Shown piece by piece: positions 1-64,000 of a DNA stretch of 64,000 nucleotides. A program made the position numbers and the translations under genes. The stretch lies in contig OZ252098.1 in assembly GCA_965248355.1 (NCBI GenBank), positions 2,336,001-2,400,000 on the forward strand, read 5' to 3'. The stretch is from Candidatus Latescibacterota bacterium (GTDB taxonomy: Bacteria; Latescibacterota; UBA2968; UBA8231). The notes under the pieces were generated by a model. That model had not been told where the DNA came from, ran no database searches, and saw nothing but the letters and a program-made list of their open reading frames with translations. Each line of letters starts with the position of its first letter. Within the stretch, counting starts at the first letter, position 1.

Positions 1-271
1 AGACAAAGGGAGCGAAGGGAGGCGGTCCCTGTTGCAGGTGACCCTTGAGACCGCCGGCGCCGCCCCACTGCTCCCGATCGATCAGGAGCCTCGAATCTTC
101 GTCCATCTTCTCCCGGAGTATGTCGAGCGGCTCATGGGGAACCGCGTTCTCGATGACGACAAGTCCGTCCCGTCTGATCGCCTCCACCGCCTGTTCGAGG
201 CGTCCGGGACTCATGCGCCGGGATTCGGTTTCCTTCCTGGTGAGGGGAATGACCTCCGGCTTGTCTCTCAT
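1..271 (-). CDS. Phytanoyl-CoA dioxygenase (PhyH) family protein, N-terminal part (runs off window)
   Basis: Manual translation from ATG at 271: MRDKPEVIPLTRKETESRRMSPGRLEQAVEAIRRDGLVVIENAVPHEPLDILREKM...GHLQQGPPPFAPFV; typical PhyH N-terminus; absent from ORF track because truncated. Confidence 0.65.
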   Translation of the reverse strand, partial: MRDKPEVIPLTRKETESRRMSPGRLEQAVEAIRRDGLVVIENAVPHEPLDILREKMDEDSRLLIDREQWGGAGGLKGHLQQGPPPFAPFV

Positions 272-337
272 GTCGAGCTCCAGTCTGTTTTTCTTGGGTT
301 CAGGGACTCGCGGGCCTGTCCACGTCGTGGCAGAGGG

Positions 338-1567
338 CTACCAGGCGAGGTGCCAGGGAACGGCGCGGATGCCGGGGCGCAGGGTGTGCGGCGCCTCGAC
401 GCGGCAGGCGAGCACGCCGCGGGCCTCAGGGCCGGCGAGGGCCAGCCAGCGCGCCAGACCCTCCGCGTGCCCCGGGGTGGGGGTGGCCGTGGCCTTGACC
501 TCGACTCCGTAGAGGAGGCCGCCGCGCTCGATGACGAGATCGACCTCGGCGATGGTGTTCGACTGCCAGTAGTACAGATTCGGTCTCTCGCCCTGCTGCC
601 GGAAGGCCTTCAGCCACTCGCCCACCACGGCCGTTTCCACAAGGGGCCCGAGAGCGGGTCCGTGGAGCACCGGTTCCGGCCCGTGGAGGCCGAGGAGGAA
701 GGTGGCCAGCCCGGGGTCGATGAGGAAGAGACGGGGGCTCTTTCGCAGCCGTTTGCCCAGGTTACGGTAATAGGGTTGCAGCAGATGGATGATCTGGCTG
801 GCTTCCAGCACCGAGAGCCAGCGCCGGACCGTGGGGCCGCTGACGCCGACTTCGCGTCCGACCTCGGTCATGTTGAGGGTGGTGCCCGTGCGGGCGCCGG
901 CGAGCATGAGGAACCGGCTGAAGGCGCCCAGATCGGCGATCTGGGCCAGGTCGCGCACGTCGCGTTCGAGGTAGGTCTGGACATAGCTGCCGAACCAGAG
1001 TTGTCGATCCACCTGCGGGTTGACCCGGGGCTCGGGAAAGCCGCCGCGCAGGAGCCAGTCCGCGAAGTCGATCGGCCTGCGAGGGCGGTCTTCGGCCGAT
1101 GGGAGACCGAACACCTTCTCCAGCAGGGCATCGATGCCTGGGGGCGGGGGCCGCTGCTCGACCTCCGCCGTGGAGAGCGGATCCAGGGTGAGGACGGCGA
1201 CGCGCCCGGACAGGGTCTGGCTCAGGCCCTCCATGAGGGCCAGGCTCTGGGACCCGGTCAGGATCCAGCGGCCCGGGGAGCGGTTGGCGTCGATGTCCTC
1301 CTTGACGTAGTGGAGCAGGTCCGGCGCGTACTGGATCTCGTCGAGGATCGCCGGCGGATCGGCCTCGGCGAGGAAGGCGACCGGGTCGGCCTGGGCCCGC
1401 GCCCGGACATCGGGCCGCTCGAGGGATAGATAGCGGTGGGACCCGCCCAGTTCCCGGCGCAGCAGGGTGGTCTTCCCCGTCTGGCGAGCCCCGGTGATCA
1501 GCACGGCGGGAAAGGTGGCCGCCGCCCGATGGATGGTTGGAGTCAGATGGCGCTCGAGATAGGGCAT
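338..1567 (-). CDS. AAA+ ATPase (AAA_14 + DUF4143 family)
   Basis: Walker A GARQTGKT, Walker B ILDEIQ, LTGSQ, GGFPE, YLERDVRDL, C-terminal EVDLVIE..GVEVK. Confidence 0.92.
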   Translation of the reverse strand: MPYLERHLTPTIHRAAATFPAVLITGARQTGKTTLLRRELGGSHRYLSLERPDVRARAQADPVAFLAEADPPAILDEIQYAPDLLHYVKEDIDANRSPGRWILTGSQSLALMEGLSQTLSGRVAVLTLDPLSTAEVEQRPPPPGIDALLEKVFGLPSAEDRPRRPIDFADWLLRGGFPEPRVNPQVDRQLWFGSYVQTYLERDVRDLAQIADLGAFSRFLMLAGARTGTTLNMTEVGREVGVSGPTVRRWLSVLEASQIIHLLQPYYRNLGKRLRKSPRLFLIDPGLATFLLGLHGPEPVLHGPALGPLVETAVVGEWLKAFRQQGERPNLYYWQSNTIAEVDLVIERGGLLYGVEVKATATPTPGHAEGLARWLALAGPEARGVLACRVEAPHTLRPGIRAVPWHLAW

Positions 1568-1592
1568 GGCAATGACCAGGGCCAGAGGATTC

Positions 1593-1625
1593 TTGCAAAT
1601 CTAACATGGAGAATTAGATCTGCAA
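1593..1625. promoter_or_regulatory. Palindromic operator upstream of AAA+/DUF4143 gene
   Basis: TTGCAAATCTAA-N9-TTAGATCTGCAA (11/12 arm match), AT-rich, about 25 bp upstream of the start codon. Confidence 0.6.
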
Positions 1626-1654
1626 AGAGAGGGCACCGGCCGGGCCTGCGAGCC

Positions 1655-3994
1655 CTAGCGCACCACCTGGAACCCCACCCTGTCCCGGAAGCCGTGGGCG
1701 TCGACGACCTCCAGCGCGTAGGCGCCCGGCTCCAGGGACACGGCGAGGCGGTGCCGGTCCACGGTGCGGCCCAGGAAGCGGCGGTTCGCGTACCAGAACA
1801 TGGCGCGCTCGGGGTCGGTGTGGGCGGCTCGCAGGACGATGCTCTGGCGCTCGCCGTCGAAGTCGCGGCCGGCCTGCAGGCGCGCCCCCGGCGTCGGGTA
1901 GAGGACCTGCAGGGGCCGGGCCTCGAGCTGCGCCGGGCAGTCCTCCTCATGGGGCGGCGGGGCCTGCAGGGCCTGCCCCCGCTCCCTGAGGTACTGCACC
2001 ACGTCGGCCGGATAGACCGCCTGCCGCCCGGGCCGGTGATCGCCCGGCTCCCAGCACAGGGAGCAGACCTGGCGGGTCCCGGCGCCGTCGAGGACGACGC
2101 CGCGGTGGTAGGAGCAGCGCTCCATGGGCCGCATGTGGCGCGGCCTCGGCGCCGGCGCCGGATGGGGGCAGTGGGAGTTGACGGGGCGGCCGCTGTCGAG
2201 GCAGAGGTCCCCCATCGCCAGCTCCGCCCCGGGACGGGGGAACCAGGCCCGGCCGCGGTCCCGGGGCAGGCGCTGGAAGATGTCGAAGAGCAGGGGGCCG
2301 GCGGCGCGGGCCCCGCTCAGCTCGGGGTTGCCCTCGCCGGTGAAGTTGCCCAGCCAGACGGCGATCGTCCACGAGGGACTCACCCCCACGGCCCAGGCGT
2401 CGCGCTGGCCGTAGCTGGTGCCCGTCTTCCAGGCCAGGGGCCACTGGTCCTCGTACTGGTGCCAGTAGTACTCCACCCCGGGGCGCCGCACCTCGCGCAG
2501 GGCTTCCAGGACCAGCCAGGCGGCGCCGGCGCTGAAGAGGGGCGCCGGCGGGGGCACCGGCTCCGAAGGCTCGCGCAGATAGCGCAGGGGCTCGACCCGC
2601 CCGCCCCGGGCCAGGCCGCGGAAGAGCCGGGCCATGTCCCAGAGGGTGACCTCGGCGCCGCCGAGAATCAGCGGCAGGCCGTAGTCGTCGGCCGTGCGCA
2701 CCAGGGTGGAGAGGCCGGCGTCCTGGAGGAAGCGGTGGAAGTCAAACAGGCCGTAGCGCCGCAGCAGGCGAACGGCGGGGACGTTGAGGGAACGCACCAG
2801 GGCCTCGCCGGCGCGCACCAGGCCGTCGTAGCTCTCGTCGGCGTTGCGGGGGGAGAAGCCCTGGTAGAAGGTGGGGACGTCCTTGACCAGCGTGCCGGGC
2901 AGGATCAGGCCCTCGTCCATGCTCAGGGCGTAGAGAAAGGGCTTGAGGAGCGAACCGGAGGATCGCGGCGCCGTGACACCGTCCACCTGCCCCTGGTGCC
3001 CGGCGTCGAAGAAGTCCCGCGACCCGACGTAGGCGCGGACCTCGCCGCTGCCGGTCTCCACCAGCAGCGCCGCGCCGTTGCCGATGCCCAGGTGGTCGAG
3101 GTAGCCCAGGTGCCGCGCCACCAGGGTTTCCAGCTCGCGCTGCAGGCCGGCGTCGAGGGTGGTGCGGATCAGGCGGCCCGGGCGGCGGCTCTTCAGCGCC
3201 CTCGACAGGTGCGGCGCCGTCACGGGAAGGGGCCAGGCCCGCGAGGACACGGGCTCGGCCGCGGCCAGGCTCAGGGTCTCGGCGTCGAACAAGCCGGCCC
3301 GGTGCAGGCCGGCGAGCAGGCGGTTCCGCTTCGCCTCCAGGCGCCGCGGGTCGGCCGTGGGCGAGACCAGGCCCGGCGCGTTCGGCAGCACCGCGAGGGT
3401 GGCGGCCTCGCTCCAGGTCAGCTCCTCCGGCCGCTTGCGGAAGTAGCGGACCGCCGCGGCCTGGTAGCCGACGATGTTGCCGCCGTACGGCGCGTGGTCC
3501 AGGTAGAGGCGCAGGATCCCGTCCTTGTCGTGGTAGAGCTCGATCTTGACGGCCAGCAGGGTCTCGAGGGCCTTGTTGAGGTAGGTCCGCGGCTTGGGGC
3601 GCATGAGCCGCGCCACCTGCATGGTGAGGGTGCTGGCGCCGCTGCGCACCTCGCCGGCCGCCGCGTTCTGGTAGAGGGCGCGGGCCAGCGCCAGCGGGTT
3701 GACGCCCCGGTGGCGGTCGAACTGCCGGTCCTCGAAGTGGATGACGGCGGCCCTCAGCTTGGCGGGCACGGCGAGGCTGGAGTCCGGCGGGAAGCACCAC
3801 TGCTGCCCGTCGTTGAGGAAGGCCCGCAGGAGCCGGCCCTCCCGGTCGACGACGAGGGTGCTGTAGTCCGGCGCGAACAGGGGCCGCGGCAGGGGCAGGA
3901 GGAAGTAGAGGGCCAGGCCGAGGGCGGGGACGGCCAGCAGGAGGGCGGCGAGGCGCCTGGGGCGCCGGGGGATGCGAAGGGCGCGTCCGGACAT
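1655..3994 (-). CDS. pbpC: Penicillin-binding protein 1C
   Basis: N-terminal TM; transglycosylase motifs EDRQF..HRGV and GASTLTMQVAR; transpeptidase GSLLKPF, SLN, KTGTS; C-terminal PBP1C Ig-like domain; start chosen at MSGRALR. Confidence 0.93.
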   Translation of the reverse strand: MSGRALRIPRRPRRLAALLLAVPALGLALYFLLPLPRPLFAPDYSTLVVDREGRLLRAFLNDGQQWCFPPDSSLAVPAKLRAAVIHFEDRQFDRHRGVNPLALARALYQNAAAGEVRSGASTLTMQVARLMRPKPRTYLNKALETLLAVKIELYHDKDGILRLYLDHAPYGGNIVGYQAAAVRYFRKRPEELTWSEAATLAVLPNAPGLVSPTADPRRLEAKRNRLLAGLHRAGLFDAETLSLAAAEPVSSRAWPLPVTAPHLSRALKSRRPGRLIRTTLDAGLQRELETLVARHLGYLDHLGIGNGAALLVETGSGEVRAYVGSRDFFDAGHQGQVDGVTAPRSSGSLLKPFLYALSMDEGLILPGTLVKDVPTFYQGFSPRNADESYDGLVRAGEALVRSLNVPAVRLLRRYGLFDFHRFLQDAGLSTLVRTADDYGLPLILGGAEVTLWDMARLFRGLARGGRVEPLRYLREPSEPVPPPAPLFSAGAAWLVLEALREVRRPGVEYYWHQYEDQWPLAWKTGTSYGQRDAWAVGVSPSWTIAVWLGNFTGEGNPELSGARAAGPLLFDIFQRLPRDRGRAWFPRPGAELAMGDLCLDSGRPVNSHCPHPAPAPRPRHMRPMERCSYHRGVVLDGAGTRQVCSLCWEPGDHRPGRQAVYPADVVQYLRERGQALQAPPPHEEDCPAQLEARPLQVLYPTPGARLQAGRDFDGERQSIVLRAAHTDPERAMFWYANRRFLGRTVDRHRLAVSLEPGAYALEVVDAHGFRDRVGFQVVR

Positions 3995-4001
3995 CACGGA
4001 C

Positions 4002-4964
4002 TCAGGTCTCGGCGAGGGTCCATTCCCCGGGAATCCGGCCATCCCAATAGGATGGCAGCTGCCAGTAGTGCGCCGCTTCCCGGTCGCAGATGAGCACCGG
4101 TCGAAAGCGTCTTCCACCGGAAAGGCACTCCCTCACCGCCCCGGATGTCTCCGGATCGTCGATCACGAAGGGCGTCTCGCAGACCCCGCCTTCATCATCC
4201 CGCCGGTACCGAAGCGGGCCCTTTCTGCTCACGAGGATCGCCTCCATTCCCCGCTGGGGCCTCAACACCTCGTCCAGTCCCTCGATCTCCAGGCCGATCC
4301 AGCCTGCCAGCGGCATTGGCAGATCCCTTGTCACGGGCGCTCTCAGATTCAACAGGTAACGAGTGCCGTCTCTCGACTGCAGGCCCGCGTGGCCCCACGA
4401 ATCGGACCGGAGGAGCTCGCGGATCCGCCCGTCGACACTCTCACTTTGTATTGGAGTGATCCGCTCCATTGACAGTTCCCGCAGGTCCCTGCGGACGCGC
4501 ACCTCTCCTTCCAGGAGAATCTCCGGATGGCTCTTGATCGAAGCCGGTCTCCAGTATCGACGCGCACGCTGCATCAACGCCCCGACTGTTTCGCCATCGC
4601 CGATGTAGCTGATCAGATTCATGTCCGCGGCCCAGACCCGGGAGATCCGTTCCACCTCGACCTGGTACAGCCCGCGCTGCGAGCCTGTCTCAGGCCCGAG
4701 GATGCTCTGGCGATAGTGCCACGCCCGCGCATGAGCCTCATCCTGCCACAGGAAGAGCGCATCGAACCGACATGGCCGCGAAGGGAACTCGTGGGCGCGA
4801 ACCAGCTCCCACACGAGGTCCAGGACGTGATCGGTGGCAGCACCCTCTTCGACGGCCTTCCTGAAGTGGCCGCCGCGCAGGCGGGTCCCGACCTCGATAC
4901 TTGGCGCCGCCGTCAGGTAGAGGTGAGAGCCGACCTCGATTGAGTCGAGAGAGATCGTGGGCAT
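4002..4964 (-). CDS. DUF2441-like protein with additional C-terminal domain
   Basis: ELVRAHEFPSRPCRFDALF and ARRYW...PEILLEGEVRV resemble DUF2441; composition differs from neighbours. Confidence 0.55.
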   Translation of the reverse strand: MPTISLDSIEVGSHLYLTAAPSIEVGTRLRGGHFRKAVEEGAATDHVLDLVWELVRAHEFPSRPCRFDALFLWQDEAHARAWHYRQSILGPETGSQRGLYQVEVERISRVWAADMNLISYIGDGETVGALMQRARRYWRPASIKSHPEILLEGEVRVRRDLRELSMERITPIQSESVDGRIRELLRSDSWGHAGLQSRDGTRYLLNLRAPVTRDLPMPLAGWIGLEIEGLDEVLRPQRGMEAILVSRKGPLRYRRDDEGGVCETPFVIDDPETSGAVRECLSGGRRFRPVLICDREAAHYWQLPSYWDGRIPGEWTLAET

Positions 4965-5140
4965 GAACCACATAGTAAGGCAGCTTTGGGGACTCTCGAT
5001 CAAGACATCTGAACACGCACGGACCAGGCAGGGCCCTCCTTTCAGATTCGGCGGGCACCGCCTTCTTGGACCCGTCCAGGCCTCGGGCGAATCGCATGCG
5101 GAGGCTCCCCCTTGACAGACACGGGGCGGTCATCAGACTC

Positions 5141-5174
5141 TTGACATACAGACTAAGTCTTGCGGACTAAGTCT
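5141..5174 (+). promoter_or_regulatory. TA operon promoter/operator
   Basis: TTGACA at 5141 followed by two palindromic GACT-A-AGTC boxes (5150-5160, 5164-5174) just upstream of the Phd gene. Confidence 0.6.
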
Positions 5175-5187
5175 TGGAGAAGCTGCC

Positions 5188-5433
5188 ATGCGCACCGTCA
5201 ACATGCACGAAGCCAAGACCCACCTTTCGCGTCTCGTCGAGGGGGCCACCCAGGGCGAACCCTTCATCATCGCCCGGGCCGGCAAGCCCCTGGTCAAGGT
5301 CCTCGCGGTGGAGGCCCCGGAGTCCGGAAACGCCGCCCGCACCGGGTTCCTGGCCGGCCGGATCTCGCTGCCGTCCGACTTCGACCGCATGGGCTCCACC
5401 GAGATCGAGACCTTGTTCGAGGGCGATGCGTGA
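5188..5433 (+). CDS. Phd/YefM family antitoxin
   Basis: MRTVNMHEAKTHLSRLVE...FIIARAGKPLVKV. Confidence 0.92.
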   Translation: MRTVNMHEAKTHLSRLVEGATQGEPFIIARAGKPLVKVLAVEAPESGNAARTGFLAGRISLPSDFDRMGSTEIETLFEGDA

Positions 5434-5828
5434 GATTCCTGCTGGACACCCATGTCCTGCTGAGGGCCGCGGAGGGTCCGGACCGCCTGCCGCCCGAGGC
5501 CCTAGATCTGATCGAGAACCCGGCGACGGAGCTGGTCTACAGTGCCGTGTCCATCTGGGAGGTGGCGATCGAGAACGGCCTGGGGCGCGCCGATTTCCGG
5601 GTCGACCCCCGCCTGCTCCGCCGCGGTCTGCTCGAGCACGGCTACACCGAGCTACCGGTGACCGGCGCCCACGCGGCGGCGGTCGATCTCCTGCCGCCGA
5701 TCCACAAGGACCCCTTCGACCGCCTCCTGGTGGCGCAGGCACAGATCGAGGGGATGACCCTGGTGACGATGGATGAAGTGGTTGGGCGCTACCCGGGGCC
5801 GGTCCAGTTGGTCGGTCGAACACCGTGA
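5430..5828 (+). CDS. vapC: PIN-domain VapC toxin
   Basis: GTGA overlap with antitoxin; RFLLDTHVLL, SIWEVAI, HKDPFDRLLVAQA, LVTMD. Confidence 0.9.
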   Translation: MRFLLDTHVLLRAAEGPDRLPPEALDLIENPATELVYSAVSIWEVAIENGLGRADFRVDPRLLRRGLLEHGYTELPVTGAHAAAVDLLPPIHKDPFDRLLVAQAQIEGMTLVTMDEVVGRYPGPVQLVGRTP

Positions 5829-5885
5829 CCGCCATGTAGACGGCTCCCGCCTGGAACCACCTTCAACCAGGTGCGCCGAACAAGC

Positions 5886-7166
5886 ATGGCCACACCCACC
5901 CCACTCGCAGCACCTCCCGCGGGCCACGACGACCTCGAAGGGAGCCGCCAGCAGTGGCGGAACCTGGGACTGCTGGCGCTGGCCGAGGTGCTGGGCATGT
6001 CCCTGTGGTTCAGCGCCTCCGCCGTGTCACCGGCCTTGCGCGAGGCCTGGGGCCTCTCGGTGGCGAGCGCCGCCTGGCTCACCATGTCCGTGCAGATCGG
6101 CTTCGTCGCCGGCACCGGCCTCAGCGGCGTCCTCAACCTGCCCGATATCGTCAGCAGCCGGCGCCTCTTCGTCATCAGCGCGTGGCTGGGCGCCGCGGCC
6201 AACGCCGGCTTCGCCCTTTTCGCCACGGGCCTGCCCTCCGGTATCGTCCTGCGCTTCCTGACCGGCTTCTTCATCGCCGGCGTCTACCCCCCGGGCATGA
6301 AGCTGGCCTCCACCTGGACCCGGCGGCACCTCGGCCTCGCCATCGGCCTCGTCGTGGGGGCCCTGACCCTCGGCTCGGCGGCCCCCCATCTGGTGCGGTC
6401 CCTGTCCCCCCTGGGCCGCCCCGGCGGCGACACCTCCGCCTGGACCAGCGTCGTCCTGGTCTCGTCGGCCCTGGCCGCCGCGGGCGGGCTGATCGTGGCG
6501 CTCCTCTTTCGGGAAGGGCCCTTTGCGGTCGCCGGCGCCCGCTTCAATCCGCGCTTCGCCCTCTCCATCTTCACCCGGCGGGACCTGCGGCTGGCCAACT
6601 TCGGCTACCTCGGCCACCAGTGGGAGTTGTACGCCATGTGGACGTGGGTGCCCATCTTCCTGGCGGAGAGAGTGGCGGCCGGCGGCGGCTCCCCCTCGCT
6701 GGCGGCTCTGCTCGCCTTTGCCGTGGTCGGCGTCGGCGGCCTCGGATGCCTCGTGGCCGGTGCCGGCGCCGACCGTATGGGCCGCACGACGACGACGAGC
6801 GCCGCCATGATCGTCAGCGGCACCATGGCCGTCCTGGCCGCGGTCTTCCACGCGGCGGCCTTGCCGCTGCTCACCGTCATCCTGCTGATCTGGGGAGTCT
6901 CCGTGGTCGCCGATTCGGCCCAGTTCTCCGCCTCCATCACCGAGCTCAGCCCCCCGGAATACACCGGCACGGCGCTGACCATCCAGACCTCGGTCGGCTT
7001 CCTGCTGACGATGGGCTCGATCCAACTGGTGCCGCTCATCGTAGAGGCGGCCGGCTGGCCCGCGGCCTTCGTCATGCTCGCCATCGGACCCGCCCTCGGC
7101 ACGGTGGCGATGCTGCGGCTGCGCCGCCTGCCCGAGGCCGCGCAGCTCGCCGGGGGGCGTCGGTAG
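5886..7166 (+). CDS. MFS transporter
   Basis: About 12 hydrophobic segments; MSLWFSASAV, GVYPPGMK, GHQWELYAMW, ADSAQFSA. Confidence 0.9.
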   Translation: MATPTPLAAPPAGHDDLEGSRQQWRNLGLLALAEVLGMSLWFSASAVSPALREAWGLSVASAAWLTMSVQIGFVAGTGLSGVLNLPDIVSSRRLFVISAWLGAAANAGFALFATGLPSGIVLRFLTGFFIAGVYPPGMKLASTWTRRHLGLAIGLVVGALTLGSAAPHLVRSLSPLGRPGGDTSAWTSVVLVSSALAAAGGLIVALLFREGPFAVAGARFNPRFALSIFTRRDLRLANFGYLGHQWELYAMWTWVPIFLAERVAAGGGSPSLAALLAFAVVGVGGLGCLVAGAGADRMGRTTTTSAAMIVSGTMAVLAAVFHAAALPLLTVILLIWGVSVVADSAQFSASITELSPPEYTGTALTIQTSVGFLLTMGSIQLVPLIVEAAGWPAAFVMLAIGPALGTVAMLRLRRLPEAAQLAGGRR

Positions 7167-7228
7167 TGGTCTGTCAAGGATCCAGCGCCGTGTCTTCTAC
7201 CATGGTTTTCTGAAGCGGAGGGCATTCC

Positions 7229-7501
7229 ATGAGCTTGAACATCAAGAACAAGGAGGTCGAGCGGCTGATCGAGGAGGTCTCCCTCCTCACAGGAGAGAGC
7301 AAGACCGAGGCAGTGCGCCGATCCCTGGAGGAGCGCCGCGCCCGCCTGGCCTACCAAGGCGCCGCCGATGATCGCGGCGGACGGTTGCGCCGATTCCTGG
7401 AGACGGAGGTCTGGCCCTATGTGCCGCCCTCGGAACTGGGCAGGAAACTCAGCCGGGATGAAGAGGAAGACATCCTGGGCTATGGCAAGGACGGCGCATG
7501 A
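7229..7501 (+). CDS. vapB: VapB-type antitoxin (Rv0623-like RHH)
   Basis: MSLNIKNKEVERLIEEVSLLTGESKTEAVRRSLEER...EEDILGYG. Confidence 0.85.
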   Translation: MSLNIKNKEVERLIEEVSLLTGESKTEAVRRSLEERRARLAYQGAADDRGGRLRRFLETEVWPYVPPSELGRKLSRDEEEDILGYGKDGA

Positions 7502-7530
7502 TCCTCGATTCCTCGGCGATCGTCGCCACC
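7498..7530 (+). pseudogene. VapC 5' remnant (about 10 codons)
   Basis: ATGA overlap with vapB; reads MILDSSAIVA (PIN N-terminus), then runs into the 3' end of the opposite-strand ankyrin gene. Confidence 0.7.
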
Positions 7531-7534
7531 GGTG

Positions 7535-9052
7535 TCACCGTCTCTCCACGAACCACCGCTCGATGACCGCCGCCGTCTCCTCGTGGCCCCGCCTCCGCGC
7601 CCAGGACAGGGGCGCGGTCCCGGACCCATGGGGATCGGCCCCCTTCCCGAGCAGGAACGCCGCCATCTCCGCGCGGCCCTCCCTCGCGGCCCAGCCCAGG
7701 GGCGTGCTGGTGTACTCCTCGTCGAGGGCCTCCAGCGGCGCTCCGTGGGCGAGGAAGCGCTCCGCCTCCGACATCGATCCGAAGGCGGCGATATCGTGCA
7801 GCTCGGTGATGCCCATCCAGTCGGGCTGCGAGAGATCCGACAGGGCGAGGGCCGGCTCGCTGTAGTCCTTCAGGCTCTCGTGGCGGAGCAGCTGCCTCAC
7901 CAGGTCGGGTGAGAGGCCGCAGCAGGTCGGCATCTGCCTCCAGGCACAAGTCCATGAGCGGCCGGTTGCCGATGGTCCGCGGAAAGATCTGGCGCGCCGA
8001 CGCTGGGTCTTCACTGAGCCGCCGCGCCAGCCCCTCCCCGTCGTCGTTGTCGACGTGGTATTTCAGCGGCAGCTCGGAAAACATGATCCGCAGGACCTCG
8101 GGGTCGACTCCCTTCAGATCGTCGTAGTCCCTCAGCCTCCCGCCCCTCTCGGCCAGTCTCCGCAGCAACTGCGGATGCTCCTTGGCCCAGCCGCAGACAC
8201 ATCCGGAGGACTCCACTTCCTGGTTCGGATCGCCACCGGCCTCGAGGACCAGGTCGACGATCTCCATGTCGCCTTTGCCGACGGCGTTCAGCAGGGCGCT
8301 GCCGCGGGGGGCGTGCCCGGGCTGCCGGAGGTTCGGGTCGGCGCCGTGGTCCAGGAGATACCTGACGACGGCCGCGTCGCCGGCGCCGATGGCGTTGTCC
8401 AGTGCGGTGCTCGTGTACCAGGTGAAGTAGTCGGGCAGCCGGTTCGCGCAGGCCGGATCGGCTTCCACGCACTCCTTCACGAGCTCGAGATCACCGAGGG
8501 AAGCGGCGTGCTCGATGGGACACTCGGCGCCCAGGCCCATGAGGACTCCGCGGAGGAAGTCGGCCCCGTTGCGGCCCCTGTGGAAGTAGTCGCCCGGGGT
8601 CAAGTCGATGGGGCGGGCGCCGTCGGGACGTTGGGCCTCCAGGTCCGCCCCCCGCTCAGCAAGGGCCCGGATGATGCGGGAGTCCTTGACCAGGACCGCC
8701 CAGTGGATGGGCTGATTGCCTCGTTCGTCCACCGTATCAGCCGCTGGTGATGCCTGTTGCCGGACTTGTAGGTGATCTCCGCCCCGCTCTCGACGAGGAA
8801 ACGGGCGACCTCCAGATGGTTGTTCCCCACGGCGAAGTAGAGGGGCTCCCGGTAGCGGATGTTGCAGTCCACGAGCTCGGGCTCCGCGTCGATACACCTT
8901 CTGATCGTGTCCAGATCTCCCTCCATCGCCGCCTTCACCGCCTTCTGGACCGATCGTCCGCGCCCCATGTACCAGCCGTCATAGTCATCCGTATCCAGGT
9001 CCGCCGGCCACCTGATGTTCCGGCTTTCCGTCGGCATTCTTCCAGTCGTCAT
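7535..9052 (-). pseudogene. Ankyrin-repeat protein, two frame breaks (~8740, ~7917)
   Basis: Ankyrin motifs (PLYFAVGNNHLEVARFLVESGA, QPIHWAV, TPLGWAAREGRAEMAAFLLGKGAD) spread across three frames; ATGA overlap with upstream gene; breaks could be sequencing errors. Confidence 0.8.
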
Positions 9053-10608
9053 TCGGCTGTTGCTTTCGGTTGTTCCGCCCGAGGGAGCAGGACCCTGCCG
9101 TCGGCCAGGGTGCCGCGAAAGGCGAAGGTCCAGCCGCCGTAGTTGGATCCCACGGTGTTGCTCAGTTTCAGGACGATGGTGTTCCGGCCCTTCTTCAGAT
9201 CGACCGGAACCGTGCGGGACCGGAAGGTGTCGTGGTGTCCCAGATCGATCCCGTCCTCCCCGTTCACCCGCAGGATCAGCCGGTCGTCCCACGCCAGGCG
9301 GATACTCGCTCTTGTGTCCGCGTCAACTTCGAGGACACATCTTGCGACAGCCGCGGAATTCCCACTGTTGCCGGGCGTCCCCGCAATGTGTGGCCGGAAG
9401 ACGTGGTTGAAGTCCACGAAGCCGCGAAGGGCCGGCCGCCTCTGCCAGCGGGCCACGTCCCTTCCCAGCTCGCGGGAGCCCTCCGTCAGCCAGGGGGAAT
9501 CCCCGGCGTGCCCGCCGTCGAAGGCCGCCTCCGGGTGGAACTCCGTCTCGGCGGGCAGATCGGCATGCATGGCGCGATCCCCGCGGTTCCAGAAGGGCCC
9601 GCAGAGCCACCAGCTTCCGGTGTCGGGCAGCGGCAGGTCGCAGGTCCCCCCGGGCAACTCCCCCCACGGCGGCTCGAAGCGCTCGGCGGGCTGCAGCAGC
9701 GGCCAGTCCGGCATCTCGAAGAAGGGCCGCACCGGCCCCTCCTGGTACCAGTACGAGGTGGCGCAGATGTCGTTTCTCATCGAGCCGAAGCGCACGTGGA
9801 TCGACTTCCTGAACTCGATGGTGTCCCGGTCGAAGAACCGGTAGCCCACCAACCGCTGCGCCGGACGGGCCTGACCGACGTCGGCGTGGGTGTAACAGGG
9901 CATGCCCGTGTAGAGATGGGTCTCGGGCGTGTGCAGGGCCCCGCCGTAGGACGTGCCGAAGGTGTCCTCCCCTCCGATCCCGCGGAGGTAGGCGGGGTGC
10001 TCCCCCTCACCGTCGATGTAGATGTTGTCGGCCCCGCCGTGACTCCAGCGGTCGGTGTCGTCGTAGAGCCGCACGCCGTAGACGAACCCCACCAGCCGGC
10101 CGGGTCCGTCGGCGTCCAGAAGCAGGAAGTCCTGCCCGTAGCTCTCCGTCGGCGCCTCTCTCCGCCAGCGCGCGCAGAAGCGGCGAGGTTCCTCCAGCTC
10201 CTGGTCCGGGAAGCGGTGCCAGTCGACGAACAGGAAGATCGGCGTGTCGCCCGCCCCGCGGTCCATCTCGATCTGCGCCGAGCGGGCGAAGGGCATGTCG
10301 AACCAGCAGTTGTAGCCGCTGTAGTTCTGGGCGGAGAGGTGGGGCGTGTTGATCGGATACCAGGGCAGCCCGTGCATCACGCCGAAGAAGTCGCCGAAGG
10401 GCGCCTCCACGTGGGGGACGGGCTCGTCGTCGAAATAGATGCGGATGACGACCTGCCGTCCGTTCCCGCGGCGGCCGTCCGTAACCCACAAGTGGCGGAT
10501 GCAGCCCGGACCTTCCAGGCTCGCCATGGTGGTCCGTTCGCCGGCCTTGATCCGCCGCGACAGGCTGACCCGGTCCGACACGGCCACCTTGGGCAGATTC
10601 AGGTCCAT
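9049..10608 (-). CDS. DUF2961 / GH172-like glycoside hydrolase
   Basis: GPGCIRHLWVT, IRIYFDDE..PHVEAPFGDFFG, YNCWFDMPF, GIGGEDTFG, ATSYWYQ. Confidence 0.8.
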   Translation of the reverse strand: MDLNLPKVAVSDRVSLSRRIKAGERTTMASLEGPGCIRHLWVTDGRRGNGRQVVIRIYFDDEPVPHVEAPFGDFFGVMHGLPWYPINTPHLSAQNYSGYNCWFDMPFARSAQIEMDRGAGDTPIFLFVDWHRFPDQELEEPRRFCARWRREAPTESYGQDFLLLDADGPGRLVGFVYGVRLYDDTDRWSHGGADNIYIDGEGEHPAYLRGIGGEDTFGTSYGGALHTPETHLYTGMPCYTHADVGQARPAQRLVGYRFFDRDTIEFRKSIHVRFGSMRNDICATSYWYQEGPVRPFFEMPDWPLLQPAERFEPPWGELPGGTCDLPLPDTGSWWLCGPFWNRGDRAMHADLPAETEFHPEAAFDGGHAGDSPWLTEGSRELGRDVARWQRRPALRGFVDFNHVFRPHIAGTPGNSGNSAAVARCVLEVDADTRASIRLAWDDRLILRVNGEDGIDLGHHDTFRSRTVPVDLKKGRNTIVLKLSNTVGSNYGGWTFAFRGTLADGRVLLPRAEQPKATAE

Positions 10609-10629
10609 CCGATTCTCCGGCGGGCCGAA

Positions 10630-11835
10630 CTACTCGTAGAAGTACCGGAGCGGGTAGCTGCGCAGCACGTTCTCCTGGCCCAGGACCACCTCGCCGGTCT
10701 CGTCCTCGAAACCCGACCTCGCCCCGGCGGCCAGCTCGAACCACTCGCGGGCGTAGAGGATGAAGACGCGGTCGCCGATGACGCGCACGTTGGGGTAGCG
10801 GAAGACGGCGAAGTCGTCGGGGAGCTGGCCGAGGTCCGGCAGTCCGATCACCGGGGTGACCGGGTATTCCGCCGGGACGCGGTCCACGTCCTCCAGGCCG
10901 GCGCTCACCTCGATCGTCCGGAACTCCTGCCAGGTGGCCCCCGAGTCGCGCGAGATGGCCGCCGACAGCCGGCCCCGGCGGTAGCCGCGGCGGATCTCCT
11001 CGCGGGAGACCTGGTTCCAGACGCAGAGCAGGTCGCCCGTCGCCGGGATCCTCGTGACCGCCGGCGGCGAGTAGGACGCGGCCAGCTCGGTGGGACGCAC
11101 CGCAGACCACGTGGAACCGCCGTCGCGGCTGTAGCTGCACACGAGCCGCCCCACCGTGGAGCGCGCCAGGAACAGCACCCGCCCGTCGCGGGTCTCGGCC
11201 AGGCTCGGCTCGTCGCAGGCGGTTATGCCGCCGTTGCCGTTGGGCACGCCGTGCTCGTCGAACCAGCCCATCAGCTCGCCCTCGCACATCCGCCAGGTCT
11301 CGCCCTCGTCGTCGGAGATGCTCACCGAGGCGATGTCGATCTCCGGCCAGTGGTAGTGGCCCGACACCTGGCGGCGCAGCCCCTTCCAGAGGCCGTAACT
11401 GCGGACGTACTCCAGCGGCAGGTCGGGATGCCCCTGGTTGCCGAAGCAGATCCGGTTGGGGTAGAGGAGGCGCCCGCTCGACAGCTGGATCAGGGTGTCG
11501 TAGTAGGGACTGCCGAGCAGGGGGATCGCCCGCCCCTCGCCCCAGGTGCGCCCCTCGTCGCCGGAGAGCCACAGCATGTCGTCGGAGAACGCGGCCAGGG
11601 CGCCGGACCGCAGGCGCAGCAGCCCCCAGGCGCAGACGGGCTCGGGAAGCTCCTGTTCGTCGCCCCAGGACTCGCCCCCGTCATGGGAAAGGCGGCAGCG
11701 CCGCTTGCTCGCGGCGAGCAGGGCTCCCTCCTCGAGCTGTGCAATGCTCCACTCGCGGCCGATGCCCACGACCTCGGCCACACCCTCCGGCGGCGGCTTG
11801 CGGAAGACCGGCCGGCCCGACGTCTGGCTATTCAT
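10630..11835 (-). CDS. BNR/Asp-box sialidase-family protein
   Basis: Five Asp-boxes (SHDGGESW, SGDEGRTW, SDDEGETW, SRDGGSTW, SRDSGATW), DEPS, RYP; RBS GGAGGA before MNSQT. Confidence 0.85.
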   Translation of the reverse strand: MNSQTSGRPVFRKPPPEGVAEVVGIGREWSIAQLEEGALLAASKRRCRLSHDGGESWGDEQELPEPVCAWGLLRLRSGALAAFSDDMLWLSGDEGRTWGEGRAIPLLGSPYYDTLIQLSSGRLLYPNRICFGNQGHPDLPLEYVRSYGLWKGLRRQVSGHYHWPEIDIASVSISDDEGETWRMCEGELMGWFDEHGVPNGNGGITACDEPSLAETRDGRVLFLARSTVGRLVCSYSRDGGSTWSAVRPTELAASYSPPAVTRIPATGDLLCVWNQVSREEIRRGYRRGRLSAAISRDSGATWQEFRTIEVSAGLEDVDRVPAEYPVTPVIGLPDLGQLPDDFAVFRYPNVRVIGDRVFILYAREWFELAAGARSGFEDETGEVVLGQENVLRSYPLRYFYE

Positions 11836-11890
11836 TGGCTTCCTCCTTCGGAAGTGGCAGGTAAGATAGGGGGCCGCCCGGGGCCTCAAT

Positions 11891-12023
11891 AGGCGGCCCA
11901 TGGTTGAGGCGGCCCATGGTTGCGGTCCGGGTCGCCTCCTCCATCCCGATTTCTCCTTGACCAGGTCCACTCTTGGTGATAGGTCTTCCCATGAGCCGCC
12001 GCATGAGCCGCCGCATGGCCGCC
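11891..12023. repeat. Mutually inverted short tandem repeats in divergent intergenic region
   Basis: AGGCGGCCCATGGTTG x2 (11891-11922) and CATGAGCCGCCG x2 + CATGGCCGCC (11990-12023); the cores are reverse complements. Confidence 0.75.
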
Positions 12024-12074
12024 ACCGCAGCGGCCGCCGGCTCAGCATACCTGGCAACGGGGGAGACATGCAGA

Positions 12075-12926
12075 ATGAATGAATTGCGCAATCCGACGCC
12101 GCAGAGGCCAAGCCTCACCTGGATCGCAAGTCTCATCGCGGGGCTTGCCATTCTCCACGGCGCGGCGGAGACTGGAGCCGACACGGCGGCGGAAACGGAA
12201 GCCGACACATCGGAAGCCGTCATATCGTGCCCGAGCACCTGGACCGTCTGCGCCTCGAGCTCCACCCCCGACCCCTGCTTCGAGGAGGCACCCGCGGATT
12301 CGACCGAGAAGTACCGCTACTGCACCCATGGCCTGGACTGGAAGTGCAACTACTACGTGACGGGAGACTGCTGGTACTCCTCCACCCCCTGTGCGGAGGC
12401 CGATACGCCAGCCCCTCCCGACGATCCGAAGCCCGGGCCGTGCCTCGGCTTCTCCACCACCGAAGAGTGCGGCGACTTCGACGACTGCGCGGAGCTGAAT
12501 GCCACCGAGCCTTACCGGTACTGCACCCGGTACGAAAACGACGATGGAGACATACTCCGGCTGCACTGCTCCTGCTCATCAATCCCTTGCTCGGAGGCCG
12601 GGCAGGAACCCGCGACCGGCGTGCAGGCGCCGGCCGTTGGGACGCCGACGGCGCATCGTCTGGGCCCGAGCTATCCCAATCCGTTCAATCCCCGGATGGT
12701 CATTCCCCTCCACCTGGCCGCCGACGAGGAGCGGGTTCACCTGGCCCTCTACAACGCGCTGGGTCACCAGGTGCGGCAGTTGTGGGACGGGCCGCTGCCG
12801 GCCGGCAGCCACCGGTTCGTGTGGGATGGCCGCGGGAAGGGCAAGGCCCTGGCCGCCGGGGTGTATGTCTACAAGCTCGAGGTGGGCGGACAGACGATCG
12901 TCAGGAAGACGATCAAGATACGCTGA
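12075..12926 (+). CDS. Secreted Cys-rich repeat protein with FlgD-Ig/T9SS-like C-terminal domain
   Basis: Signal-like N-terminus, two 7-Cys repeats, C-terminal SYPNPFNP...FVWDG...AAGVYVYKL...RKTIKIR. Confidence 0.8.
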   Translation: MNELRNPTPQRPSLTWIASLIAGLAILHGAAETGADTAAETEADTSEAVISCPSTWTVCASSSTPDPCFEEAPADSTEKYRYCTHGLDWKCNYYVTGDCWYSSTPCAEADTPAPPDDPKPGPCLGFSTTEECGDFDDCAELNATEPYRYCTRYENDDGDILRLHCSCSSIPCSEAGQEPATGVQAPAVGTPTAHRLGPSYPNPFNPRMVIPLHLAADEERVHLALYNALGHQVRQLWDGPLPAGSHRFVWDGRGKGKALAAGVYVYKLEVGGQTIVRKTIKIR

Positions 12927-12944
12927 AGGTGTTCGCCTCTACCA

Positions 12945-14492
12945 TCAGAAGGGCGCCCAGCACGGATCCCTGTCCACGCCCGGATCGTCGGTGAGCGGCT
13001 CTCCGGCTCCCCCCTCCGCCGGGATGACGTAGAGGTCGTAGGCAACCCCTGCCACCCGGTCCTCCCGGGCGAAGACGATGCGGGCGCCGTCGGGGGACCA
13101 GGTGGGGCTCCTCCGAAAGAACCGGTCCAGAGTCAGCTGGGTGGCCTCTCCGCCGCCGGCGGGGATCTTCCAGACGTGGCTCTCCTCGAATTCCACGGTC
13201 CGGATGTAGGCGATCCAGCGGCCGTCGGGCGACCAGGAAGGAGCCCACCCGTCGTCCGTGAGGAGCCGCGCCTCGCCGCTGGACAGCTCCAGAACGAAGA
13301 TCCCGCCTCCCACCCTCTTGAAAGCGATGGACGAGCCGTCCGGCGACCAGGCAGGACCATCGGCGCTCCGGCTGAGGGGATCGGAGGTCACCTGCTCCAC
13401 GCCGCTGCCGTCGGCGTTCATGACGAAGATGTCGGTGTTGAAGCGCAGGCCCCCATACTCCTCGACGTCGCCGTTGCGGTCCGACATGAAGGCGATCCGC
13501 TCCCCGTCGGGCGACCAGGCGGGACCCTCGTCCCAAGCCGCGTGGAAGGTGAGGTTCTGCGGGGCCCCGCCGTCGGCGTCCATCACGTAGACCTCCCAGT
13601 CGCCGTCCCGGCTCGAGTGGAAGGCGATCCGGGTCCCGTCGGGGGACTGGGCCGGCTCCTCGCCCCGCCTCACCAGGACGATCCCGCCATCCGGGAGGAA
13701 CCTCCAGTCCGACGTGGAGTCCGGTTCCGAGCCATCGGAGAAGGGCGCCGTGGCCAGGCCTTCGGACAGGTTCACCACCACGCCGGTTTTCGGGTCCAGC
13801 GAGTGCACCTCGAGATCCCAGTCCTCGTCGGTCCGACGGCTCGAGGTGAAGACGATGGGCAGGTCCCCGAGGACGATCCCGCCCTCGCCCGGACCCTCCG
13901 GCTCGTCGGGCTCCGTCATGTCCACGGTCACGCCCCGTTCTCTCAGCGCCGGCACCTGGGCGTCGACCGCCCCCTCGCTCAGCGGGTTGCCGGTGAGATC
14001 CACGCTCTTCAGGCTGTCCAGACCGGCCAGCGCCGATACCTCCGTCACCTCGTTGTCGGCCAGCAGCAGCACTTGCAGGCTCTTCAGAGACGCCAGGGCC
14101 GTCACCTCCTCGACCCGGTTGCTCCCCAGGTCCAGGTAGCGCAGCCTCCTCAGCTCCGCCAGCGGCGACAGGTCCCGGATCTCGTTGCCGTACAGGTCCA
14201 GAACCTCCAGATGTGTCAGTTGCTCGATGCCGCTCAGGTCGACGATCCCCCGGTCCTTGGCCGTCAGCGAGACCAGCTCGGCCGCGTCGCCGGTCTCGGC
14301 CGCGGCCTGCTCGACGGCCGACTGCAGGGCCGAGTCCGCGAAGACCAGGGCGACACCGGTGGAATCTCCGGGCCCGGGCTCGGGCCCGATGGGGCGATCC
14401 GGCTCCGAGCCGCAGCCGGCCAGGGCCAGGGTGGCGATCATCACTCGGCCGAAGATCTCGGCCGGTGTCCTTTGTAGCGTCCGAAGTTCCAT
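12945..14492 (-). CDS. Lipoprotein with internalin-like LRRs and TolB/PD40 beta-propeller
   Basis: Lipobox LALAGC; LRRs (LTHLEVLDLYGNEIRDLSPL); repeated PAWSPDG.RIAF. Confidence 0.88.
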   Translation of the reverse strand: MELRTLQRTPAEIFGRVMIATLALAGCGSEPDRPIGPEPGPGDSTGVALVFADSALQSAVEQAAAETGDAAELVSLTAKDRGIVDLSGIEQLTHLEVLDLYGNEIRDLSPLAELRRLRYLDLGSNRVEEVTALASLKSLQVLLLADNEVTEVSALAGLDSLKSVDLTGNPLSEGAVDAQVPALRERGVTVDMTEPDEPEGPGEGGIVLGDLPIVFTSSRRTDEDWDLEVHSLDPKTGVVVNLSEGLATAPFSDGSEPDSTSDWRFLPDGGIVLVRRGEEPAQSPDGTRIAFHSSRDGDWEVYVMDADGGAPQNLTFHAAWDEGPAWSPDGERIAFMSDRNGDVEEYGGLRFNTDIFVMNADGSGVEQVTSDPLSRSADGPAWSPDGSSIAFKRVGGGIFVLELSSGEARLLTDDGWAPSWSPDGRWIAYIRTVEFEESHVWKIPAGGGEATQLTLDRFFRRSPTWSPDGARIVFAREDRVAGVAYDLYVIPAEGGAGEPLTDDPGVDRDPCWAPF

Positions 14493-14544
14493 GAGTCTTC
14501 CCCTGAATATTGTGTCCGCATCGAGTAGAGGGGCGATCATGGAC

Positions 14545-15228
14545 TTAGTCAAGGAGGTTCCGCGGTGCGGCCGAGCCTCGGTCTCTCAAGTACAGTATTG
14601 GATCTCCGTCCCTGGTACAGCTCCAGTCCAACACAAGGTCGGCGCGATCCATCGGGCGGTGCGTTGAGGCATAGCGGTCTTCCGCGGGCATCCACTGGTC
14701 TCGCCACTGACCGAGCGCTTCGACTCCATCCCGCGCCAATCCCCTGGCCAGCCGGAGCTTCCGAGGGCAGCCCATCCACACCTTGAAGTGGTAGCAATCC
14801 GCCAGCGGCGGCGCCATTGCGTACGCCCCTTCTACCAGCACGATGCCGCCGGGGGGCACCACCCGCCGCTCGGCCATCCCGTCACGGCCCCAGTCGTACC
14901 TTCGATAGCTCCCGCTCCTGGCGGCGGTCAAGGGTTGGAGCACCTCTCGGAGCAGCCGCGGGACGTCGATGTTCGTCCAGGGCGCCGGCATTGCATCACG
15001 CCAATGGACTCGTCGGTTCAGAGGCACGTAGAAGTCATCGATCGAGACCACGGAAATGTGGCTGTCCTTCTCGGCAAGGGAAGTGGCCAGAACGCTCTTG
15101 CCAGCCCCTCCGGGACCGTCGATCGCAACAAGCATGGTCCCGGCAACGGCCGAACGATGGCTCCGAATGGCATGGAGCACGCTATGGAGCAGGGAGTCGT
15201 TTCTCTTCATTCGTTTCCCATCCCGCAC
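14545..15228 (-). CDS. Uridine kinase-like P-loop kinase
   Basis: VAIDGPGGAGKS, DDFY, YRRYDW, LVEG, RGLARDG, WMPAEDRY; start uncertain. Confidence 0.8.
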   Translation of the reverse strand: MRDGKRMKRNDSLLHSVLHAIRSHRSAVAGTMLVAIDGPGGAGKSVLATSLAEKDSHISVVSIDDFYVPLNRRVHWRDAMPAPWTNIDVPRLLREVLQPLTAARSGSYRRYDWGRDGMAERRVVPPGGIVLVEGAYAMAPPLADCYHFKVWMGCPRKLRLARGLARDGVEALGQWRDQWMPAEDRYASTHRPMDRADLVLDWSCTRDGDPILYLRDRGSAAPRNLLD

Positions 15229-15262
15229 CCGGACTATCGCACCTCGCAGCGGCGGTCGGCGT

Positions 15263-16496
15263 TCACGGTGATGTCGCCGCTGACCTCCGAACCCCCGCCA
15301 GCACGGCGAAGGCGATCACCACCGGGACCAGCACCATCGCCGAGGCCACGAAGCCGGCGCGCAGTGACCATCCGAGGGCGATGGCGCCCAGCAGGGGGCC
15401 GCCGATCATCTGGCCGACGGCGTCCATCTGCCCTCCGAAGGACAGGACCGTGGCCCGGACGCGGGAGGGCACGAAGCGGTTCTGCCAGGCGCTCAGCAGC
15501 GGACCGCTGGCGCGGCGCAGGGGGTCCTCGGGCCCAGAACATGGCGATGGCGAAGGGGAACTCGGTCGCCAGGCCGAAGGCCACCAGGCTGCCGACGTAG
15601 AGGCCTTGCAGGACCACCAGCGTCGCCGCTACGGCGCGGTCGCTGGTCGTGTTCACGGTCCGCCGGACGACTTCCAGCAACGCGAACCCCAGGGCCATCG
15701 TTACGTAGCTGCTGAGACCGAACCACGCCACGGGGTCCAGAGGTCCGAGCCGCGGCAGGGTGATCGTCTCCAGCAGGAAGGGCGTGGTCAGGCGATCCGG
15801 GACCTCGCTCGAGGCGCCGAAGAGGAACGGCGCCATGACGATGAGAATCAGGACCCTTCGCCGACGGATCACTTGCAGGGCTTCGAGCAACGTTCGCCCC
15901 ATCGTCCGGAAGGTCTCGCGCTCGGGGGCGGGCCGTGGGCGGAAGCCGCGCTCCGTCATGGCAAGCGACGAGAACAGGGCCAAGCAGAGGTACATGGCGC
16001 CGCCGACGACGAGGGGCCAGCTGCGGTCCATGCTCGCCAGCGCCACGGACAGGGCCGCCCCCGCCAGTCCGCCGACCAAGCTGGCCTGCGAACCCCGCAT
16101 CAGCGCCTGCGGCAACCGCTCGGAGCCGATCTCATCGGCCAGCCACGCGGTCCGAGCCCCGCTGCCGAAGGTCGCTCCGAGGCCCCCCACGACCGAGGCG
16201 GCGAGCAGCGCGTCAAAGAGCGGGACGGACCCCGCGAGGAGGAAGCCGGCGCCCGTGAGGGCGAGTCCGATGACGACCGAGAGGCGGCGGCTGTAGACAT
16301 CGGCGACGACGCCGGTGGGAATCTCGAAGGCGAAGATGGTTGCTTCGAGGACGGTGCCCACCAGGATGAGTTGGAGGGGGTTGAGGCCCACGGTCTCGAC
16401 TTGGTAGACGAGGCTCGTGGTGATGACCGTGGAGACGGCGAGCCCCTCGAAGGCCGACATGCCGATCGAGAGTGGGTAGGCGGGCAGCCGCTTCAC
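15263..16496 (-). pseudogene. MFS transporter (TetA(P)-like) with one frameshift at ~15522
   Basis: FEIPTGVVADVYSRRLS; after a C5 run the C-terminus continues in another frame (PSRVRATVLSFGGQMDAVGQ); likely homopolymer indel. Confidence 0.82.
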
Positions 16497-16759
16497 GGCT
16501 CGGATCGTCCCGCCGCCCGGTGGTGAAATCCCCGAGGCGGCCGATCATGTCGAGGATCCGGGGCAGGCGGTCGAGCCATCGAGGACCGGGCATCCCGGAC
16601 CTGCTGCGTCGTGCTGGGTGATGCGGCGGATGGCATGCCCGGAACCTCGATCAAGGTCCCGAACAATCGCAAGGGGGCGTCACTCCATGCGATGGCGCTT
16701 CCTGCTTCCCGGACCTTTCTTCCGAGACCCTGCCTCCAACTACCCTCAGGAGAAACAAC

Positions 16760-17638
16760 ATGAGCACGCAGGTCGAACTGGTGGTCGATGCCCACGCCAC
16801 GATCGGGGAAGGCGCCCTCTGGAACAGCGCCGGGCAGGTGCTCTACTGGGTCGACATCATGGGCTGCAAGCTGCACGTCCACGATCCCTCGGGGGACCCG
16901 GATCGAGTCACGGACCTGGGCCAGCCGGTGGGCACGGTGGTGGTGCGTGCTGCCGGCGGCTTGATGCTGGCCCTGAAGGACGGGTTCGCCGCCTTCGATC
17001 CGGAGAACGGGGAGCTGACCCTTCTCGACGATCCGGAAGCCGCCCTGCCGGAGAACCGCTTCAACGACGGCAAGTGCGACCCGGCCGGCCGCTTCTGGGC
17101 CGGCACCATGGCCATCGATCCGGTAGAGGGAGCCGGCGCCCTCTACTGCATGGACACGGACTTGAGCGTTCGCAAGATGCTGGGCCAAGTCAGCATTTCC
17201 AACGGCATCGTCTGGAGCCTGGACGGCGCCCGGATGTACTACATCGACTCGCTCCGATACGATGTGCTGGCCTACGACTACGATGTGGAGACGGGAAACA
17301 TCGACAACGAGCGGATCGCCTTCCGGGTCCCCCGGGAGGTGGGGCTGCCCGATGGCATGGCCATCGATGCCGAAGGCATGCTGTGGATCGCCCACTACGA
17401 CGGGTCCAAGGTGTGCCGCTGGCATCCGGGCAGCGGCGAGATCCTGCAGACCATCGAGCTGCCCGTCTCCAAGACGACGTCCTGCGCCTTCGGAGGCCCG
17501 GACCTCGATACCCTCTACATCACCAGCGGTTCCCTGGGGATGACGGACGAAGAGAAGGAGCGGGAGCCCCACGCTGGCGGGTTGTTCGCGGCCAGACCGG
17601 GTTGCCGGGGGGTGGAGCCGTTCCAGTTCGGAGGGTAG
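16760..17638 (+). CDS. SMP-30/gluconolactonase/LRE family protein
   Basis: IGEGALW, NRFNDGKCDPAGRFWAGTM, ISNGI.WS, PDGMAID, TSCAFGG; RBS AGGAG. Confidence 0.93.
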   Translation: MSTQVELVVDAHATIGEGALWNSAGQVLYWVDIMGCKLHVHDPSGDPDRVTDLGQPVGTVVVRAAGGLMLALKDGFAAFDPENGELTLLDDPEAALPENRFNDGKCDPAGRFWAGTMAIDPVEGAGALYCMDTDLSVRKMLGQVSISNGIVWSLDGARMYYIDSLRYDVLAYDYDVETGNIDNERIAFRVPREVGLPDGMAIDAEGMLWIAHYDGSKVCRWHPGSGEILQTIELPVSKTTSCAFGGPDLDTLYITSGSLGMTDEEKEREPHAGGLFAARPGCRGVEPFQFGG

Positions 17639-17644
17639 TGAGCC

Positions 17645-18514
17645 CTACTCTCCCCGCCACGCCAGGTCGATGCTCGTGTACCCGTCGACGTAGCGCTGCA
17701 GGTGCGCGGGCAGATCGGCGAGGAAGCGCTGACCTCTCTCCGGTATCTCCCAGGGCACCTCGATGCGGTGGTTCCGGTCGCGGAAGCCGATGGCGCACGA
17801 CAGCCGGGGTGCATCGAGGTTGTTGGGGAAGGCGCCGTGATAGGTGCGGTGGGCGAAGACGATCATGTCCCCGGGATCGGTGAAGAGGGGGATGAGCCCG
17901 GGGATGTCGAAGCCGTCGTACGGCGCTTCCTCTTCCCCTTCGGGGTGGAAGGAGCGGCGGTCGCTGGTCAGGGCGAACCCTTCCGGCCCCTCCCAGGCCT
18001 CGACGTGGGAATCCTCGATGACGCACAGCCCGCCGTGGACCGGCCTTGAGCCGGTGATGTAGAACCACTTGCCCGAGGGCCACAGCCCGCGGTTGAGGAC
18101 CTCGCCGGCGTTCTTCGGCGGTCCTTCGCCGAACCCGTGCCAGTCGGTGTGCCAGCGGACCGGAGCCGACCCCTGCATGCGGATGATGGCGGCCGAGCGG
18201 TGGACGGTCATCTCGTCCGTTCCGATCAGGTGGCGGTGGACCTCCACAAAGGGCTCGTGCTCCAGCAGCGACCACGCCCCCAGCCCCGACTCGATCCAGG
18301 CGTGGCGCGTCCTCGACTCCCCGGGCCCCAGGGTGCGGTCCGGGTCCGTGCCCTCCCACACGGCCTTCCGCAGGCCGGCGACCATGTCGTCGGGCAGGAC
18401 GCCCTTGATGATGGCGAAGCCGTGCGCCTCCAGGCAGTCCGACATCGCGTCGAGCTCCTTTCTGGCAAACTCGTACCTGTACCCGGGATCCGGTTTCTCG
18501 ATGGTTTCGATCAT
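17645..18514 (-). CDS. PhyH-family Fe(II)/2OG dioxygenase
   Basis: HGFAIIKGVL, WHTD, GGLCVIEDSH, GDMIVFAHRTYHGA, R motif; RBS GGGAGG. Confidence 0.85.
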   Translation of the reverse strand: MIETIEKPDPGYRYEFARKELDAMSDCLEAHGFAIIKGVLPDDMVAGLRKAVWEGTDPDRTLGPGESRTRHAWIESGLGAWSLLEHEPFVEVHRHLIGTDEMTVHRSAAIIRMQGSAPVRWHTDWHGFGEGPPKNAGEVLNRGLWPSGKWFYITGSRPVHGGLCVIEDSHVEAWEGPEGFALTSDRRSFHPEGEEEAPYDGFDIPGLIPLFTDPGDMIVFAHRTYHGAFPNNLDAPRLSCAIGFRDRNHRIEVPWEIPERGQRFLADLPAHLQRYVDGYTSIDLAWRGE

Positions 18515-18546
18515 CCTTGCCTCCCAGCCGACCGCTACGAGCGGTC

Positions 18547-18609
18547 CCTGGTCCAGAAGGTCGGCCGCTTTCGCGGGCAGGTCCAACGGCTCGCAGGAGG
18601 GTGGCCGCC
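18547..18609. repeat. Diverged copy of the 3' end of the Eis-like gene (21247-21310)
   Basis: Direct alignment: 4 substitutions and 1 indel in about 64 bp, 2700 bp apart. Confidence 0.9.
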
Positions 18610-18690
18610 TTGACCGATCCTGTGTTGGTGCGCCGCTATCTCGAGGGCGTCGGTCTGCCGTCGCGTGCGCCGCCTGTCTCTCCAGCCCGC
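18601..18690 (+). mobile_element. IS91/ISCR-like transposase C-terminal remnant
   Basis: Reads VAALTDPVLVRRYLEGVGLPSRAPPVSPAR, resembling the IS91-family C-terminus (I.DP.VI..IL.HLGLP.RAPP..PAR); recognised from memory. Confidence 0.6.
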
Positions 18691-18741
18691 CTCGAGCGGC
18701 CGTCGGCCACCAGACGTCCTCGCCAGACCAGGTACTGGCCG

Positions 18742-18801
18742 TGCGCAGGATATTTTTGCGCATATAATTGATACTGGCGCATATACGGGCTATACTGCGC
18801 A
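18742..18801. promoter_or_regulatory. Repeated (T/G)GCGCA boxes upstream of fic
   Basis: Four GCGCA boxes at 18743, 18758, 18777 and 18797 in AT-rich context that includes TATAAT. Confidence 0.5.
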
Positions 18802-18831
18802 CATTCTTCTTCGGACGAAATCGAGGACACG

Positions 18832-20235
18832 ATGGCAAGGCGCATCAGGGAAGAGGACTTGCAGGCGATCGAGGAAGTCGTGCAGCCGTACCCTGAGGGG
18901 CGGACCGCACGGCAGATCAGCGATGCCCTGGCTTCGGCGCCGGCCCGCCGGACCTTGCAGTACCGCCTCAAGTCCCTCGTCGACGGCGGTCGCCTGATCA
19001 TGGAGGGTAAGGGCCGCTGGGCGCGCTACCGCGCTCCCCGGCGGATCTCCGTGGCGGCCCAACCGGTCGCCTTCAGCTTCGCTACAGGCGTTGCGCAGGT
19101 GGAGGTCATACCCCCGCTGTCCGAGCCCGCCGCGGAGATCCGTAAACATGTCCGACAGCCGCTGGCGGCACGTCAGCCGGTAGGCTATGACCGGGTGTTC
19201 CTGGATTCGTACCGGCCCGGAGAAACCTTCTATCTATCGCAGGCGGAACGAGAACACCTTCGAGAAGTGGGGACGCCGAAGATCCCCGGGCAGCCCGCAG
19301 GCACCTACGCCAGGGGGATCCTGGACAGACTGCTGATCGATCTGTCATGGAACTCGAGCCGGCTGGAGGGAAACACCTATTCCCTGCTCGACACAACGCG
19401 TCTGCTCGAGATAGGGGAAGAAGTGGAAGGCAAGAAGCGACTCGAAGCGCTGATGATCCTCAACCACAAGGACGCCATCGAGTTCCTGGTCGATGGGGCA
19501 GAGGACATCGGCTTCAATCGCTACACCCTCCTCAACCTTCACGCGCTGTTGGCGGACAACCTGCTGGCCGACCCGGAGGCGACGGGGCGTCTCCGGCACA
19601 TCGGCGTGGGTATCGCGGGCTCGGTCTTTCATCCGCTGGAGATGCCGCCACTCATCCAGGAGTGCTTCGACCAGGTTCTTGCGGCGGCCTCGGCGATCCT
19701 CGACCCCTTTGAGCAAGCATTCTTCGTAATGGTGCAGCTTCCCTACTTGCAGCCCTTCGATGATGTCAACAAGCGGGTGTCACGACTCGCTGCCAACATT
19801 CCACTGATCAAGGGGAATCTGTCGCCGCTGTCCTTCGAGGACGTCTCGCGCGGCCTGTATACCGAAGCCATACTCGGAGTGTACGAGCTGAAACGGATCG
19901 AACTGCTGCGCGACGTGTTCCTCTGGGCGTATGGACGCTCGGCCGCCCGTTACGCCGCCGTCAGGCAGTCCCTTGGCGAGCCCGATCCATTCCGGATGGG
20001 GCACCGCACGGAGCTACGCGAGATCGTTGGCGACGTCGTTCGCGGGGGGATGGACAAGAAGCAGGCCGCGGCCCACATAAGCTCCTGGACACAGGAGCAC
20101 ATCGATGCGCGGGATGGGGAACGGTTTCGCGAGATTGCCGAGCGCGAACTTCTGAGCCTGCACGAGAGAAACTCCGCGCGCTATCGGGTCACCCCGTCCG
20201 AATTCGAGGCGTGGCAGAAGGTCTGGAACAGGTGA
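18832..20235 (+). CDS. Fic-domain protein with N-terminal wHTH
   Basis: RRTLQYRLKSLV wHTH, SWNSSRLEGNTYS, variant Fic motif YLQPFDDVNKRVSR. Confidence 0.9.
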   Translation: MARRIREEDLQAIEEVVQPYPEGRTARQISDALASAPARRTLQYRLKSLVDGGRLIMEGKGRWARYRAPRRISVAAQPVAFSFATGVAQVEVIPPLSEPAAEIRKHVRQPLAARQPVGYDRVFLDSYRPGETFYLSQAEREHLREVGTPKIPGQPAGTYARGILDRLLIDLSWNSSRLEGNTYSLLDTTRLLEIGEEVEGKKRLEALMILNHKDAIEFLVDGAEDIGFNRYTLLNLHALLADNLLADPEATGRLRHIGVGIAGSVFHPLEMPPLIQECFDQVLAAASAILDPFEQAFFVMVQLPYLQPFDDVNKRVSRLAANIPLIKGNLSPLSFEDVSRGLYTEAILGVYELKRIELLRDVFLWAYGRSAARYAAVRQSLGEPDPFRMGHRTELREIVGDVVRGGMDKKQAAAHISSWTQEHIDARDGERFREIAERELLSLHERNSARYRVTPSEFEAWQKVWNR

Positions 20236-20281
20236 GTGACAACGCGCACGACAAATATAGCCCCTTCTTGAAGGCCTGCAG

Positions 20282-20307
20282 CGGCTTCTCGATGGCCCCG
20301 GTCATCC
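20282..20307 (-). repeat. Remnant copy of the PhyH start (18491-18516)
   Basis: 21/26 identical, all five differences are transitions; encodes MTGAIEKP vs MIETIEKP; lies just after the PHP stop. Confidence 0.6.
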
Positions 20308-20321
20308 GCGATCCCCGGCTG

Positions 20322-21206
20322 CTACCACCCGTTCGCATCCCGCAGCCGCTCCCACTGTTCCCATTCCAGGCCCGCCTCGCCGAGCCGGATCTTCTTGTTC
20401 CCGCCGTGGTAGTCGCTGCCGCCCGTGGCGAACAGACCCAGGCGTTCCGCGAGCCCGGCGAAACGGGGAACGAGCTCATCTGCTGAACCGCCCCGGGCCT
20501 CGGAGCCATAGGGATAGAAGACCTCCAGACCGTCGAGGCCGGCCTCCGCCATCCGGCGCACGGCATCCTCGAGATTGCACACCCCCTTGTAGACGCCCGG
20601 GTGGGCCAGCACCGCCTTTCCGCCCGCTTTGTGGATCAGCTTGATGGCTGCCTTCACCGTCAGGCTGAAACGGCGTTGCACGTAGGTAGGGGTCCTCGCA
20701 TCGGAAGCCAGGTACTCGTCGAAGACGTCTTGTTTCCTGGTGAACTTGTCGCGATTGTGCTTGACAGCGATCTCAGCGATGTGCCCACGACCCGGAACCC
20801 CGTAGCCGGCCAGATCCAGCACGTCCTGCTCCGGCACGTGCAGTCCGTAGTCGTGGAGGCGCCTCACCTGGCGGATCTTCTGCTCGATCCGGCTCTCGAT
20901 CACCTCCTCCAACTTCGCCTGCAGGGTCGGATCGTCGGGGTCGATGCCGTATCCCAGGATGTTGATGTCCACGAAGTCCCGCTTCTCCTCCCTGGCCGTG
21001 CTCAGTTCGATGGCCGGGAGTACGTGCACACCTGCCTTCTCACCGGCGGCCCGGGCCTCGCCAACACCCCGGACGTTGTCGTGATCCGTCACGGCCAGCA
21101 CGCGGATGCCGGCTGCAGCCGCTTTGGAGACCAGCTCTTCCGGGGTGTCCGTGCCGTCGGAGAAGGTCGTGTGGGTCTGCAGGTCCACGGGACAGGTGCG
21201 ACTCAT
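20322..21206 (-). CDS. PHP-domain phosphoesterase (TrpH/YciV-like)
   Basis: DLQTHTTFSDG, AVTDHD, GRGHIA, VLAHP, GLEV, TGGSDYHG; ATGA overlap with upstream gene. Confidence 0.9.
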   Translation of the reverse strand: MSRTCPVDLQTHTTFSDGTDTPEELVSKAAAAGIRVLAVTDHDNVRGVGEARAAGEKAGVHVLPAIELSTAREEKRDFVDINILGYGIDPDDPTLQAKLEEVIESRIEQKIRQVRRLHDYGLHVPEQDVLDLAGYGVPGRGHIAEIAVKHNRDKFTRKQDVFDEYLASDARTPTYVQRRFSLTVKAAIKLIHKAGGKAVLAHPGVYKGVCNLEDAVRRMAEAGLDGLEVFYPYGSEARGGSADELVPRFAGLAERLGLFATGGSDYHGGNKKIRLGEAGLEWEQWERLRDANGW

Positions 21207-22378
21207 GAGCGATCCAGCTCCCAGATGGGGAAGTAGAAGGGGAACACCTGGTCCAGAAGCTCGGCCGCTCCCGCGGGCAGGTCCAACCGCTCGCAGGAGG
21301 AGTGGCCGCCGAAGACCAGCTGCACCATCTGCCGCTCCGTCAGCGTCACCCTCTCCCCCGCCGGAGCCGCGTCGAAGCGGACCTCGCCGCCGCGGAACTC
21401 CACCGTCACCAGCTCCCCTGTGTCCGTGGACTCCAGGGACACCGCCCCGGAGAGGCCGGCGGACCTGGAGCGCAGGTGGCCCTCGATGCTCCTGAGCAGC
21501 AGGTCCAGATCGTTGATGCGGATCATCTGCGATCCGACGCCGGAAGCCCGCTCCACCTCCTGCCGCGTCGATCCCACGCGGCCGGCAAGCAGGTCGTCCA
21601 GCACGGTGGGCTTCAGCTTGGTCACCGCCTGCACCGGCGCACAGGTGCTCACCGCCTCGGCCACCAGGGCTTCCACCGCCGCGGGGCTTCCCCCCGCCTC
21701 GTTCAGACCCGGCTTGTTCCTTCCCGACCCCACGCACAGGTAGCCGGCCACCTCGCCTCCGGCCAGGGCCAACCGCGTGTCGATCTTGGGGAGCGTCAGC
21801 AGGGTGGCGTACTCCTCGCGGCTGCGGGCGACGCGCCAGGGTTCGGCGTCGTGGAAGCGGATGACGGCGTCGAGGTACTCGTCCCTCTCCAGATCGAAGG
21901 GGACGATCTCGAAGTCCCCCCGCTTGAAGAGCGCCGCGTCACCGGGCGACAGGGCGTAGACCCACCCTTGGTTGCCGACCGCCTCCCAGCCGGAGTGGTG
22001 GTAGAAGGGAAAGGTGGCCTGCAGGGTCCACAGGACCGACACGGGCCAGCCCTCCTCCTTCATGATGCGCACGCAGTCGCGCAGGCAGCGGGTGGCGTAG
22101 CCCTTGCGGCGATGGTCGGGATGGGTGACGGTGGGGCTGATGAGGCCGGCGGTGAAGGAGTCCTCGCCGGCGATGATCTTCCGCGGCGCCACCGGAACGT
22201 GGGCCACCACCTTACCCGCGACCTTGAGGATGCGCATGCAGCGGAGCCCGCGGTCGTTGAAGATCAGGGGGTAGTCGGTGAGGATGTCCTGATCCGAGTC
22301 GGGTCGGAAGGTGGCGTTGATCAGGGCGAGGGTTTCGTCGAACTCCTCGGGCCTGCAGGCGCGGGGTCCTTCGATCAT
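21203..22378 (-). CDS. Eis-like GNAT acetyltransferase with SCP2-like C-terminus
   Basis: VTHPDHRRKGYAT, SVLW..FPFYHHSGWE, QMIRINDL, C-terminal SCP2-like region. Confidence 0.8.
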   Translation of the reverse strand: MIEGPRACRPEEFDETLALINATFRPDSDQDILTDYPLIFNDRGLRCMRILKVAGKVVAHVPVAPRKIIAGEDSFTAGLISPTVTHPDHRRKGYATRCLRDCVRIMKEEGWPVSVLWTLQATFPFYHHSGWEAVGNQGWVYALSPGDAALFKRGDFEIVPFDLERDEYLDAVIRFHDAEPWRVARSREEYATLLTLPKIDTRLALAGGEVAGYLCVGSGRNKPGLNEAGGSPAAVEALVAEAVSTCAPVQAVTKLKPTVLDDLLAGRVGSTRQEVERASGVGSQMIRINDLDLLLRSIEGHLRSRSAGLSGAVSLESTDTGELVTVEFRGGEVRFDAAPAGERVTLTERQMVQLVFGGHSSCERLDLPAGAAELLDQVFPFYFPIWELDRS

Positions 22379-22513
22379 CCGCAGTCGTTTACAGCCCGGC
22401 CTCTTCCGGCTTGCTCTAGCATGCCCAGCCCGATGCAAGACCCTTCGACCTATTTGGATTCTTCCGGACCTGACCGCAGGTGGGCCCAACGCCCACCGTG
22501 GCGCAGACTTGAT

Positions 22514-24175
22514 CTACTCGTCATCTGAAGCGTCGCTATCAGCAATGGTTGCCGCGGTCCTTTCCGTCGGCAGTGATACGTTCCGTTCACTCATGAAATC
22601 GCGCTCTCCGGAGATTAGGGCTCCTAGCCGGGATCCAATCAGACCCACCCGATCGCCGCCAGTCAACGCCTCCATTGATTCCTTTGGAAAGCCATGTGAC
22701 TGAAGCACCACCGCCATTTGATCTTCTCCCAACGCCGCCAGATCATCGACTGCCTGCCCAACTTGATCCGCGTTGAGGAACATGCGGTTTGCAGGGGTAC
22801 TAAAGAGCTCCTGAAGTAGGCCTGCGTTTGACGATACGTAGCCCACGGCTCTGCTTCCACGACTGGAGAGCAGTCGACCTAGATCAAGTATTTCTCCATG
22901 GAAGCTGCGCGGCTGGAGCGACCCAAGATAGAGGAGGAATGCGCGCACACGAGCACTCCGCCCATCGAATCGCTCCGGAAATGCCTGAGCAGGCGTATCG
23001 AAGTCCACCACGTCCAAGCTCGCCCTGCGTCCCTGGGCTAGCTCCCGGATATCACTTAGCGCGTGCCTAACTTGAGCGGTGTTGACGCCTCCAAACCAAC
23101 CCGTGAATGAAGTCACCCAGAACCACCGCTCCAGCAACTCTACCACTCGAGCCTCAGGCCGTGGACACAATCGAAAGAACTCGCCGAGCAACACCAGTTG
23201 GAGCCCATATGGCAGCAATCGGTCTGACGTAACCCCTAGCTCCTTCAGAAAGGTGAGTGCAGCCCTTATTCCCTCAGCCGCCAAGTCGAATACTTCTGGA
23301 AGCCTGTCTCGCACTTCCTGTTGTACCATGAGCTTCGCCCAGTCCTTTGCGTATATGTCCCGGTCGAGAGCCGCGAGTACCGCCCTCAGGAGCAGGACTC
23401 GATCAAGATTTCCAAAGCCCACCCCGTCTAGTTCCTCCTTGAATTCGTCCAGCTTCTTGGCAAGATGAAACTCCCCTTCCCGGTAGGTGAGGGCGGACAC
23501 CATCTCGTCCGCCGCCATCTTTCTACCGGTACGATTAAGCCGGGCAAAAACGGTTACCGCGCTGTCGAGGTCTGCCTCCCGGAGATGGATGACCGGCAGT
23601 TGATAGTCTCGGAACGCGTTTGCCAAGCGATCCGCCTCTGCGATCCATCGGCTTCCCAACTCCTTGTCCGGTGCATCCGATTCGATGTGACGGCAGGCCC
23701 CAAAGAAACCAGCCGTATCAAGTAGGCAGTGCATTGGGAAATGCTGTGGCTCTAGTCCGCCAGCGGGTGCCCTCAGGAATTCTCCTCTGTCCAAGTCACA
23801 ATATATACCCCAGTCGACTTGATCTACGATTGATGGCACTCCATCAGGCAACTGCAGTGTTCCAACAAGAGTCGACACCCGTTGTTGACCATCGAGCAGA
23901 TAGCCAATCATCCCATCTGGCCGCGGACCCACTTCAACTGGACCAATGTGCTGCGCGGTCTCCACTTCTTCCTCTGTATCCCAGACAAGGATCGAGCCAA
24001 TCGGGAAACCTCGTAGAACGCTGTCGAGCAGCGCATGCAGGTCTTCCTGTTTCCAAACAAAGGGACGTTGGAACTTTGGCACGCGGACTTTTCCAGCTGT
24101 TATGCGTTCCACGAGTTTGCCCAGGAATACAACTTCTGGCACGACTTCTGTACGGCCTCGGCTGCTGTCAGACAT
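22514..24175 (-). CDS. DUF262 (ParB-like/GmrS) domain protein
   Basis: VPKFQRPFVW, LLDSVLRGFPIGSILVW, LLDGQQR, VFARLNRTG; lower-GC block. Confidence 0.9.
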   Translation of the reverse strand: MSDSSRGRTEVVPEVVFLGKLVERITAGKVRVPKFQRPFVWKQEDLHALLDSVLRGFPIGSILVWDTEEEVETAQHIGPVEVGPRPDGMIGYLLDGQQRVSTLVGTLQLPDGVPSIVDQVDWGIYCDLDRGEFLRAPAGGLEPQHFPMHCLLDTAGFFGACRHIESDAPDKELGSRWIAEADRLANAFRDYQLPVIHLREADLDSAVTVFARLNRTGRKMAADEMVSALTYREGEFHLAKKLDEFKEELDGVGFGNLDRVLLLRAVLAALDRDIYAKDWAKLMVQQEVRDRLPEVFDLAAEGIRAALTFLKELGVTSDRLLPYGLQLVLLGEFFRLCPRPEARVVELLERWFWVTSFTGWFGGVNTAQVRHALSDIRELAQGRRASLDVVDFDTPAQAFPERFDGRSARVRAFLLYLGSLQPRSFHGEILDLGRLLSSRGSRAVGYVSSNAGLLQELFSTPANRMFLNADQVGQAVDDLAALGEDQMAVVLQSHGFPKESMEALTGGDRVGLIGSRLGALISGERDFMSERNVSLPTERTAATIADSDASDDE

Positions 24176-25135
24176 TTAAGCTTCCCCCCGAATCAATTCG
24201 ATGCCATGCTGGAGGTCACCTCGGCCCCGGCGATTCAGTCCTGTGTTTGCTCTCACGCTCCAAATGGACCAGCACTTGTACACCCTCGCCCCAAACCCAC
24301 TAGAAAGTACCTCCCGGTCAAAAGGGGATAGGGCTCCGAATAGCACCCGCTCATTCTCTGAGAGTATCTCTGGCAGCCCGTCTTTCATATCGTAGTAATC
24401 TTTCTGATCGTCGTTGAGTCTGTCCCACGCTTCAACCCGACGGAGATGATCTGCGCTTGCGTCTTCCCGCTCCCTGAGTAGGACTCCAGGCAGGTAATTC
24501 TCAGCTTCCCGCTTGGCGAGAACCCAGCACGGAACCTCCCACCTATCGCACTTCCGCCGCAATCGTCGCGCATTACGACTGACCGGGTCCTCAGGCCCTT
24601 TCCGGTCACTATCGATGACGGCAACCAACCGTGGACGATAGGGCTTGGCCTGAGCTTGCCTCTCGACTTCATCTGGCATTTCTCCCTTGCCCCCAAGGCT
24701 GTCGAACCTGATCGGATCACCCCGACGACGCCACAGGCTATACAGCGATTTATCCAGTTCCATCACGACACGCTCTATGAATGGACCATCACTCCTACGG
24801 TTCTCTACGAGAATGACGAGCGGTTCCTCGGCAAGAAGGGCCGCGTCCCTTGGCCTGAGCTCATCTGCCTCCATTGGACTCGTAGTCACTCGCACGCGCC
24901 TCCCCGCTGGCGAACTCCAGGCCGTCCGCTTAATCGACGCCCTGAGCAATTCTCGCACCCGAGCACCTTGACGCCCATCACTACGGATCCATGTCGTGGC
25001 GATGATCGCTTCTGGATCTGTCTCGCTGGAGGTGTCCCACACATGCCAGCCATCCTCGAATTTCTGCAAGATGAGGTCCAGCCACCGATGCCCATCCGGA
25101 TCATCAGCAGCACTGAGATCAATCTCGATACGCAC
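24176..25135 (-). CDS. OLD-type TOPRIM-like putative nuclease
   Basis: VILVENRRSD, VIDSD (DxD), KREAENY motifs; tightly spaced between ATPase and DUF262 genes. Confidence 0.6.
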   Translation of the reverse strand: MRIEIDLSAADDPDGHRWLDLILQKFEDGWHVWDTSSETDPEAIIATTWIRSDGRQGARVRELLRASIKRTAWSSPAGRRVRVTTSPMEADELRPRDAALLAEEPLVILVENRRSDGPFIERVVMELDKSLYSLWRRRGDPIRFDSLGGKGEMPDEVERQAQAKPYRPRLVAVIDSDRKGPEDPVSRNARRLRRKCDRWEVPCWVLAKREAENYLPGVLLREREDASADHLRRVEAWDRLNDDQKDYYDMKDGLPEILSENERVLFGALSPFDREVLSSGFGARVYKCWSIWSVRANTGLNRRGRGDLQHGIELIRGEA

Positions 25136-25139
25136 GGCC

Positions 25140-26369
25140 CTATTCCCTCGGCCTTGAAGCCCGCCGGATAGCTAGAATCTCTTCATAGTCTTCGACGAAG
25201 ACGCCGTCCGGCCAGCCATCCATTTCCCCATTCTCCTTTATTGTGATTCTCTGCAGAGTGGATCCGGTCCCCGGCTGCGCTTGAACCCAATACACTAGAA
25301 CATGCTTGGCCGGTAGCCGCCCCTCTGCGATCCAGCGCCTCGCGCGAAGCAACACCATCTCCGAGTGGGTTTCGACGACCATGGGCCGGTCAGGTCCTGC
25401 TAGGTTCTCCAATAGGAGCTCCGCGATGTCCCCGTGGGCCGCTGGATGCAGCTCGGCTTCGGGATGCTCAATGACGTCAACACCGGGACCAGCCTTGCGC
25501 GTCGTCAACGCCATGGCGACCACGGGCAAGACTTGTGAGAGTCCGCGCCCGGACTGCTCCAGTCTGACGTTGGTTCTACGGTCCTGCGTCCCAACCACGA
25601 GTTCCGAATAGATCCCCTGCGCCACGACGTCGATACTCACTCCGAATGCTCTCCTGTACCATTGCCGAGTTGATTCTCTCAGCTCGTCGTCCACGGCTAG
25701 CGCCATCGGCGTATTCTCTCCGTTGGCCCCAAGAACCATAGACGGGTGTTCTTCTGGCTTGAATGGCGAAGCGAAGAGGTGACGTGGGCACCGCAGGTGG
25801 CGAACGCCCCGAGCCCAGTCTCGAAGTAGTCCGACTCTAGGCCCGATCCATTCGGGGAGGTTGTTCGGCTGTCGGGGTATCAATCCTCGCCAGTCGATTT
25901 TCTGCGTATCGCGCGCAGTCCCCGAAACCACAACTCTATACGGCGAGGGCTCGTCGAAGTCTTGCTTTGCCAATTCGACCCTCTCGGCTCCACTCTCGAG
26001 GCTCCACTCCGATACCTGGCGCTCCGATCGAGTCCGCACCAGCACATTCCTGACCTTGGCTGAGAGCGATGTCTTCCCATTGGTGTCAAGCAGTGTGGCC
26101 GTCAGTTTCAGCCACCCGTGGACGGTACGTCCGCTCACCAATTCCTCGAACGTCGCTCCGTGCCGGATTCCACCGGACTCTAGTGGAAGCGGGTCCAAGG
26201 TGTTCTCCTCTGAAGCGGCCAATCCGCCCGCCAACAACTGGATCGCCTGCGCTAGCGCGGACTTACCGGAATTGTTGGCTCCCACCAAGATCGTTAGTGG
26301 AGCGAGTTCCACCTCCGCGGCCTCGGTATATCCCTTGTATCGTTCGACACAGAGCTTTCGAAGTTGCAT
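25140..26369 (-). CDS. ABC-type (AAA_21) ATPase with DUF3696 C-terminus
   Basis: GANNSGKS, QSGRGLSQV, IEHPEAELHP, VETHSE, WPDGVF. Confidence 0.88.
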   Translation of the reverse strand: MQLRKLCVERYKGYTEAAEVELAPLTILVGANNSGKSALAQAIQLLAGGLAASEENTLDPLPLESGGIRHGATFEELVSGRTVHGWLKLTATLLDTNGKTSLSAKVRNVLVRTRSERQVSEWSLESGAERVELAKQDFDEPSPYRVVVSGTARDTQKIDWRGLIPRQPNNLPEWIGPRVGLLRDWARGVRHLRCPRHLFASPFKPEEHPSMVLGANGENTPMALAVDDELRESTRQWYRRAFGVSIDVVAQGIYSELVVGTQDRRTNVRLEQSGRGLSQVLPVVAMALTTRKAGPGVDVIEHPEAELHPAAHGDIAELLLENLAGPDRPMVVETHSEMVLLRARRWIAEGRLPAKHVLVYWVQAQPGTGSTLQRITIKENGEMDGWPDGVFVEDYEEILAIRRASRPRE

Positions 26370-26507
26370 TGCCGACTATCCTGGCAAGGTGTTAGCCTGA
26401 CTGATAGGGATCGGAAAGGATCGCAGGTTATCCCTGTCCACGCAAGGGGCGGGAAAGCAGCATGGGAGATCCCCGTTTGCAGGCGCTTCAGCACTAGCTC
26501 GGGGCCT

Positions 26508-28067
26508 TCACCCGCCCGCGTGGGCCCAGCCCGGCAGCACCCCGGCTTCGATCCCGAACAGGTGCGGGCCCATGAAGCTGAAGATCAGGGTGATGACGAC
26601 GGCCCCCACAAGATTGAGGACGAGGCCGACCCGCGCCATCTCCGAGATCTTCACGCGGTCGCTGCCGAAGACCACGGCGTTGGGGGGCGTGGCCACGGGC
26701 ATCATGAAGGCGCACGAGGCGGACAGAGTGGCGGGGATCATCAGCAGCAGCGGGTGCAGGCCCGTGGAGACGGCGACGGCGGCGAAGATGGGCAGCACCA
26801 TCTCGGTGGTGGCCGTGTTCGAGGTGAGCTCGGTGAGGAAGGTGATGGAGAGGCAGATGACGAGGATGAGGACGATGGGCGGCACTGAGCCGAGGCCGCT
26901 GAAGCCGCCGCCGATGAAGCGGGCCAGTCCCGTGACCTGAAAGCCGTGGGCGAGGGCGAAGCCGCCTCCGAAGAGGAGCACGATGTTCCAGGGCAGGCCG
27001 CGGACCACGTCGGGACCCATCACCGTCCGGGACCGGGCGCCGGGAGAGCGGGCCGGCACGAGGAAGAGGATCCCGGCCATGGCGATGGCCACGGTGCCGT
27101 CGTCGATCAGGTGGCCGTAGGGCAGCAGGGCAGACCAGCCTGGGATGGTGAGGCCCCCGATCTCGATGGGGGCGCGGAAGACCCAGAGCACGGCGGTGGC
27201 GGCGAAGACCGCGAGGATCACCCGCTCTTCAAAGGAGACGGCGCCGAGCGTGCGCGCCTCCGACTCCAGGACCTCGCGGTCGACGGCGACCTCCCCCGGG
27301 ATGCGGAAGAAGACCTGCGTGATCAGCACCCAGGCGCAGGCGAGCATCAGCGCCGAGATCGGCGCCGCCATGACGAACCACACGCCGAAGGTGATGGGCG
27401 GCGCCTCCGGGAAGGTGATCTGGAAGATCCGCTCCAGCGAGAGGTTCGGCGGCGTGCCCACCAGTGTGGCGATGCCCCCCGCCGAGCAGGCGTAGGCGAT
27501 GCCGAGCATGACGGCCACGGAGAAGGCACGGGTCCGCTCCCGCCCGAACTGCTCCTCCATCCGCAGGATCACGGCGAGTCCCACCGGGAGCATCATGATC
27601 GCCGTGGCCGTGTTGGAAATCCACATGGAGAGGAAGGCGGCGGCGAGCATGAAGCCGAGCACGATCCGCGCCGGCCCTCCCCCCACCGAGCGGATGACCC
27701 ACAGGGCGATGCGCCGGTGGACGTCCCACTTCTCCATGGTCAGGGCGATCATGAAGCCGCCCAGGAAGAGGACGATGGTGCTGTTGAAGTAGATCGGCGC
27801 CGTGGCGCGGGTCTGCTCGATGCCGAGCAGCGGATAGAGGATCAGCGGCAGCAGGGCCGTGGCGTAGAGCGGAATCGCGTCGGTGATCCACCAGGTGGCC
27901 ATGAGCAGGGCCGCGGCGGCCATGCGCGTGACCTCCGGCCGGCCCGGCTCGAGGTCGAGCAGCAGGGTGAGGGCGAACAGCAGCGGCCCGAGCCACAGGC
28001 CGATGCGCTGGCCGCGGGACCGGGGCTCGGCGGAGGTCGGCGTGGCAGGATCTTGGGCGCTGGTCAT
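26508..28067 (-). CDS. SLC13/DASS family anion:sodium symporter
   Basis: SMWISNTAT, GTPPN, TELTSNTAT, AFMMPVATPPNA. Confidence 0.93.
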   Translation of the reverse strand: MTSAQDPATPTSAEPRSRGQRIGLWLGPLLFALTLLLDLEPGRPEVTRMAAAALLMATWWITDAIPLYATALLPLILYPLLGIEQTRATAPIYFNSTIVLFLGGFMIALTMEKWDVHRRIALWVIRSVGGGPARIVLGFMLAAAFLSMWISNTATAIMMLPVGLAVILRMEEQFGRERTRAFSVAVMLGIAYACSAGGIATLVGTPPNLSLERIFQITFPEAPPITFGVWFVMAAPISALMLACAWVLITQVFFRIPGEVAVDREVLESEARTLGAVSFEERVILAVFAATAVLWVFRAPIEIGGLTIPGWSALLPYGHLIDDGTVAIAMAGILFLVPARSPGARSRTVMGPDVVRGLPWNIVLLFGGGFALAHGFQVTGLARFIGGGFSGLGSVPPIVLILVICLSITFLTELTSNTATTEMVLPIFAAVAVSTGLHPLLLMIPATLSASCAFMMPVATPPNAVVFGSDRVKISEMARVGLVLNLVGAVVITLIFSFMGPHLFGIEAGVLPGWAHAGG

Positions 28068-28102
28068 GGGGTTGGTCGAGCGGTGCGCGGGCGGCTGGCC
28101 CG

Positions 28103-28903
28103 CTACTCCCGGTAGATGACGGGGTTCCGCTCCGGATCGTCGATGAAGGCGGTGAGCCCGGCGCGGCGGCCGTCCACGGGGGCCGACTTCTCCGTGCGCA
28201 TGTGGATGGCCAGGCTGCACCGGGGACCGGCCGAGAGGTTGGGGCCGCTGCCGTGGAAGGTGAGGCAGTGGTGGAAGCTGGCGCCCCCGGCCGGCAGCAG
28301 GGCGGGCACTTCCTCCCACGACTGGCCGTCCGGCACGGGAATGGCATCGCGCTGGTCGTCGAGGTCCTGGCGGTAGAAGCCACCGTCGTCCAGCAGGCCC
28401 CACTCGTGGGAGCCGCGCACGAAGCGCATGGGGCCCGCCTCGGCGGTCACGTCGCTCAGGGCCACCCAGGCGGTGAACAGCTCGCTGCCCTCCGCCCACG
28501 CCCGCCAGTAGTGGCGGTCCTGGTGCCAGCCGATGTTCAGCTCGGCCTCCCCTTCTTCGGGCTGGGGGGGCTTGTAGAGCAGCTGCGTCCACCACACCTG
28601 CACCATGCGGGCCCCGGTGACGCGGGCGGCCCACCGGCCGAGGTCGGGATGGCTCACGAGGGCGCGGATCCCGAGGTCGGCCTGCTGGGGCAGCTCGATC
28701 TTGCACAGCTCGTTCGGGTCGTCGCCGGGGTTCCAGCGCGAGTGCTGGGGCGGCTGTCCTGCGTCGTAGCGGCCTTCACGGACGGCGTCCATGCCGGCGA
28801 CGCCGGCCTGCACGATGTCAGGAGGCAGGATGGGCTGGGGGGCGAGGAAGAAGCCGTCGGTGCGGTATCGACGCTGGATGGGGTTGACACTGGTATCGGT
28901 CAT
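28103..28903 (-). CDS. PhyH-family Fe(II)/2OG dioxygenase
   Basis: GWHQDRHYW, TAWVAL, GPMRFVRGSH, TFHGSGPN. Confidence 0.9.
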   Translation of the reverse strand: MTDTSVNPIQRRYRTDGFFLAPQPILPPDIVQAGVAGMDAVREGRYDAGQPPQHSRWNPGDDPNELCKIELPQQADLGIRALVSHPDLGRWAARVTGARMVQVWWTQLLYKPPQPEEGEAELNIGWHQDRHYWRAWAEGSELFTAWVALSDVTAEAGPMRFVRGSHEWGLLDDGGFYRQDLDDQRDAIPVPDGQSWEEVPALLPAGGASFHHCLTFHGSGPNLSAGPRCSLAIHMRTEKSAPVDGRRAGLTAFIDDPERNPVIYRE

Positions 28904-29016
28904 AGCTGTGAAAATAGGGCCTGCTCCGACTTGTACCACCATCTCCCTGGGGACCCGCGCCTCGGCAGGATTTCGCGGCTTGTCCACCGTCGCCTGCCTC
29001 CGTAGAGTCCCTCGCC

Positions 29017-29946
29017 ATGACCTACTACGTGGCCGCCTACGACACCGAAGCCATCTATCCCTGGTGGGAGCTCGGCGATGGCTCACCCCGGGCCGCAACG
29101 ACCTATCAGGATGCGGTGAGCTACTCAGGGACTCGCCTCGACGAGTGTCTCGATGGCGTGCGCGCCGTGGCCGAGGTCCACCTGCGGCACCGTGCGCCGG
29201 CCAGCTTCTTCATCGTCGGCCGGCTCGCCGAGGCCGCGGGGTCCCGGCTGCGGGAGATCCTCGATCACGACCTCTTCGATCTGCAGTCCCACAGCTTCAC
29301 CCACGAGAACATGCTCGCCATCCGCGACGATCCGGCGGCGGTGCGCCGCGAGCTGGTCGACTCCCGGCGCGTCATCGAGGATCTCTTCGGTCGCGAGGTG
29401 ATCGGCTTCACGGCGCCGGGGGGGTTCGCCCGCGGCTTCCTTGGCGAACCGCGGCTCCTGGAGGCGCTGTGGCAGGCCGGCTACCGCTACGTCCGCACCC
29501 TGAGCTGGCAGCCGGGCAACCTCTCGCCGGCGCCGCTGACGCAGCCCTTCTGGTTCAGCGACGACGGCTTCCCGGAGCTGCTGGAGATCTCCGCCCACGC
29601 CTGGCACGACAACATCCTCACCGGCCAGCCCTCGGCGGCGGCCTGGCCTCCGGCCCTGCCGTGGGGCTACCCGGCGAGCGTGCCCGCCACCGCCCGCGAG
29701 GTCTACGAGGCCTACGCTCCCGGCATCGAGCACGCCCGCGACGAAGGGCTGCTCACCTACGCCCCCTGCTTCCATCCCTGGTCCATCCACCGGGTGGACC
29801 GGGCCGCCGGGCAGATCGACCTGCTGCTGGACCACGCCCGCCGCGCCGGCCTGACCCTGGGCTCTTGCGTCGACGTGTACCGGCGCCTGGCCGCGGAACC
29901 GCAGATGGCCCATCCGGCCCCGAGGTTCGCCGCCGCCTCGGCCTAG
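29017..29946 (+). CDS. Polysaccharide deacetylase family protein
   Basis: AYDTE, ASFFIVG, SHSFTH, GFTAPGG, FHPW. Confidence 0.82.
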   Translation: MTYYVAAYDTEAIYPWWELGDGSPRAATTYQDAVSYSGTRLDECLDGVRAVAEVHLRHRAPASFFIVGRLAEAAGSRLREILDHDLFDLQSHSFTHENMLAIRDDPAAVRRELVDSRRVIEDLFGREVIGFTAPGGFARGFLGEPRLLEALWQAGYRYVRTLSWQPGNLSPAPLTQPFWFSDDGFPELLEISAHAWHDNILTGQPSAAAWPPALPWGYPASVPATAREVYEAYAPGIEHARDEGLLTYAPCFHPWSIHRVDRAAGQIDLLLDHARRAGLTLGSCVDVYRRLAAEPQMAHPAPRFAAASA

Positions 29947-30016
29947 CACCTCGATCCACCCCGTCAGTAATACTCATCTGCTTGACTGCGCTTCTTTTTC
30001 TGGACATTTTTCCATC

Positions 30017-30220
30017 ATGAAGACTACAGTCGATATTCCCGACGGCGAGCTTCAGGATGCGATCCGATTCACGAACGCGAAGACCAAGCGCGAGGCCATC
30101 GTCGGCGCGGTCGTGGATTTCAACCGCCGCATGCGCATGGCGGAGCTGACCCGGTACGCCGGCACCTGCCCGGATCTGATCACGCCGCAAGAGCTTCAGA
30201 CCGCCCGGCGGCAGGGCTGA
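30017..30220 (+). CDS. vapB: VapB antitoxin (DUF2191-like), copy 1
   Basis: MKTTVDIPD..L..AIRFT.AKTKREAI. Confidence 0.88.
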   Translation: MKTTVDIPDGELQDAIRFTNAKTKREAIVGAVVDFNRRMRMAELTRYAGTCPDLITPQELQTARRQG

Positions 30221-30224
30221 GGCG

Positions 30225-30596
30225 TTGGTCCTCGTCGATACTTCGTCCTGGGTACACATGCTTCGTCCGGGCGGAGACCCAGCCGTGCGGGCCCGGGTGG
30301 AAGCGGCGCTGACGGCGGGGCAGGCCTGTTGGTGCGCCTTGGTGCAACTCGAGCTTTGGAACGGCGCCTCCGGGCAGCGGGAACAGAGGGTTCTGCGGGA
30401 GTTCGCCCGGGCCCTCCCGGAGCTTCCCATCGACGCGGAAGTGTGGCAAGCGGCTTACGACTTGGCCCGGCGGGCACGAGCCCAGGGCGTCACCGTGCCG
30501 GCCACCGACGTGATCATCGCCGCCTGCGCCCGGCGTCACGGCGCCGCTCTCGAAGCCGCGGATACGGACTTCGAGCTCCTGGCATCGGTGGGCTGA
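30225..30596 (+). CDS. vapC: VapC PIN toxin, copy 1
   Basis: LVDTSSW, LELWNG, ATDVIIAA, ADTDF; TTG start. Confidence 0.88.
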   Translation: MVLVDTSSWVHMLRPGGDPAVRARVEAALTAGQACWCALVQLELWNGASGQREQRVLREFARALPELPIDAEVWQAAYDLARRARAQGVTVPATDVIIAACARRHGAALEAADTDFELLASVG

Positions 30597-30637
30597 TTCG
30601 GCGAGCGAAGTACCCGGCCCACTCGCGCCGGTCCCCC

Positions 30638-32940
30638 TCAAAACTCCAGTTCGAAGCCTCCCACCGGGATCCGGCTCCACTGGTAGACGCGGCCCGTCCG
30701 GTTGTCGTCGCTGTCCCAGAAATGGTGATAGAGGTTGGCGCGGTCGTAGGCGTTGAGAACGGTGAAGAACGAGACCAGGTTGAAGCGCTCGAAGTGCCGC
30801 CGGTGGTCGAAGCGCAGATCGAGACGGTGATAGGGCGGCAGGCGCAGAGCGTTGATCCGGTGGCGCTGCACGATGCCGGTCCCCTGGCGCGCCGACTCGG
30901 TCTCGTCGAAGGGGGTGTAGGGCCGTCCTCCCGCAAAGCGCCAGCGCAGGCTGTACTCCCGGGTCTCGCCGTGGCGGTAGCCGAGGATGAGCGATGCCAG
31001 GTGCCGGTTGTCGAAGGAGCGGTTGCGCTCCCGACCCGTGAGATCGGTGTAGCGGGAACGGCCATAGGCGTAGCTCACGGTGCCGTAGAGCTTGCGGACG
31101 AGCTTCTTCTGGATCATCGCCTCAGCGCCCCGGGACTCCGCCCGACCCCCGCCCACCAGCCGGCCGGGCGCCGGCGTGCCGAAGTCGGCAAAGGCGTCGA
31201 CCACCGAGACCGTGGGGTCGTCGGGGTCGAAGGGCAGGTTGCGGTAGCGCTTTAGGTAGCCCTCCAGGGTGAACAGGGTGTTCTCCGTCAGGCGCCGGCG
31301 CAGCCCGAGGACGTAGTGGGCGGCGCGGGGACTGTCCAGCCGGCGGTTGTCGGGGTGCTGAACCAGCAGGGAGGCGGGCAGGTTCTGATGGTAGAGCCCC
31401 CAGGCGGCGCTCAGCGAAGTGAGGGGATCGATCTGCCATCGCAGGGACAGCCGCGGCGACAGGTCCCTCTCCCCGGTGTAGTCGAAGTACTCCCAGCGCA
31501 GTCCCGCCCCGGCGGTAACGCCCCGGGCAGGGGCCGGTCATGGGCGAGAAACGCCGCCAGCTTGGTCGAGGCCACCCCCTCGCCCACGTGCAGCTCCCCG
31601 GTCACCTCGTTGACGCGATTCGTGCGCGACGCCGAGAACAGCGAGAAATCGCTGAACTCCCGGCGCCCCGTGATCCCGCCGCGCCACTCGCCGCCGGCCG
31701 CCGGTGACCAGGTGACGTCGCTGCGCAGCAGGACCGCGCGCTCCTGCGAGGAGTTGAGGAACAACTCGCCGCGCGTCCGGCCGTCGAGGACATCGATCCC
31801 GAAGTCGGCGAAGGAGAAGGTCAGGGAGGTGCGGGCGAAGCCGCGGCGGCTCCACAGCCATCGCCAGCCGGCGCCGGCGACGAGCTGATCGGTCTCGCTG
31901 ACCACGAAGTCCTCGTCGGCGTCGGTGTCGCCGGGAACGAAGTCGATGGCGCTGAAGCCGGCGATCCCCAGCAGCGAGAGGCGGTGCCGGGAGGACGGGT
32001 CCCAGCTCAGCTTTCCCTGCAGGTCGCTGTAGCGGGGCACGGCCCCGGTGCCGATGGCGTCGACGATGAGGTCGAGATAGCTGCGCCGCCCCGAGGCGAT
32101 CCACGATCCGCGCCCGGCCGGGAGAGGGCCTTCGAGCAGCAGTCCCGCCCCCGCCATGCCGAGCTGCACCTCGCCGTCGATCTCCTCGCGGTTGCCCTCG
32201 CGCAGGTCGACGAGCATCACCGACGACAGGCGGTCGCCGTAGGCGGCGGAGAAGCCGCCGGCGTAGAACGCGGCGTCCTCGATGAGATCCGTGTTCAGCA
32301 GGCCGATCGGGCCGCCCGAGGCCCCCTGGGTCGGGAAGTGATTGATGTTGGGGATCTCGATGTGGTCGACGAGGACCAGGTTCTCCGTGGGGCTGCCGCC
32401 GCGGACGATGAGGTCGTTGCGCTCGTCGGTGTTCATGTTCACCGAGGGCATGGCCTGCAGGAGGCGGCTGATGTCCCCCGCCGATCCCGGGGAGCGCCGC
32501 ACCTCCTCGTAGCTGAAGCTCACCCCGCCCACCGCCTCTCCCGCGGCGTCGGAGAAGTAGTCGGCCACGACCACCGTCTCCTCGCCCAGATCCATCACCT
32601 CCGCGTCGAGATCCAGCTCGAGATCGGTGACCCGGCGCGGACGCACGACCACGTCGGTACGCACGATGTCGGCGTACCCGATCATGGAGATCCGCAGGCG
32701 ATGCACGCCCGCCGGGATGCCGGGCAGGGCGAAGCGTCCCCGCCCGTCGGCCATCGCTCCCCGCTCGGTCCCGAGAACGCGCACGCCGGCCCCGGGCAGA
32801 GGCTGTTGGGTGGCCCGGTCGAGGATCTCCCCCCGGATCTCGCCGAGCCCCTGGCCGTGGGCGGGCAGGGCGAGCAGGACGGCGGCGGCCAGAGCCGCCA
32901 CGGCAGCGGCGAGGGGCCGCCTGGATGGCAGTCGACAGCC
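30638..32940 (-). pseudogene. TonB-dependent receptor with carboxypeptidase-regulatory-like N-domain; frameshift ~31520, start unclear
   Basis: Signal-like AAAVLLALPAHG, NDLIVRGGSPTEN, GGFSAAYGDRLSS, LPPYHRLDLR, terminal ELEF; frame shifts at a G4 run; no clear ATG. Confidence 0.82.
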
Positions 32941-32994
32941 TTGGATAATATGATTCTCCTTGATCAAGATGCCTTCATATAGGAGATTAGCATC

Positions 32995-33198
32995 ATGAAA
33001 ACCACTGTCGATATTCCCGACAACGAGCTCGAGGACGCCATCCGATTCACCAAGGCGAAGACCAAGCGCGAGGCCATCGTCGGCGCCGTGGCCGACTTCA
33101 ACCGCCGCATGCGCATGGCCGAGCTCACCCGGCACGCCGGCACCTGCTCGGGTCTGATTACCCCGGAGGAGCTGCAGACCGAGAGGCGGCGGGGCTGA
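32995..33198 (+). CDS. vapB: VapB antitoxin, copy 2
   Basis: 57/67 aa identical to copy 1 (manual count). Confidence 0.88.
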   Translation: MKTTVDIPDNELEDAIRFTKAKTKREAIVGAVADFNRRMRMAELTRHAGTCSGLITPEELQTERRRG

Positions 33199-33202
33199 GC
33201 CG

Positions 33203-33574
33203 TTGATCCTCGTCGATACGTCGTCCTGGGTCCACATGCTGCGTACGGGCGGAGACCCCGAGGTTCGGGCCCGGGTCGAAGCCGCCCTGACCGCGGGGCA
33301 AGCCTGCTGGTGTCCGCTGGTGCAGCTCGAGCTGTGGAATGGCGCGTCGGGGGCCAAGGAGCAGAGGGTCTTGAGGGAATTCGCCCGCGTCCTGCCGCTG
33401 CTTCCCATCGACGCGGAGGTCTGGCATCGGGCCTGTGACCTGGCGCGGAGGGCGCGCGCCAAGGGCGTCACGGTTCCGGCCACCGACGTGGTCATCGCCG
33501 CCTGCGCCCGACGCCACGGCGTCGCTCTCGAAACCGCGGATACGGACTTCGAGCTTCTTGCATCGGTGGACTGA
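33203..33574 (+). CDS. vapC: VapC PIN toxin, copy 2
   Basis: 107/123 aa identical to copy 1 (manual count). Confidence 0.88.
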   Translation: MILVDTSSWVHMLRTGGDPEVRARVEAALTAGQACWCPLVQLELWNGASGAKEQRVLREFARVLPLLPIDAEVWHRACDLARRARAKGVTVPATDVVIAACARRHGVALETADTDFELLASVD

Positions 33575-33702
33575 CTGCCCAAGGACTACGCCCGCCCAGC
33601 CCTCGACCTGCGGCCAGGAGTCCTCCGACTGGGGCGGCGAGCGGCTGCCGGTCGAAGACAACCTGACGCCGCTGGGATTCGGAGATACTGGTGGGGCAGC
33701 GG

Positions 33703-33739
33703 TTGACAGCAATCCTGGCTAGAGTAACAATCTAGCCAG
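33703..33739 (+). promoter_or_regulatory. Sigma70-like promoter with overlapping TA operator
   Basis: TTGACA-N17-AACAAT; perfect inverted repeat CTGGCTAGA-N7-TCTAGCCAG (33715-33739) straddles the -10. Confidence 0.72.
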
Positions 33740-33763
33740 ATCACCTGGACAGGACGAACGCTC

Positions 33764-34018
33764 ATGACCGAGTGGCCATTGCAAGACGCCAAGAATCGCT
33801 TCAGCGCGGTGGTGGAGGCGGCGTTGGGCGGCGAGCCTCAACGCGTGACCCGACGCGGCAGGCCCGCTGTCGTCGTTCTGGCCGTAGAGGAGTACGACCG
33901 CCTGCGGCGTCTGGAGCGCGCAGAGGCCCCCTCCCTCGCGGATCTGATGCTCGCCATGCCGCAGGACGACGGGGAGTTCGAGCGGCTGCCGTTGCCGCTG
34001 CGGCCGCTGGACGTCTGA
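33764..34018 (+). CDS. Phd/YefM family antitoxin
   Basis: WPLQDAKNRFSAVVEAA..PQRVTRRGRPAVVV. Confidence 0.92.
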   Translation: MTEWPLQDAKNRFSAVVEAALGGEPQRVTRRGRPAVVVLAVEEYDRLRRLERAEAPSLADLMLAMPQDDGEFERLPLPLRPLDV

Positions 34019-34437
34019 TGTACCTCATCGACACCGACGTGCTATCGGCGCTGCGCAGACGGGTCCGCGCCCCCAACCTGCTGGCGTGGATATCGGCCCA
34101 GCGCACGGCGGACCTCTACTTGAGCGTTGTGTCCGTCGGCGAGGTGGAAAGAGGCATTGCCCGGCAGGAGCGCCGAGACCCCACGTTTGCGCGCGCCCTC
34201 GCCCTCTGGCTGGACAGCGTGCTGGCGCTCTACGGCGACCACATCCTTCCCGTCGATGTAGCGTCCGCGCGGCGCTGGGGTCGTCTGTCCAACGTGCTCG
34301 GCCATGACGGCGCCGACCTGCTCATCGCCGCCACTGCGCTGGAGCACGGCCTGACCGTGGTGACCCGCAACGTCAGGCACTTCGAGCCGGCCGGCGTCAA
34401 GGTGCTCGATCCCTTCGGCCGCCGGGAGACGCCGTAG
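34018..34437 (+). CDS. vapC: VapC PIN toxin
   Basis: TGATG coupling; MYLIDTDVLS, SVGEVERG, DLLIAATALEHGLTVVTRN. Confidence 0.92.
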   Translation: MYLIDTDVLSALRRRVRAPNLLAWISAQRTADLYLSVVSVGEVERGIARQERRDPTFARALALWLDSVLALYGDHILPVDVASARRWGRLSNVLGHDGADLLIAATALEHGLTVVTRNVRHFEPAGVKVLDPFGRRETP

Positions 34438-34487
34438 CCCCGCTCGGTTGCAGCAAGGAAATCGCACTACTGGCCAGCAACAGGCAG

Positions 34488-34652
34488 GCGGACCGGCTGG
34501 ACTTGCCGCGCCGCTACCGGGACCAGCTTGAGGCGCTGCTGCGCGAGCACGTGCCCGGCGTCGAGGTGTGGGCCTACGGAAGCAGGGCAAACGGCGAGAG
34601 CCACGAGGGCAGGGACCTCGACCTGGTGCTGCGCGGTCCCGCCCTGGAACCG
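34488..34652 (+). pseudogene. Minimal nucleotidyltransferase (MNT) fragment
   Basis: ADRLDLPRRYRDQLEALLREHVPGVEVWAYGSRANGESHEGRDLDLVLRGP; no good start, C-terminal half missing. Confidence 0.75.
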
Positions 34653-34961
34653 TGTTTGTCCTTGATGCGTGGATCCCGAAGAGACTCTGCACGACCGTAG
34701 CGCAGGCCGATGAAGTACCCCGGCCAGACGAAGACCCCGTCCTCCCGTTCCTATTGATCAGGCGGGGATGGCCCTCACGGTGGTGCCCCGCCTGGCACTA
34801 CCGCGCAGCCCGGTCTGCTCCGGCGCCAGGCGCGGAAGTCGCCGGCCTTCACCTCCATGAACTCACCTTCGGCCAGGACCCGTTCCGCCAGGTGCCAGTC
34901 CGCGCCCGGGACTATGGACCAACCCGGAGTCCGGGCTTTCTCCTGGCCGGGGCCGGCGCCG

Positions 34962-36200
34962 TCAGAAGGCGTCGAGCGGCACCGCGTCCACGGACGAGGT
35001 CAGGCGAAAACGCTCGCGGCAGAGGCAGACCAGCAGGCCGGGCCCCGCACGGTCACCGAAGAGGGCCTGGAAGCGCTCGATCCCCTCGACGTGCTCCCGC
35101 CTGGGCGTGGCCGTGAGCTTGGCCTCGATGGGGATCAGCTGCCGGCCGTCGTCGAGGATGAAGTCCACCTCGTGGCCGCCGGCGGTGCGCCAGAAGTGGA
35201 GGCGCGGCACCTCGCCCCGGTGCACGAGCAGCCGGTACAGGGCGCCCAGAACGGCGCTCTCGATCATGGGGCCCGCGGCCATCCCCTGCAGCACCTGGGC
35301 CGCATCGGTGAGGCCGAGGAGGTAGCCGAGGATGCCGGTGTCCAGGAAGAAGATCTTCGGCCGCTTGACCAGCCGCTTGCCGAGATTCGCGTGGTAGGGC
35401 CTCAGGGTCAGCACCTGCCCGCTCGCCTCCAGGACCGAGACCCAGGCCTTGACCGTCTTCGAGGTCACCCCGAGGTCGCGCGCCAGGTCGGAGAAGTTGA
35501 TGAGCGCTCCCGAGCGGGCGGCCAGCGCGTAGAGCACGCGCTGGAAGTCCCCCAGCTCGCCGACGGCCCGCAGGGAGCGGACGTCGCGCTCGAGATAGGT
35601 CTGGATGTAGCTGCTGAGCCACAGGGCGGGTTCGACACGCGCGTCGAGGGCGGGCTCGGGGAAGCCGCCGCGGAGGAGCCGCCCGGCGATCTCCGCCGGG
35701 TCGCCCGCGGAGCCGCTCTCCGTGCGCCCGGCGCCATCCAGCACCTCCCGCCAGGCGGCGTCGGGCTGGGCGCGGCCCCTCGTTTCGGCCAGCGACATCG
35801 ACTGCAGCGAGAGCACCGCGGCGCGCCCGGCGAGGGACTCCGACACACCCCGCATGAGCGGAAAGGCCTGCGAACCCGTGATCACGTAGCGGCCCTTCTC
35901 CGCCCTGTGCTCGTCCACGTCGATCTTGACGGTGTGGAGCATCTCCGGCGCGTACTGGATCTCGTCGAGGATCACGGGAGGGGGAAAGCGCGAGAGCAGC
36001 AGGGGGGAGTCGCCGCGGGCCTGCTCGCGAAGGCCGATGTCGTCCAGGGTGCAGTAGGAGTGGGTCGCCCCGAAGAGGTGGCGCACGAGGGTGGTCTTGC
36101 CGGACTGGCGGGGGCCGGTGAGGACCACGGCCGGGAACTGCTGTGCGGCCCGGGCCAGGACGCGGGCCAGGGTGCGCTCGGTGTACGGCAGGTCGGCCAT
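34962..36200 (-). CDS. AAA+ ATPase (AAA_14 + DUF4143 family)
   Basis: GPRQSGKT, ILDEIQ, ITGSQ, GGFPE, YLERDVR, EVDFIL..IEAK. Confidence 0.92.
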   Translation of the reverse strand: MADLPYTERTLARVLARAAQQFPAVVLTGPRQSGKTTLVRHLFGATHSYCTLDDIGLREQARGDSPLLLSRFPPPVILDEIQYAPEMLHTVKIDVDEHRAEKGRYVITGSQAFPLMRGVSESLAGRAAVLSLQSMSLAETRGRAQPDAAWREVLDGAGRTESGSAGDPAEIAGRLLRGGFPEPALDARVEPALWLSSYIQTYLERDVRSLRAVGELGDFQRVLYALAARSGALINFSDLARDLGVTSKTVKAWVSVLEASGQVLTLRPYHANLGKRLVKRPKIFFLDTGILGYLLGLTDAAQVLQGMAAGPMIESAVLGALYRLLVHRGEVPRLHFWRTAGGHEVDFILDDGRQLIPIEAKLTATPRREHVEGIERFQALFGDRAGPGLLVCLCRERFRLTSSVDAVPLDAF

Positions 36201-36236
36201 GCCGGGAAACCAAGGCCGCACGACGGTTTGGCGCAA

Positions 36237-36319
36237 GCAAATCGGGAATTACAATCCAAATTTGCATGGTCTGGACAGGCCAATCATAGGTAAATCAGGG
36301 AATCAAATTCCGAATTTGC
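36237..36319. promoter_or_regulatory. Two palindromic operator-like boxes
   Basis: GCAAAT-N17-ATTTGC (36237-36265) and GTAAAT-N18-ATTTGC (36290-36319). Confidence 0.6.
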
Positions 36320-36402
36320 ACATCTCAGGCCCATCTGAGCGCATCCTAGGGGCCGTGCGATCTCCGGTGGGCAGGACGAAGGGGCTCAGCTAGCCGACCG
36401 GC

Positions 36403-36423
36403 CCGGGACGGAATTCGTCCCGG
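36403..36423 (-). terminator. GC hairpin immediately after sthA stop
   Basis: CCGGGACG-GAATT-CGTCCCGG; no U-tract, so terminator function is uncertain. Confidence 0.35.
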
Positions 36424-36424
36424 C

Positions 36425-37879
36425 TCAGGCGTCCCCGGCGACGGCGGTCGCCGTCTCCTGGGTCATGATGGCGCTGCGCACGAGGGCGAGCTTGTTGGCG
36501 GCGTTGAAGGCGGCCACCTTGTAGCACTCGGCCAGGGTGGGGTAGTTGAAGACCGTGCGGATGAAGTAGTCGAGCCCGCCTCCCAGCCCCAGGACGGCCT
36601 GCCCCACGTGGACCAGCTCGGTGGCCCCCGAGCCGATGCAGTGGGCCCCGAGCAGACGCCCGTCCTCGCGGTGGAAGATCAGCTTCACCATGCCTGAGTC
36701 GTCGCCGAGGATCTGCCCGCGGGCGATCTCCTTGTAGTGGGCGATGCCGGTCTCGTAGGGCACGCGGTCGCGGGTCAGCTCCTGCTCGGTCTCCCCGACC
36801 AGGGAGATCTCCGGGATGGCGTAGAGGCCGATGGGGTAATGGCGGCCCATGGGCTGGGCCTCGACGCCGAACATGTGGCAGGCGGCCAGGCGCCCCTGCT
36901 CGCTGGAGGTGGAGGCCAGGGCGGGAAAGCCGATGACGTCGCCGGCGGCGTAGATGTTCTCCACCGCCGTGCGGTAGTGGTCGTCCACGACCAGGCGGCC
37001 GCGCTCGTCCGCCTGCAGCCCCACGGCTTCGAGGGCGAGATCCTCGGTGGCGCCGATGCGGCCGGCCGAGAACAGGACCACGTCGGCGACGATGTTCTTG
37101 CCCGACTCGAGCTGGATGAGCCCCTTCGGCTGGGGCACCTCCACCACCTCCAGGTGCTCCACCGCCTCGCCGCAGCGAAAGGTGACGTCCGCCTTGCGCA
37201 GCTGGTGGATCAACTCGTCGACGATCTCATGGTCGATGAACTCCAGGGGGCGGGGGCGGCGGTCGATGATCGTCACCTGCACGCCCAGGGCGGCGAACAT
37301 GGAGGCGTACTCGATGCCCACGACGCCGGCCCCGACCACCGCCAGGTTGCGCGGCAGGTTGTCGATGTCGAGGACGTGGTCCGAGGTCATGATCGTCCTG
37401 CCGTCCGGGGGCAGCCCGGGCGGATCGCTGGCGCGGGTGCCCACGGCCACGAGCACCTTGTCCACCGCCAACCGGCGCCGGCCCTGGAGCCCCTCCACCA
37501 GGACGGTGTGGGGATCGACGAAGGAGGCGCGTCCCCGGATGACCTCGACGTCGTTGCGCGCCAGGTTCTCCTGGACCACGGAGAGCTCGCGCTCGATGAC
37601 GCGCTCCACGTGACCCACGAGCTGCTGCATGGTGGGCCTCGAACGGGGCCGGAACTGCTCGTAGGCCTCCAGCCCGGGACGGGAGTAGCCGCGGCGCACG
37701 GCTTCGCGGAACGTCTTGGAGGGGATGGTGCCGCTCTCGATGCAGACGCCGCCGACGATCTGCTGCTTCTCGACGACGCCCACCCTCTTGCCCAGCTTGG
37801 CCGCCTGGATGGCGGCGCGCTGGCCGGCGGGCCCGCTGCCGATGCAGACGAGATCGTAGTCGTGGTGATCATCGCTCAC
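36425..37879 (-). CDS. sthA: Soluble pyridine nucleotide transhydrogenase
   Basis: IGSGPAG, GGVCIESGTIPSK, GAGVVGIEYAS, AGDVIGFPALAS, FNYPTLAECYKVAA. Confidence 0.93.
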   Translation of the reverse strand: MSDDHHDYDLVCIGSGPAGQRAAIQAAKLGKRVGVVEKQQIVGGVCIESGTIPSKTFREAVRRGYSRPGLEAYEQFRPRSRPTMQQLVGHVERVIERELSVVQENLARNDVEVIRGRASFVDPHTVLVEGLQGRRRLAVDKVLVAVGTRASDPPGLPPDGRTIMTSDHVLDIDNLPRNLAVVGAGVVGIEYASMFAALGVQVTIIDRRPRPLEFIDHEIVDELIHQLRKADVTFRCGEAVEHLEVVEVPQPKGLIQLESGKNIVADVVLFSAGRIGATEDLALEAVGLQADERGRLVVDDHYRTAVENIYAAGDVIGFPALASTSSEQGRLAACHMFGVEAQPMGRHYPIGLYAIPEISLVGETEQELTRDRVPYETGIAHYKEIARGQILGDDSGMVKLIFHREDGRLLGAHCIGSGATELVHVGQAVLGLGGGLDYFIRTVFNYPTLAECYKVAAFNAANKLALVRSAIMTQETATAVAGDA

Positions 37880-38009
37880 GGATCAGGCTCCCGGGCCTCC
37901 GACGGCGGCAGGCCCCCTGCGGGTTCTACCTGAATATGGGGAATCCGCGGGACAGGGGGGGATTCTTCGTGACGGGGGGATGGCTTTCCGGTGCCCCGGG
38001 GCCATCCCG

Positions 38010-39194
38010 TCACCGCAGCAGGGTCAGCTTGCGCGTCTGCACGACCCCGGTCGTCACCAGCCGGTACACGTAGACCCCGCTGGCCAGGGGGCGGCCCCGG
38101 TCGTCGCGGCCGTCCCAGCGCAGGCGATGGAGGCCCGCCTTCCGCGGCCCCTCGTGCAGCACCGCCACCCGCTGCCCCGTCAGCGCGAACACCTCCAGGC
38201 GCGCCACCCCCGGCTGCAGCTGGAACCAGGAGATCACGGTCCCGCTGTTGAAGGGGTTGGGCGCGTTCTGCTGCAGTTGCGGGCCGTCGGGCAGCCCGAT
38301 CAGCTCTCGCGCCATGGCCACCAGCTTGGCCCGCGCCGGCTGTCCGAAATTCTCGGCGAAGAGGAAGAAGTCGGCGAAATCCACCGAGCCGCTGCCGTCC
38401 AGGTCGAAGCGGGGGTCGCTGCCGCCGAAGGCCTCGGCGAAGAGGAAGAAGTCGGAGAAGCCGACCTCGCCGTCGCCGTCGAAGTCGGGGGTGGCTTTGG
38501 CAGTGGCGGTGAAGGTTACGGGCTCGAGGTCGGACACGGTCACCTCGACGATGATCATCCCAGGCTCGCGCCCCAGGGTCAGGGTGGTGGCCGCCCGGCC
38601 CTCGGCGTCGGTGGTGTCGGTGAGGACTGAGAGGGCGCCGCCCTCGCCGGTGAGCGAAAAGGTGACCTCGGCGCCTTCCAGAGGTTTGCCGTACTGGTCT
38701 CTCACTTCGACCGCGAAGGGATCGTCCAGTGACGAGCCGAGCGGTCCCTCCTGCTCCTCGCCGCCGATCATGTCCAAGACCTGGGGACGCGGCAGGACCA
38801 ACGGCACATCCCACAGCAGGATCGTGCCGTCGTGGGAGGAGGAAGCGAGGATCTCGCCGTCGGGGGAGAACAACACGTCGCCAACGAAGTGCGCGTGTCC
38901 TTCGAGGGTTGCCAGGGCATCGCCTGTCGCCAACTCCCAAAGCCTGACCAGCTTGTCGTCGCCTCCGGTGGCGTAGAGGGTTGCGTCGGGGGAGATGCCA
39001 ATGCCGTCGGCCCCGCTCAATCGCAGGATCCTGATGGAGGCGCTCCTCGCCACATCCCAGAGGTTGACCCGGGTAGTTGACCCGGAGGCCAAGGTCGCGC
39101 CGTCAGGGGAAAAGGCCAGGGCGCGAATCTCGTACTGATGCCCGAAGGCGGCAACGTAGTGCCTGGCCGTCTGCGCCACCGCTTTGAAGTGCAT
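38010..39194 (-). CDS. WD40 + Big-like Ig + dockerin/EF-hand + FlgD-Ig C-terminal protein, probably 5'-truncated
   Basis: About three WD40 repeats starting mid-repeat, no signal peptide; DFDGDGEVGFSDF and DLDGSGSVDFADF; NAPNPFN...WDGRD..LASGVY. Confidence 0.78.
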   Translation of the reverse strand: MHFKAVAQTARHYVAAFGHQYEIRALAFSPDGATLASGSTTRVNLWDVARSASIRILRLSGADGIGISPDATLYATGGDDKLVRLWELATGDALATLEGHAHFVGDVLFSPDGEILASSSHDGTILLWDVPLVLPRPQVLDMIGGEEQEGPLGSSLDDPFAVEVRDQYGKPLEGAEVTFSLTGEGGALSVLTDTTDAEGRAATTLTLGREPGMIIVEVTVSDLEPVTFTATAKATPDFDGDGEVGFSDFFLFAEAFGGSDPRFDLDGSGSVDFADFFLFAENFGQPARAKLVAMARELIGLPDGPQLQQNAPNPFNSGTVISWFQLQPGVARLEVFALTGQRVAVLHEGPRKAGLHRLRWDGRDDRGRPLASGVYVYRLVTTGVVQTRKLTLLR

Positions 39195-39279
39195 TCATCC
39201 CTCCGTTTCGTTCGAGATGGCTCTGCCAGCAAAATACAAGGAACATGCTCCCCTCGCACGAGCTTGCCTCCTGAATCGC

Positions 39280-42200
39280 CTACACCGCCACCCTCGTCTC
39301 CGCGTCCCCCGCGGCCAGGGCATTCATGTACGTCAGGATCAGCTCCCGGGTGCGGTAGCGGCCGAAGACGGCCTCGTCCTCGCGGCGGACGATGGGGAAG
39401 GTGTCGAGCACGTACGCAGCGTCCTCCCTGGTGAGGCCGTAGAGGTGGAAGTAGAGGGCGTCCAGGCGTGCCCGGAGGTGGCGGCGTTCCTCCTCGTCCC
39501 AGGGGAAGGGCGGGCCGTCGTGGCCGAGGTCGCGGGCGAAGGGGGCCATGTCGTGGGCAGTGTACGTGAGGCGGAGGACGTGGTCCCGGGCGAGGTCTCG
39601 GGCGGTGGCGGCGCCGAAGCGGCGGTCGTAGTCGACGGGTACAATGACCGGGAACTGTTCGACGGTGTACCAGGTGAGATGAGTCGCCTGAACCTTCTGG
39701 CGAGCCACGTAGTCGAACGCAAAACTGTTGAGATTTGCGAGGAAGCAGGCTGCGCTCTCGGCGTCCATGCCGTCTTCGGATGGAAGAAGGACCGGTAGTG
39801 TATGCCCGCATCCAACTTTGGGAATGGCGGCTGCAATCATGGTGCGGACATTGGTGGACGCGGTGATGTCCTTGAACGCCAGGAGCCATCGTACGCCTTG
39901 GAGGACATCGCTTTCCTGCTGGTTGACCCAGTAGCGGGGACGAGGTGAGAAGGCGGGGTCTTGGTGTTCTTCTTCAAGGGTTCTGTCCGGCTGTCCGGGT
40001 CGAAACAGGTTTCCTTCCCGAGTGGTTATGCTTGCGGCTCGGTGGTCGAATGCCTGCACCATCTTCCCTTCATACAACGGAAGATACAGTTCCTCCCCTC
40101 GCTTCCAGCGATTGCCCTCCACCGGATAGGCACCCTCGGCTTCCAGCTGTTCGGCAGTGCGGAAGAGGTGGGAGTCCGAGGTCATGTTGAAGTGCCCCTG
40201 CATGAACCGAACCGGCCATGCGCGGCGCTCGTCACCTCCCGAACGGTCAACCAGCACCGGCTGGCGTTCGTAGATCCGTCGGGTGACCTCCGCGTCCCTC
40301 CGAGTGCGAAACATAGGTGCGGTTCCGGAATTTGGATTGACTCGAGCGAAGTCCGCAGGGGTCAATGGAAAGCAACGGTTCGCGTCAGCCAGCGTTCCCG
40401 TGTCGGGCAGAAAGAAAGCGCATTCAGTTTGGTCGAACCTCCGTTCATCGCCGCCGAAGACGAGAGCGCAGAACTTGAAGCGGGAATCCACATCCGGGAA
40501 GAAGGGCGGCAGGCCGGTTCCGAGGCGGCGGTTCTCAAAGTCGAATAACCCGCCCACACGTCCGCTGGTCGAGATCGCCTTGAAGAAGTGGGACGCGGTC
40601 TTGTCCGCGTAGATCCCCGACGGGGTCAGGAGACCCACGAATCCGTCCTGCTTGATCAAACCCATGGCACGCTCTACAAACAGCGAGTAGAGATTGATCC
40701 GGCCTTCGCTCAGGAGGGGATACTCGCCACAGGTACGTACGAACACGCGCACTGCTGCAGCCCGGCCCCGCACCGTTTCGTACTCCAGAGCCAGCCTATC
40801 GCCCGCTTCTCTCTTCTGCTTGATCAGTACCTTGCGATCGGCTCCGGTTACAGCCCCGGCTATCTGTTCGTCTCGGCTTGCGAACCACTCCACTTCCGGC
40901 TGCTCTATCTGGTCCCACGGCGGGTTCCCGATGACGGCATCGAATCCCCCTTGCGGCCGACTCTCCTGCCACCGGCGCCACACCCCCGGGAAGGCCGCCT
41001 CCCAGTGCAGGAAGCCCTCCCGGTCGGCCAGGGCGCGGGCCTCGTTCCAGCGCTCGACGAACCGCGGCCAGTCCTTGTCCTTGGGTGGGTCGCCGTCAAG
41101 AGACTCCGGACCCCGGGCCAGCAGCTTGAAGGCCTCCGCCGAGTGCCGGCCGAGAGTGACGTCCAGCGGCCCCTCGAAGGCCGCACGCTCCTTCTTCTTC
41201 ATGCCCGCGGTGAGCCAGCGCCAGCCGCAGAGGATGTCGAGCAGGCCGCGCAGATCGGAGGTCGTCTTCTCCACCCCGCTGAACAACTCCGCCGACGCCT
41301 GCACTTCCGCCACATCGGAGTCGGACATCTCCTCGATGCGCTGCATGCCCTCGGTGGCGTTTTCGGCGCCCTGGATGGCGCTTTGGGCGAACATCCGGGC
41401 CAGGCGGTGCAGGTCCTGCACGGCCTCCGACACCCGCAGGCCGACAAGCGAGTCCCCGCAGCGCAGGTGGTGGTCGAGGAAGGACAGCGGCGCGCCCACG
41501 GTGAAGCTGTGCAGCCACAGGGAGACCTTGGCCAGCTCCACGGTGAGCGGGTTCTTGTCCACGCCATAGATGCAGCGCTTGAGCACCATGCGGCGGATGA
41601 TGGCCTGGTCGGTGAGCTGGCCCTCGTCGAGGACCCAGTCCGATTCTTTCGCGCGCCGGAGGATCTCCTCGCGGATCCCGGCCACCCGCCCGACCAGCGG
41701 CGACGCGTACTCGCCGTCGAGCCACTCCGGGACCGCGGGGACGTACTCGACCAGGTCGGCGATGTAGTCGGAGAGGAAGTCCACGGCCGTGACCAGGAAG
41801 TGGCCGCTGCCCATGGCCGGGTCCAGGACCTTGAGATCCAGCACCGCCTCGGCTGGATCGAGCTTGAGCAACTCGGCTTGGCGCTGGGCCTTCGGCCGGC
41901 GGTCGCTCTTGAGGGCGTCGGCCTTCTCCTCGAAAGCCTTGAGACGCTCCTCGGCCAGCGGCTTCAGCGTGCGCTCGACGATGAGGTCCACCAGCTCCTG
42001 GGGCGTGTAGAAGCTGCCGCTGTCCTTGCGTGCATAGGGGTTGGGGCGGATCTCGATGCCGTCGCCGCCCCGCACCGGCTCGCGCTCGAGGAGGCGTTCG
42101 TAGATGGAGCCGAGCTGCTGCACGGACATGTCGCGGTAGTTGACGAAGTGTCGCTTGCCCTCGGCGTCCCTGGCGTGGCTCAGGTCGTGGATCAGGGGAG

Positions 42201-43341
42201 CCACCTCGGCGTCGGCGAGGCGGACCGTCTCCAGCAGCGGCGCGGCCTCCCGGGCGAAGAGGCCCCCGTTGTAGGGAGGCAGACCGATGGAGGGGTCGCC
42301 CTGGTCGATGATGCGGAAGAGATTGAGGAGGCGGTCGTAGTAGTTGCTGGCCGCCGCCGAGAAGGTGTCGGTCTCCTCCATCCTGCGGGCGACGTCGTCG
42401 CGCACGCGCTTGCGCAGGCCGTAGTCGTCGTAGCGGGAGTCGTTGACCGGCAGCAGCCCCCGGTCCTCGGCGTAGAGCACGAAGAGCAGGCGGTAGAGGA
42501 AGATGAGGGCCGCCTTGTGGACCTCCGGCAGGCTGGCCCCGGAGCCTCTCTTCTGCGCTGCGTCGGCGAGGGCCTGGACGAGCGCCGGGAAGACGCTCTC
42601 GAAGACCACCCCCGACAGATCCTGGGCGACCTGCTCCTCGTAGCGGCGCCCCTCGGCCAGGGCCGCTTCGAGGAAGGACTCGGCGGCGCCTTCTTGGGGC
42701 GTGAAGGATTCGCGGCGGAAGAGCAGGTGGAAGACGCGCAGGTCCTCTTCGCGGCCGGGTTCGAGCAGGTCCGCCAGGTCGGCCTCGAAGTAGCCACTGG
42801 CCCGGGGCCGGGCGCGGTAGTCGTACAGGCGCCAGACGCGGCCGTTGGTGAGCACGCCCCAACGCAGCCGGCTCTCCGACTCGATCTCGGCCGTGGCCAG
42901 GTAGCGGAGGATCTGGCTGTGGGGGGACCGGGCGTGGAACCCGGCCTCCCTGTCGCGCTCGTCCAGGGACAGGCCGAAGCGCTTGCTCTCCTCCAGGGCG
43001 AGGGCGTACCGGGCCCGGGCGCCGGCGTTGCGCTCCGCGGAGGCCCGCTCCTTGGAGCCGGGGTCCGCGAAGAGCAGGTGATCGGGAATGTCCTCGTTGC
43101 CGGCGGTCCTCTGCTGCGGCAGGTAGTCCGCCCACCCGAGCAGCTCCAGAACCGGCCGGATCAGATCCTGCTCGGTGACCGCCTCGTTGGGGTCGGCGGA
43201 ACGGGCGAGGGTTTCGTGGCGCTGGAGGACGGATTCCCGGAAGGCGGAGAAGGCCTGCGGGTCAGCGGCGGATGCCTGCCACTCGGGGGTGGCCCTTATG
43301 CCGTCGGTGAGGAAGTAGTGGGTGAAGAGTTGGCCGGTCAT
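39280..43341 (-). CDS. Type IIG (Eco57I-like) restriction-modification enzyme
   Basis: N-terminal PD..EESK nuclease and LTNG; MTase motifs GSFYTP, DPAMGSGHFL, GNPPW; C-terminal target-recognition region. Confidence 0.9.
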   Translation of the reverse strand: MTGQLFTHYFLTDGIRATPEWQASAADPQAFSAFRESVLQRHETLARSADPNEAVTEQDLIRPVLELLGWADYLPQQRTAGNEDIPDHLLFADPGSKERASAERNAGARARYALALEESKRFGLSLDERDREAGFHARSPHSQILRYLATAEIESESRLRWGVLTNGRVWRLYDYRARPRASGYFEADLADLLEPGREEDLRVFHLLFRRESFTPQEGAAESFLEAALAEGRRYEEQVAQDLSGVVFESVFPALVQALADAAQKRGSGASLPEVHKAALIFLYRLLFVLYAEDRGLLPVNDSRYDDYGLRKRVRDDVARRMEETDTFSAAASNYYDRLLNLFRIIDQGDPSIGLPPYNGGLFAREAAPLLETVRLADAEVAPLIHDLSHARDAEGKRHFVNYRDMSVQQLGSIYERLLEREPVRGGDGIEIRPNPYARKDSGSFYTPQELVDLIVERTLKPLAEERLKAFEEKADALKSDRRPKAQRQAELLKLDPAEAVLDLKVLDPAMGSGHFLVTAVDFLSDYIADLVEYVPAVPEWLDGEYASPLVGRVAGIREEILRRAKESDWVLDEGQLTDQAIIRRMVLKRCIYGVDKNPLTVELAKVSLWLHSFTVGAPLSFLDHHLRCGDSLVGLRVSEAVQDLHRLARMFAQSAIQGAENATEGMQRIEEMSDSDVAEVQASAELFSGVEKTTSDLRGLLDILCGWRWLTAGMKKKERAAFEGPLDVTLGRHSAEAFKLLARGPESLDGDPPKDKDWPRFVERWNEARALADREGFLHWEAAFPGVWRRWQESRPQGGFDAVIGNPPWDQIEQPEVEWFASRDEQIAGAVTGADRKVLIKQKREAGDRLALEYETVRGRAAAVRVFVRTCGEYPLLSEGRINLYSLFVERAMGLIKQDGFVGLLTPSGIYADKTASHFFKAISTSGRVGGLFDFENRRLGTGLPPFFPDVDSRFKFCALVFGGDERRFDQTECAFFLPDTGTLADANRCFPLTPADFARVNPNSGTAPMFRTRRDAEVTRRIYERQPVLVDRSGGDERRAWPVRFMQGHFNMTSDSHLFRTAEQLEAEGAYPVEGNRWKRGEELYLPLYEGKMVQAFDHRAASITTREGNLFRPGQPDRTLEEEHQDPAFSPRPRYWVNQQESDVLQGVRWLLAFKDITASTNVRTMIAAAIPKVGCGHTLPVLLPSEDGMDAESAACFLANLNSFAFDYVARQKVQATHLTWYTVEQFPVIVPVDYDRRFGAATARDLARDHVLRLTYTAHDMAPFARDLGHDGPPFPWDEEERRHLRARLDALYFHLYGLTREDAAYVLDTFPIVRREDEAVFGRYRTRELILTYMNALAAGDAETRVAV

Positions 43342-43347
43342 GGTGGC

Positions 43348-46300
43348 TCACGCCTCGGGTCGGCTCACGTCGACGACGCAGATCGAGATCTTGCGCGCCT
43401 CGACGGGGGACAGATTCGCTTCCGCTGCCAGCCTCTCGCTCAACTCCTCTGGGTCAGCGGGGCGGCCTCCGGAAGGGGGCGGTTGGGTGTATTCCCTGCC
43501 GAACCAGAATACAAGGTAGATCCCGTAACCGCCGGTGGCCGGGTCAGTGGTGTAGCTGGAGATCAACTGATCTCGAAGGGCGCGCCACAAGTCCCGGTGC
43601 ATGTTCTTCTTGATCTCCACCGGCACCTGGAAGTCCCCGCAGGAAACCCGTATGTCGGCCCTCTTGTCGTTGGCGTACTGCCCCTCGGGCTGAGCGTCGA
43701 CTCCTTCTCCCAGGAGGCGCCGCAGAGCATCGACCAGAGCGTCACGGCACACGTCCTCGTGTCTCGGTCCCGTGGGGCTCCCGTTCGAATCTACATTCCA
43801 GTACTGACGCCAGCCGTCGGTATTGCCCCGGATCTGCAGGGCGAGCGGCACACCTCGAACAGAGCCTTGTGCAGGCGCCTCGGCTCGTCCGCGTGGGCAC
43901 CCAGGGCGCTCAGGTGGCCCCTGGAGCAAGTCCATCAAGAGAGCTGCGAGATCCGCGGCGTTGGCGGGTGTACCGCCGTCCAACGTCTTGCAGATCTGCG
44001 CGATATCGGGATGCTGATAGCCGGCGTCACGGCGGATCACGCGTTGTTCATCCTGCGCCCGCGACAGCACGTCGTGCCACTGTGATAGGGACTCGTCCTC
44101 GAGAAGCCTGGCCAGCGCACCGCTGGCCTCCTTGGCCGGACAGGCAGCGAGGCGCTGGATCAGGCCACTCGCAAGGCGAGAAGCCTCCATTGATGGAGTG
44201 AAGTATCCTCCCTTCCACTGCTCTTCCGGCCCCACGATGCTACCCACAAGGCGCACGAGTAGTTCCAGCGCTGGGCTCCTGAGTCCAGCGGCAACGGATC
44301 TTGCGGAACCTCGAGAGGAGAAGAAGGTCGTCAAGTGCCGCATCCTGCTCTCTCGACCCTCCGAGAACTCTCTCAGCAGATCTTCGTACGCCCCCGGAGA
44401 AACGATGAGGCCCGCTGCCAGCCAGTACACGCGCTGGGAGTCGTTCATGCTCTTCCGGGACAGCTTCGCCTCGATCAATGCCTGCACCGCCTCCCGGTCC
44501 GCATGCTGGATGGCAGCCTTGAGCAGGTGGTCGAGCGCCTCGATCTGCTTCGACTTGCAGCGCGTCGGAAAGGCCCGCAGCAGGGGCAAGCTGGCGTGCC
44601 GGGCCACTTGGACAAGGCCTTTGTCATACGCGAGTTCCGAGATCATTTCGATGTGCTCGCGGCCACTGCGGAACCCGGAGACAGCGGATTCCACCAGCAC
44701 TTGAGCAACCATCTCGGGACGCTCGGACAGGAGCCGCTCGTACCACCGGCAATTGCGGTTCAAGAGGGGCCAGTTGCAGTGGAACGCTATCGCCCGGCAG
44801 ATCAGGTCGTCCTCCAATTGGCATACGTCCGTCGTCTTGGCGGCTTCCTCGATTCCGGCCAGAAACGGTTCGCCGAGATAATGCATCCTGTCCTGCTCCC
44901 TGAGGCGCAGGATTTCCTCCAAGGTCGGAACATCCTCCCGGTGGATCGAGTTCCAGAGGCCGTGGAGGGCCGCATCGATCAGACTGCGTTCGCCTCCGAG
45001 GCTTTCTTCAAGGACCTCGGCTCCCTGCACGTACAGGGTCGCAATGTGGTAGAGCAGCGCGGCTGGTGCCCGGTTCTCGAGGAACGCGGTCTTCCGGGAC
45101 CGGATGTAGTCAAGCTCCTGCTGCCGTTTCTCTTCCTCTTCTTGCCGCAGTTTCTCTTCCTGCTCCAGATGTTCCTGATAGTACCGCGGGGGCGAGAGCA
45201 GTTCTTCCAGCCGCTCTCTCAGCCTCGGGGTCTCCTGCGTCCTTTCCTGCAGGATCTCGAGTGACAGGCCGGCATTGCCGCTGTGTTCGCGATGCGCATG
45301 GACGGCCCAGCCCAACAGGTGCTCCGCAACATGCGGCCTCTCCCCGGCCATGGAGACCGCCTGCTCCAAGCACCAGAGGCCGAAATCAGAGGGCCAGCTT
45401 GCGCCGTACCATCGATGCAAGACGCCAACCATGTGCATACGGGACTCGTCCGATTCCGGGCATCGGCCCATGCCCTCCATGACGATGGCTTTCAGAAGAT
45501 CTGGGCGGTGCTCCAGCCAGGAGCCTATCTGCTGGATGTCCTTCTGGTCGCCCGTCGCGGGCATCGGGCGGTCCTTCGTGAATCCTAGGTCGAGCCAGTC
45601 GTACAGGCGGCCGATGGCCACCTGGTCCCCGTGAGCCTGCAATCCGCGGGCCAGCAGTTTCACGGGAAGGTTCTCCAATCGACTGCTGTTCTCCGCGGTT
45701 GGCCGCAGGCCGCTAAACCGCTCGTTCAGACTATCGAGTAGCTGGGTAACCTGATCATCCGAGGACTTCTCGGGAAGGCCGAGCATGTAGAAGCCGTAGT
45801 ACATGCCGAAGAATGATTCCCTGTCCCTTGTCGCATAGAAGCAGTCCCATACCTCCGAGGGTGACAGGTACCGGGGATAGAGCTCGTATAGCAGGATGCC
45901 TAGTAGTTCGTTGTCGGGATCGGAGACGCGCTCACCGCGAATATCAGCCAGCAGCGATTTCAGTTCGTCGGCTCTATCCCGGCTGTCCGGGGAGTTGTGG
46001 ATGAAGGCATTAAGAGCCGATGTGTTGACACTCGGCCAGCGCGTCTTGTCGCGGACGATCTCCAGCAGAAGCGCGCCAAGGTCCGGGAGAGGTGTGCCCT
46101 CAGACAGAGCTCGCAAGACGAAACCGGTGAACAGCTCATCGTCCCTGCTACGGCCGGGATCCGTCAGGATTTCCCTGAGGACAGGTCCCATCGGCGGCGT
46201 AGCAAGTTCCCCAAAGGCCGCTGCAGAACTCCACAACGAACCAAGCCGGATCCCCTCGCGCTTCAGTGATGCCAGGAGCGCGCGTCTCTCCTCCAAGGAG

Positions 46301-47457
46301 ACCCCCCCGATGTCGCCGTACAGCCCCACGCCAATGGGATCGCGTTCGATGAGGTCCATCCGGGCTACGGGGGATTGAGCCGCGAGCCAGGCGGACAGGC
46401 CTCTCATCTCGGTGACCACGGTGCCATCCTCCCCCTCCATCAGGGCGATGACCCGGCGGGTGGGCAGCCTCTCTTGAATGACCCGGGCCAGATGCCGGGC
46501 GCCGAGGTACTCGGCGATGTGGCGGTGAACCGGGGAGAAGCGGTTGCTGGAAGCGCCCTTGAATAGCTTCGTGGCGAGTGCGAGACGGAGCACCTGACTG
46601 TCGTAGTCACACTGGTCCAGAACGGGATACTCCTCGTCCGGCTGGCCTCGCAACGTGTACCCGGATCCGCCTGAAATCAGCTGTAGTGCGCAGAGGCGTC
46701 CTGCCGCGTCGAGAAGCTGGTCTGGCGGAGGTGGACCGTCCGGCTCCTGCGCAGCTGCATGCTCGTCGTTGTGCTCGCGGACCATCTGACGGCAGGCCAT
46801 CTCGAAGGTCTGCATGCGGCTCTCTGGCCATCCTTCTCCCGCACCGACGACATCGGCCAGCATCTCCAGGGTCTGCGGGTTCGGCAGAAGCCCCTCGACC
46901 CGTCGCTCCTTTGCTGCCTTGATGAATGCATCCGCATCCGGGATGTCGGGCCGGGCATCCAGGATCGAGGCAACATCCCTGTCCGTCAGGGGATCGAGTC
47001 GCAGCACCGTCACGCTGGAATCCGGCGAGACCGCCTCCAGGTGCTTCCGGTCATTCTCCCCCAGCCAGTCCGCCTCCCGGCAGGACAGGCGAAAGCGCGG
47101 CTTGCCCAGCGCATCGAGCCTCCCGCGGATCTCGTGGAAGGGGGTGCGCACGTCCGACGTGCCTGCCCGGATCTCATCGAGTCCGTCGATATAGAGGGTT
47201 TTGCCGCGCCACTCGGGATGGTTCTGTGGGTCGAAGGTCAGGAAGTCACGGGCGGTGACCAGGCACGCCTGCTCCCCGAGCGCCTCACACTCCTCCTCGA
47301 AGGCTGTGGTCTTGCCGGCGCCGGGGTCGCCCACCAGCACATAGGCCGGCGAGTCCCGGAACTCCTCCAGAGGGCGGGACTGACTTTCTTCGTGTTGAGG
47401 CCGCTCGCCATCCTTTTGCGAGATCTCGGTGCAGGTGCGGAGTACTCTCACGCCCAT
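43348..47457 (-). CDS. STAND/NACHT-like NTPase with C-terminal PD-(D/E)XK nuclease (Avs2-like)
   Basis: GDPGAGKT, YIDGLDE, LSCR, NPQTL, long helical region, C-terminal PEGQYANDKRADIRV..VEIK and YGIYLVFWFG. Confidence 0.78.
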   Translation of the reverse strand: MGVRVLRTCTEISQKDGERPQHEESQSRPLEEFRDSPAYVLVGDPGAGKTTAFEEECEALGEQACLVTARDFLTFDPQNHPEWRGKTLYIDGLDEIRAGTSDVRTPFHEIRGRLDALGKPRFRLSCREADWLGENDRKHLEAVSPDSSVTVLRLDPLTDRDVASILDARPDIPDADAFIKAAKERRVEGLLPNPQTLEMLADVVGAGEGWPESRMQTFEMACRQMVREHNDEHAAAQEPDGPPPPDQLLDAAGRLCALQLISGGSGYTLRGQPDEEYPVLDQCDYDSQVLRLALATKLFKGASSNRFSPVHRHIAEYLGARHLARVIQERLPTRRVIALMEGEDGTVVTEMRGLSAWLAAQSPVARMDLIERDPIGVGLYGDIGGVSLEERRALLASLKREGIRLGSLWSSAAAFGELATPPMGPVLREILTDPGRSRDDELFTGFVLRALSEGTPLPDLGALLLEIVRDKTRWPSVNTSALNAFIHNSPDSRDRADELKSLLADIRGERVSDPDNELLGILLYELYPRYLSPSEVWDCFYATRDRESFFGMYYGFYMLGLPEKSSDDQVTQLLDSLNERFSGLRPTAENSSRLENLPVKLLARGLQAHGDQVAIGRLYDWLDLGFTKDRPMPATGDQKDIQQIGSWLEHRPDLLKAIVMEGMGRCPESDESRMHMVGVLHRWYGASWPSDFGLWCLEQAVSMAGERPHVAEHLLGWAVHAHREHSGNAGLSLEILQERTQETPRLRERLEELLSPPRYYQEHLEQEEKLRQEEEEKRQQELDYIRSRKTAFLENRAPAALLYHIATLYVQGAEVLEESLGGERSLIDAALHGLWNSIHREDVPTLEEILRLREQDRMHYLGEPFLAGIEEAAKTTDVCQLEDDLICRAIAFHCNWPLLNRNCRWYERLLSERPEMVAQVLVESAVSGFRSGREHIEMISELAYDKGLVQVARHASLPLLRAFPTRCKSKQIEALDHLLKAAIQHADREAVQALIEAKLSRKSMNDSQRVYWLAAGLIVSPGAYEDLLREFSEGRESRMRHLTTFFSSRGSARSVAAGLRSPALELLVRLVGSIVGPEEQWKGGYFTPSMEASRLASGLIQRLAACPAKEASGALARLLEDESLSQWHDVLSRAQDEQRVIRRDAGYQHPDIAQICKTLDGGTPANAADLAALLMDLLQGPPERPGCPRGRAEAPAQGSVRGVPLALQIRGNTDGWRQYWNVDSNGSPTGPRHEDVCRDALVDALRRLLGEGVDAQPEGQYANDKRADIRVSCGDFQVPVEIKKNMHRDLWRALRDQLISSYTTDPATGGYGIYLVFWFGREYTQPPPSGGRPADPEELSERLAAEANLSPVEARKISICVVDVSRPEA

Positions 47458-48731
47458 GCCTCCTCGAACCACTCGCCGGCGGACGCCGTGAAGAACTCGT
47501 TGAGCGGAACCCCATCCACCCCGACAAGCAGCAGGCCACAGGGACTGAAGCGTTCCTCGAAGGCGGCCATCCCGGGCAGTGGCCTCCTGCCTCGCCGGGC
47601 CATCCCCTCCTCCCCGCTCTTCACCTCGATAGCGACAACCCGGCTCCCCCGCTTCAGCACGAAGTCGACCTCGTTCGACCCGTCCCGCCAGTAGTGGAGG
47701 CGCATGTCGGATTCGGCGGTGTTGAACAGGTGCGCGCCCACGGCGCTCTCAACGATGCGGCCCCAGAAGGTGCGGTCGGCCTGGGCCTCCTCGAAGGAGT
47801 ATCCCGAGCCGGCCGTCATCAGGGCGGTGTTGAGCACGTTGAGCTTGGGGATGGAGGCGCGCCTGGAGACGGGGCTGCCGGTGTATTTCTGCAGGCCGGC
47901 GAGCAGGCCGGCGCCGGCGAGGAGGTCGAGGTAGCGCGCCAGGGTGGTCGTGTTCCCGGCGTCGTGGAGCTGACCCAGCATCTTGGTGTACGAGAGGATC
48001 TGGCCGGAGCAGGCGGCGCCCAGCTCCAAGAGACGCTTGAGGAGGGCCGGCTTGTCCACGCGGATCATGGCCAGGAGGTCGCGTTCGATGTTCGGCTCCA
48101 CGAGGGCGCCGAGGACGTAGCCGCGCCAACGGTCGGGGTCACGGACGAGGGGGGCTGCCCCCGGGTACGCCCCGAAGTAGAGGTACTTCGGCAGGTCGAA
48201 GTCGAAGGCCGAGGACATCTCGGCGAAGGACCAGTGGGTGACGCGGATGGTCTCGAAGCGGCCGGCGAGACTCTCGCTCAGCCCGGACTGCATGAGCAGC
48301 GGCGCCGAGCCCAGGATGACCACGCGCAGCGGGCAGTCGCGGAGGCGGTCGGCGTCCCACAGCCCCTTCACGGTCTCCGACCAGTCCGGGATCTTCTGGA
48401 CCTCGTCGAGGACCAGCACGGCCCCGCGCGGAAACCGTTCCGCTTCGGTCCGGGCAGCTTCCCACTGACGCACCAGCCATTGCGTGTCCCGCTCCCGCTG
48501 CGAGGTCGCAGGGAAGGTCACCGCGGTCTCGTCGTACAGGAAAGGGGGGTCGGCAGGATCCGGTTCGTCGATGGCCAGGTAGCGGCTGGGCAGGTCGGTC
48601 CGCGCCAAGGCCTGGCGGGCGATGGTGGTCTTGCCGGTCTGTCGCGGCCCGAAGAGGGCGATGATGTGGCGGGGCGGCTCGGCCAGCCGCTTGACGAGGG
48701 TGTCGACCTGGGGGCGCTGGAAGGACTCCAT
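47448..48731 (-). CDS. AAA+ ATPase (AAA_14 + DUF4143 family)
   Basis: GPRQTGKT, LDEVQK, LGSA, LAGRFE, EVDFVL..IEVK; overlaps STAND start. Confidence 0.9.
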   Translation of the reverse strand: MESFQRPQVDTLVKRLAEPPRHIIALFGPRQTGKTTIARQALARTDLPSRYLAIDEPDPADPPFLYDETAVTFPATSQRERDTQWLVRQWEAARTEAERFPRGAVLVLDEVQKIPDWSETVKGLWDADRLRDCPLRVVILGSAPLLMQSGLSESLAGRFETIRVTHWSFAEMSSAFDFDLPKYLYFGAYPGAAPLVRDPDRWRGYVLGALVEPNIERDLLAMIRVDKPALLKRLLELGAACSGQILSYTKMLGQLHDAGNTTTLARYLDLLAGAGLLAGLQKYTGSPVSRRASIPKLNVLNTALMTAGSGYSFEEAQADRTFWGRIVESAVGAHLFNTAESDMRLHYWRDGSNEVDFVLKRGSRVVAIEVKSGEEGMARRGRRPLPGMAAFEERFSPCGLLLVGVDGVPLNEFFTASAGEWFEEAWA

Positions 48732-48742
48732 GCCCGGGAAAT

Positions 48743-48774
48743 TACGCTACTGAGTAAATTTACTCAATAGCGTA
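48743..48774. promoter_or_regulatory. 32-bp near-perfect palindrome
   Basis: TACGCTA-c-TGAGTAAA|TTTACTCA-a-TAGCGTA, 12 bp upstream of the ATG. Confidence 0.7.
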
Positions 48775-48839
48775 CATTCCCCGGGGGCTAGTGCGTGCCG
48801 GGGTGGGCTGACAGGGGCGCCGGATGGGGAGGAAATCCT

Positions 48840-49328
48840 TCACTGGCAGCCGTCGTGAAGCTGCCCCAGCACGCCCTTGAACTCCTGCATCTGCTGCTCC
48901 AGGAGCGGCCACACCTCATCCGCCTCTGCGAGGAGCCCGGTGCTGCGCTCCCAGCGCAACTGTCCGCCGCAGATGTTCAGGAACAGGTGCCGGAAACGCA
49001 GGAACGGCCGCAGCCGTTCCGCGAGGCGGGGGGTCAGGACCCGGGGACGGACCCCCTCGACTTCTTCCTCCATCCGGTTCAGGAGCTGGCTGTGCCAGTC
49101 GCCGCCCCGGGGCAACTCCCCGTCCAGCTCCAACGCGATGCGCTCGAAGACGCGCTCGACCCCCGAGTAGAAGTCGTGCAGGACGCTCGCCACCCCGCGC
49201 ACTTCCAGGCGGCTCGGTATTCCGCCCACGCCTCTCAGATCGCCTCGGGATTCCTCGAGCAGGCGCTCGACCTGCGCCATTTCCCGGTCGATGTCAGCCT
49301 TTAGAAGCAGGAACTTCCGGGCGCCCAT
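48840..49328 (-). CDS. HepT-like HEPN toxin (motif degenerate)
   Basis: LHDFYSGVERVFERIA..DWHSQLL..RFRHLFLNIC; overlaps MNT. Confidence 0.82.
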   Translation of the reverse strand: MGARKFLLLKADIDREMAQVERLLEESRGDLRGVGGIPSRLEVRGVASVLHDFYSGVERVFERIALELDGELPRGGDWHSQLLNRMEEEVEGVRPRVLTPRLAERLRPFLRFRHLFLNICGGQLRWERSTGLLAEADEVWPLLEQQMQEFKGVLGQLHDGCQ

Positions 49329-49689
49329 GGAGCAGCACTCCTTCCCGTTTCGTGCGGCGGACCAGCTCCGGCGGCGCCTCCTCGAGCAGGATGAGGTCGA
49401 CGTCCCGGCCGGCGATCTCCCCCGCTTCGGACAGGGCCTGGAGGTAGCGGTGCGAGTCGAGGCCCCACACGCAGAGGTCGATGTCGGATCCCTCGTGGAA
49501 GCGCCCGGTGCCCGCGACGGAGCCGATGAGATATACCTCGGAGGCCCCGAACCGCTCCGCCAGCAGCGCGGCACACTCTTTCGCCTTGGCGCGGGCTTCC
49601 GCAAGCGCCCGGTGCAGCTCCGAGGCCTCGCGGCGAAGGCGCTCCCGCCAGGCTTCGATGTAGGAATTGCTGTTCGTGTTCCGGCGCAT
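49294..49689 (-). CDS. MNT nucleotidyltransferase antitoxin
   Basis: VYLIGS..FHEGSDIDL..VDLI..REG. Confidence 0.88.
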   Translation of the reverse strand: MRRNTNSNSYIEAWRERLRREASELHRALAEARAKAKECAALLAERFGASEVYLIGSVAGTGRFHEGSDIDLCVWGLDSHRYLQALSEAGEIAGRDVDLILLEEAPPELVRRTKREGVLLHGRPEVPASKG

Positions 49690-49802
49690 GTCGAAGCGGT
49701 ATGCAAGTGGGGCAGTCTGGCCCTGCAAATCATGGTCAAAAAGGCCCGGGCGCGGTGGAATCGGGCCTGGGCCAGCCAGGGCCAGCAGGCTCATTTTCCT
49801 GA

Positions 49803-50021
49803 TCAGACCGTTGGATAGAGCACGTCAGCACCCAGAGCTCGGGCTGCGAACCTCAGGGCTGCCAGAACGCCTTCCCTGGTCAAACGGGGATGCGCCTCCA
49901 GGACTTGCTCGATCGTCTCGCCTGCGGAGAGCTTCTCCAGGATCAGCTCAACGGTGATGCGCGTTCCTGCGACGACGGGCTTCCCCATCATGACTGCCGG
50001 ATCGGATTGGATGAGTCCCAT
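49803..50021 (-). CDS. DUF433 antitoxin-like protein (orphan)
   Basis: DPAVMMGKPVVAGTRITVELILEKL..HPRLT. Confidence 0.9.
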   Translation of the reverse strand: MGLIQSDPAVMMGKPVVAGTRITVELILEKLSAGETIEQVLEAHPRLTREGVLAALRFAARALGADVLYPTV

Positions 50022-50046
50022 CGCCAGGTATCGGGCCGCGTCCGGA

Positions 50047-50409
50047 TCAGGCTTCGCCGGCCGTGCGCGGCTCCACCTCCCGCTCGATCTGGCGCCGGAT
50101 GGTGCGCTCGGCGACCTCGAGATCGTAGCGGGTCTGAAGGTTGATCCAGAAATCAGGCGTCACGCCGAAGTAGCGTCCCAGGCGCAGAGCGGTCTCCGTC
50201 GTGACCTCTCGCTGCCCCAGCACGATCTCCTTCAGCCGGGACCTGGAAACCCTGATCGCCTGGGCGAGGCGGTACACGCTGATCCCCAGCGGCTCCAGAA
50301 ACTCGTCGCACAGAATCTCTCCCGGGTGCACCGGGGGCAGCCGGCGGCCGGACGCCACATCCGAGAGATCGACTTCCCCTCGGTCCAAATTCCCGCGTTT
50401 GATGGGCAT
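50047..50409 (-). CDS. higA: HigA antitoxin (orphan)
   Basis: PVHPGEIL..EFL, TALRLGRYFG..FWINLQ..YDL. Confidence 0.9.
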   Translation of the reverse strand: MPIKRGNLDRGEVDLSDVASGRRLPPVHPGEILCDEFLEPLGISVYRLAQAIRVSRSRLKEIVLGQREVTTETALRLGRYFGVTPDFWINLQTRYDLEVAERTIRRQIEREVEPRTAGEA

Positions 50410-50428
50410 GCTTCTAAATGTAACCCCC

Positions 50429-53400
50429 TCACCGCACCACCACCGTCCCTCCCGCCTTCCGGCCCCGGAAGTCGCGGTCGTACATCGCCTCCACCTGGGT
50501 CGGCGGCCGGGCGAAGGTCCCGCGGGTCACGGCGTTGAGCTTGAGGACGAAGTCGAGGGCCTTGCCGCCGCGGGGCAGGTCGAAGAACCAGTCGGCGCGG
50601 TCGTCGCGCACGTCGAGGTACTCCTCGGCGTTGAGGCGCCACCCCTTCATCCAGGCGGGGCGGGGCCCGGCGCCCAGCCGGGGGCTCTCGATCTCCCAGC
50701 CCGCCGGCAGCATCTGCGTGAGGGCCACCTCCTCGAGGCCGTGGTGGCGGCTGCCGTTCTCCACGCGGATGTGGCACCAGAAGGCGGTTCCCTGGGCCAG
50801 GGTGTCGGGGGCGATGGCCATGCCGTCCTCGTCGAGCCACTCCACGGACAGCTTGATGCGGCCCTCCTCGTCCGGCACCTGCCCCCGCGGCGGCACGCCC
50901 TCCCAGTCGAGGGCGGCGAAGGCCCGCTCCACGGTGACGGCCGAGTCCACCCGCACCTCCACCTGGCCGCCGAAGCCGCCGGCGATCTCCACCTGGTAGC
51001 CCAGGCTCTCGGTGCGGAAGGGCACGGACTCGCCGCCGGGCAGGAGGATGGTGCCGGTGAGCGGCGCCGGGGACCCGTCGCCCTGCAGGGCGCGGACGTA
51101 CTTGCCCAGGGCCAGCAAGGAGACGCTGGTGGTCTGGGTGGAGTGCCAGCCCCGGGTGACGCCGTGGGCCACTTCCAGAGCCAACTCGTCGGCGGCTCTC
51201 CATCGCTGGAAGAGGACCTGGGTGTCGAGGATCAGGGCCTTGTCGCGCAGCCCCGAGCCGTAGGTGTTGCCCAGCTCCCGGTACTCGTCGACCTCGATCC
51301 CGGCGCCGCGGGCGATCTCGTCGGCCGTCCCCTCGATCCCCGCGAGCTGGTAGGCGGAGGCCAGCAGCCACTTGTCGAGGTTGGACATGCTGCCCAGCTC
51401 GTTCTCCTTGAGCAGGTTCATGGCGCCGAGGGCGGGGTCGCCGGCCAGGGCCAGGAGATAGACGCGGTAGACGCGCACCTTCAGGGGGTCCCGGGTCAGG
51501 CTGGACTGGGCGTGCTGATAGCGCAGCCATCCCTGGAGCAGCTCCTCGGGCACGTGGTAGCCGAGGGCGCGGGCCTCGATGAGGAAGTGCCCGGCCCAGG
51601 TGCTGCCCCAGGGCGAGGGCCGGCGCTGCCCCGGCCACAGGCTGAAGGAGGCGTCGGGCAGCCGGTAGCGGCGCAGACGCAGGATCGCCTCGTTGACGCG
51701 CTCGTCGACGTCGGCGGCGACGATGCGGCGCTCCTCCGGCTTCAGGTCGACCAGGTCCTTGAGGTAGAGCTGGGGGAAGACGGAGGAGACGATCTGCTCC
51801 AGGCAGCCGTACGGGTAGCGCATCAGGCGCAGCATCTGGTTGTCGAAGTTGAAGCCGGGCCGCCGGCGCACGCTGACCCGCGCCTTGTTGGTGCCCGGCA
51901 GGCCCTTGTCCGGCACGGTGAAGGTGACGGCCTCTCCGGGCCTCATCCCGCGCTCCTCGCTGTCGTAGACCACCGGCGACGAGGCCCGCACCTCGATGTC
52001 GGTCCGTCGGGAGGCCCGGGCCCCGGAAGCGGAGGAGGCCTCCACCACGATCGTCGCCGGGCCCACGGCCGGGGCGGCCTCCAGCTCGAAAGTGAGGTCC
52101 CGCTCCCCCGGGCCGCTGAGATCCACCTGCCTGCGCGCGGCACCGGCACCGGCCACGGCCAGCGGCCCCTCCACCTGGATGGAGACCTCCAAGGCACCCA
52201 GGCTGTCGGCCATGGCGAAGAGGGAGACCGGCACCTCGACGCGGTCCCCGGGGCCGATGACCCGCGGCAGGGTGGACAGCACCATCAGCTCGCTCTTCAC
52301 CTCCACCGTCTTCTCGGCGCGGCCGAAGCGCCGGCCCCGGGCGCCGACCGCCATGGCCCGCACGGCGCCCACGTAGTTGGGCATGACGAAGCGCACCCGG
52401 GCTCGCCCCGAGGCGTCGGTGCTCAGGGGGCCGGCGAACATGGAGACGGGAGGGAAGCGGCGGCGGCGGGCTTCCTCCTCCCGCCCGGCCCGCTTGGCGG
52501 CCAGGCCGCCCCCGATGGCGAAGACGCGGAAGGGGTCGCCCCGGGCGGCGCCGATGACGTGGGCGAAGAGGTCGAAGGTGCTCACGCCCAGCCGCTGCTT
52601 GCGGAAGAAGGCCTTCCAGGGGTCCGGGGTGACGAAGTCGGTCAGGGCGAGAAGTCCCTCGTCGACCACGGCGAGGGTGAAGGCGGCGGAATCGGCGGCG
52701 CTGACCACCTCCACCTCGAAGGGCTCGCCCGGGCGCAGCAAGTCCGGCATGTGGATGTCCAGGTCGAGACGGGTCTCCGGCTCGTGGACCTCGATGGGGA
52801 CGACGCCGAAGAGGCGCAGGGGCCGGTCGTTGCCGGTCTGGGCGTAGGGCTGGATGAGGGAGACGGTGGCGTACGCCGTGGGGACCATGTCGGCGGTGAC
52901 GGGCACCGGGATGCTGGCCTCCTCGCGGCTGCCGTCGAGACGGTACCAGCGGGAGTCCAGGACCCGTTCGCCCTGCTCGACGGAGAACAGGACCGAGCCC
53001 TCGCCGGGCACGGGGAAGCGGACGACGGCCTCGTCGCCGGGCTGGTAGCGCTCCCGGTCGGTCTTGAGGACCAGGACCCCCTCGTTGCCCTCGGCCGCCG
53101 GGGTGCGGCCCCAGGGATAGGCGCGCACGAAGAAGGCGGCGGCATGGCCCCGGTCGCCGCCGTCGGCGACCTCGATGAGGTACTCGCCCCGCTCCCCCGG
53201 CTCGAAGAGCAGGTCCACCGGGGTGAGGGCGGAGAGGATCCGCTCCTCCGAGACCAGCTCGGTGCGGCGGTCGCTCTTGAAGCGCCGGCGAAAGGCCTGG
53301 CGGTTCTCGTACTCCCACCACCAGTGGGTGGTGCCCCGGTAGACGCGGTAGCGCAGGCCGCGGCCGGCCACGGGGTTGCCGTCGACGTCGGTCACCATCA

Positions 53401-56080
53401 CGGGGATCGCCACCGGCGCCCCGACGCGGGTGTAGCCGTAGTCGAGGTCCGGCTTCTTCAGCCCCACGTAGTGGTCGTAGGGGTCGATGGGGATCCGCTT
53501 GCGGCCGTGGTTGGGGCGTCCCCCCTTCTCCAGCACCCGCGCCGCGAGCAGGGCCTGCAGGGCCGAGGGCGCCCCGGCCATCTCGGGCAACGTCCACTCG
53601 ACGCGGGCCTTGCCCTCGGCGTCGAGGGGGCCCTTGAAGATCACGGCGCTCACGGGCCGGTAGTCGATGGCCTCGTTGGTGAAGGTGAACCCCTGGTAGC
53701 GCGGGAAGCCCTTCGGCGCGCTCTGCAGCGAGACGCTCAGCTCCGCCTGCAGCCCGGCCGCCGGGGTGCCGAAGAGGTAGGCGCTGCGCAGTTCCGCCTT
53801 CAGGACTTCGTCCTCCCGGCCCAGGCGCTCCTTGTCCGGGGCGATCTCGGTCTTGAGCCGGTAGGGGACGACGGTCTCGATCTTGAGGACGTGGTCGAAG
53901 GTGCTGTCGCCGATGCGCACCCGGGCCCGCCAGTTGCCCGTGGGGTCCTCGACGCCGGTGGCGAAGGAGAAGCTGTACAAGCCCTCGCGCGCCCCCCGGC
54001 GGACCTGCTCGAAGACCATCTGGTTCTTGGGGTTGAAGATCCGGCAGGTGGCGGGATGGTCGTCGGGGAAGGTGTAGTCCGGGTGCCGGGCGATGACGGA
54101 GAGGTTGATCTCGTCCCCCGGCCGGTAGACGCCGCGCTCGGTGTAGATGAAGGCCCGGGGCCCCGGACGCGCCTCGGCGCCGCCCACGTCGAAGGTCGAC
54201 AGGTTCCAGGCCATGTCGCCGGGCTTGATCAGGCTGCGCTGCCCCCGGTGCTCGGCCTCGACGAAGAAGATCTCCTCGGTGACTCCCTCGAAGCGCGCCA
54301 AGCCGCGGCCGTCGGTGGTGCCCCGGCCGGCGACCTGGTTCTGGTAGGTGCGCAGGGTCACCTCGACGCCGGGCAGGGGCCGGGCGTCGTCGAGGCGGGT
54401 GGCGTACACGAGGTGCTGGTCGTGGCCGCGCTTGTAGGTCAGCCCGATGTCGCTGACGATCAGGGCCTTGGCGGCCCGGCCGTTGACGCGGACGTAGCCT
54501 CTGGCCGTCGGGTCGGAGTAGTAGTCGCGGCCCCGGCCCTGTCGGCGGCGGCCCTGGCCGTAGTGCCGGCGGATCTCCCCGGCGCCGGCGGCGGCGTTGT
54601 AGAGCATGTCCTCCTGGGCGAAGCGCAACTCCACCAGGAACAGTCCCCGCTCCCCCTCGGCGATGAGGGCCCCCAGGTCCAGCTCGTGCTCCAGCCAGGC
54701 GTTGCGCTGGTCGGGGATCTCGAGGGTGTCGAGGGCGACCCGCACGCCGACGCGGCGGGCGTTGTAGAAGGGGCGGCGGCGCTCCCGGCCGCTGGGCAGG
54801 CTCTCGCTCTGCAGGAACGGCCCCAGGTTGGAGGCGAAGACCTTCTTCACCTCCAGGTAGACGCGGCCCAGGTTGAGGGTGGCGAAGCGCAGCCGCCGGT
54901 CCCGGGAGGACGGCAGGAAGACGCCGTCGCGGGCGAAGCGCAGCTTCGGGTTGCGGTCGGAGAACCCGACCTCCCGCCGCGTGGCTTCCTTGGTGCGGGT
55001 GCCCCAGCGGCTGCGGATGCCGGGGTGGACCACCAGCTCGTAGCCGCGGCCGTGGGCGAACTCCCCGTCCACGAGGATCTCCTTGCCCGAGGCCTTCAGG
55101 CGGACCTCCGCCCCCGGCACCTGCACCAGCCCCTCCACGTCCTGGCGCGGGTCCAGCTCGTCGGAGAACACCAGCACCAGGCGCGGAACGTCTCCCGCCT
55201 CGTCCTTCTCCACCTTCTCCAGCCGCATCTCCTGCAGCGGAGCCAGGGGGATCTCCTTCTCGTACGGGTGGGAGATCTCCAGCTCCCCGTGGTCCACGGC
55301 GAAGACGTAGCGCTGGTCGGTGGTGTCCCGCTTCATGACGGCGCTGGTGAAGGTGAAGACCCGCCCCTCCTCGTCCGCCTCCCAGGCCAGGGGCAGGAGG
55401 TCCGCCCCCCGGCGCAGGGTCGCGGCCCGGCGCACGCGGTCCAGTTCCGCCGCTTCCGTCAGCTCGAGGCGGCCGCGGTAGATCAGGTACTGGGGGTCCC
55501 CGGCGGTGCGCAGGTCGAAGTCGCCTTCGAGGGAGAGGATCTCGCGGCCGGCGACGGTGAAGTCGAAGTCGAGGGGCTCGAGGTCGGGGCGGTCCGGCAG
55601 CAGGGCGGCCAGGTCCAGGCGGCCCCGGTAGGCCCGGCGCGCGGGCAGGGGCCGGTTGGGGCGGAAGACCAGGTCCCGGGTGCTCTCCCACCGGGCCGTG
55701 CCGTCGATGGGCGGGGTGAAGGTGAAGACCCGCTTCTTCAGGGGGTGGTCGAGGAGGCGGCCGTCGACGACGCGCTTTGTGAAGCGGACCTTGACGGGCC
55801 CGCGGGACGACACCGTGCCCGAGGTCACCGTGCTCACCAGCCGCGCCGTCTCGGGCGCTACAGCGGCGGGCAGGTCCTCCACCGGCTCCCGGGCGCAACC
55901 CAGGGCCAGGGCCGCGGGCAGGAGGAAGCCCCAGACCAGCGGACGAGTCCCGCACTCAGGACGCCCGCCAGCCCGGGGACCCGACCCGGGCCGCGAGAAC
56001 GCCGGCCTCGGAGAAGGTCGATGCCGCGGGACCTGCGGACCTCGGCCGCGGGCCTCCGGGACGATCCGTCGCTCGCGCAT
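50429..56080 (-). CDS. Bacterial alpha-2-macroglobulin lipoprotein (YfhM-like)
   Basis: RBS AGGAG/GAGGTG, lipobox LALGC, TERGVYRPG, LAVVDEG, thioester PYGCLEQ, DVRDDR, VEAMY. Confidence 0.93.
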   Translation of the reverse strand: MRERRIVPEARGRGPQVPRHRPSPRPAFSRPGSGPRAGGRPECGTRPLVWGFLLPAALALGCAREPVEDLPAAVAPETARLVSTVTSGTVSSRGPVKVRFTKRVVDGRLLDHPLKKRVFTFTPPIDGTARWESTRDLVFRPNRPLPARRAYRGRLDLAALLPDRPDLEPLDFDFTVAGREILSLEGDFDLRTAGDPQYLIYRGRLELTEAAELDRVRRAATLRRGADLLPLAWEADEEGRVFTFTSAVMKRDTTDQRYVFAVDHGELEISHPYEKEIPLAPLQEMRLEKVEKDEAGDVPRLVLVFSDELDPRQDVEGLVQVPGAEVRLKASGKEILVDGEFAHGRGYELVVHPGIRSRWGTRTKEATRREVGFSDRNPKLRFARDGVFLPSSRDRRLRFATLNLGRVYLEVKKVFASNLGPFLQSESLPSGRERRRPFYNARRVGVRVALDTLEIPDQRNAWLEHELDLGALIAEGERGLFLVELRFAQEDMLYNAAAGAGEIRRHYGQGRRRQGRGRDYYSDPTARGYVRVNGRAAKALIVSDIGLTYKRGHDQHLVYATRLDDARPLPGVEVTLRTYQNQVAGRGTTDGRGLARFEGVTEEIFFVEAEHRGQRSLIKPGDMAWNLSTFDVGGAEARPGPRAFIYTERGVYRPGDEINLSVIARHPDYTFPDDHPATCRIFNPKNQMVFEQVRRGAREGLYSFSFATGVEDPTGNWRARVRIGDSTFDHVLKIETVVPYRLKTEIAPDKERLGREDEVLKAELRSAYLFGTPAAGLQAELSVSLQSAPKGFPRYQGFTFTNEAIDYRPVSAVIFKGPLDAEGKARVEWTLPEMAGAPSALQALLAARVLEKGGRPNHGRKRIPIDPYDHYVGLKKPDLDYGYTRVGAPVAIPVMVTDVDGNPVAGRGLRYRVYRGTTHWWWEYENRQAFRRRFKSDRRTELVSEERILSALTPVDLLFEPGERGEYLIEVADGGDRGHAAAFFVRAYPWGRTPAAEGNEGVLVLKTDRERYQPGDEAVVRFPVPGEGSVLFSVEQGERVLDSRWYRLDGSREEASIPVPVTADMVPTAYATVSLIQPYAQTGNDRPLRLFGVVPIEVHEPETRLDLDIHMPDLLRPGEPFEVEVVSAADSAAFTLAVVDEGLLALTDFVTPDPWKAFFRKQRLGVSTFDLFAHVIGAARGDPFRVFAIGGGLAAKRAGREEEARRRRFPPVSMFAGPLSTDASGRARVRFVMPNYVGAVRAMAVGARGRRFGRAEKTVEVKSELMVLSTLPRVIGPGDRVEVPVSLFAMADSLGALEVSIQVEGPLAVAGAGAARRQVDLSGPGERDLTFELEAAPAVGPATIVVEASSASGARASRRTDIEVRASSPVVYDSEERGMRPGEAVTFTVPDKGLPGTNKARVSVRRRPGFNFDNQMLRLMRYPYGCLEQIVSSVFPQLYLKDLVDLKPEERRIVAADVDERVNEAILRLRRYRLPDASFSLWPGQRRPSPWGSTWAGHFLIEARALGYHVPEELLQGWLRYQHAQSSLTRDPLKVRVYRVYLLALAGDPALGAMNLLKENELGSMSNLDKWLLASAYQLAGIEGTADEIARGAGIEVDEYRELGNTYGSGLRDKALILDTQVLFQRWRAADELALEVAHGVTRGWHSTQTTSVSLLALGKYVRALQGDGSPAPLTGTILLPGGESVPFRTESLGYQVEIAGGFGGQVEVRVDSAVTVERAFAALDWEGVPPRGQVPDEEGRIKLSVEWLDEDGMAIAPDTLAQGTAFWCHIRVENGSRHHGLEEVALTQMLPAGWEIESPRLGAGPRPAWMKGWRLNAEEYLDVRDDRADWFFDLPRGGKALDFVLKLNAVTRGTFARPPTQVEAMYDRDFRGRKAGGTVVVR

Positions 56081-56233
56081 CTCACCTCTCCTTGTCAGGG
56101 GGTCCGGATGGGCAACTCGATTACAGGAGGCCCGTCCAGGCCTCATGATACACCGTGTTGCGGGCGATCTTCCAGGTGCGGTCCCCCGGGGGCGACTTCC
56201 GTCGGGCGCTCCCGCCGGCGCGGGCGGCGCCGG

Positions 56234-57748
56234 TCAGACGAAGCGGTACCCGTACAGCCGGGCGGCCCCGTAGAGCCAAAAGCGCAGCTTGAAGCGGTTG
56301 CGGCCGATGCCGTCCAGGCCCTTCCCGCCCCACTCCACCGGCCGGCGGAGTCCATCGACGCAGATGTCGCCGCAGTCCTCGCACCCGAACCCGGGGAGGG
56401 GCTCGCCGGAGTCGGCGTCGAGGACCTCCACCTCCACCCAGCTGCGGTCGTTGCGCACGTCGCCGACGTTCACCGTGAGGCGGGTCGAGCGGTCGGTGAG
56501 CTGCAGGGGCGTGGTGGTGGCGTGGCCCGGGGTCTCGCGGTCGGGAGTCTCCAGGCAGGTGAAGCCGTCCTCGCGCAGGGTGGCCAGACCCATGCGCATC
56601 ACCCGGGCGCCGCCGCTGCCCAGCTCGTTGCGGAACTCGGGGCTCTGGTTCTCCGGCGGCCAGCTGGTGAAGTCCTCCCCCGCCCCGCCGTAGAACAGGT
56701 GGATCGTCCCGTCCTTGACCGCCGGCTTGTCGGTGATCACCAGCAGGCCGCCGTCCCACTCGTTGTGGGCGCCGCGGGCGATCACCTTCTGGTGGGGGTT
56801 CACGCGGTCGAAGCGGAGGCCGTCGCCGCTGACGGCCAGACGGATGTCGGCGGCGTACATGCCGTAGAGGCCGTAGCGGTTGGGCACGTACCAGCCGTAC
56901 TCGTAGGCCATGATCCACGCCCCGCCGTAGGGCGACATCATGATGTGGTGGTCCTCGTACTCCAGGCCGTCCGCCGGCGAGATCAGGGGGTTCTCCCCGG
57001 CCCGGCGGAAGTGCTCGATGTCGGGGCCGTAGGCCAGCATCTTGGCGCGCCCCAGCCCCTGGTACTTGTTGGCATGGCGCTTGATGTCCGGCTTGTCGAA
57101 GGGGACCACCTCCTGGAAGACGGCCTTGTAGCGCCGCGAGGGATCGGGGTCCTGGTCGTCGCGCACGAGGACGCCGATGTCGGGCGGTCCGCTCTTGACC
57201 CACTCCGGCAGGTCGATGCGGGGGCCCTCGGTCCAGTGGATGCCGTCGGGCGAGTAGTTGGCCCGGGCGCCGATGGCCACGTACTCGGGGTCGCGCTGGC
57301 CGACGGGCATCGGCTTGGAGAAAGGCCGCTTGATCCCCTTGAAGCGCTTCGCCGGGTCCGGCTCGGCGTCGTCCTTGATGATGGGGCCCCGGCCGTCGAG
57401 GACGATGTTGTTCCTCTTGCTGCCGTTGTACTCGTGCAGCCCGAGGGCGGGCTTGTGCCAGTTGACGCCGTCCTCGCTCTCGGCGTAGCCCATGGCCCAC
57501 CAGCGCCGGGTGGTGATGTCGGAGCCGGCGTACCAGGCCTTGAAGAGCCCGTCCTCCTCGTCGTAGAGCACCGTGGGCGAGGACCAGGGCCCGCAGTGGG
57601 TGGAGTCCCACTCGTGCACGTCGCCCAGGGGCAGGACGGGGTTGAGGGGATGCTTCTCCGCCTCGCACACGGTCTGATCCACGTGATGGGTGGACTCTAC
57701 CCGGTCCATGAGCAGAAAGCCGTCGCCGCTGCCTCGGTTGGTGTTCAT
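56234..57748 (-). CDS. GH32/GH43-like five-bladed beta-propeller protein
   Basis: KHPLNPVL, FKAWY, YAESEDGVNWHKP, SPDGIHW, LREDGF; ATGA overlap with upstream gene. Confidence 0.7.
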   Translation of the reverse strand: MNTNRGSGDGFLLMDRVESTHHVDQTVCEAEKHPLNPVLPLGDVHEWDSTHCGPWSSPTVLYDEEDGLFKAWYAGSDITTRRWWAMGYAESEDGVNWHKPALGLHEYNGSKRNNIVLDGRGPIIKDDAEPDPAKRFKGIKRPFSKPMPVGQRDPEYVAIGARANYSPDGIHWTEGPRIDLPEWVKSGPPDIGVLVRDDQDPDPSRRYKAVFQEVVPFDKPDIKRHANKYQGLGRAKMLAYGPDIEHFRRAGENPLISPADGLEYEDHHIMMSPYGGAWIMAYEYGWYVPNRYGLYGMYAADIRLAVSGDGLRFDRVNPHQKVIARGAHNEWDGGLLVITDKPAVKDGTIHLFYGGAGEDFTSWPPENQSPEFRNELGSGGARVMRMGLATLREDGFTCLETPDRETPGHATTTPLQLTDRSTRLTVNVGDVRNDRSWVEVEVLDADSGEPLPGFGCEDCGDICVDGLRRPVEWGGKGLDGIGRNRFKLRFWLYGAARLYGYRFV

Positions 57749-58806
57749 CGCAATGCCATTTCGGTGTAGTCCTCCTTGCACAGCGGAAAACGGTGGACCC
57801 GCATCCTCCGGTCCCGCGAGGTCATGAAGATCCCGTGGGAGGTGGCCCAGTCGCCGATGTTGCGTTCCGGCATCTGCAGGATGCGCCCCGGCGCGTGCAC
57901 GTCGAAGGAGAAGTCCACCAGCTCCTGCATCGTGTGCAGGCTCCGGAACCGGTCCCGGTGCGCGGCCACGTACTGCACCCGGTTCTGCGAGTTGTAGTAG
58001 TAGGGGCCCTCCCACCACTCCGGATTGGCCGCCCGGGACGGCGCCTGCAGGTCGGGGTGCTGCCAGTGGTTGGTCTCGATCACCATTCCCCCCTCGGGCT
58101 CGACGAAGGCGATGTTCTCCGATTCCAGCTCGAAGCCCACCATGTTTCCCGCCGCGTCCACGGCCACGCCGGTGATCCCCTTGATGCCGGAGAGCCGGTA
58201 CTGGTCGAGGAAGTGGCGCACGTCATCGCAGTCGGCGCAGTGCTGGGCGAGGAGATGGATGGTGAAGTAGAGGTTGACGTGCTCCGGGTTCTGGGTGCGG
58301 TTGAACCGGCGGTGCCCGGAGGCCGTGCCCAACAGCAGGCCGGCGTCGTTGACGGCGGTCCCCACTACGACGTTGTACCACTCCCGGACGCCCACGAACC
58401 CGTGGGGGCGGAGGTCGGGCAGCCCCACCAGAACCTTGTCCTTCACGAACTTCCTCACCTTCTCCACCGACCCCGTGTCGTAGGTCCTGAGCATGGCCGG
58501 CCCGTCGTCGAGCAACGCCAGCCCGAAGGCCGTGCATCCCTGCAGCTCGACGCCCGTGTGGTAGAGGTGCAGGTAGTAGGCATGGTCGAAGTCGAGGCCC
58601 GCCGCCTCGCCGTAGGCCTCGATCTGCTCCATCAGGTCGGGGAACTCGCGCCGCATGAAGGCCATGTTCCGCCGGAAGTAGGGGTCCGCGAAGTCGTGAG
58701 GCTGCTGCAGCCGCTTTTCCAGCTCCCCGCGCACCAGCCCGGGGTCCACCAGTCCCAACGCCCGTCCCACCTCGGCCGGGCTGCCCCTGAAGGTGTGCTT
58801 CTCCAC
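57745..58806 (-). CDS. Peptidase C45 / Ntn-hydrolase
   Basis: GTG start after GGGAGG; GCTAF nucleophile site, VNDAGL, ETNHWQ, SQNR. Confidence 0.78.
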   Translation of the reverse strand: MEKHTFRGSPAEVGRALGLVDPGLVRGELEKRLQQPHDFADPYFRRNMAFMRREFPDLMEQIEAYGEAAGLDFDHAYYLHLYHTGVELQGCTAFGLALLDDGPAMLRTYDTGSVEKVRKFVKDKVLVGLPDLRPHGFVGVREWYNVVVGTAVNDAGLLLGTASGHRRFNRTQNPEHVNLYFTIHLLAQHCADCDDVRHFLDQYRLSGIKGITGVAVDAAGNMVGFELESENIAFVEPEGGMVIETNHWQHPDLQAPSRAANPEWWEGPYYYNSQNRVQYVAAHRDRFRSLHTMQELVDFSFDVHAPGRILQMPERNIGDWATSHGIFMTSRDRRMRVHRFPLCKEDYTEMALR

Positions 58807-58832
58807 GCCTGCCTCCCTATACCGGTCCGGCG

Positions 58833-59135
58833 CTACAGACGCGCATAGTAGATGATCTCCTTGCGCTCCATGTCGAAGCCCGCCTTCTCGTAGGCCCGCC
58901 GGGCCCCGGCCTGGGCCTCGTTCAGGCCGGTCCGCACCCGGGCGTAGCACAGGCCCGCCTCCCGGAAGCGGTCGAGGACGAAGTCGTACATCATCGTGCC
59001 GATGCCCCGCCCCTGGTACGCCGAGGCCACCGCGTTGAGGCCCAGCGTCCCCAGGCCCCGTTCCTCGTCGAGAAGGTACTGGATGAAGGCGACCACCTCC
59101 CCGCCCTCGCCCTTCTGCACAACGAAGATCCACTG
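58833..59135 (-). pseudogene. GNAT acetyltransferase, N-terminus deleted
   Basis: NAVASAYQGRGIGT, ARRAYEKAGF; begins abruptly at the junction with the Ldh gene. Confidence 0.75.
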
Positions 59136-59976
59136 ACTCGAACTCGGCCCGCGGCATGAAGGCCTCCACGTCGATGGCGATGCAGCAGTGGCTCAGGGCG
59201 CGGGTCTTGTCCCGCAGGTCCTCACCCGGGGGTGTGATGCCGCCGAGGAAGGCGGCGGCGCCGAGCACGCCGGTGAGGACCTCCACCAGGATGGCCAGTC
59301 CGGCGCCCTTGTGGCCGCCGATGGGCAGGGGCGTGCCGCCCACGAGGACGGCCTGCGGATCGTCGGTGGACCGGCCGTCGCCGTCGACCCCCTGCAGGCC
59401 GGCAGGGATGCGCTGGCCCTCGCGGATCAACTGCCGCAGCCGGCCACCCGAGATCGTCAGCGAGGCGTCGAAGAGGATGGGGAAGCCCGCCGCCGTGGGG
59501 ATGCCGAAGCCGAGGGGGCTGTTGCCGATGGCCCGTCCCCGGGCCCCGGGATAGCCCATTCCCGCCTTCGCCGCCTCCAGGCAATATGGCGCGGCCGCGA
59601 GAAAGTGGTTGTTGCGCACCGTGAGGACGATGCCGATCCCGCCCTCGCGCGCCTTCCCGATGGCCAGGCGCATCGCCTTCATGCAGCCCACCATGCCCAC
59701 CCCGTGGTCGCCCTCGATGACGGCGGTCATGCCGTGGTCGCTCAGGACGGGCTGATCGGGCGCGGCGCGGATGCGGCCCTCGCTCAGGCCCTTCAGATTG
59801 AAGTCGACCATGCGCAGGCCGTGGGTGGTGAGGCCGCGGATCTCCTGGCCGACGACGGCGGCGGCGATCGTCTCGGCGTCGTCCCCGGGAACTCCGGCGG
59901 CCTGGAAGAGGTCCCGCACGAACCTCTCCAGCCGGCCGGCGGGCACCCGGCTCTCGACCTGGGTCTCTGCTGTCAT
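59136..59976 (-). pseudogene. Ldh-2 (malate/L-lactate dehydrogenase-like) oxidoreductase, 3'-truncated with probable internal deletion
   Basis: RGLTTHG, NNHF, GNSP, PIGGHKGAGL, IAID; ends at FMPRAEF; AGMG|YPG lacks the usual intervening strand. Confidence 0.78.
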
Positions 59977-59994
59977 GGGGACAAGCCGGCGGAG

Positions 59995-60957
59995 CTACTG
60001 CCCCCGCGGCCGGTACCTGGGGGTGAAGGCGCGTCCGTGGAAGAGGGGCATGAGATCGTGGGGCACGTCATCGGTCCGCCCGAGCCATTCGGTGTTGCCG
60101 AACTCGTAGTCGGAGTGGACCATGCGGCAGAGCATGATGAGGCGTTCCCTGTCGCTCTGTATGGGGATGGTCCGGTGCATCAGGGGGCCGTCGGCGAAGA
60201 GCAGCACCGAGCCGCGCCGGGCACTGATCTCGTGAAAGAACTCGGAGTCCGGGTTGTCGGTGATGTACCTCTTCAGATCGTCGAAGGGGAGATGGATGCG
60301 GTGGCTCCCCGCGAAGATCCCGGTGCCCCCGTCGTCGGGGCCCACGTCGGTGAGGTAGAGGATCAGCCCGAGGATCGGCGTGTGGAACCAGCCGTTGGCG
60401 CAGACGGCCCGGTCCTTGTGGCGGCTCACGCCTCCGTGCCAGCCGAGGACGGGATTCTCCGAGCGCCGGTTGAAGCGCACGGCGAGAGAGTGGAACCGGA
60501 AGGTGCCGCCGAGCAGCTCGGTGGCGACGCCCAGCATGCGGGGCTTGGTGAGGACCGAGAGGAAGACGGGGTCGAGGCCGAGGACGCTCTCGATCTCCAG
60601 GCGGTCGAGGTGGAGGCCGCCCGCGGCGGTCCTCGTCCGGTTGCCGCGCCACTTCGCGCCGTCCCGGAAAGGGTGGTACTTCTCCGGCGGCGGCAGCGGC
60701 TCGAAGGGGGCGTCGCCGGCGGCCTCGAGCAGCTCCTCTTTCACTTGGCCGGCCACGCCTTCGATGGAGCCCAGCTCCTCCTCGGTGAACAGGTCCTCGA
60801 CGACGGTGTACCCGAAGAGCTCGAAGCGCATCCTCTGCTCCAGAGTCAGGACCGGGAAGGGATAGTCGTACTCCTTCTCCGGGACATCCGTGAACCCGAA
60901 GCCCGGATTCACCGGGTTGTAGGGGGCCTTCGGAGGGCCTTCCGCGGGGCTGGCCAA
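59995..60957 (-). CDS. PhyH-family Fe(II)/2OG enzyme with HGG in place of HxD
   Basis: FELFGYTVV, GWHGG, YLTDVGPDDGGT..GSH, GSVLLF..LMH, ER. Confidence 0.82.
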   Translation of the reverse strand: MASPAEGPPKAPYNPVNPGFGFTDVPEKEYDYPFPVLTLEQRMRFELFGYTVVEDLFTEEELGSIEGVAGQVKEELLEAAGDAPFEPLPPPEKYHPFRDGAKWRGNRTRTAAGGLHLDRLEIESVLGLDPVFLSVLTKPRMLGVATELLGGTFRFHSLAVRFNRRSENPVLGWHGGVSRHKDRAVCANGWFHTPILGLILYLTDVGPDDGGTGIFAGSHRIHLPFDDLKRYITDNPDSEFFHEISARRGSVLLFADGPLMHRTIPIQSDRERLIMLCRMVHSDYEFGNTEWLGRTDDVPHDLMPLFHGRAFTPRYRPRGQ

Positions 60958-60979
60958 GGCAAGGGCCTCCTTCCGTCCC

Positions 60980-62578
60980 TCAGTGCAGCAGGGTCAGCTT
61001 GTGGCTCTCAGCCTCCCCATCGACCGACACCACCAGAAAATACGTCCCCGAGGCCTGCAGCCGCCCCGCCTGGTCGAGCCCGTCCCAGACGAACTGGTAG
61101 GAGCCCGCCGGGCGCTCGGCCTCGGCGGCCAGCACCCGCACCCGCTGCCCCAGCTCGTCGTAGACCCGCACCGATACGGACGCCGGGTGGTCCAACTCGA
61201 AGGCGACGGTGACGGCGGCATTGGAGGGATTCGGGTACAGGCGCAAGGAGGAGGGTGTCGCTCCTGGAGTCGGCACTTCCTCCTCGGCTGCCGCCACGGC
61301 CGTCGGCACGAGGTCGCTGACGCCGCAGATGCGGCGCAGGAAGGAGAACACCCCTCCCACCCAGAAGGCCGACGGCGAATCCACCGTGACCACGAGGAGA
61401 TCACCCTCCGGCGTGAGAAGCACGTGTAAGGCTCCCATCGGTGCCTCCAGGGCCGGCCCTCCATCGCCCATGTTGTCTCTGCAGGTGTGCCGCGACAGCT
61501 GCTTTCCCGCCGCCACCGGTTTGCCCACACAGCCCCTGACGAACTCCGGATGAACCCCGTTGCCGGCGATGGTTTCGAGGACCCCGTCCATGCCCACGCG
61601 GTGGATGCGGTTGTATCCGTAATTGGCAATGTACAGCACGTCCCGGGCATCGATCACGAAGTCTGTGACTGCGAGAGGCGCTTCGGTCGCCGGTCTGCCA
61701 TTGGCGGCATAGTCCGGGGCCCGACGGACGACAAGATGGTTCTCGTCGCCCCAGTCAGATCCGGCGACGACCTCGAGCGTGCCGTCGTCGAGACGGCGAT
61801 ATACCTGTTGACCGTTGGAGAAGTACAGTCTCCCTTGAGCACCCAGCCTCAAGGTCCATACCACACGCTCCTCCAGGAGCCTGGAGATGACTCCTTGCGC
61901 ATCGATGCGCTGGATGCCTCCCTTCCCGGCGACGAGCAGATGGCCCCCGGGCTCGAAGAGCAGCGAAAGGTGGGGGGCAGACTCGACCCGGGCGGCAAAG
62001 GTGGTCACCTGTCCGTCGGCTTCGAGACGCGCGATGCGGGCCTCCGTCCTGCGCCCTCCTGTGACATAGTCGACGAAGTAGAGACGGCCTTCCCGGTCGA
62101 ACGTCATCGGCCCGGGTGCAATACGCGCGTCCAGGGCCGCCACGGTATCCTGGAGGACGTTCGTCTGCTGCAGCAGCGGCGCCCGCCAGACGTCGGCGTC
62201 GTCTTCCTGGACCGAGTACTGGGGCACGCCGACGAGGCGGGTGGCACTGCCGTCGGATTCGAGACGGTAGATGATCGTCGGGTCAGCCACATGGACGCGG
62301 CCCCGGGGTCCCAAGGCCAGGTACTGCGGATAGTAGCTGCGGTACTCCGGCCTGGCCACCAAGTCCCGGCCGCCGCCCACGTTGACCCGCTCGGCCGGGT
62401 AGATCTTGTAGTCGCGGAAGACGGCGATGTAGTCGCCGCCGTCCGGGGCGGTCACGGTGGTGATGGTCCCCGCCGGGCCGCACGGAGGCAGAGCCGAAAG
62501 GGGGAACACCGGGACCAGGAAGCCCAGACCGGAGAGGAGGACACAGTGCCGATGCCTGGCGGTCATGCTGGGTCTCAA
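60980..62578 (-). CDS. Secreted NHL-repeat protein with FlgD-Ig C-terminal domain
   Basis: Signal-like N-terminus, GRLYF repeats, ETIAGNG, GDGGPA, YPNPSN...WDGLD...SGTYF. Confidence 0.82.
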   Translation of the reverse strand: MRPSMTARHRHCVLLSGLGFLVPVFPLSALPPCGPAGTITTVTAPDGGDYIAVFRDYKIYPAERVNVGGGRDLVARPEYRSYYPQYLALGPRGRVHVADPTIIYRLESDGSATRLVGVPQYSVQEDDADVWRAPLLQQTNVLQDTVAALDARIAPGPMTFDREGRLYFVDYVTGGRRTEARIARLEADGQVTTFAARVESAPHLSLLFEPGGHLLVAGKGGIQRIDAQGVISRLLEERVVWTLRLGAQGRLYFSNGQQVYRRLDDGTLEVVAGSDWGDENHLVVRRAPDYAANGRPATEAPLAVTDFVIDARDVLYIANYGYNRIHRVGMDGVLETIAGNGVHPEFVRGCVGKPVAAGKQLSRHTCRDNMGDGGPALEAPMGALHVLLTPEGDLLVVTVDSPSAFWVGGVFSFLRRICGVSDLVPTAVAAAEEEVPTPGATPSSLRLYPNPSNAAVTVAFELDHPASVSVRVYDELGQRVRVLAAEAERPAGSYQFVWDGLDQAGRLQASGTYFLVVSVDGEAESHKLTLLH

Positions 62579-63918
62579 TGCAGCAAGGTCAGCTTGTGGC
62601 TCTCAGGCGTCCCATCGACCGATAGCACCAGAAAGTATGTGCCCGAGGCCTGCAGCCGCCCCGCCTGGTCGAGCCCGTCCCAGACGAACTGGTAGGAGCC
62701 CGCCGGGCGCTCGGCCTCCGCGGCCAGCACCCGCACCCGCTGCCCCAGCTCGTCGTAGACCCGCACCGATACGGACGCCGGGTGGTCCAACTCGAAGGCG
62801 ATCGTGACGGCGGCATTGAAGGGATTCGGCCACAGGCGAAGTGAGGGTAGTCTCCCTGCTTCAGCGCCATTCGCAGGCACCTCCTCCTCGACCGCCTCCA
62901 CCGCCGTGGCCACCATCCACTCGCGGACCCGGCAGATGCGGCGCAGCTGGGAGATGTCGCCCCCGAACCACGTTATGCCCCACGGCTGCATCCCTACGAG
63001 AAGATCGCCGTCCGGTGTCATCTGCAGCAGATGGGGCTCCCAGACCGGGGCATCCACCGCCGGGCCGCCGTCGCCGATATTGTCCAGGCATCTGGGAATG
63101 GGTATGCCCCCTGCCACCCGCTTCTCGGACGCCGCACAACCGGGTGACCCGCCGTAGCCCAACCCGTTGCCGGCGACGGTCTCGATGACGCCGTCGGGAC
63201 GGACCCGATGGACTCGGCGGAAGCGGTGATTGGCTATATACAGCGATCCGTCCGAGTCCAGAGCCAGGGCCGCCAAACCCCAGAAGGGAGCCTCGGTCGC
63301 CGGACCCCCGTTGGCGACATAGTACCCGCCAGGGCGCTCCTCCGACCACCGGCCTGCCAACGCGGCCTCGAGCATGGCCTTGTCGTCCTCCCACGCCGAC
63401 CCGGCGAGGTGCTCGACCGTGCCGTCGGCATTGCGGCGGAAGACCTGGTTACGCGACGTGAAATACAGTCTCCCCTGGTCATCCATTTGCGCTCGGTAAG
63501 CTGACACCATGGGCCCGGAGGGTGCGGGACATCTCCTTGGTCGTCAATGCGCCAGATCCCTCCAAGGCCCGACAACAGCAGATCCCCCTCGAGATCGAAG
63601 ACCAGCGAAGTCACCCAACCAAACGCCTCCGGACCGGCGAAGGTGACGACCCGACCATCGGTTTCCACGCGCGCAATGCGTGACACCGGCGTCGGACCAC
63701 CGACCCTGAGCACCTGCCACCCGTCGACATAGTCGACGAAGTACAGCCGCCCCTGCCGGTCGAAGGCCATCGCCGCCGGCGCAATACGGGCCTCCAGCGC
63801 CGCCACCGTGTCCACGAGGACATTCACCATCTGCAAAGGGGGTGGATGGTACCCGTCGTGGCCTGCTCCGCCGGCGTCATCATCAGGAAGATACTGAGGA
63901 ACACCGACGATGCGGCTA
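62575..63918 (-). pseudogene. NHL-repeat/FlgD-Ig paralog, IS-interrupted and frameshifted (~63525)
   Basis: Collinear with the 60980 gene up to SRIVGVPQY at ~63917, where the IS end begins. Confidence 0.8.
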
Positions 63919-64000
63919 GTGTCCCGTCCGAGAATTAAGAAGAATCAACAAGGGCTGTCCGATGTCGCCGCCACCGTCTCCCGAGCGCGCTGGATCTTGC
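63917..64000 (-). mobile_element. IS630-family element, right end (partial)
   Basis: TA target within CTAG followed by GTGTCCCGTCCGAGAATTAA terminal sequence; minus-strand ORF end KIQRARETVAATSDSPC* (stop 63945) resembles IS630 transposase C-termini. Confidence 0.7.

Follow-up and report, generated by a model that had tools for sequence, protein, structure and literature searches.

The footprint left by insertion with long target duplication was reportedly first described, for restriction genes, by Nobusato et al. in 2000. Homology-facilitated illegitimate recombination is a process for which de Vries and Wackernagel, in 2002, and Prudhomme et al., in the same year, are said to be the sources. 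In Campbell-type insertion-duplication, a circle with a chromosomal fragment leaves its cargo between two copies of that fragment; where that fragment crosses a gene border, both neighbouring genes stay whole, and the circle must already contain the target stretch. Integrative elements typically have repeats of 45-135 nt that overlap the 3′ ends of genes.

Among the cases in the passages cited here, Furuta, Abe and Kobayashi (2010) described restriction-modification units inserted with long target duplication, with repeats of 45 to about 420 bp, and also listed the integrative-element class (PMC2853133). The cited part of another work recognises such insertion for "other DNAs" as well (PMC3457768), and the displacement arrays found at Rhs, CDI and T6SS loci have been explained, in the part cited, by a homology-facilitated illegitimate recombination model (PMC5361080).

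Here we analysed a window of 64,000 nucleotides, the whole stretch of DNA under study, in the genome of an uncultivated high-GC bacterium (G000), and compared it with congeners including G002, G006 and G007, with the relatives G004 and G019, and with G011 and G046 of other genera (Table 1). We found that modules were added beside intact neighbour genes and that the landing site was copied over tens to hundreds of bases, which partly confirms an initial annotation that had placed decayed copies of neighbouring gene ends around inserted modules. Because the phenomenon is in print, as far as the cited passages go (PMC2853133), the present loci further exemplify insertion with long target duplication and are no novel element type. 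We give a probability of about 0.7 to the whole explanation, in which an old SLC13-Eis-PHP-PhyH gene row, together with the adjoining deacetylase-vapBC-caspase region, would form a hypervariable locus, and modules (fic, the TonB receptor and others in relatives) would enter by insertion with long target duplication.

Table 1. Features of the locus, in window coordinates
Position	Strand	Feature	Basis
17563..17685	.	Border where SGL/gluconolactonase-like gene (+) and PhyH (-) meet at their 3′ ends; one copy in G000	
17645..18514	-	PhyH-family dioxygenase gene, intact	Pfam PF05721
18547..18609	-	Orphan Eis/GNAT gene 3′-end copy, ~30 nt upstream of PhyH start	Sequence comparison
18610..18831	+	fic upstream region, AT-richer; repeated short box directly before fic start (by eye)	
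18832..20235	+	Fic/DOC-domain gene, inserted cargo	Pfam PF02661
20282..20307	-	Orphan PhyH-start copy, 16 nt past PHP stop; ribosome site spacing retained	
20322..21206	-	PHP-domain gene; start overlaps Eis stop (ATGA)	Pfam PF02811
21203..22378	-	Eis-like GNAT acetyltransferase gene; functional repeat copy at 21247-21310	Pfam PF13527
22379..26507	-	Three-gene low-GC island: GmrSD_N/DUF262, unknown gene, AAA_15/AAA_21 ATPase	
26508..28067	-	SLC13/Na-sulfate symporter gene, upstream end approximate	Pfam PF00939; 518-520-aa ORFs in relatives
30013..30596	+	vapBC copy 1, intact, outlier copy	
30603..30625	.	Short stretch past vapC1 resembling caspase-gene 3′ end; weak alone	
30638..32925	-	TonB-dependent receptor gene (TonB1), cargo	Pfam
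32991..33574	+	vapBC copy 2, intact, orthologous to relatives' single vapB	
33764..34437	+	Phd/YefM antitoxin and PIN toxin pair	Pfam
34691..34906	-	Two caspase-domain gene leftovers: 34691-34752, 34785-34906	Comparison with relatives

Repeats and empty sites in the window

We compared pairs of segments under three scorings with 1000 shuffles and 1000 genomic control pairs. Of five scars claimed by the initial annotation, the Eis 3′-end copy and the vapBC pair lie far above chance and the PhyH start is weak with backing from a relative, while the flanks of the DUF262 island and a "TonB end" fell away. Empty sites for all three modules that it had named were found in congeners or metagenome contigs.

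For fic, said to lie between PhyH-start and Eis-end remnants, the Eis end stands: the orphan matches the functional copy over 64 nt at 92.2% (E 4e-18), a score reached in 0/1000 shuffles under all three scorings and in 0, 2 and 0 of 1000 genomic pairs. Furthermore, the orphan end has one breakpoint common to G000, G007 and G002, adjoining the fic upstream region, which is collinear with G007 and G002. The PhyH-start copy matches 18491-18516 at 81% of 26 nt (21/26); the score of the exact segments was reached in 0/1000 shuffles, and the unbiased flanks (131 x 86 nt) were equalled by 1, 10 and 10 shuffles and by 8, 134 and 67 genomic pairs, each out of 1000. Past the PHP stop, G006 has the same PhyH-like start and then two further PhyH pieces (36 nt, 86%, E 8e-5; 63 nt, 90%, E 2e-18), and this longer remnant independently backs what is, taken alone, a weak candidate scar. 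Repeats of the kind left by long target duplication are present around fic only in part, as a 24-nt PhyH start and an insert-borne 64-nt Eis end.

By DNA search, 3 of the 10 genomes of the genus, G000 among them, carry fic, as does one genome of another genus. It is absent from G006, and its empty site, a PHP-PhyH junction where 8 other letters separate 18519 from 20319, occurs in X16 and X17 contigs. G011, from another genus, carries fic at 93% identity and, about 1.8 kb from it, a mosaic made up of the 3′ end of Eis and the 5′ end of PHP (88%), whereas its native Eis homologue, located elsewhere, is 66% identical. This is one direct case for the proposal that flanks enter with the module.

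As the initial annotation had it, the TonB receptor gene lies between two vapBC copies, which match over 584 nt at 83.9%. vapB1 is 82-85% identical to every other copy, and vapB2 is 93.6% identical to the vapB of G006. The receptor is missing from G006 and G002, which have one vapB each, and G007 has the receptor without vapBC1. Because the repeat ends coincide exactly with the start and stop of the operon, the pair could also be an independent toxin-antitoxin paralogue instead of a target duplication. The proposed erosion of the redundant copy is seen as a decay series across loci but not here, where both copies are intact and under purifying selection, with differences mostly at third codon positions. 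Compared with G007 and G019, the receptor gene lacks 1 nt near 31523, and the region from about 33178 to 34690 is missing from G007 at the corresponding site. The stretch past vapC1, which resembles a caspase-gene 3′ end, is the similarity behind the "TonB end" of the initial annotation.

The DUF262 island is genuine, given its GC contrast (0.54-0.60 against 0.63-0.74 in the flanks) and its empty sites. It sits exactly between the SLC13 stop codon and the Eis start codon; these genes are joined with 0-25 nt between them in G002, G006 and G007, and contigs of X16, X17 and X1 show the empty joint, with 22378 running directly into 26508. The supposed SLC13-end remnants around it, 22386-22448 and 26474-26551, are no more similar than genomic controls: their score was reached in 14, 7 and 60 of 1000 shuffles and 46, 42 and 155 of 1000 genomic pairs, the unbiased flanks gave counts of 42, 44 and 29 (shuffles) and 221, 460 and 306 (genomic pairs), each of 1000, and a separate control gave 50/1000 dinucleotide shuffles and 371/2000 genomic pairs. 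The flank pair is not supported as a scar, and the island, the largest here, entered with no duplication detectable in these comparisons.

The stretch 34706-34750, read earlier as a TonB-receptor end, was rejected as such: the match of the TonB1 end with 34690-34860 was reached in 110, 102 and 429 of 1000 shuffles, and the region is the 3′ end of a caspase-domain gene intact in three congeners. There, 34691-34752 corresponds to the 3′ end of a 753-904-aa ORF in G002, G006 and G007, with a Peptidase_C14 match in G002 and G007 and no Pfam match in G006. Judged from this comparison, the "TonB end" reads as ordinary gene decay.

The footprint in relatives and elsewhere in the genome

The abutting gene ends at the left of the locus are duplicated on both sides of an amidase insert in G006 (121 nt, 86%; duplicated target about 135 nt) and G002 (61 nt, 88.5%), with G000, which has the stretch once, as the empty site; G007 has a decayed right-hand repeat copy only. 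The two G006 copies have derived letters in common. In G002, an oxidoreductase and kinase pair (GFO+APH; 68 nt at 91%) and an AbiEii module (54 nt at 83%) also lie between duplicated gene ends, so that these stretches span 54-135 nt in the congeners. Elsewhere in G000, at locus L023, repeats of 44-45 nt that begin at a GC-rich palindrome enclose a Type ISP restriction gene, and the target stretch is single-copy in 4/4 congeners. In G046, a homologous DUF262 operon lies between 293-nt repeats at 85%; identity to orthologues is 87-88% for the orphan repeat and 90-91% for the functional one. A DUF6785 module is 94-98% identical among species and its flanks 87-91%. At the L024 repeat, G002, G004 and G006 carry the cargo without one repeat copy.

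The identical layout is found for at least seven different cargos, with inserts of 1.8-4.1 kb, under the 20-kb limit for such insertions. An empty site to which both flanks align was found for fic, the DUF262 island, TonB1, Type ISP and amidase, and, for Type ISP, amidase and vapBC/TonB1, a pair of direct repeats (over 30 bp) that match one empty-site copy, with none at the DUF262 island of the window. These repeats and empty sites support the proposal that a landing-site stretch crossing a gene boundary is duplicated when a module is added, and extend it beyond the cases first cited. The footprint is not confined to defence or toxin-antitoxin cargo, since it also surrounds an amidase, the oxidoreductase and kinase pair, the TonB receptor and a DUF6785 gene. 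Only the Type ISP gene is restriction-modification cargo, none of fic, TonB1, amidase, GFO+APH and AbiEii being a restriction gene, and the GmrSD-type operon of G046 could be counted as Type IV-like.

Genome-wide, local repeat clusters numbered 79 direct and 7 inverted after filtering, or 11 and 3 under a strict isolation filter, an excess inflated by tandem paralogues and intragenic repeats. Of 12 loci hand-picked from the direct list, five have transposases or multi-copy elements (L025, L026, L028, L030, L033), L027 is without synteny, and L029, L031 and L032 were left out of follow-up.

Compared with the cases in the cited passages of Furuta et al. (PMC2853133), the present loci likewise have a cargo of a few kb that brings no mobility gene, direct repeats exceeding 30 bp that line up with a single empty-site copy, and variable repeats often spanning a start or stop codon; the Type ISP repeat, which overlaps the last 30 nt of a gene, closely resembles their Haemophilus 46-bp cases. 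Unlike those cases, most cargo here is non-restriction (Fic, TonB receptor, amidase, oxidoreductase and kinase, AbiEii), which weakens the suggestion made there that restriction cutting is the driver. Also unlike them, several events are nested in one 20-kb stretch, old enough for a decay series, and one module took flank fragments into another genus.

Mobility genes, rival explanations and route of entry

The strongest rival is that no duplication accompanies insertion: scars would be decayed tandem operon duplications, independent toxin-antitoxin paralogues or deletion fragments, and modules would come by double crossover in their flanks. The "TonB end" is itself a deletion fragment of just this kind, the vapBC repeat follows operon borders with both copies under purifying selection, the DUF262 island has no duplication, and G007 (vapBC1) and G002, G004 and G006 (L024) have cargo without one repeat copy. 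We nevertheless regard it as rather improbable, as in the clean cases a copy adjoins the insert on either side and the two align with one empty-site copy (Type ISP in 4/4 congeners, amidase against G000), the layout recurs across the cargos, and three orphan Eis ends share one breakpoint beside the fic upstream region.

Site-specific integration, with an attachment site that mimics a gene end, repeats as attL/attR and an integrase lost or acting from elsewhere, fits the 45-135-nt repeats over gene 3′ ends and the palindrome at the Type ISP repeat. Like integrase-borne islands at gene 3′ ends, these loci have direct repeats of tens of bases at the borders and an intact target gene, in the islands because the element supplies a substitute end. 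In keeping with the initial annotation, no integrase was found in the window (57 ORFs, Pfam scan), and no transposase or tRNA target either; nor was there an integrase or transposase among scanned ORFs of relatives' inserts or at L023; the 5.5-Mb genome has only three PF00589 genes, the nearest 98 kb off. Neither an integron (no PF00589 gene within that distance and no Rfam family match) nor an IS or transposon (no transposase, and repeats varying from 44 to 584 nt) is supported; the inverted repeats listed are scattered 26-41-nt pairs at 70-81% match. Target and repeat length change with each event, up to 584 nt, and a gene start is sometimes spanned rather than an end. We therefore consider site-specific integration clearly improbable.

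Repair of a staggered double-strand break, with nicks tens to hundreds of bases apart, overhangs filled and foreign DNA ligated by Ku/LigD end joining, predicts variable lengths, no need of homology and copies identical at birth. It suits the 44-135-nt cases in a genome that encodes Ku, and is very unlikely overall, being hard to extend to 293-584 nt or about 1.2 kb and leaving the outlier vapBC1 and the fic-borne operon fragments unexplained. An assembly artefact, two strains merged into false diverged duplications at strain-specific islands, is hardly credible despite a one-contig genome with 4.18% estimated contamination and metagenome-like runs holding several related populations, since X12 contigs (X12 may be the source sample) match at 100% over the Eis-end copy, fic, PHP, both DUF262 junctions and vapBC1-TonB1-vapB2, the Eis-end orphan recurs in genomes of two other species, and amidase repeats in three.

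Insertion with long target duplication, our preferred reading, draws on what we observed directly: repeats, empty sites, absence of recombinase genes and a decay series. After the event, the module would stand between two copies of a 45-600-nt stretch (about 1.2 kb, perhaps, in the case of fic), of which the empty site has one. This duplicated sequence would span a stop or start of tightly packed genes, so that both neighbours retain complete ends; the surplus half would then decay, or persist if it is a complete unit such as vapBC. Host recombination would join DNA arriving from relatives, and the repeats may then permit later gene conversion, loss or re-entry.

The most likely route, which we favour tentatively, is one homologous crossover and one illegitimate join, the donor homologous arm reaching past the join (homology-facilitated illegitimate recombination). 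As in Rhs, CDI and T6SS arrays, homology would anchor one side, an old gene end would be displaced downstream as an orphan, a dedicated recombinase would be unneeded and events repeat at one locus; those arrays, in the part cited, displace the variable toxin tips of one family, whereas the orphans here are housekeeping-type gene ends at many borders (PMC5361080). We infer, independently of those papers, that this route could yield a target duplication. The outlier vapBC1 and the operon fragments with fic may hint at a donor-like arm; G046 and the short repeats offer too little resolution. Further donor-type hints are the derived letters common to the G006 repeats and ComEC in the genome, and the divergence of the repeat copies fits both identity and divergence at birth. 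A Campbell-type event, in which a circularised fragment enters by one crossover, is a doubtful alternative: its product has the layout seen here, and no circular form or plasmid origin was seen, the search for circular or excised forms having covered contigs rather than reads. No sign of rolling-circle elements, also proposed initially, was detected.

It is possible, if unlikely, that long duplications act as a recombinase-free mobility device, in which modules loop out by host recombination, carry one copy, or fragments, of their flanks to a relative and re-enter at the same border by single crossover, recreating the duplication. The fic gene with operon fragments in another genus, the derived letters of the G006 amidase repeats and the DUF6785 identity above that of its flanks are hints in this direction. 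If this is true, any gene, defence or metabolic, would be a cassette able to move between congeners and, on occasion, from one genus to another.

Gene map and claimed scars

We built the gene map from Pfam scans of 57 plausible ORFs of the window, which belongs to a 5.5-Mb genome in one contig with ~69% GC. The three-gene DUF262 block has a GC content of 0.54-0.60, against 0.63-0.74 in its surroundings. The Pfam scan detected no integrase or transposase among the 57 ORFs, no tRNA gene or att target was found in the window, and known RNA families (Rfam) gave no match in the window or in L023, a restriction-modification locus of the same genome.

Genes around the inserted modules, in window coordinates
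Feature	Position	Strand	Remark
SGL/gluconolactonase-like	16760-17638	+	
PhyH dioxygenase	17645-18514	-	
Fic/DOC	18832-20235	+	
PHP-domain gene	20322-21206	-	
Eis-like GNAT	21203-22378	-	stop overlaps PHP start
GmrSD_N/DUF262, unknown gene, AAA_15/21 ATPase	22379-26507	-	low-GC block
SLC13 symporter	from 26508	-	
Polysaccharide deacetylase	29017-29946	+	
vapBC copy 1	30017-30596	+	
TonB-dependent receptor (TonB1)	30638-32925	-	
vapBC copy 2	32995-33574	+	
Phd/PIN pair	33764-34437	+	
AAA_14/DUF4143 ATPase	34962-36236	-	

The AAA_14/DUF4143 ATPase has two paralogues in the window (338-1567 and 47448-48731), the first of which shares 64% DNA identity with the copy at 34962-36236 over ~960 nt. At 39280-47472, a 1353-aa Eco57I-type methylase/restriction gene adjoins a 1374-aa gene without Pfam match, with HepT-like and HTH genes nearby, and the region looks like a second defence cluster.

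The initial annotation had proposed that inserted modules are bracketed by decayed copies ("scars") of neighbouring gene ends, and cited five of them. We compared the window with itself by small-word self-BLAST and scored the claimed pairs by local alignment under three scoring schemes, with 1000 shuffles and 1000 same-size genomic segment pairs 1.5-5 kb apart as controls for each pair.

Controls, out of 1000 each, that reached the score of the claimed pair under the three scoring schemes
Pair	Shuffles	Genomic pairs
Eis end	0/0/0	0/2/0
PhyH start, exact 26-nt segments	0/0/0	0/0/0
PhyH start, unbiased flanks	1/10/10	8/134/67
DUF262 pair as claimed	14/7/60	46/42/155
DUF262, unbiased flanks	42/44/29	221/460/306
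TonB1 end vs 34690-34860	110/102/429	264/379/672

Two of the five scars are solid, one is weak alone and two are not above background. The copy of the Eis end flanking fic (18547-18609 vs 21247-21310; 64 nt, 92.2%, E 4e-18) scored far above both types of control, and both it and the vapBC duplication around the TonB receptor (30013-30596 vs 32991-33574; 584 nt, 83.9%) were recovered outright by self-BLAST. The PhyH-start scar exceeded all controls as exact segments and is weak alone when unbiased flanks are compared. The supposed SLC13-end scar around the DUF262 operon (22386-22448 vs 26474-26551), tested three ways, was no better than genomic control pairs; in the further test of its flanks the score was reached by 50 of 1000 dinucleotide shuffles and 371 of 2000 genomic pairs. 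The TonB-end remnant at 34706-34750 turned out to be part of a caspase-domain gene, with similarity to TonB1 at background level.

Empty sites and the same footprint in relatives

We searched 40 relatives at the DNA level and applied finer BLAST to the fetched loci, which gave collinear maps for three congeners (G002, G006 and G007), each ~87-93% identical to the window. Empty sites were found for the DUF262 island, fic and TonB1. The island is absent from all three congeners, in which Eis and SLC13 lie 0-25 nt apart from stop to start; fic is absent from G006 and present in G007 and G002 along with an orphan Eis end; TonB1 is absent from G006 and G002, both of which have one damaged vapB, while G007 has TonB1 without vapBC1.

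Population-level forms were read from contigs, not reads, of public sequencing runs, and uncovered parts were excluded from the evidence. Position 22378 is joined to 26508 in contigs of runs X16, X17 (one sample) and X1, so that the 4129-nt island is skipped, and the two sides have no letters in common where they meet. Contigs of X16 and X17 also join 18519 to 20319 with 8 other letters between, such that the PHP stop stands beside the PhyH start without fic, and 30265 to 33300, leaving a single vapBC without TonB1.

The congeners bear the same footprint with other cargos. The SGL-like and PhyH genes, convergent and almost touching in the source genome, are separated by an amidase gene in G006, G002 and G007, and on either side of the insert an intact gene end is paired with a decaying orphan. 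The duplicated target measures ~135 nt over both gene ends in G006 (121 nt, 86% by BLAST) and 61 nt (88.5%) in G002, and a decayed right-hand copy alone is left in G007. The two G006 repeats (L013, 3265-3382 and 5177-5297) carry the same series of derived letters, which the source genome, G002 and G007 lack, a sign of gene conversion between the two repeats or of re-entry. In G002, a GFO/IDH/MocA and APH pair is bracketed by a 68-nt (91%) duplication of the PhyH 5' end, and an AbiEii module inserted between Eis and PHP by a 54-nt (83%) Eis-end duplication.

In a search of 76 genomes of the order, the three-gene DUF262 operon turned up in one further genome, G046 of another genus, at 73% identity. 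There the operon (L045) lies between two 293-nt direct repeats (85%; 1216-1508 and 5737-6029) that duplicate the 5' portion of a 330-aa gene, the one on the left being a truncated 98-codon stub; DUF262 cargo can thus bear the footprint, though it is absent around the source-genome copy. Compared with the orthologues in the relatives G045 and G047, the orphan copy is 87-88% and the functional copy 90-91% identical, values that fit more than one model; of the flanks of the G046 island these two relatives share just the right one, and no empty site was legible there.

We scanned the source genome for local repeats within 16 kb by chunked self-BLAST. After removal of overlapping tandem hits, 1264 direct and 79 inverted pairs were found; at least 80% identity, 40-700 nt and a distance of at least 400 nt left 191 direct pairs in 79 clusters and 11 inverted pairs in 7 clusters, and a strict isolation filter 11 and 3. 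The raw direct excess consists largely of tandem paralogues and within-gene repeats, which leaves the direction of the bias as its one informative aspect. Twelve loci were hand-picked from the direct list and inspected, with L029, L031 and L032 left out of further analysis. The cleanest is L023 (G000:C1:5430401-5439700), a 4.1-kb low-GC segment with a Type ISP restriction-modification gene flanked by 44-45-nt repeats (93%; 2548-2590 and 6725-6768) made of a GC-rich palindrome and the final 30 nt of a DUF6807 gene. The empty site is present in all four congeners searched, with this stretch once and the two flanking genes abutting. A 640-nt ORF-less stretch beside the Type ISP gene is also found by itself in three genomes from another genus. 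L022 and L024 fit older, shared events. The DUF6785/DUF6784 gene that is the cargo of L024 (G000:C1:4711901-4720300) is 94-98% identical among species against 87-91% for the flanks, which suggests a recent spread between species; the source genome and G007 both have the MerR-side flank repeated over 156-203 nt.

For L027, synteny was not found in relatives. L025, L026, L028, L030 and L033 were rejected as clean cases, their repeats lying beside transposases or multi-copy elements. Within L033 (G000:C1:4678801-4689500), 46-nt direct repeats (89%; 2538-2583 and 8126-8169) enclose an MmeI-type restriction-modification gene and a Mutator-family transposase gene.

The vapBC pair and the fic event

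The redundant copy had been expected to erode. For vapBC this does not apply: both copies are intact (protein identity 85% for VapB and 87% for VapC), and the nucleotide differences fall mostly in third codon positions (19 of 30 in vapB, 39 of 63 in vapC), which indicates that neither copy is eroding. The repeat reaches from ~5 nt ahead of the start of vapB to the vapC stop. As vapB2 matches the G006 vapB (93.6% identity, promoter region in common) and vapB1 is the outlier, at 82-85% identity to every other copy, the extra DNA relative to G006 is vapBC1 plus TonB1. An incoming fragment with its own landing-site copy would account for this, as would an old duplication followed by losses, or a toxin-antitoxin paralogue of independent origin. 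A chimeric vapB, which excision between the copies should leave behind, was not seen in G006, whose gene is vapB2-like over its full length. Compared with G007 and another relative, G019, TonB1 lacks 1 nt near 31523, a deletion that splits its frame; contigs of run X12, which may be the source sample of the window, agree with the window here, and those of X16 and X17 contain the extra base.

The stretch 34691-34752 is the 3' end of a minus-strand ORF of 753-904 aa in G002, G006 and G007 (95-98% identical over the stretch; two of the three ORFs match Peptidase_C14, and that of G006 has no Pfam match), and 34785-34906 matches a piece ~1 kb deeper in the same gene. The source genome has thus lost, by deletion, all but these two short pieces of a ~755-aa caspase-domain (Peptidase_C14) gene that the three congeners keep intact. 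The similarity noticed initially is between the end of this gene and ~20 nt directly after vapC1 (30603-30625), and suggests, at a level not significant alone, that the copied unit extended slightly beyond vapC.

The ancestral row Eis-PHP-PhyH, with a 17-nt PHP-PhyH spacer, is seen in the fic-less run contigs. In the source genome the PHP stop is followed by 16 nt and a 24-nt PhyH-like start, of which G006 retains a longer remnant, and thereafter by fic on the opposite strand, the fic upstream region, the orphan Eis end and the intact PhyH. The orphan Eis ends of the source genome, G007 and G002 share their breakpoint against the fic upstream region and therefore derive from one event. Incoming DNA with fic and a copy of Eis end-(PHP)-PhyH start, followed by deletion of the surplus PHP copy, would yield such an arrangement.

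A DNA search located fic in 3 of the 10 genomes of its own genus (the source genome counted) and, at 93% identity, in one of the two from another genus, G011. About 1.8 kb from it, G011 has a contiguous mosaic of 155 nt of the Eis 3' end, 230 nt of the PHP 5' end and 112 nt of the PhyH 5' end at 85-88%. Since many genera share a PhyH 5' end conserved at 75-89%, only the Eis/PHP part is diagnostic. Since the native Eis homologue of G011, elsewhere in its genome, is only 66% identical, Eis/PHP operon fragments have moved along with fic into another genus, with the caveat that the G011 fic locus is rearranged. The Eis piece extends 48 nt past the breakpoint of the three orphans and so is not a simple copy of them. 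Around the transferred fic, this locus (L019) also has ~300-nt dispersed repeats (10009-10312, 15568-15871, 16614-16915) and a second family of four ~130-nt copies; these two short families may be small non-autonomous elements.

Route of insertion

Collectively, these results show that insertion is additive, with a long target duplication of varying length, that targets span gene borders, that a recombinase gene is absent in and near the inserts, and that surplus copies decay; with the vapBC copies excepted, the initial picture of integrase-free addition with eroding flank copies is partly supported. The surviving duplications span starts and stops because of selection, as only such events keep both neighbours whole.

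The phenomenon is already known. Passages of Furuta, Abe and Kobayashi 2010 (PMC2853133) describe insertion with long target duplication with repeats of 45 to ~420 bp, often over a start or stop, and cite Nobusato et al. 2000 as its first report; a passage of PMC3457768 recognises the mode for restriction systems and 'other DNAs'. As far as these passages of PMC2853133 go, the footprint is the same, whereas here the cargo is mostly non-restriction; we add this range of cargo, a nested decay series and flank fragments moved with fic. DNA breakage by the cargo is suggested there as linked to the duplication. Most of the present cargos are not nucleases, so our data argue for host recombination on incoming related DNA and against cutting by the cargo.

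We infer that host recombination makes the join. Our leading route, to which we give a probability of about 40%, is a linear fragment from a relative, with homology anchoring one side and an illegitimate join on the other. A homologous donor arm reaching past the illegitimate join would give exactly the observed product, with the donor arm then serving as the functional copy and the original end of the recipient left as the orphan. A ComEC gene is present in the genome. Homology-facilitated illegitimate recombination is proposed, in a passage of PMC5361080, for orphan arrays at T6SS, Rhs and CDI loci. Doubtful even when taken jointly are scars unrelated to insertion, assembly error and routes of another kind; as regards assembly error, the X12 contigs are 100% identical to the window over every junction in question, although X12 may be the source sample itself. 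Single crossover of a circularised fragment (the Campbell route) would leave the same product as one-sided homologous entry, and we consider it unlikely. An integrase acting from elsewhere is improbable; the whole genome has only three PF00589 recombinase genes, the closest 98 kb from the window. Repair of a staggered break is very improbable; Ku is encoded in the genome.

How restriction genes and other small cassettes enter without a mobility gene has been a standing question since 2000. Here, a 20-kb stretch, together with three congeners and a single genome from another genus, provides a nested series of events of varied ages, cargos and repeat lengths (44 nt to >500 nt), with true empty sites and one case of flank fragments moving with the cargo, and the stretch shows how tightly packed or overlapping genes accept new neighbours unbroken.
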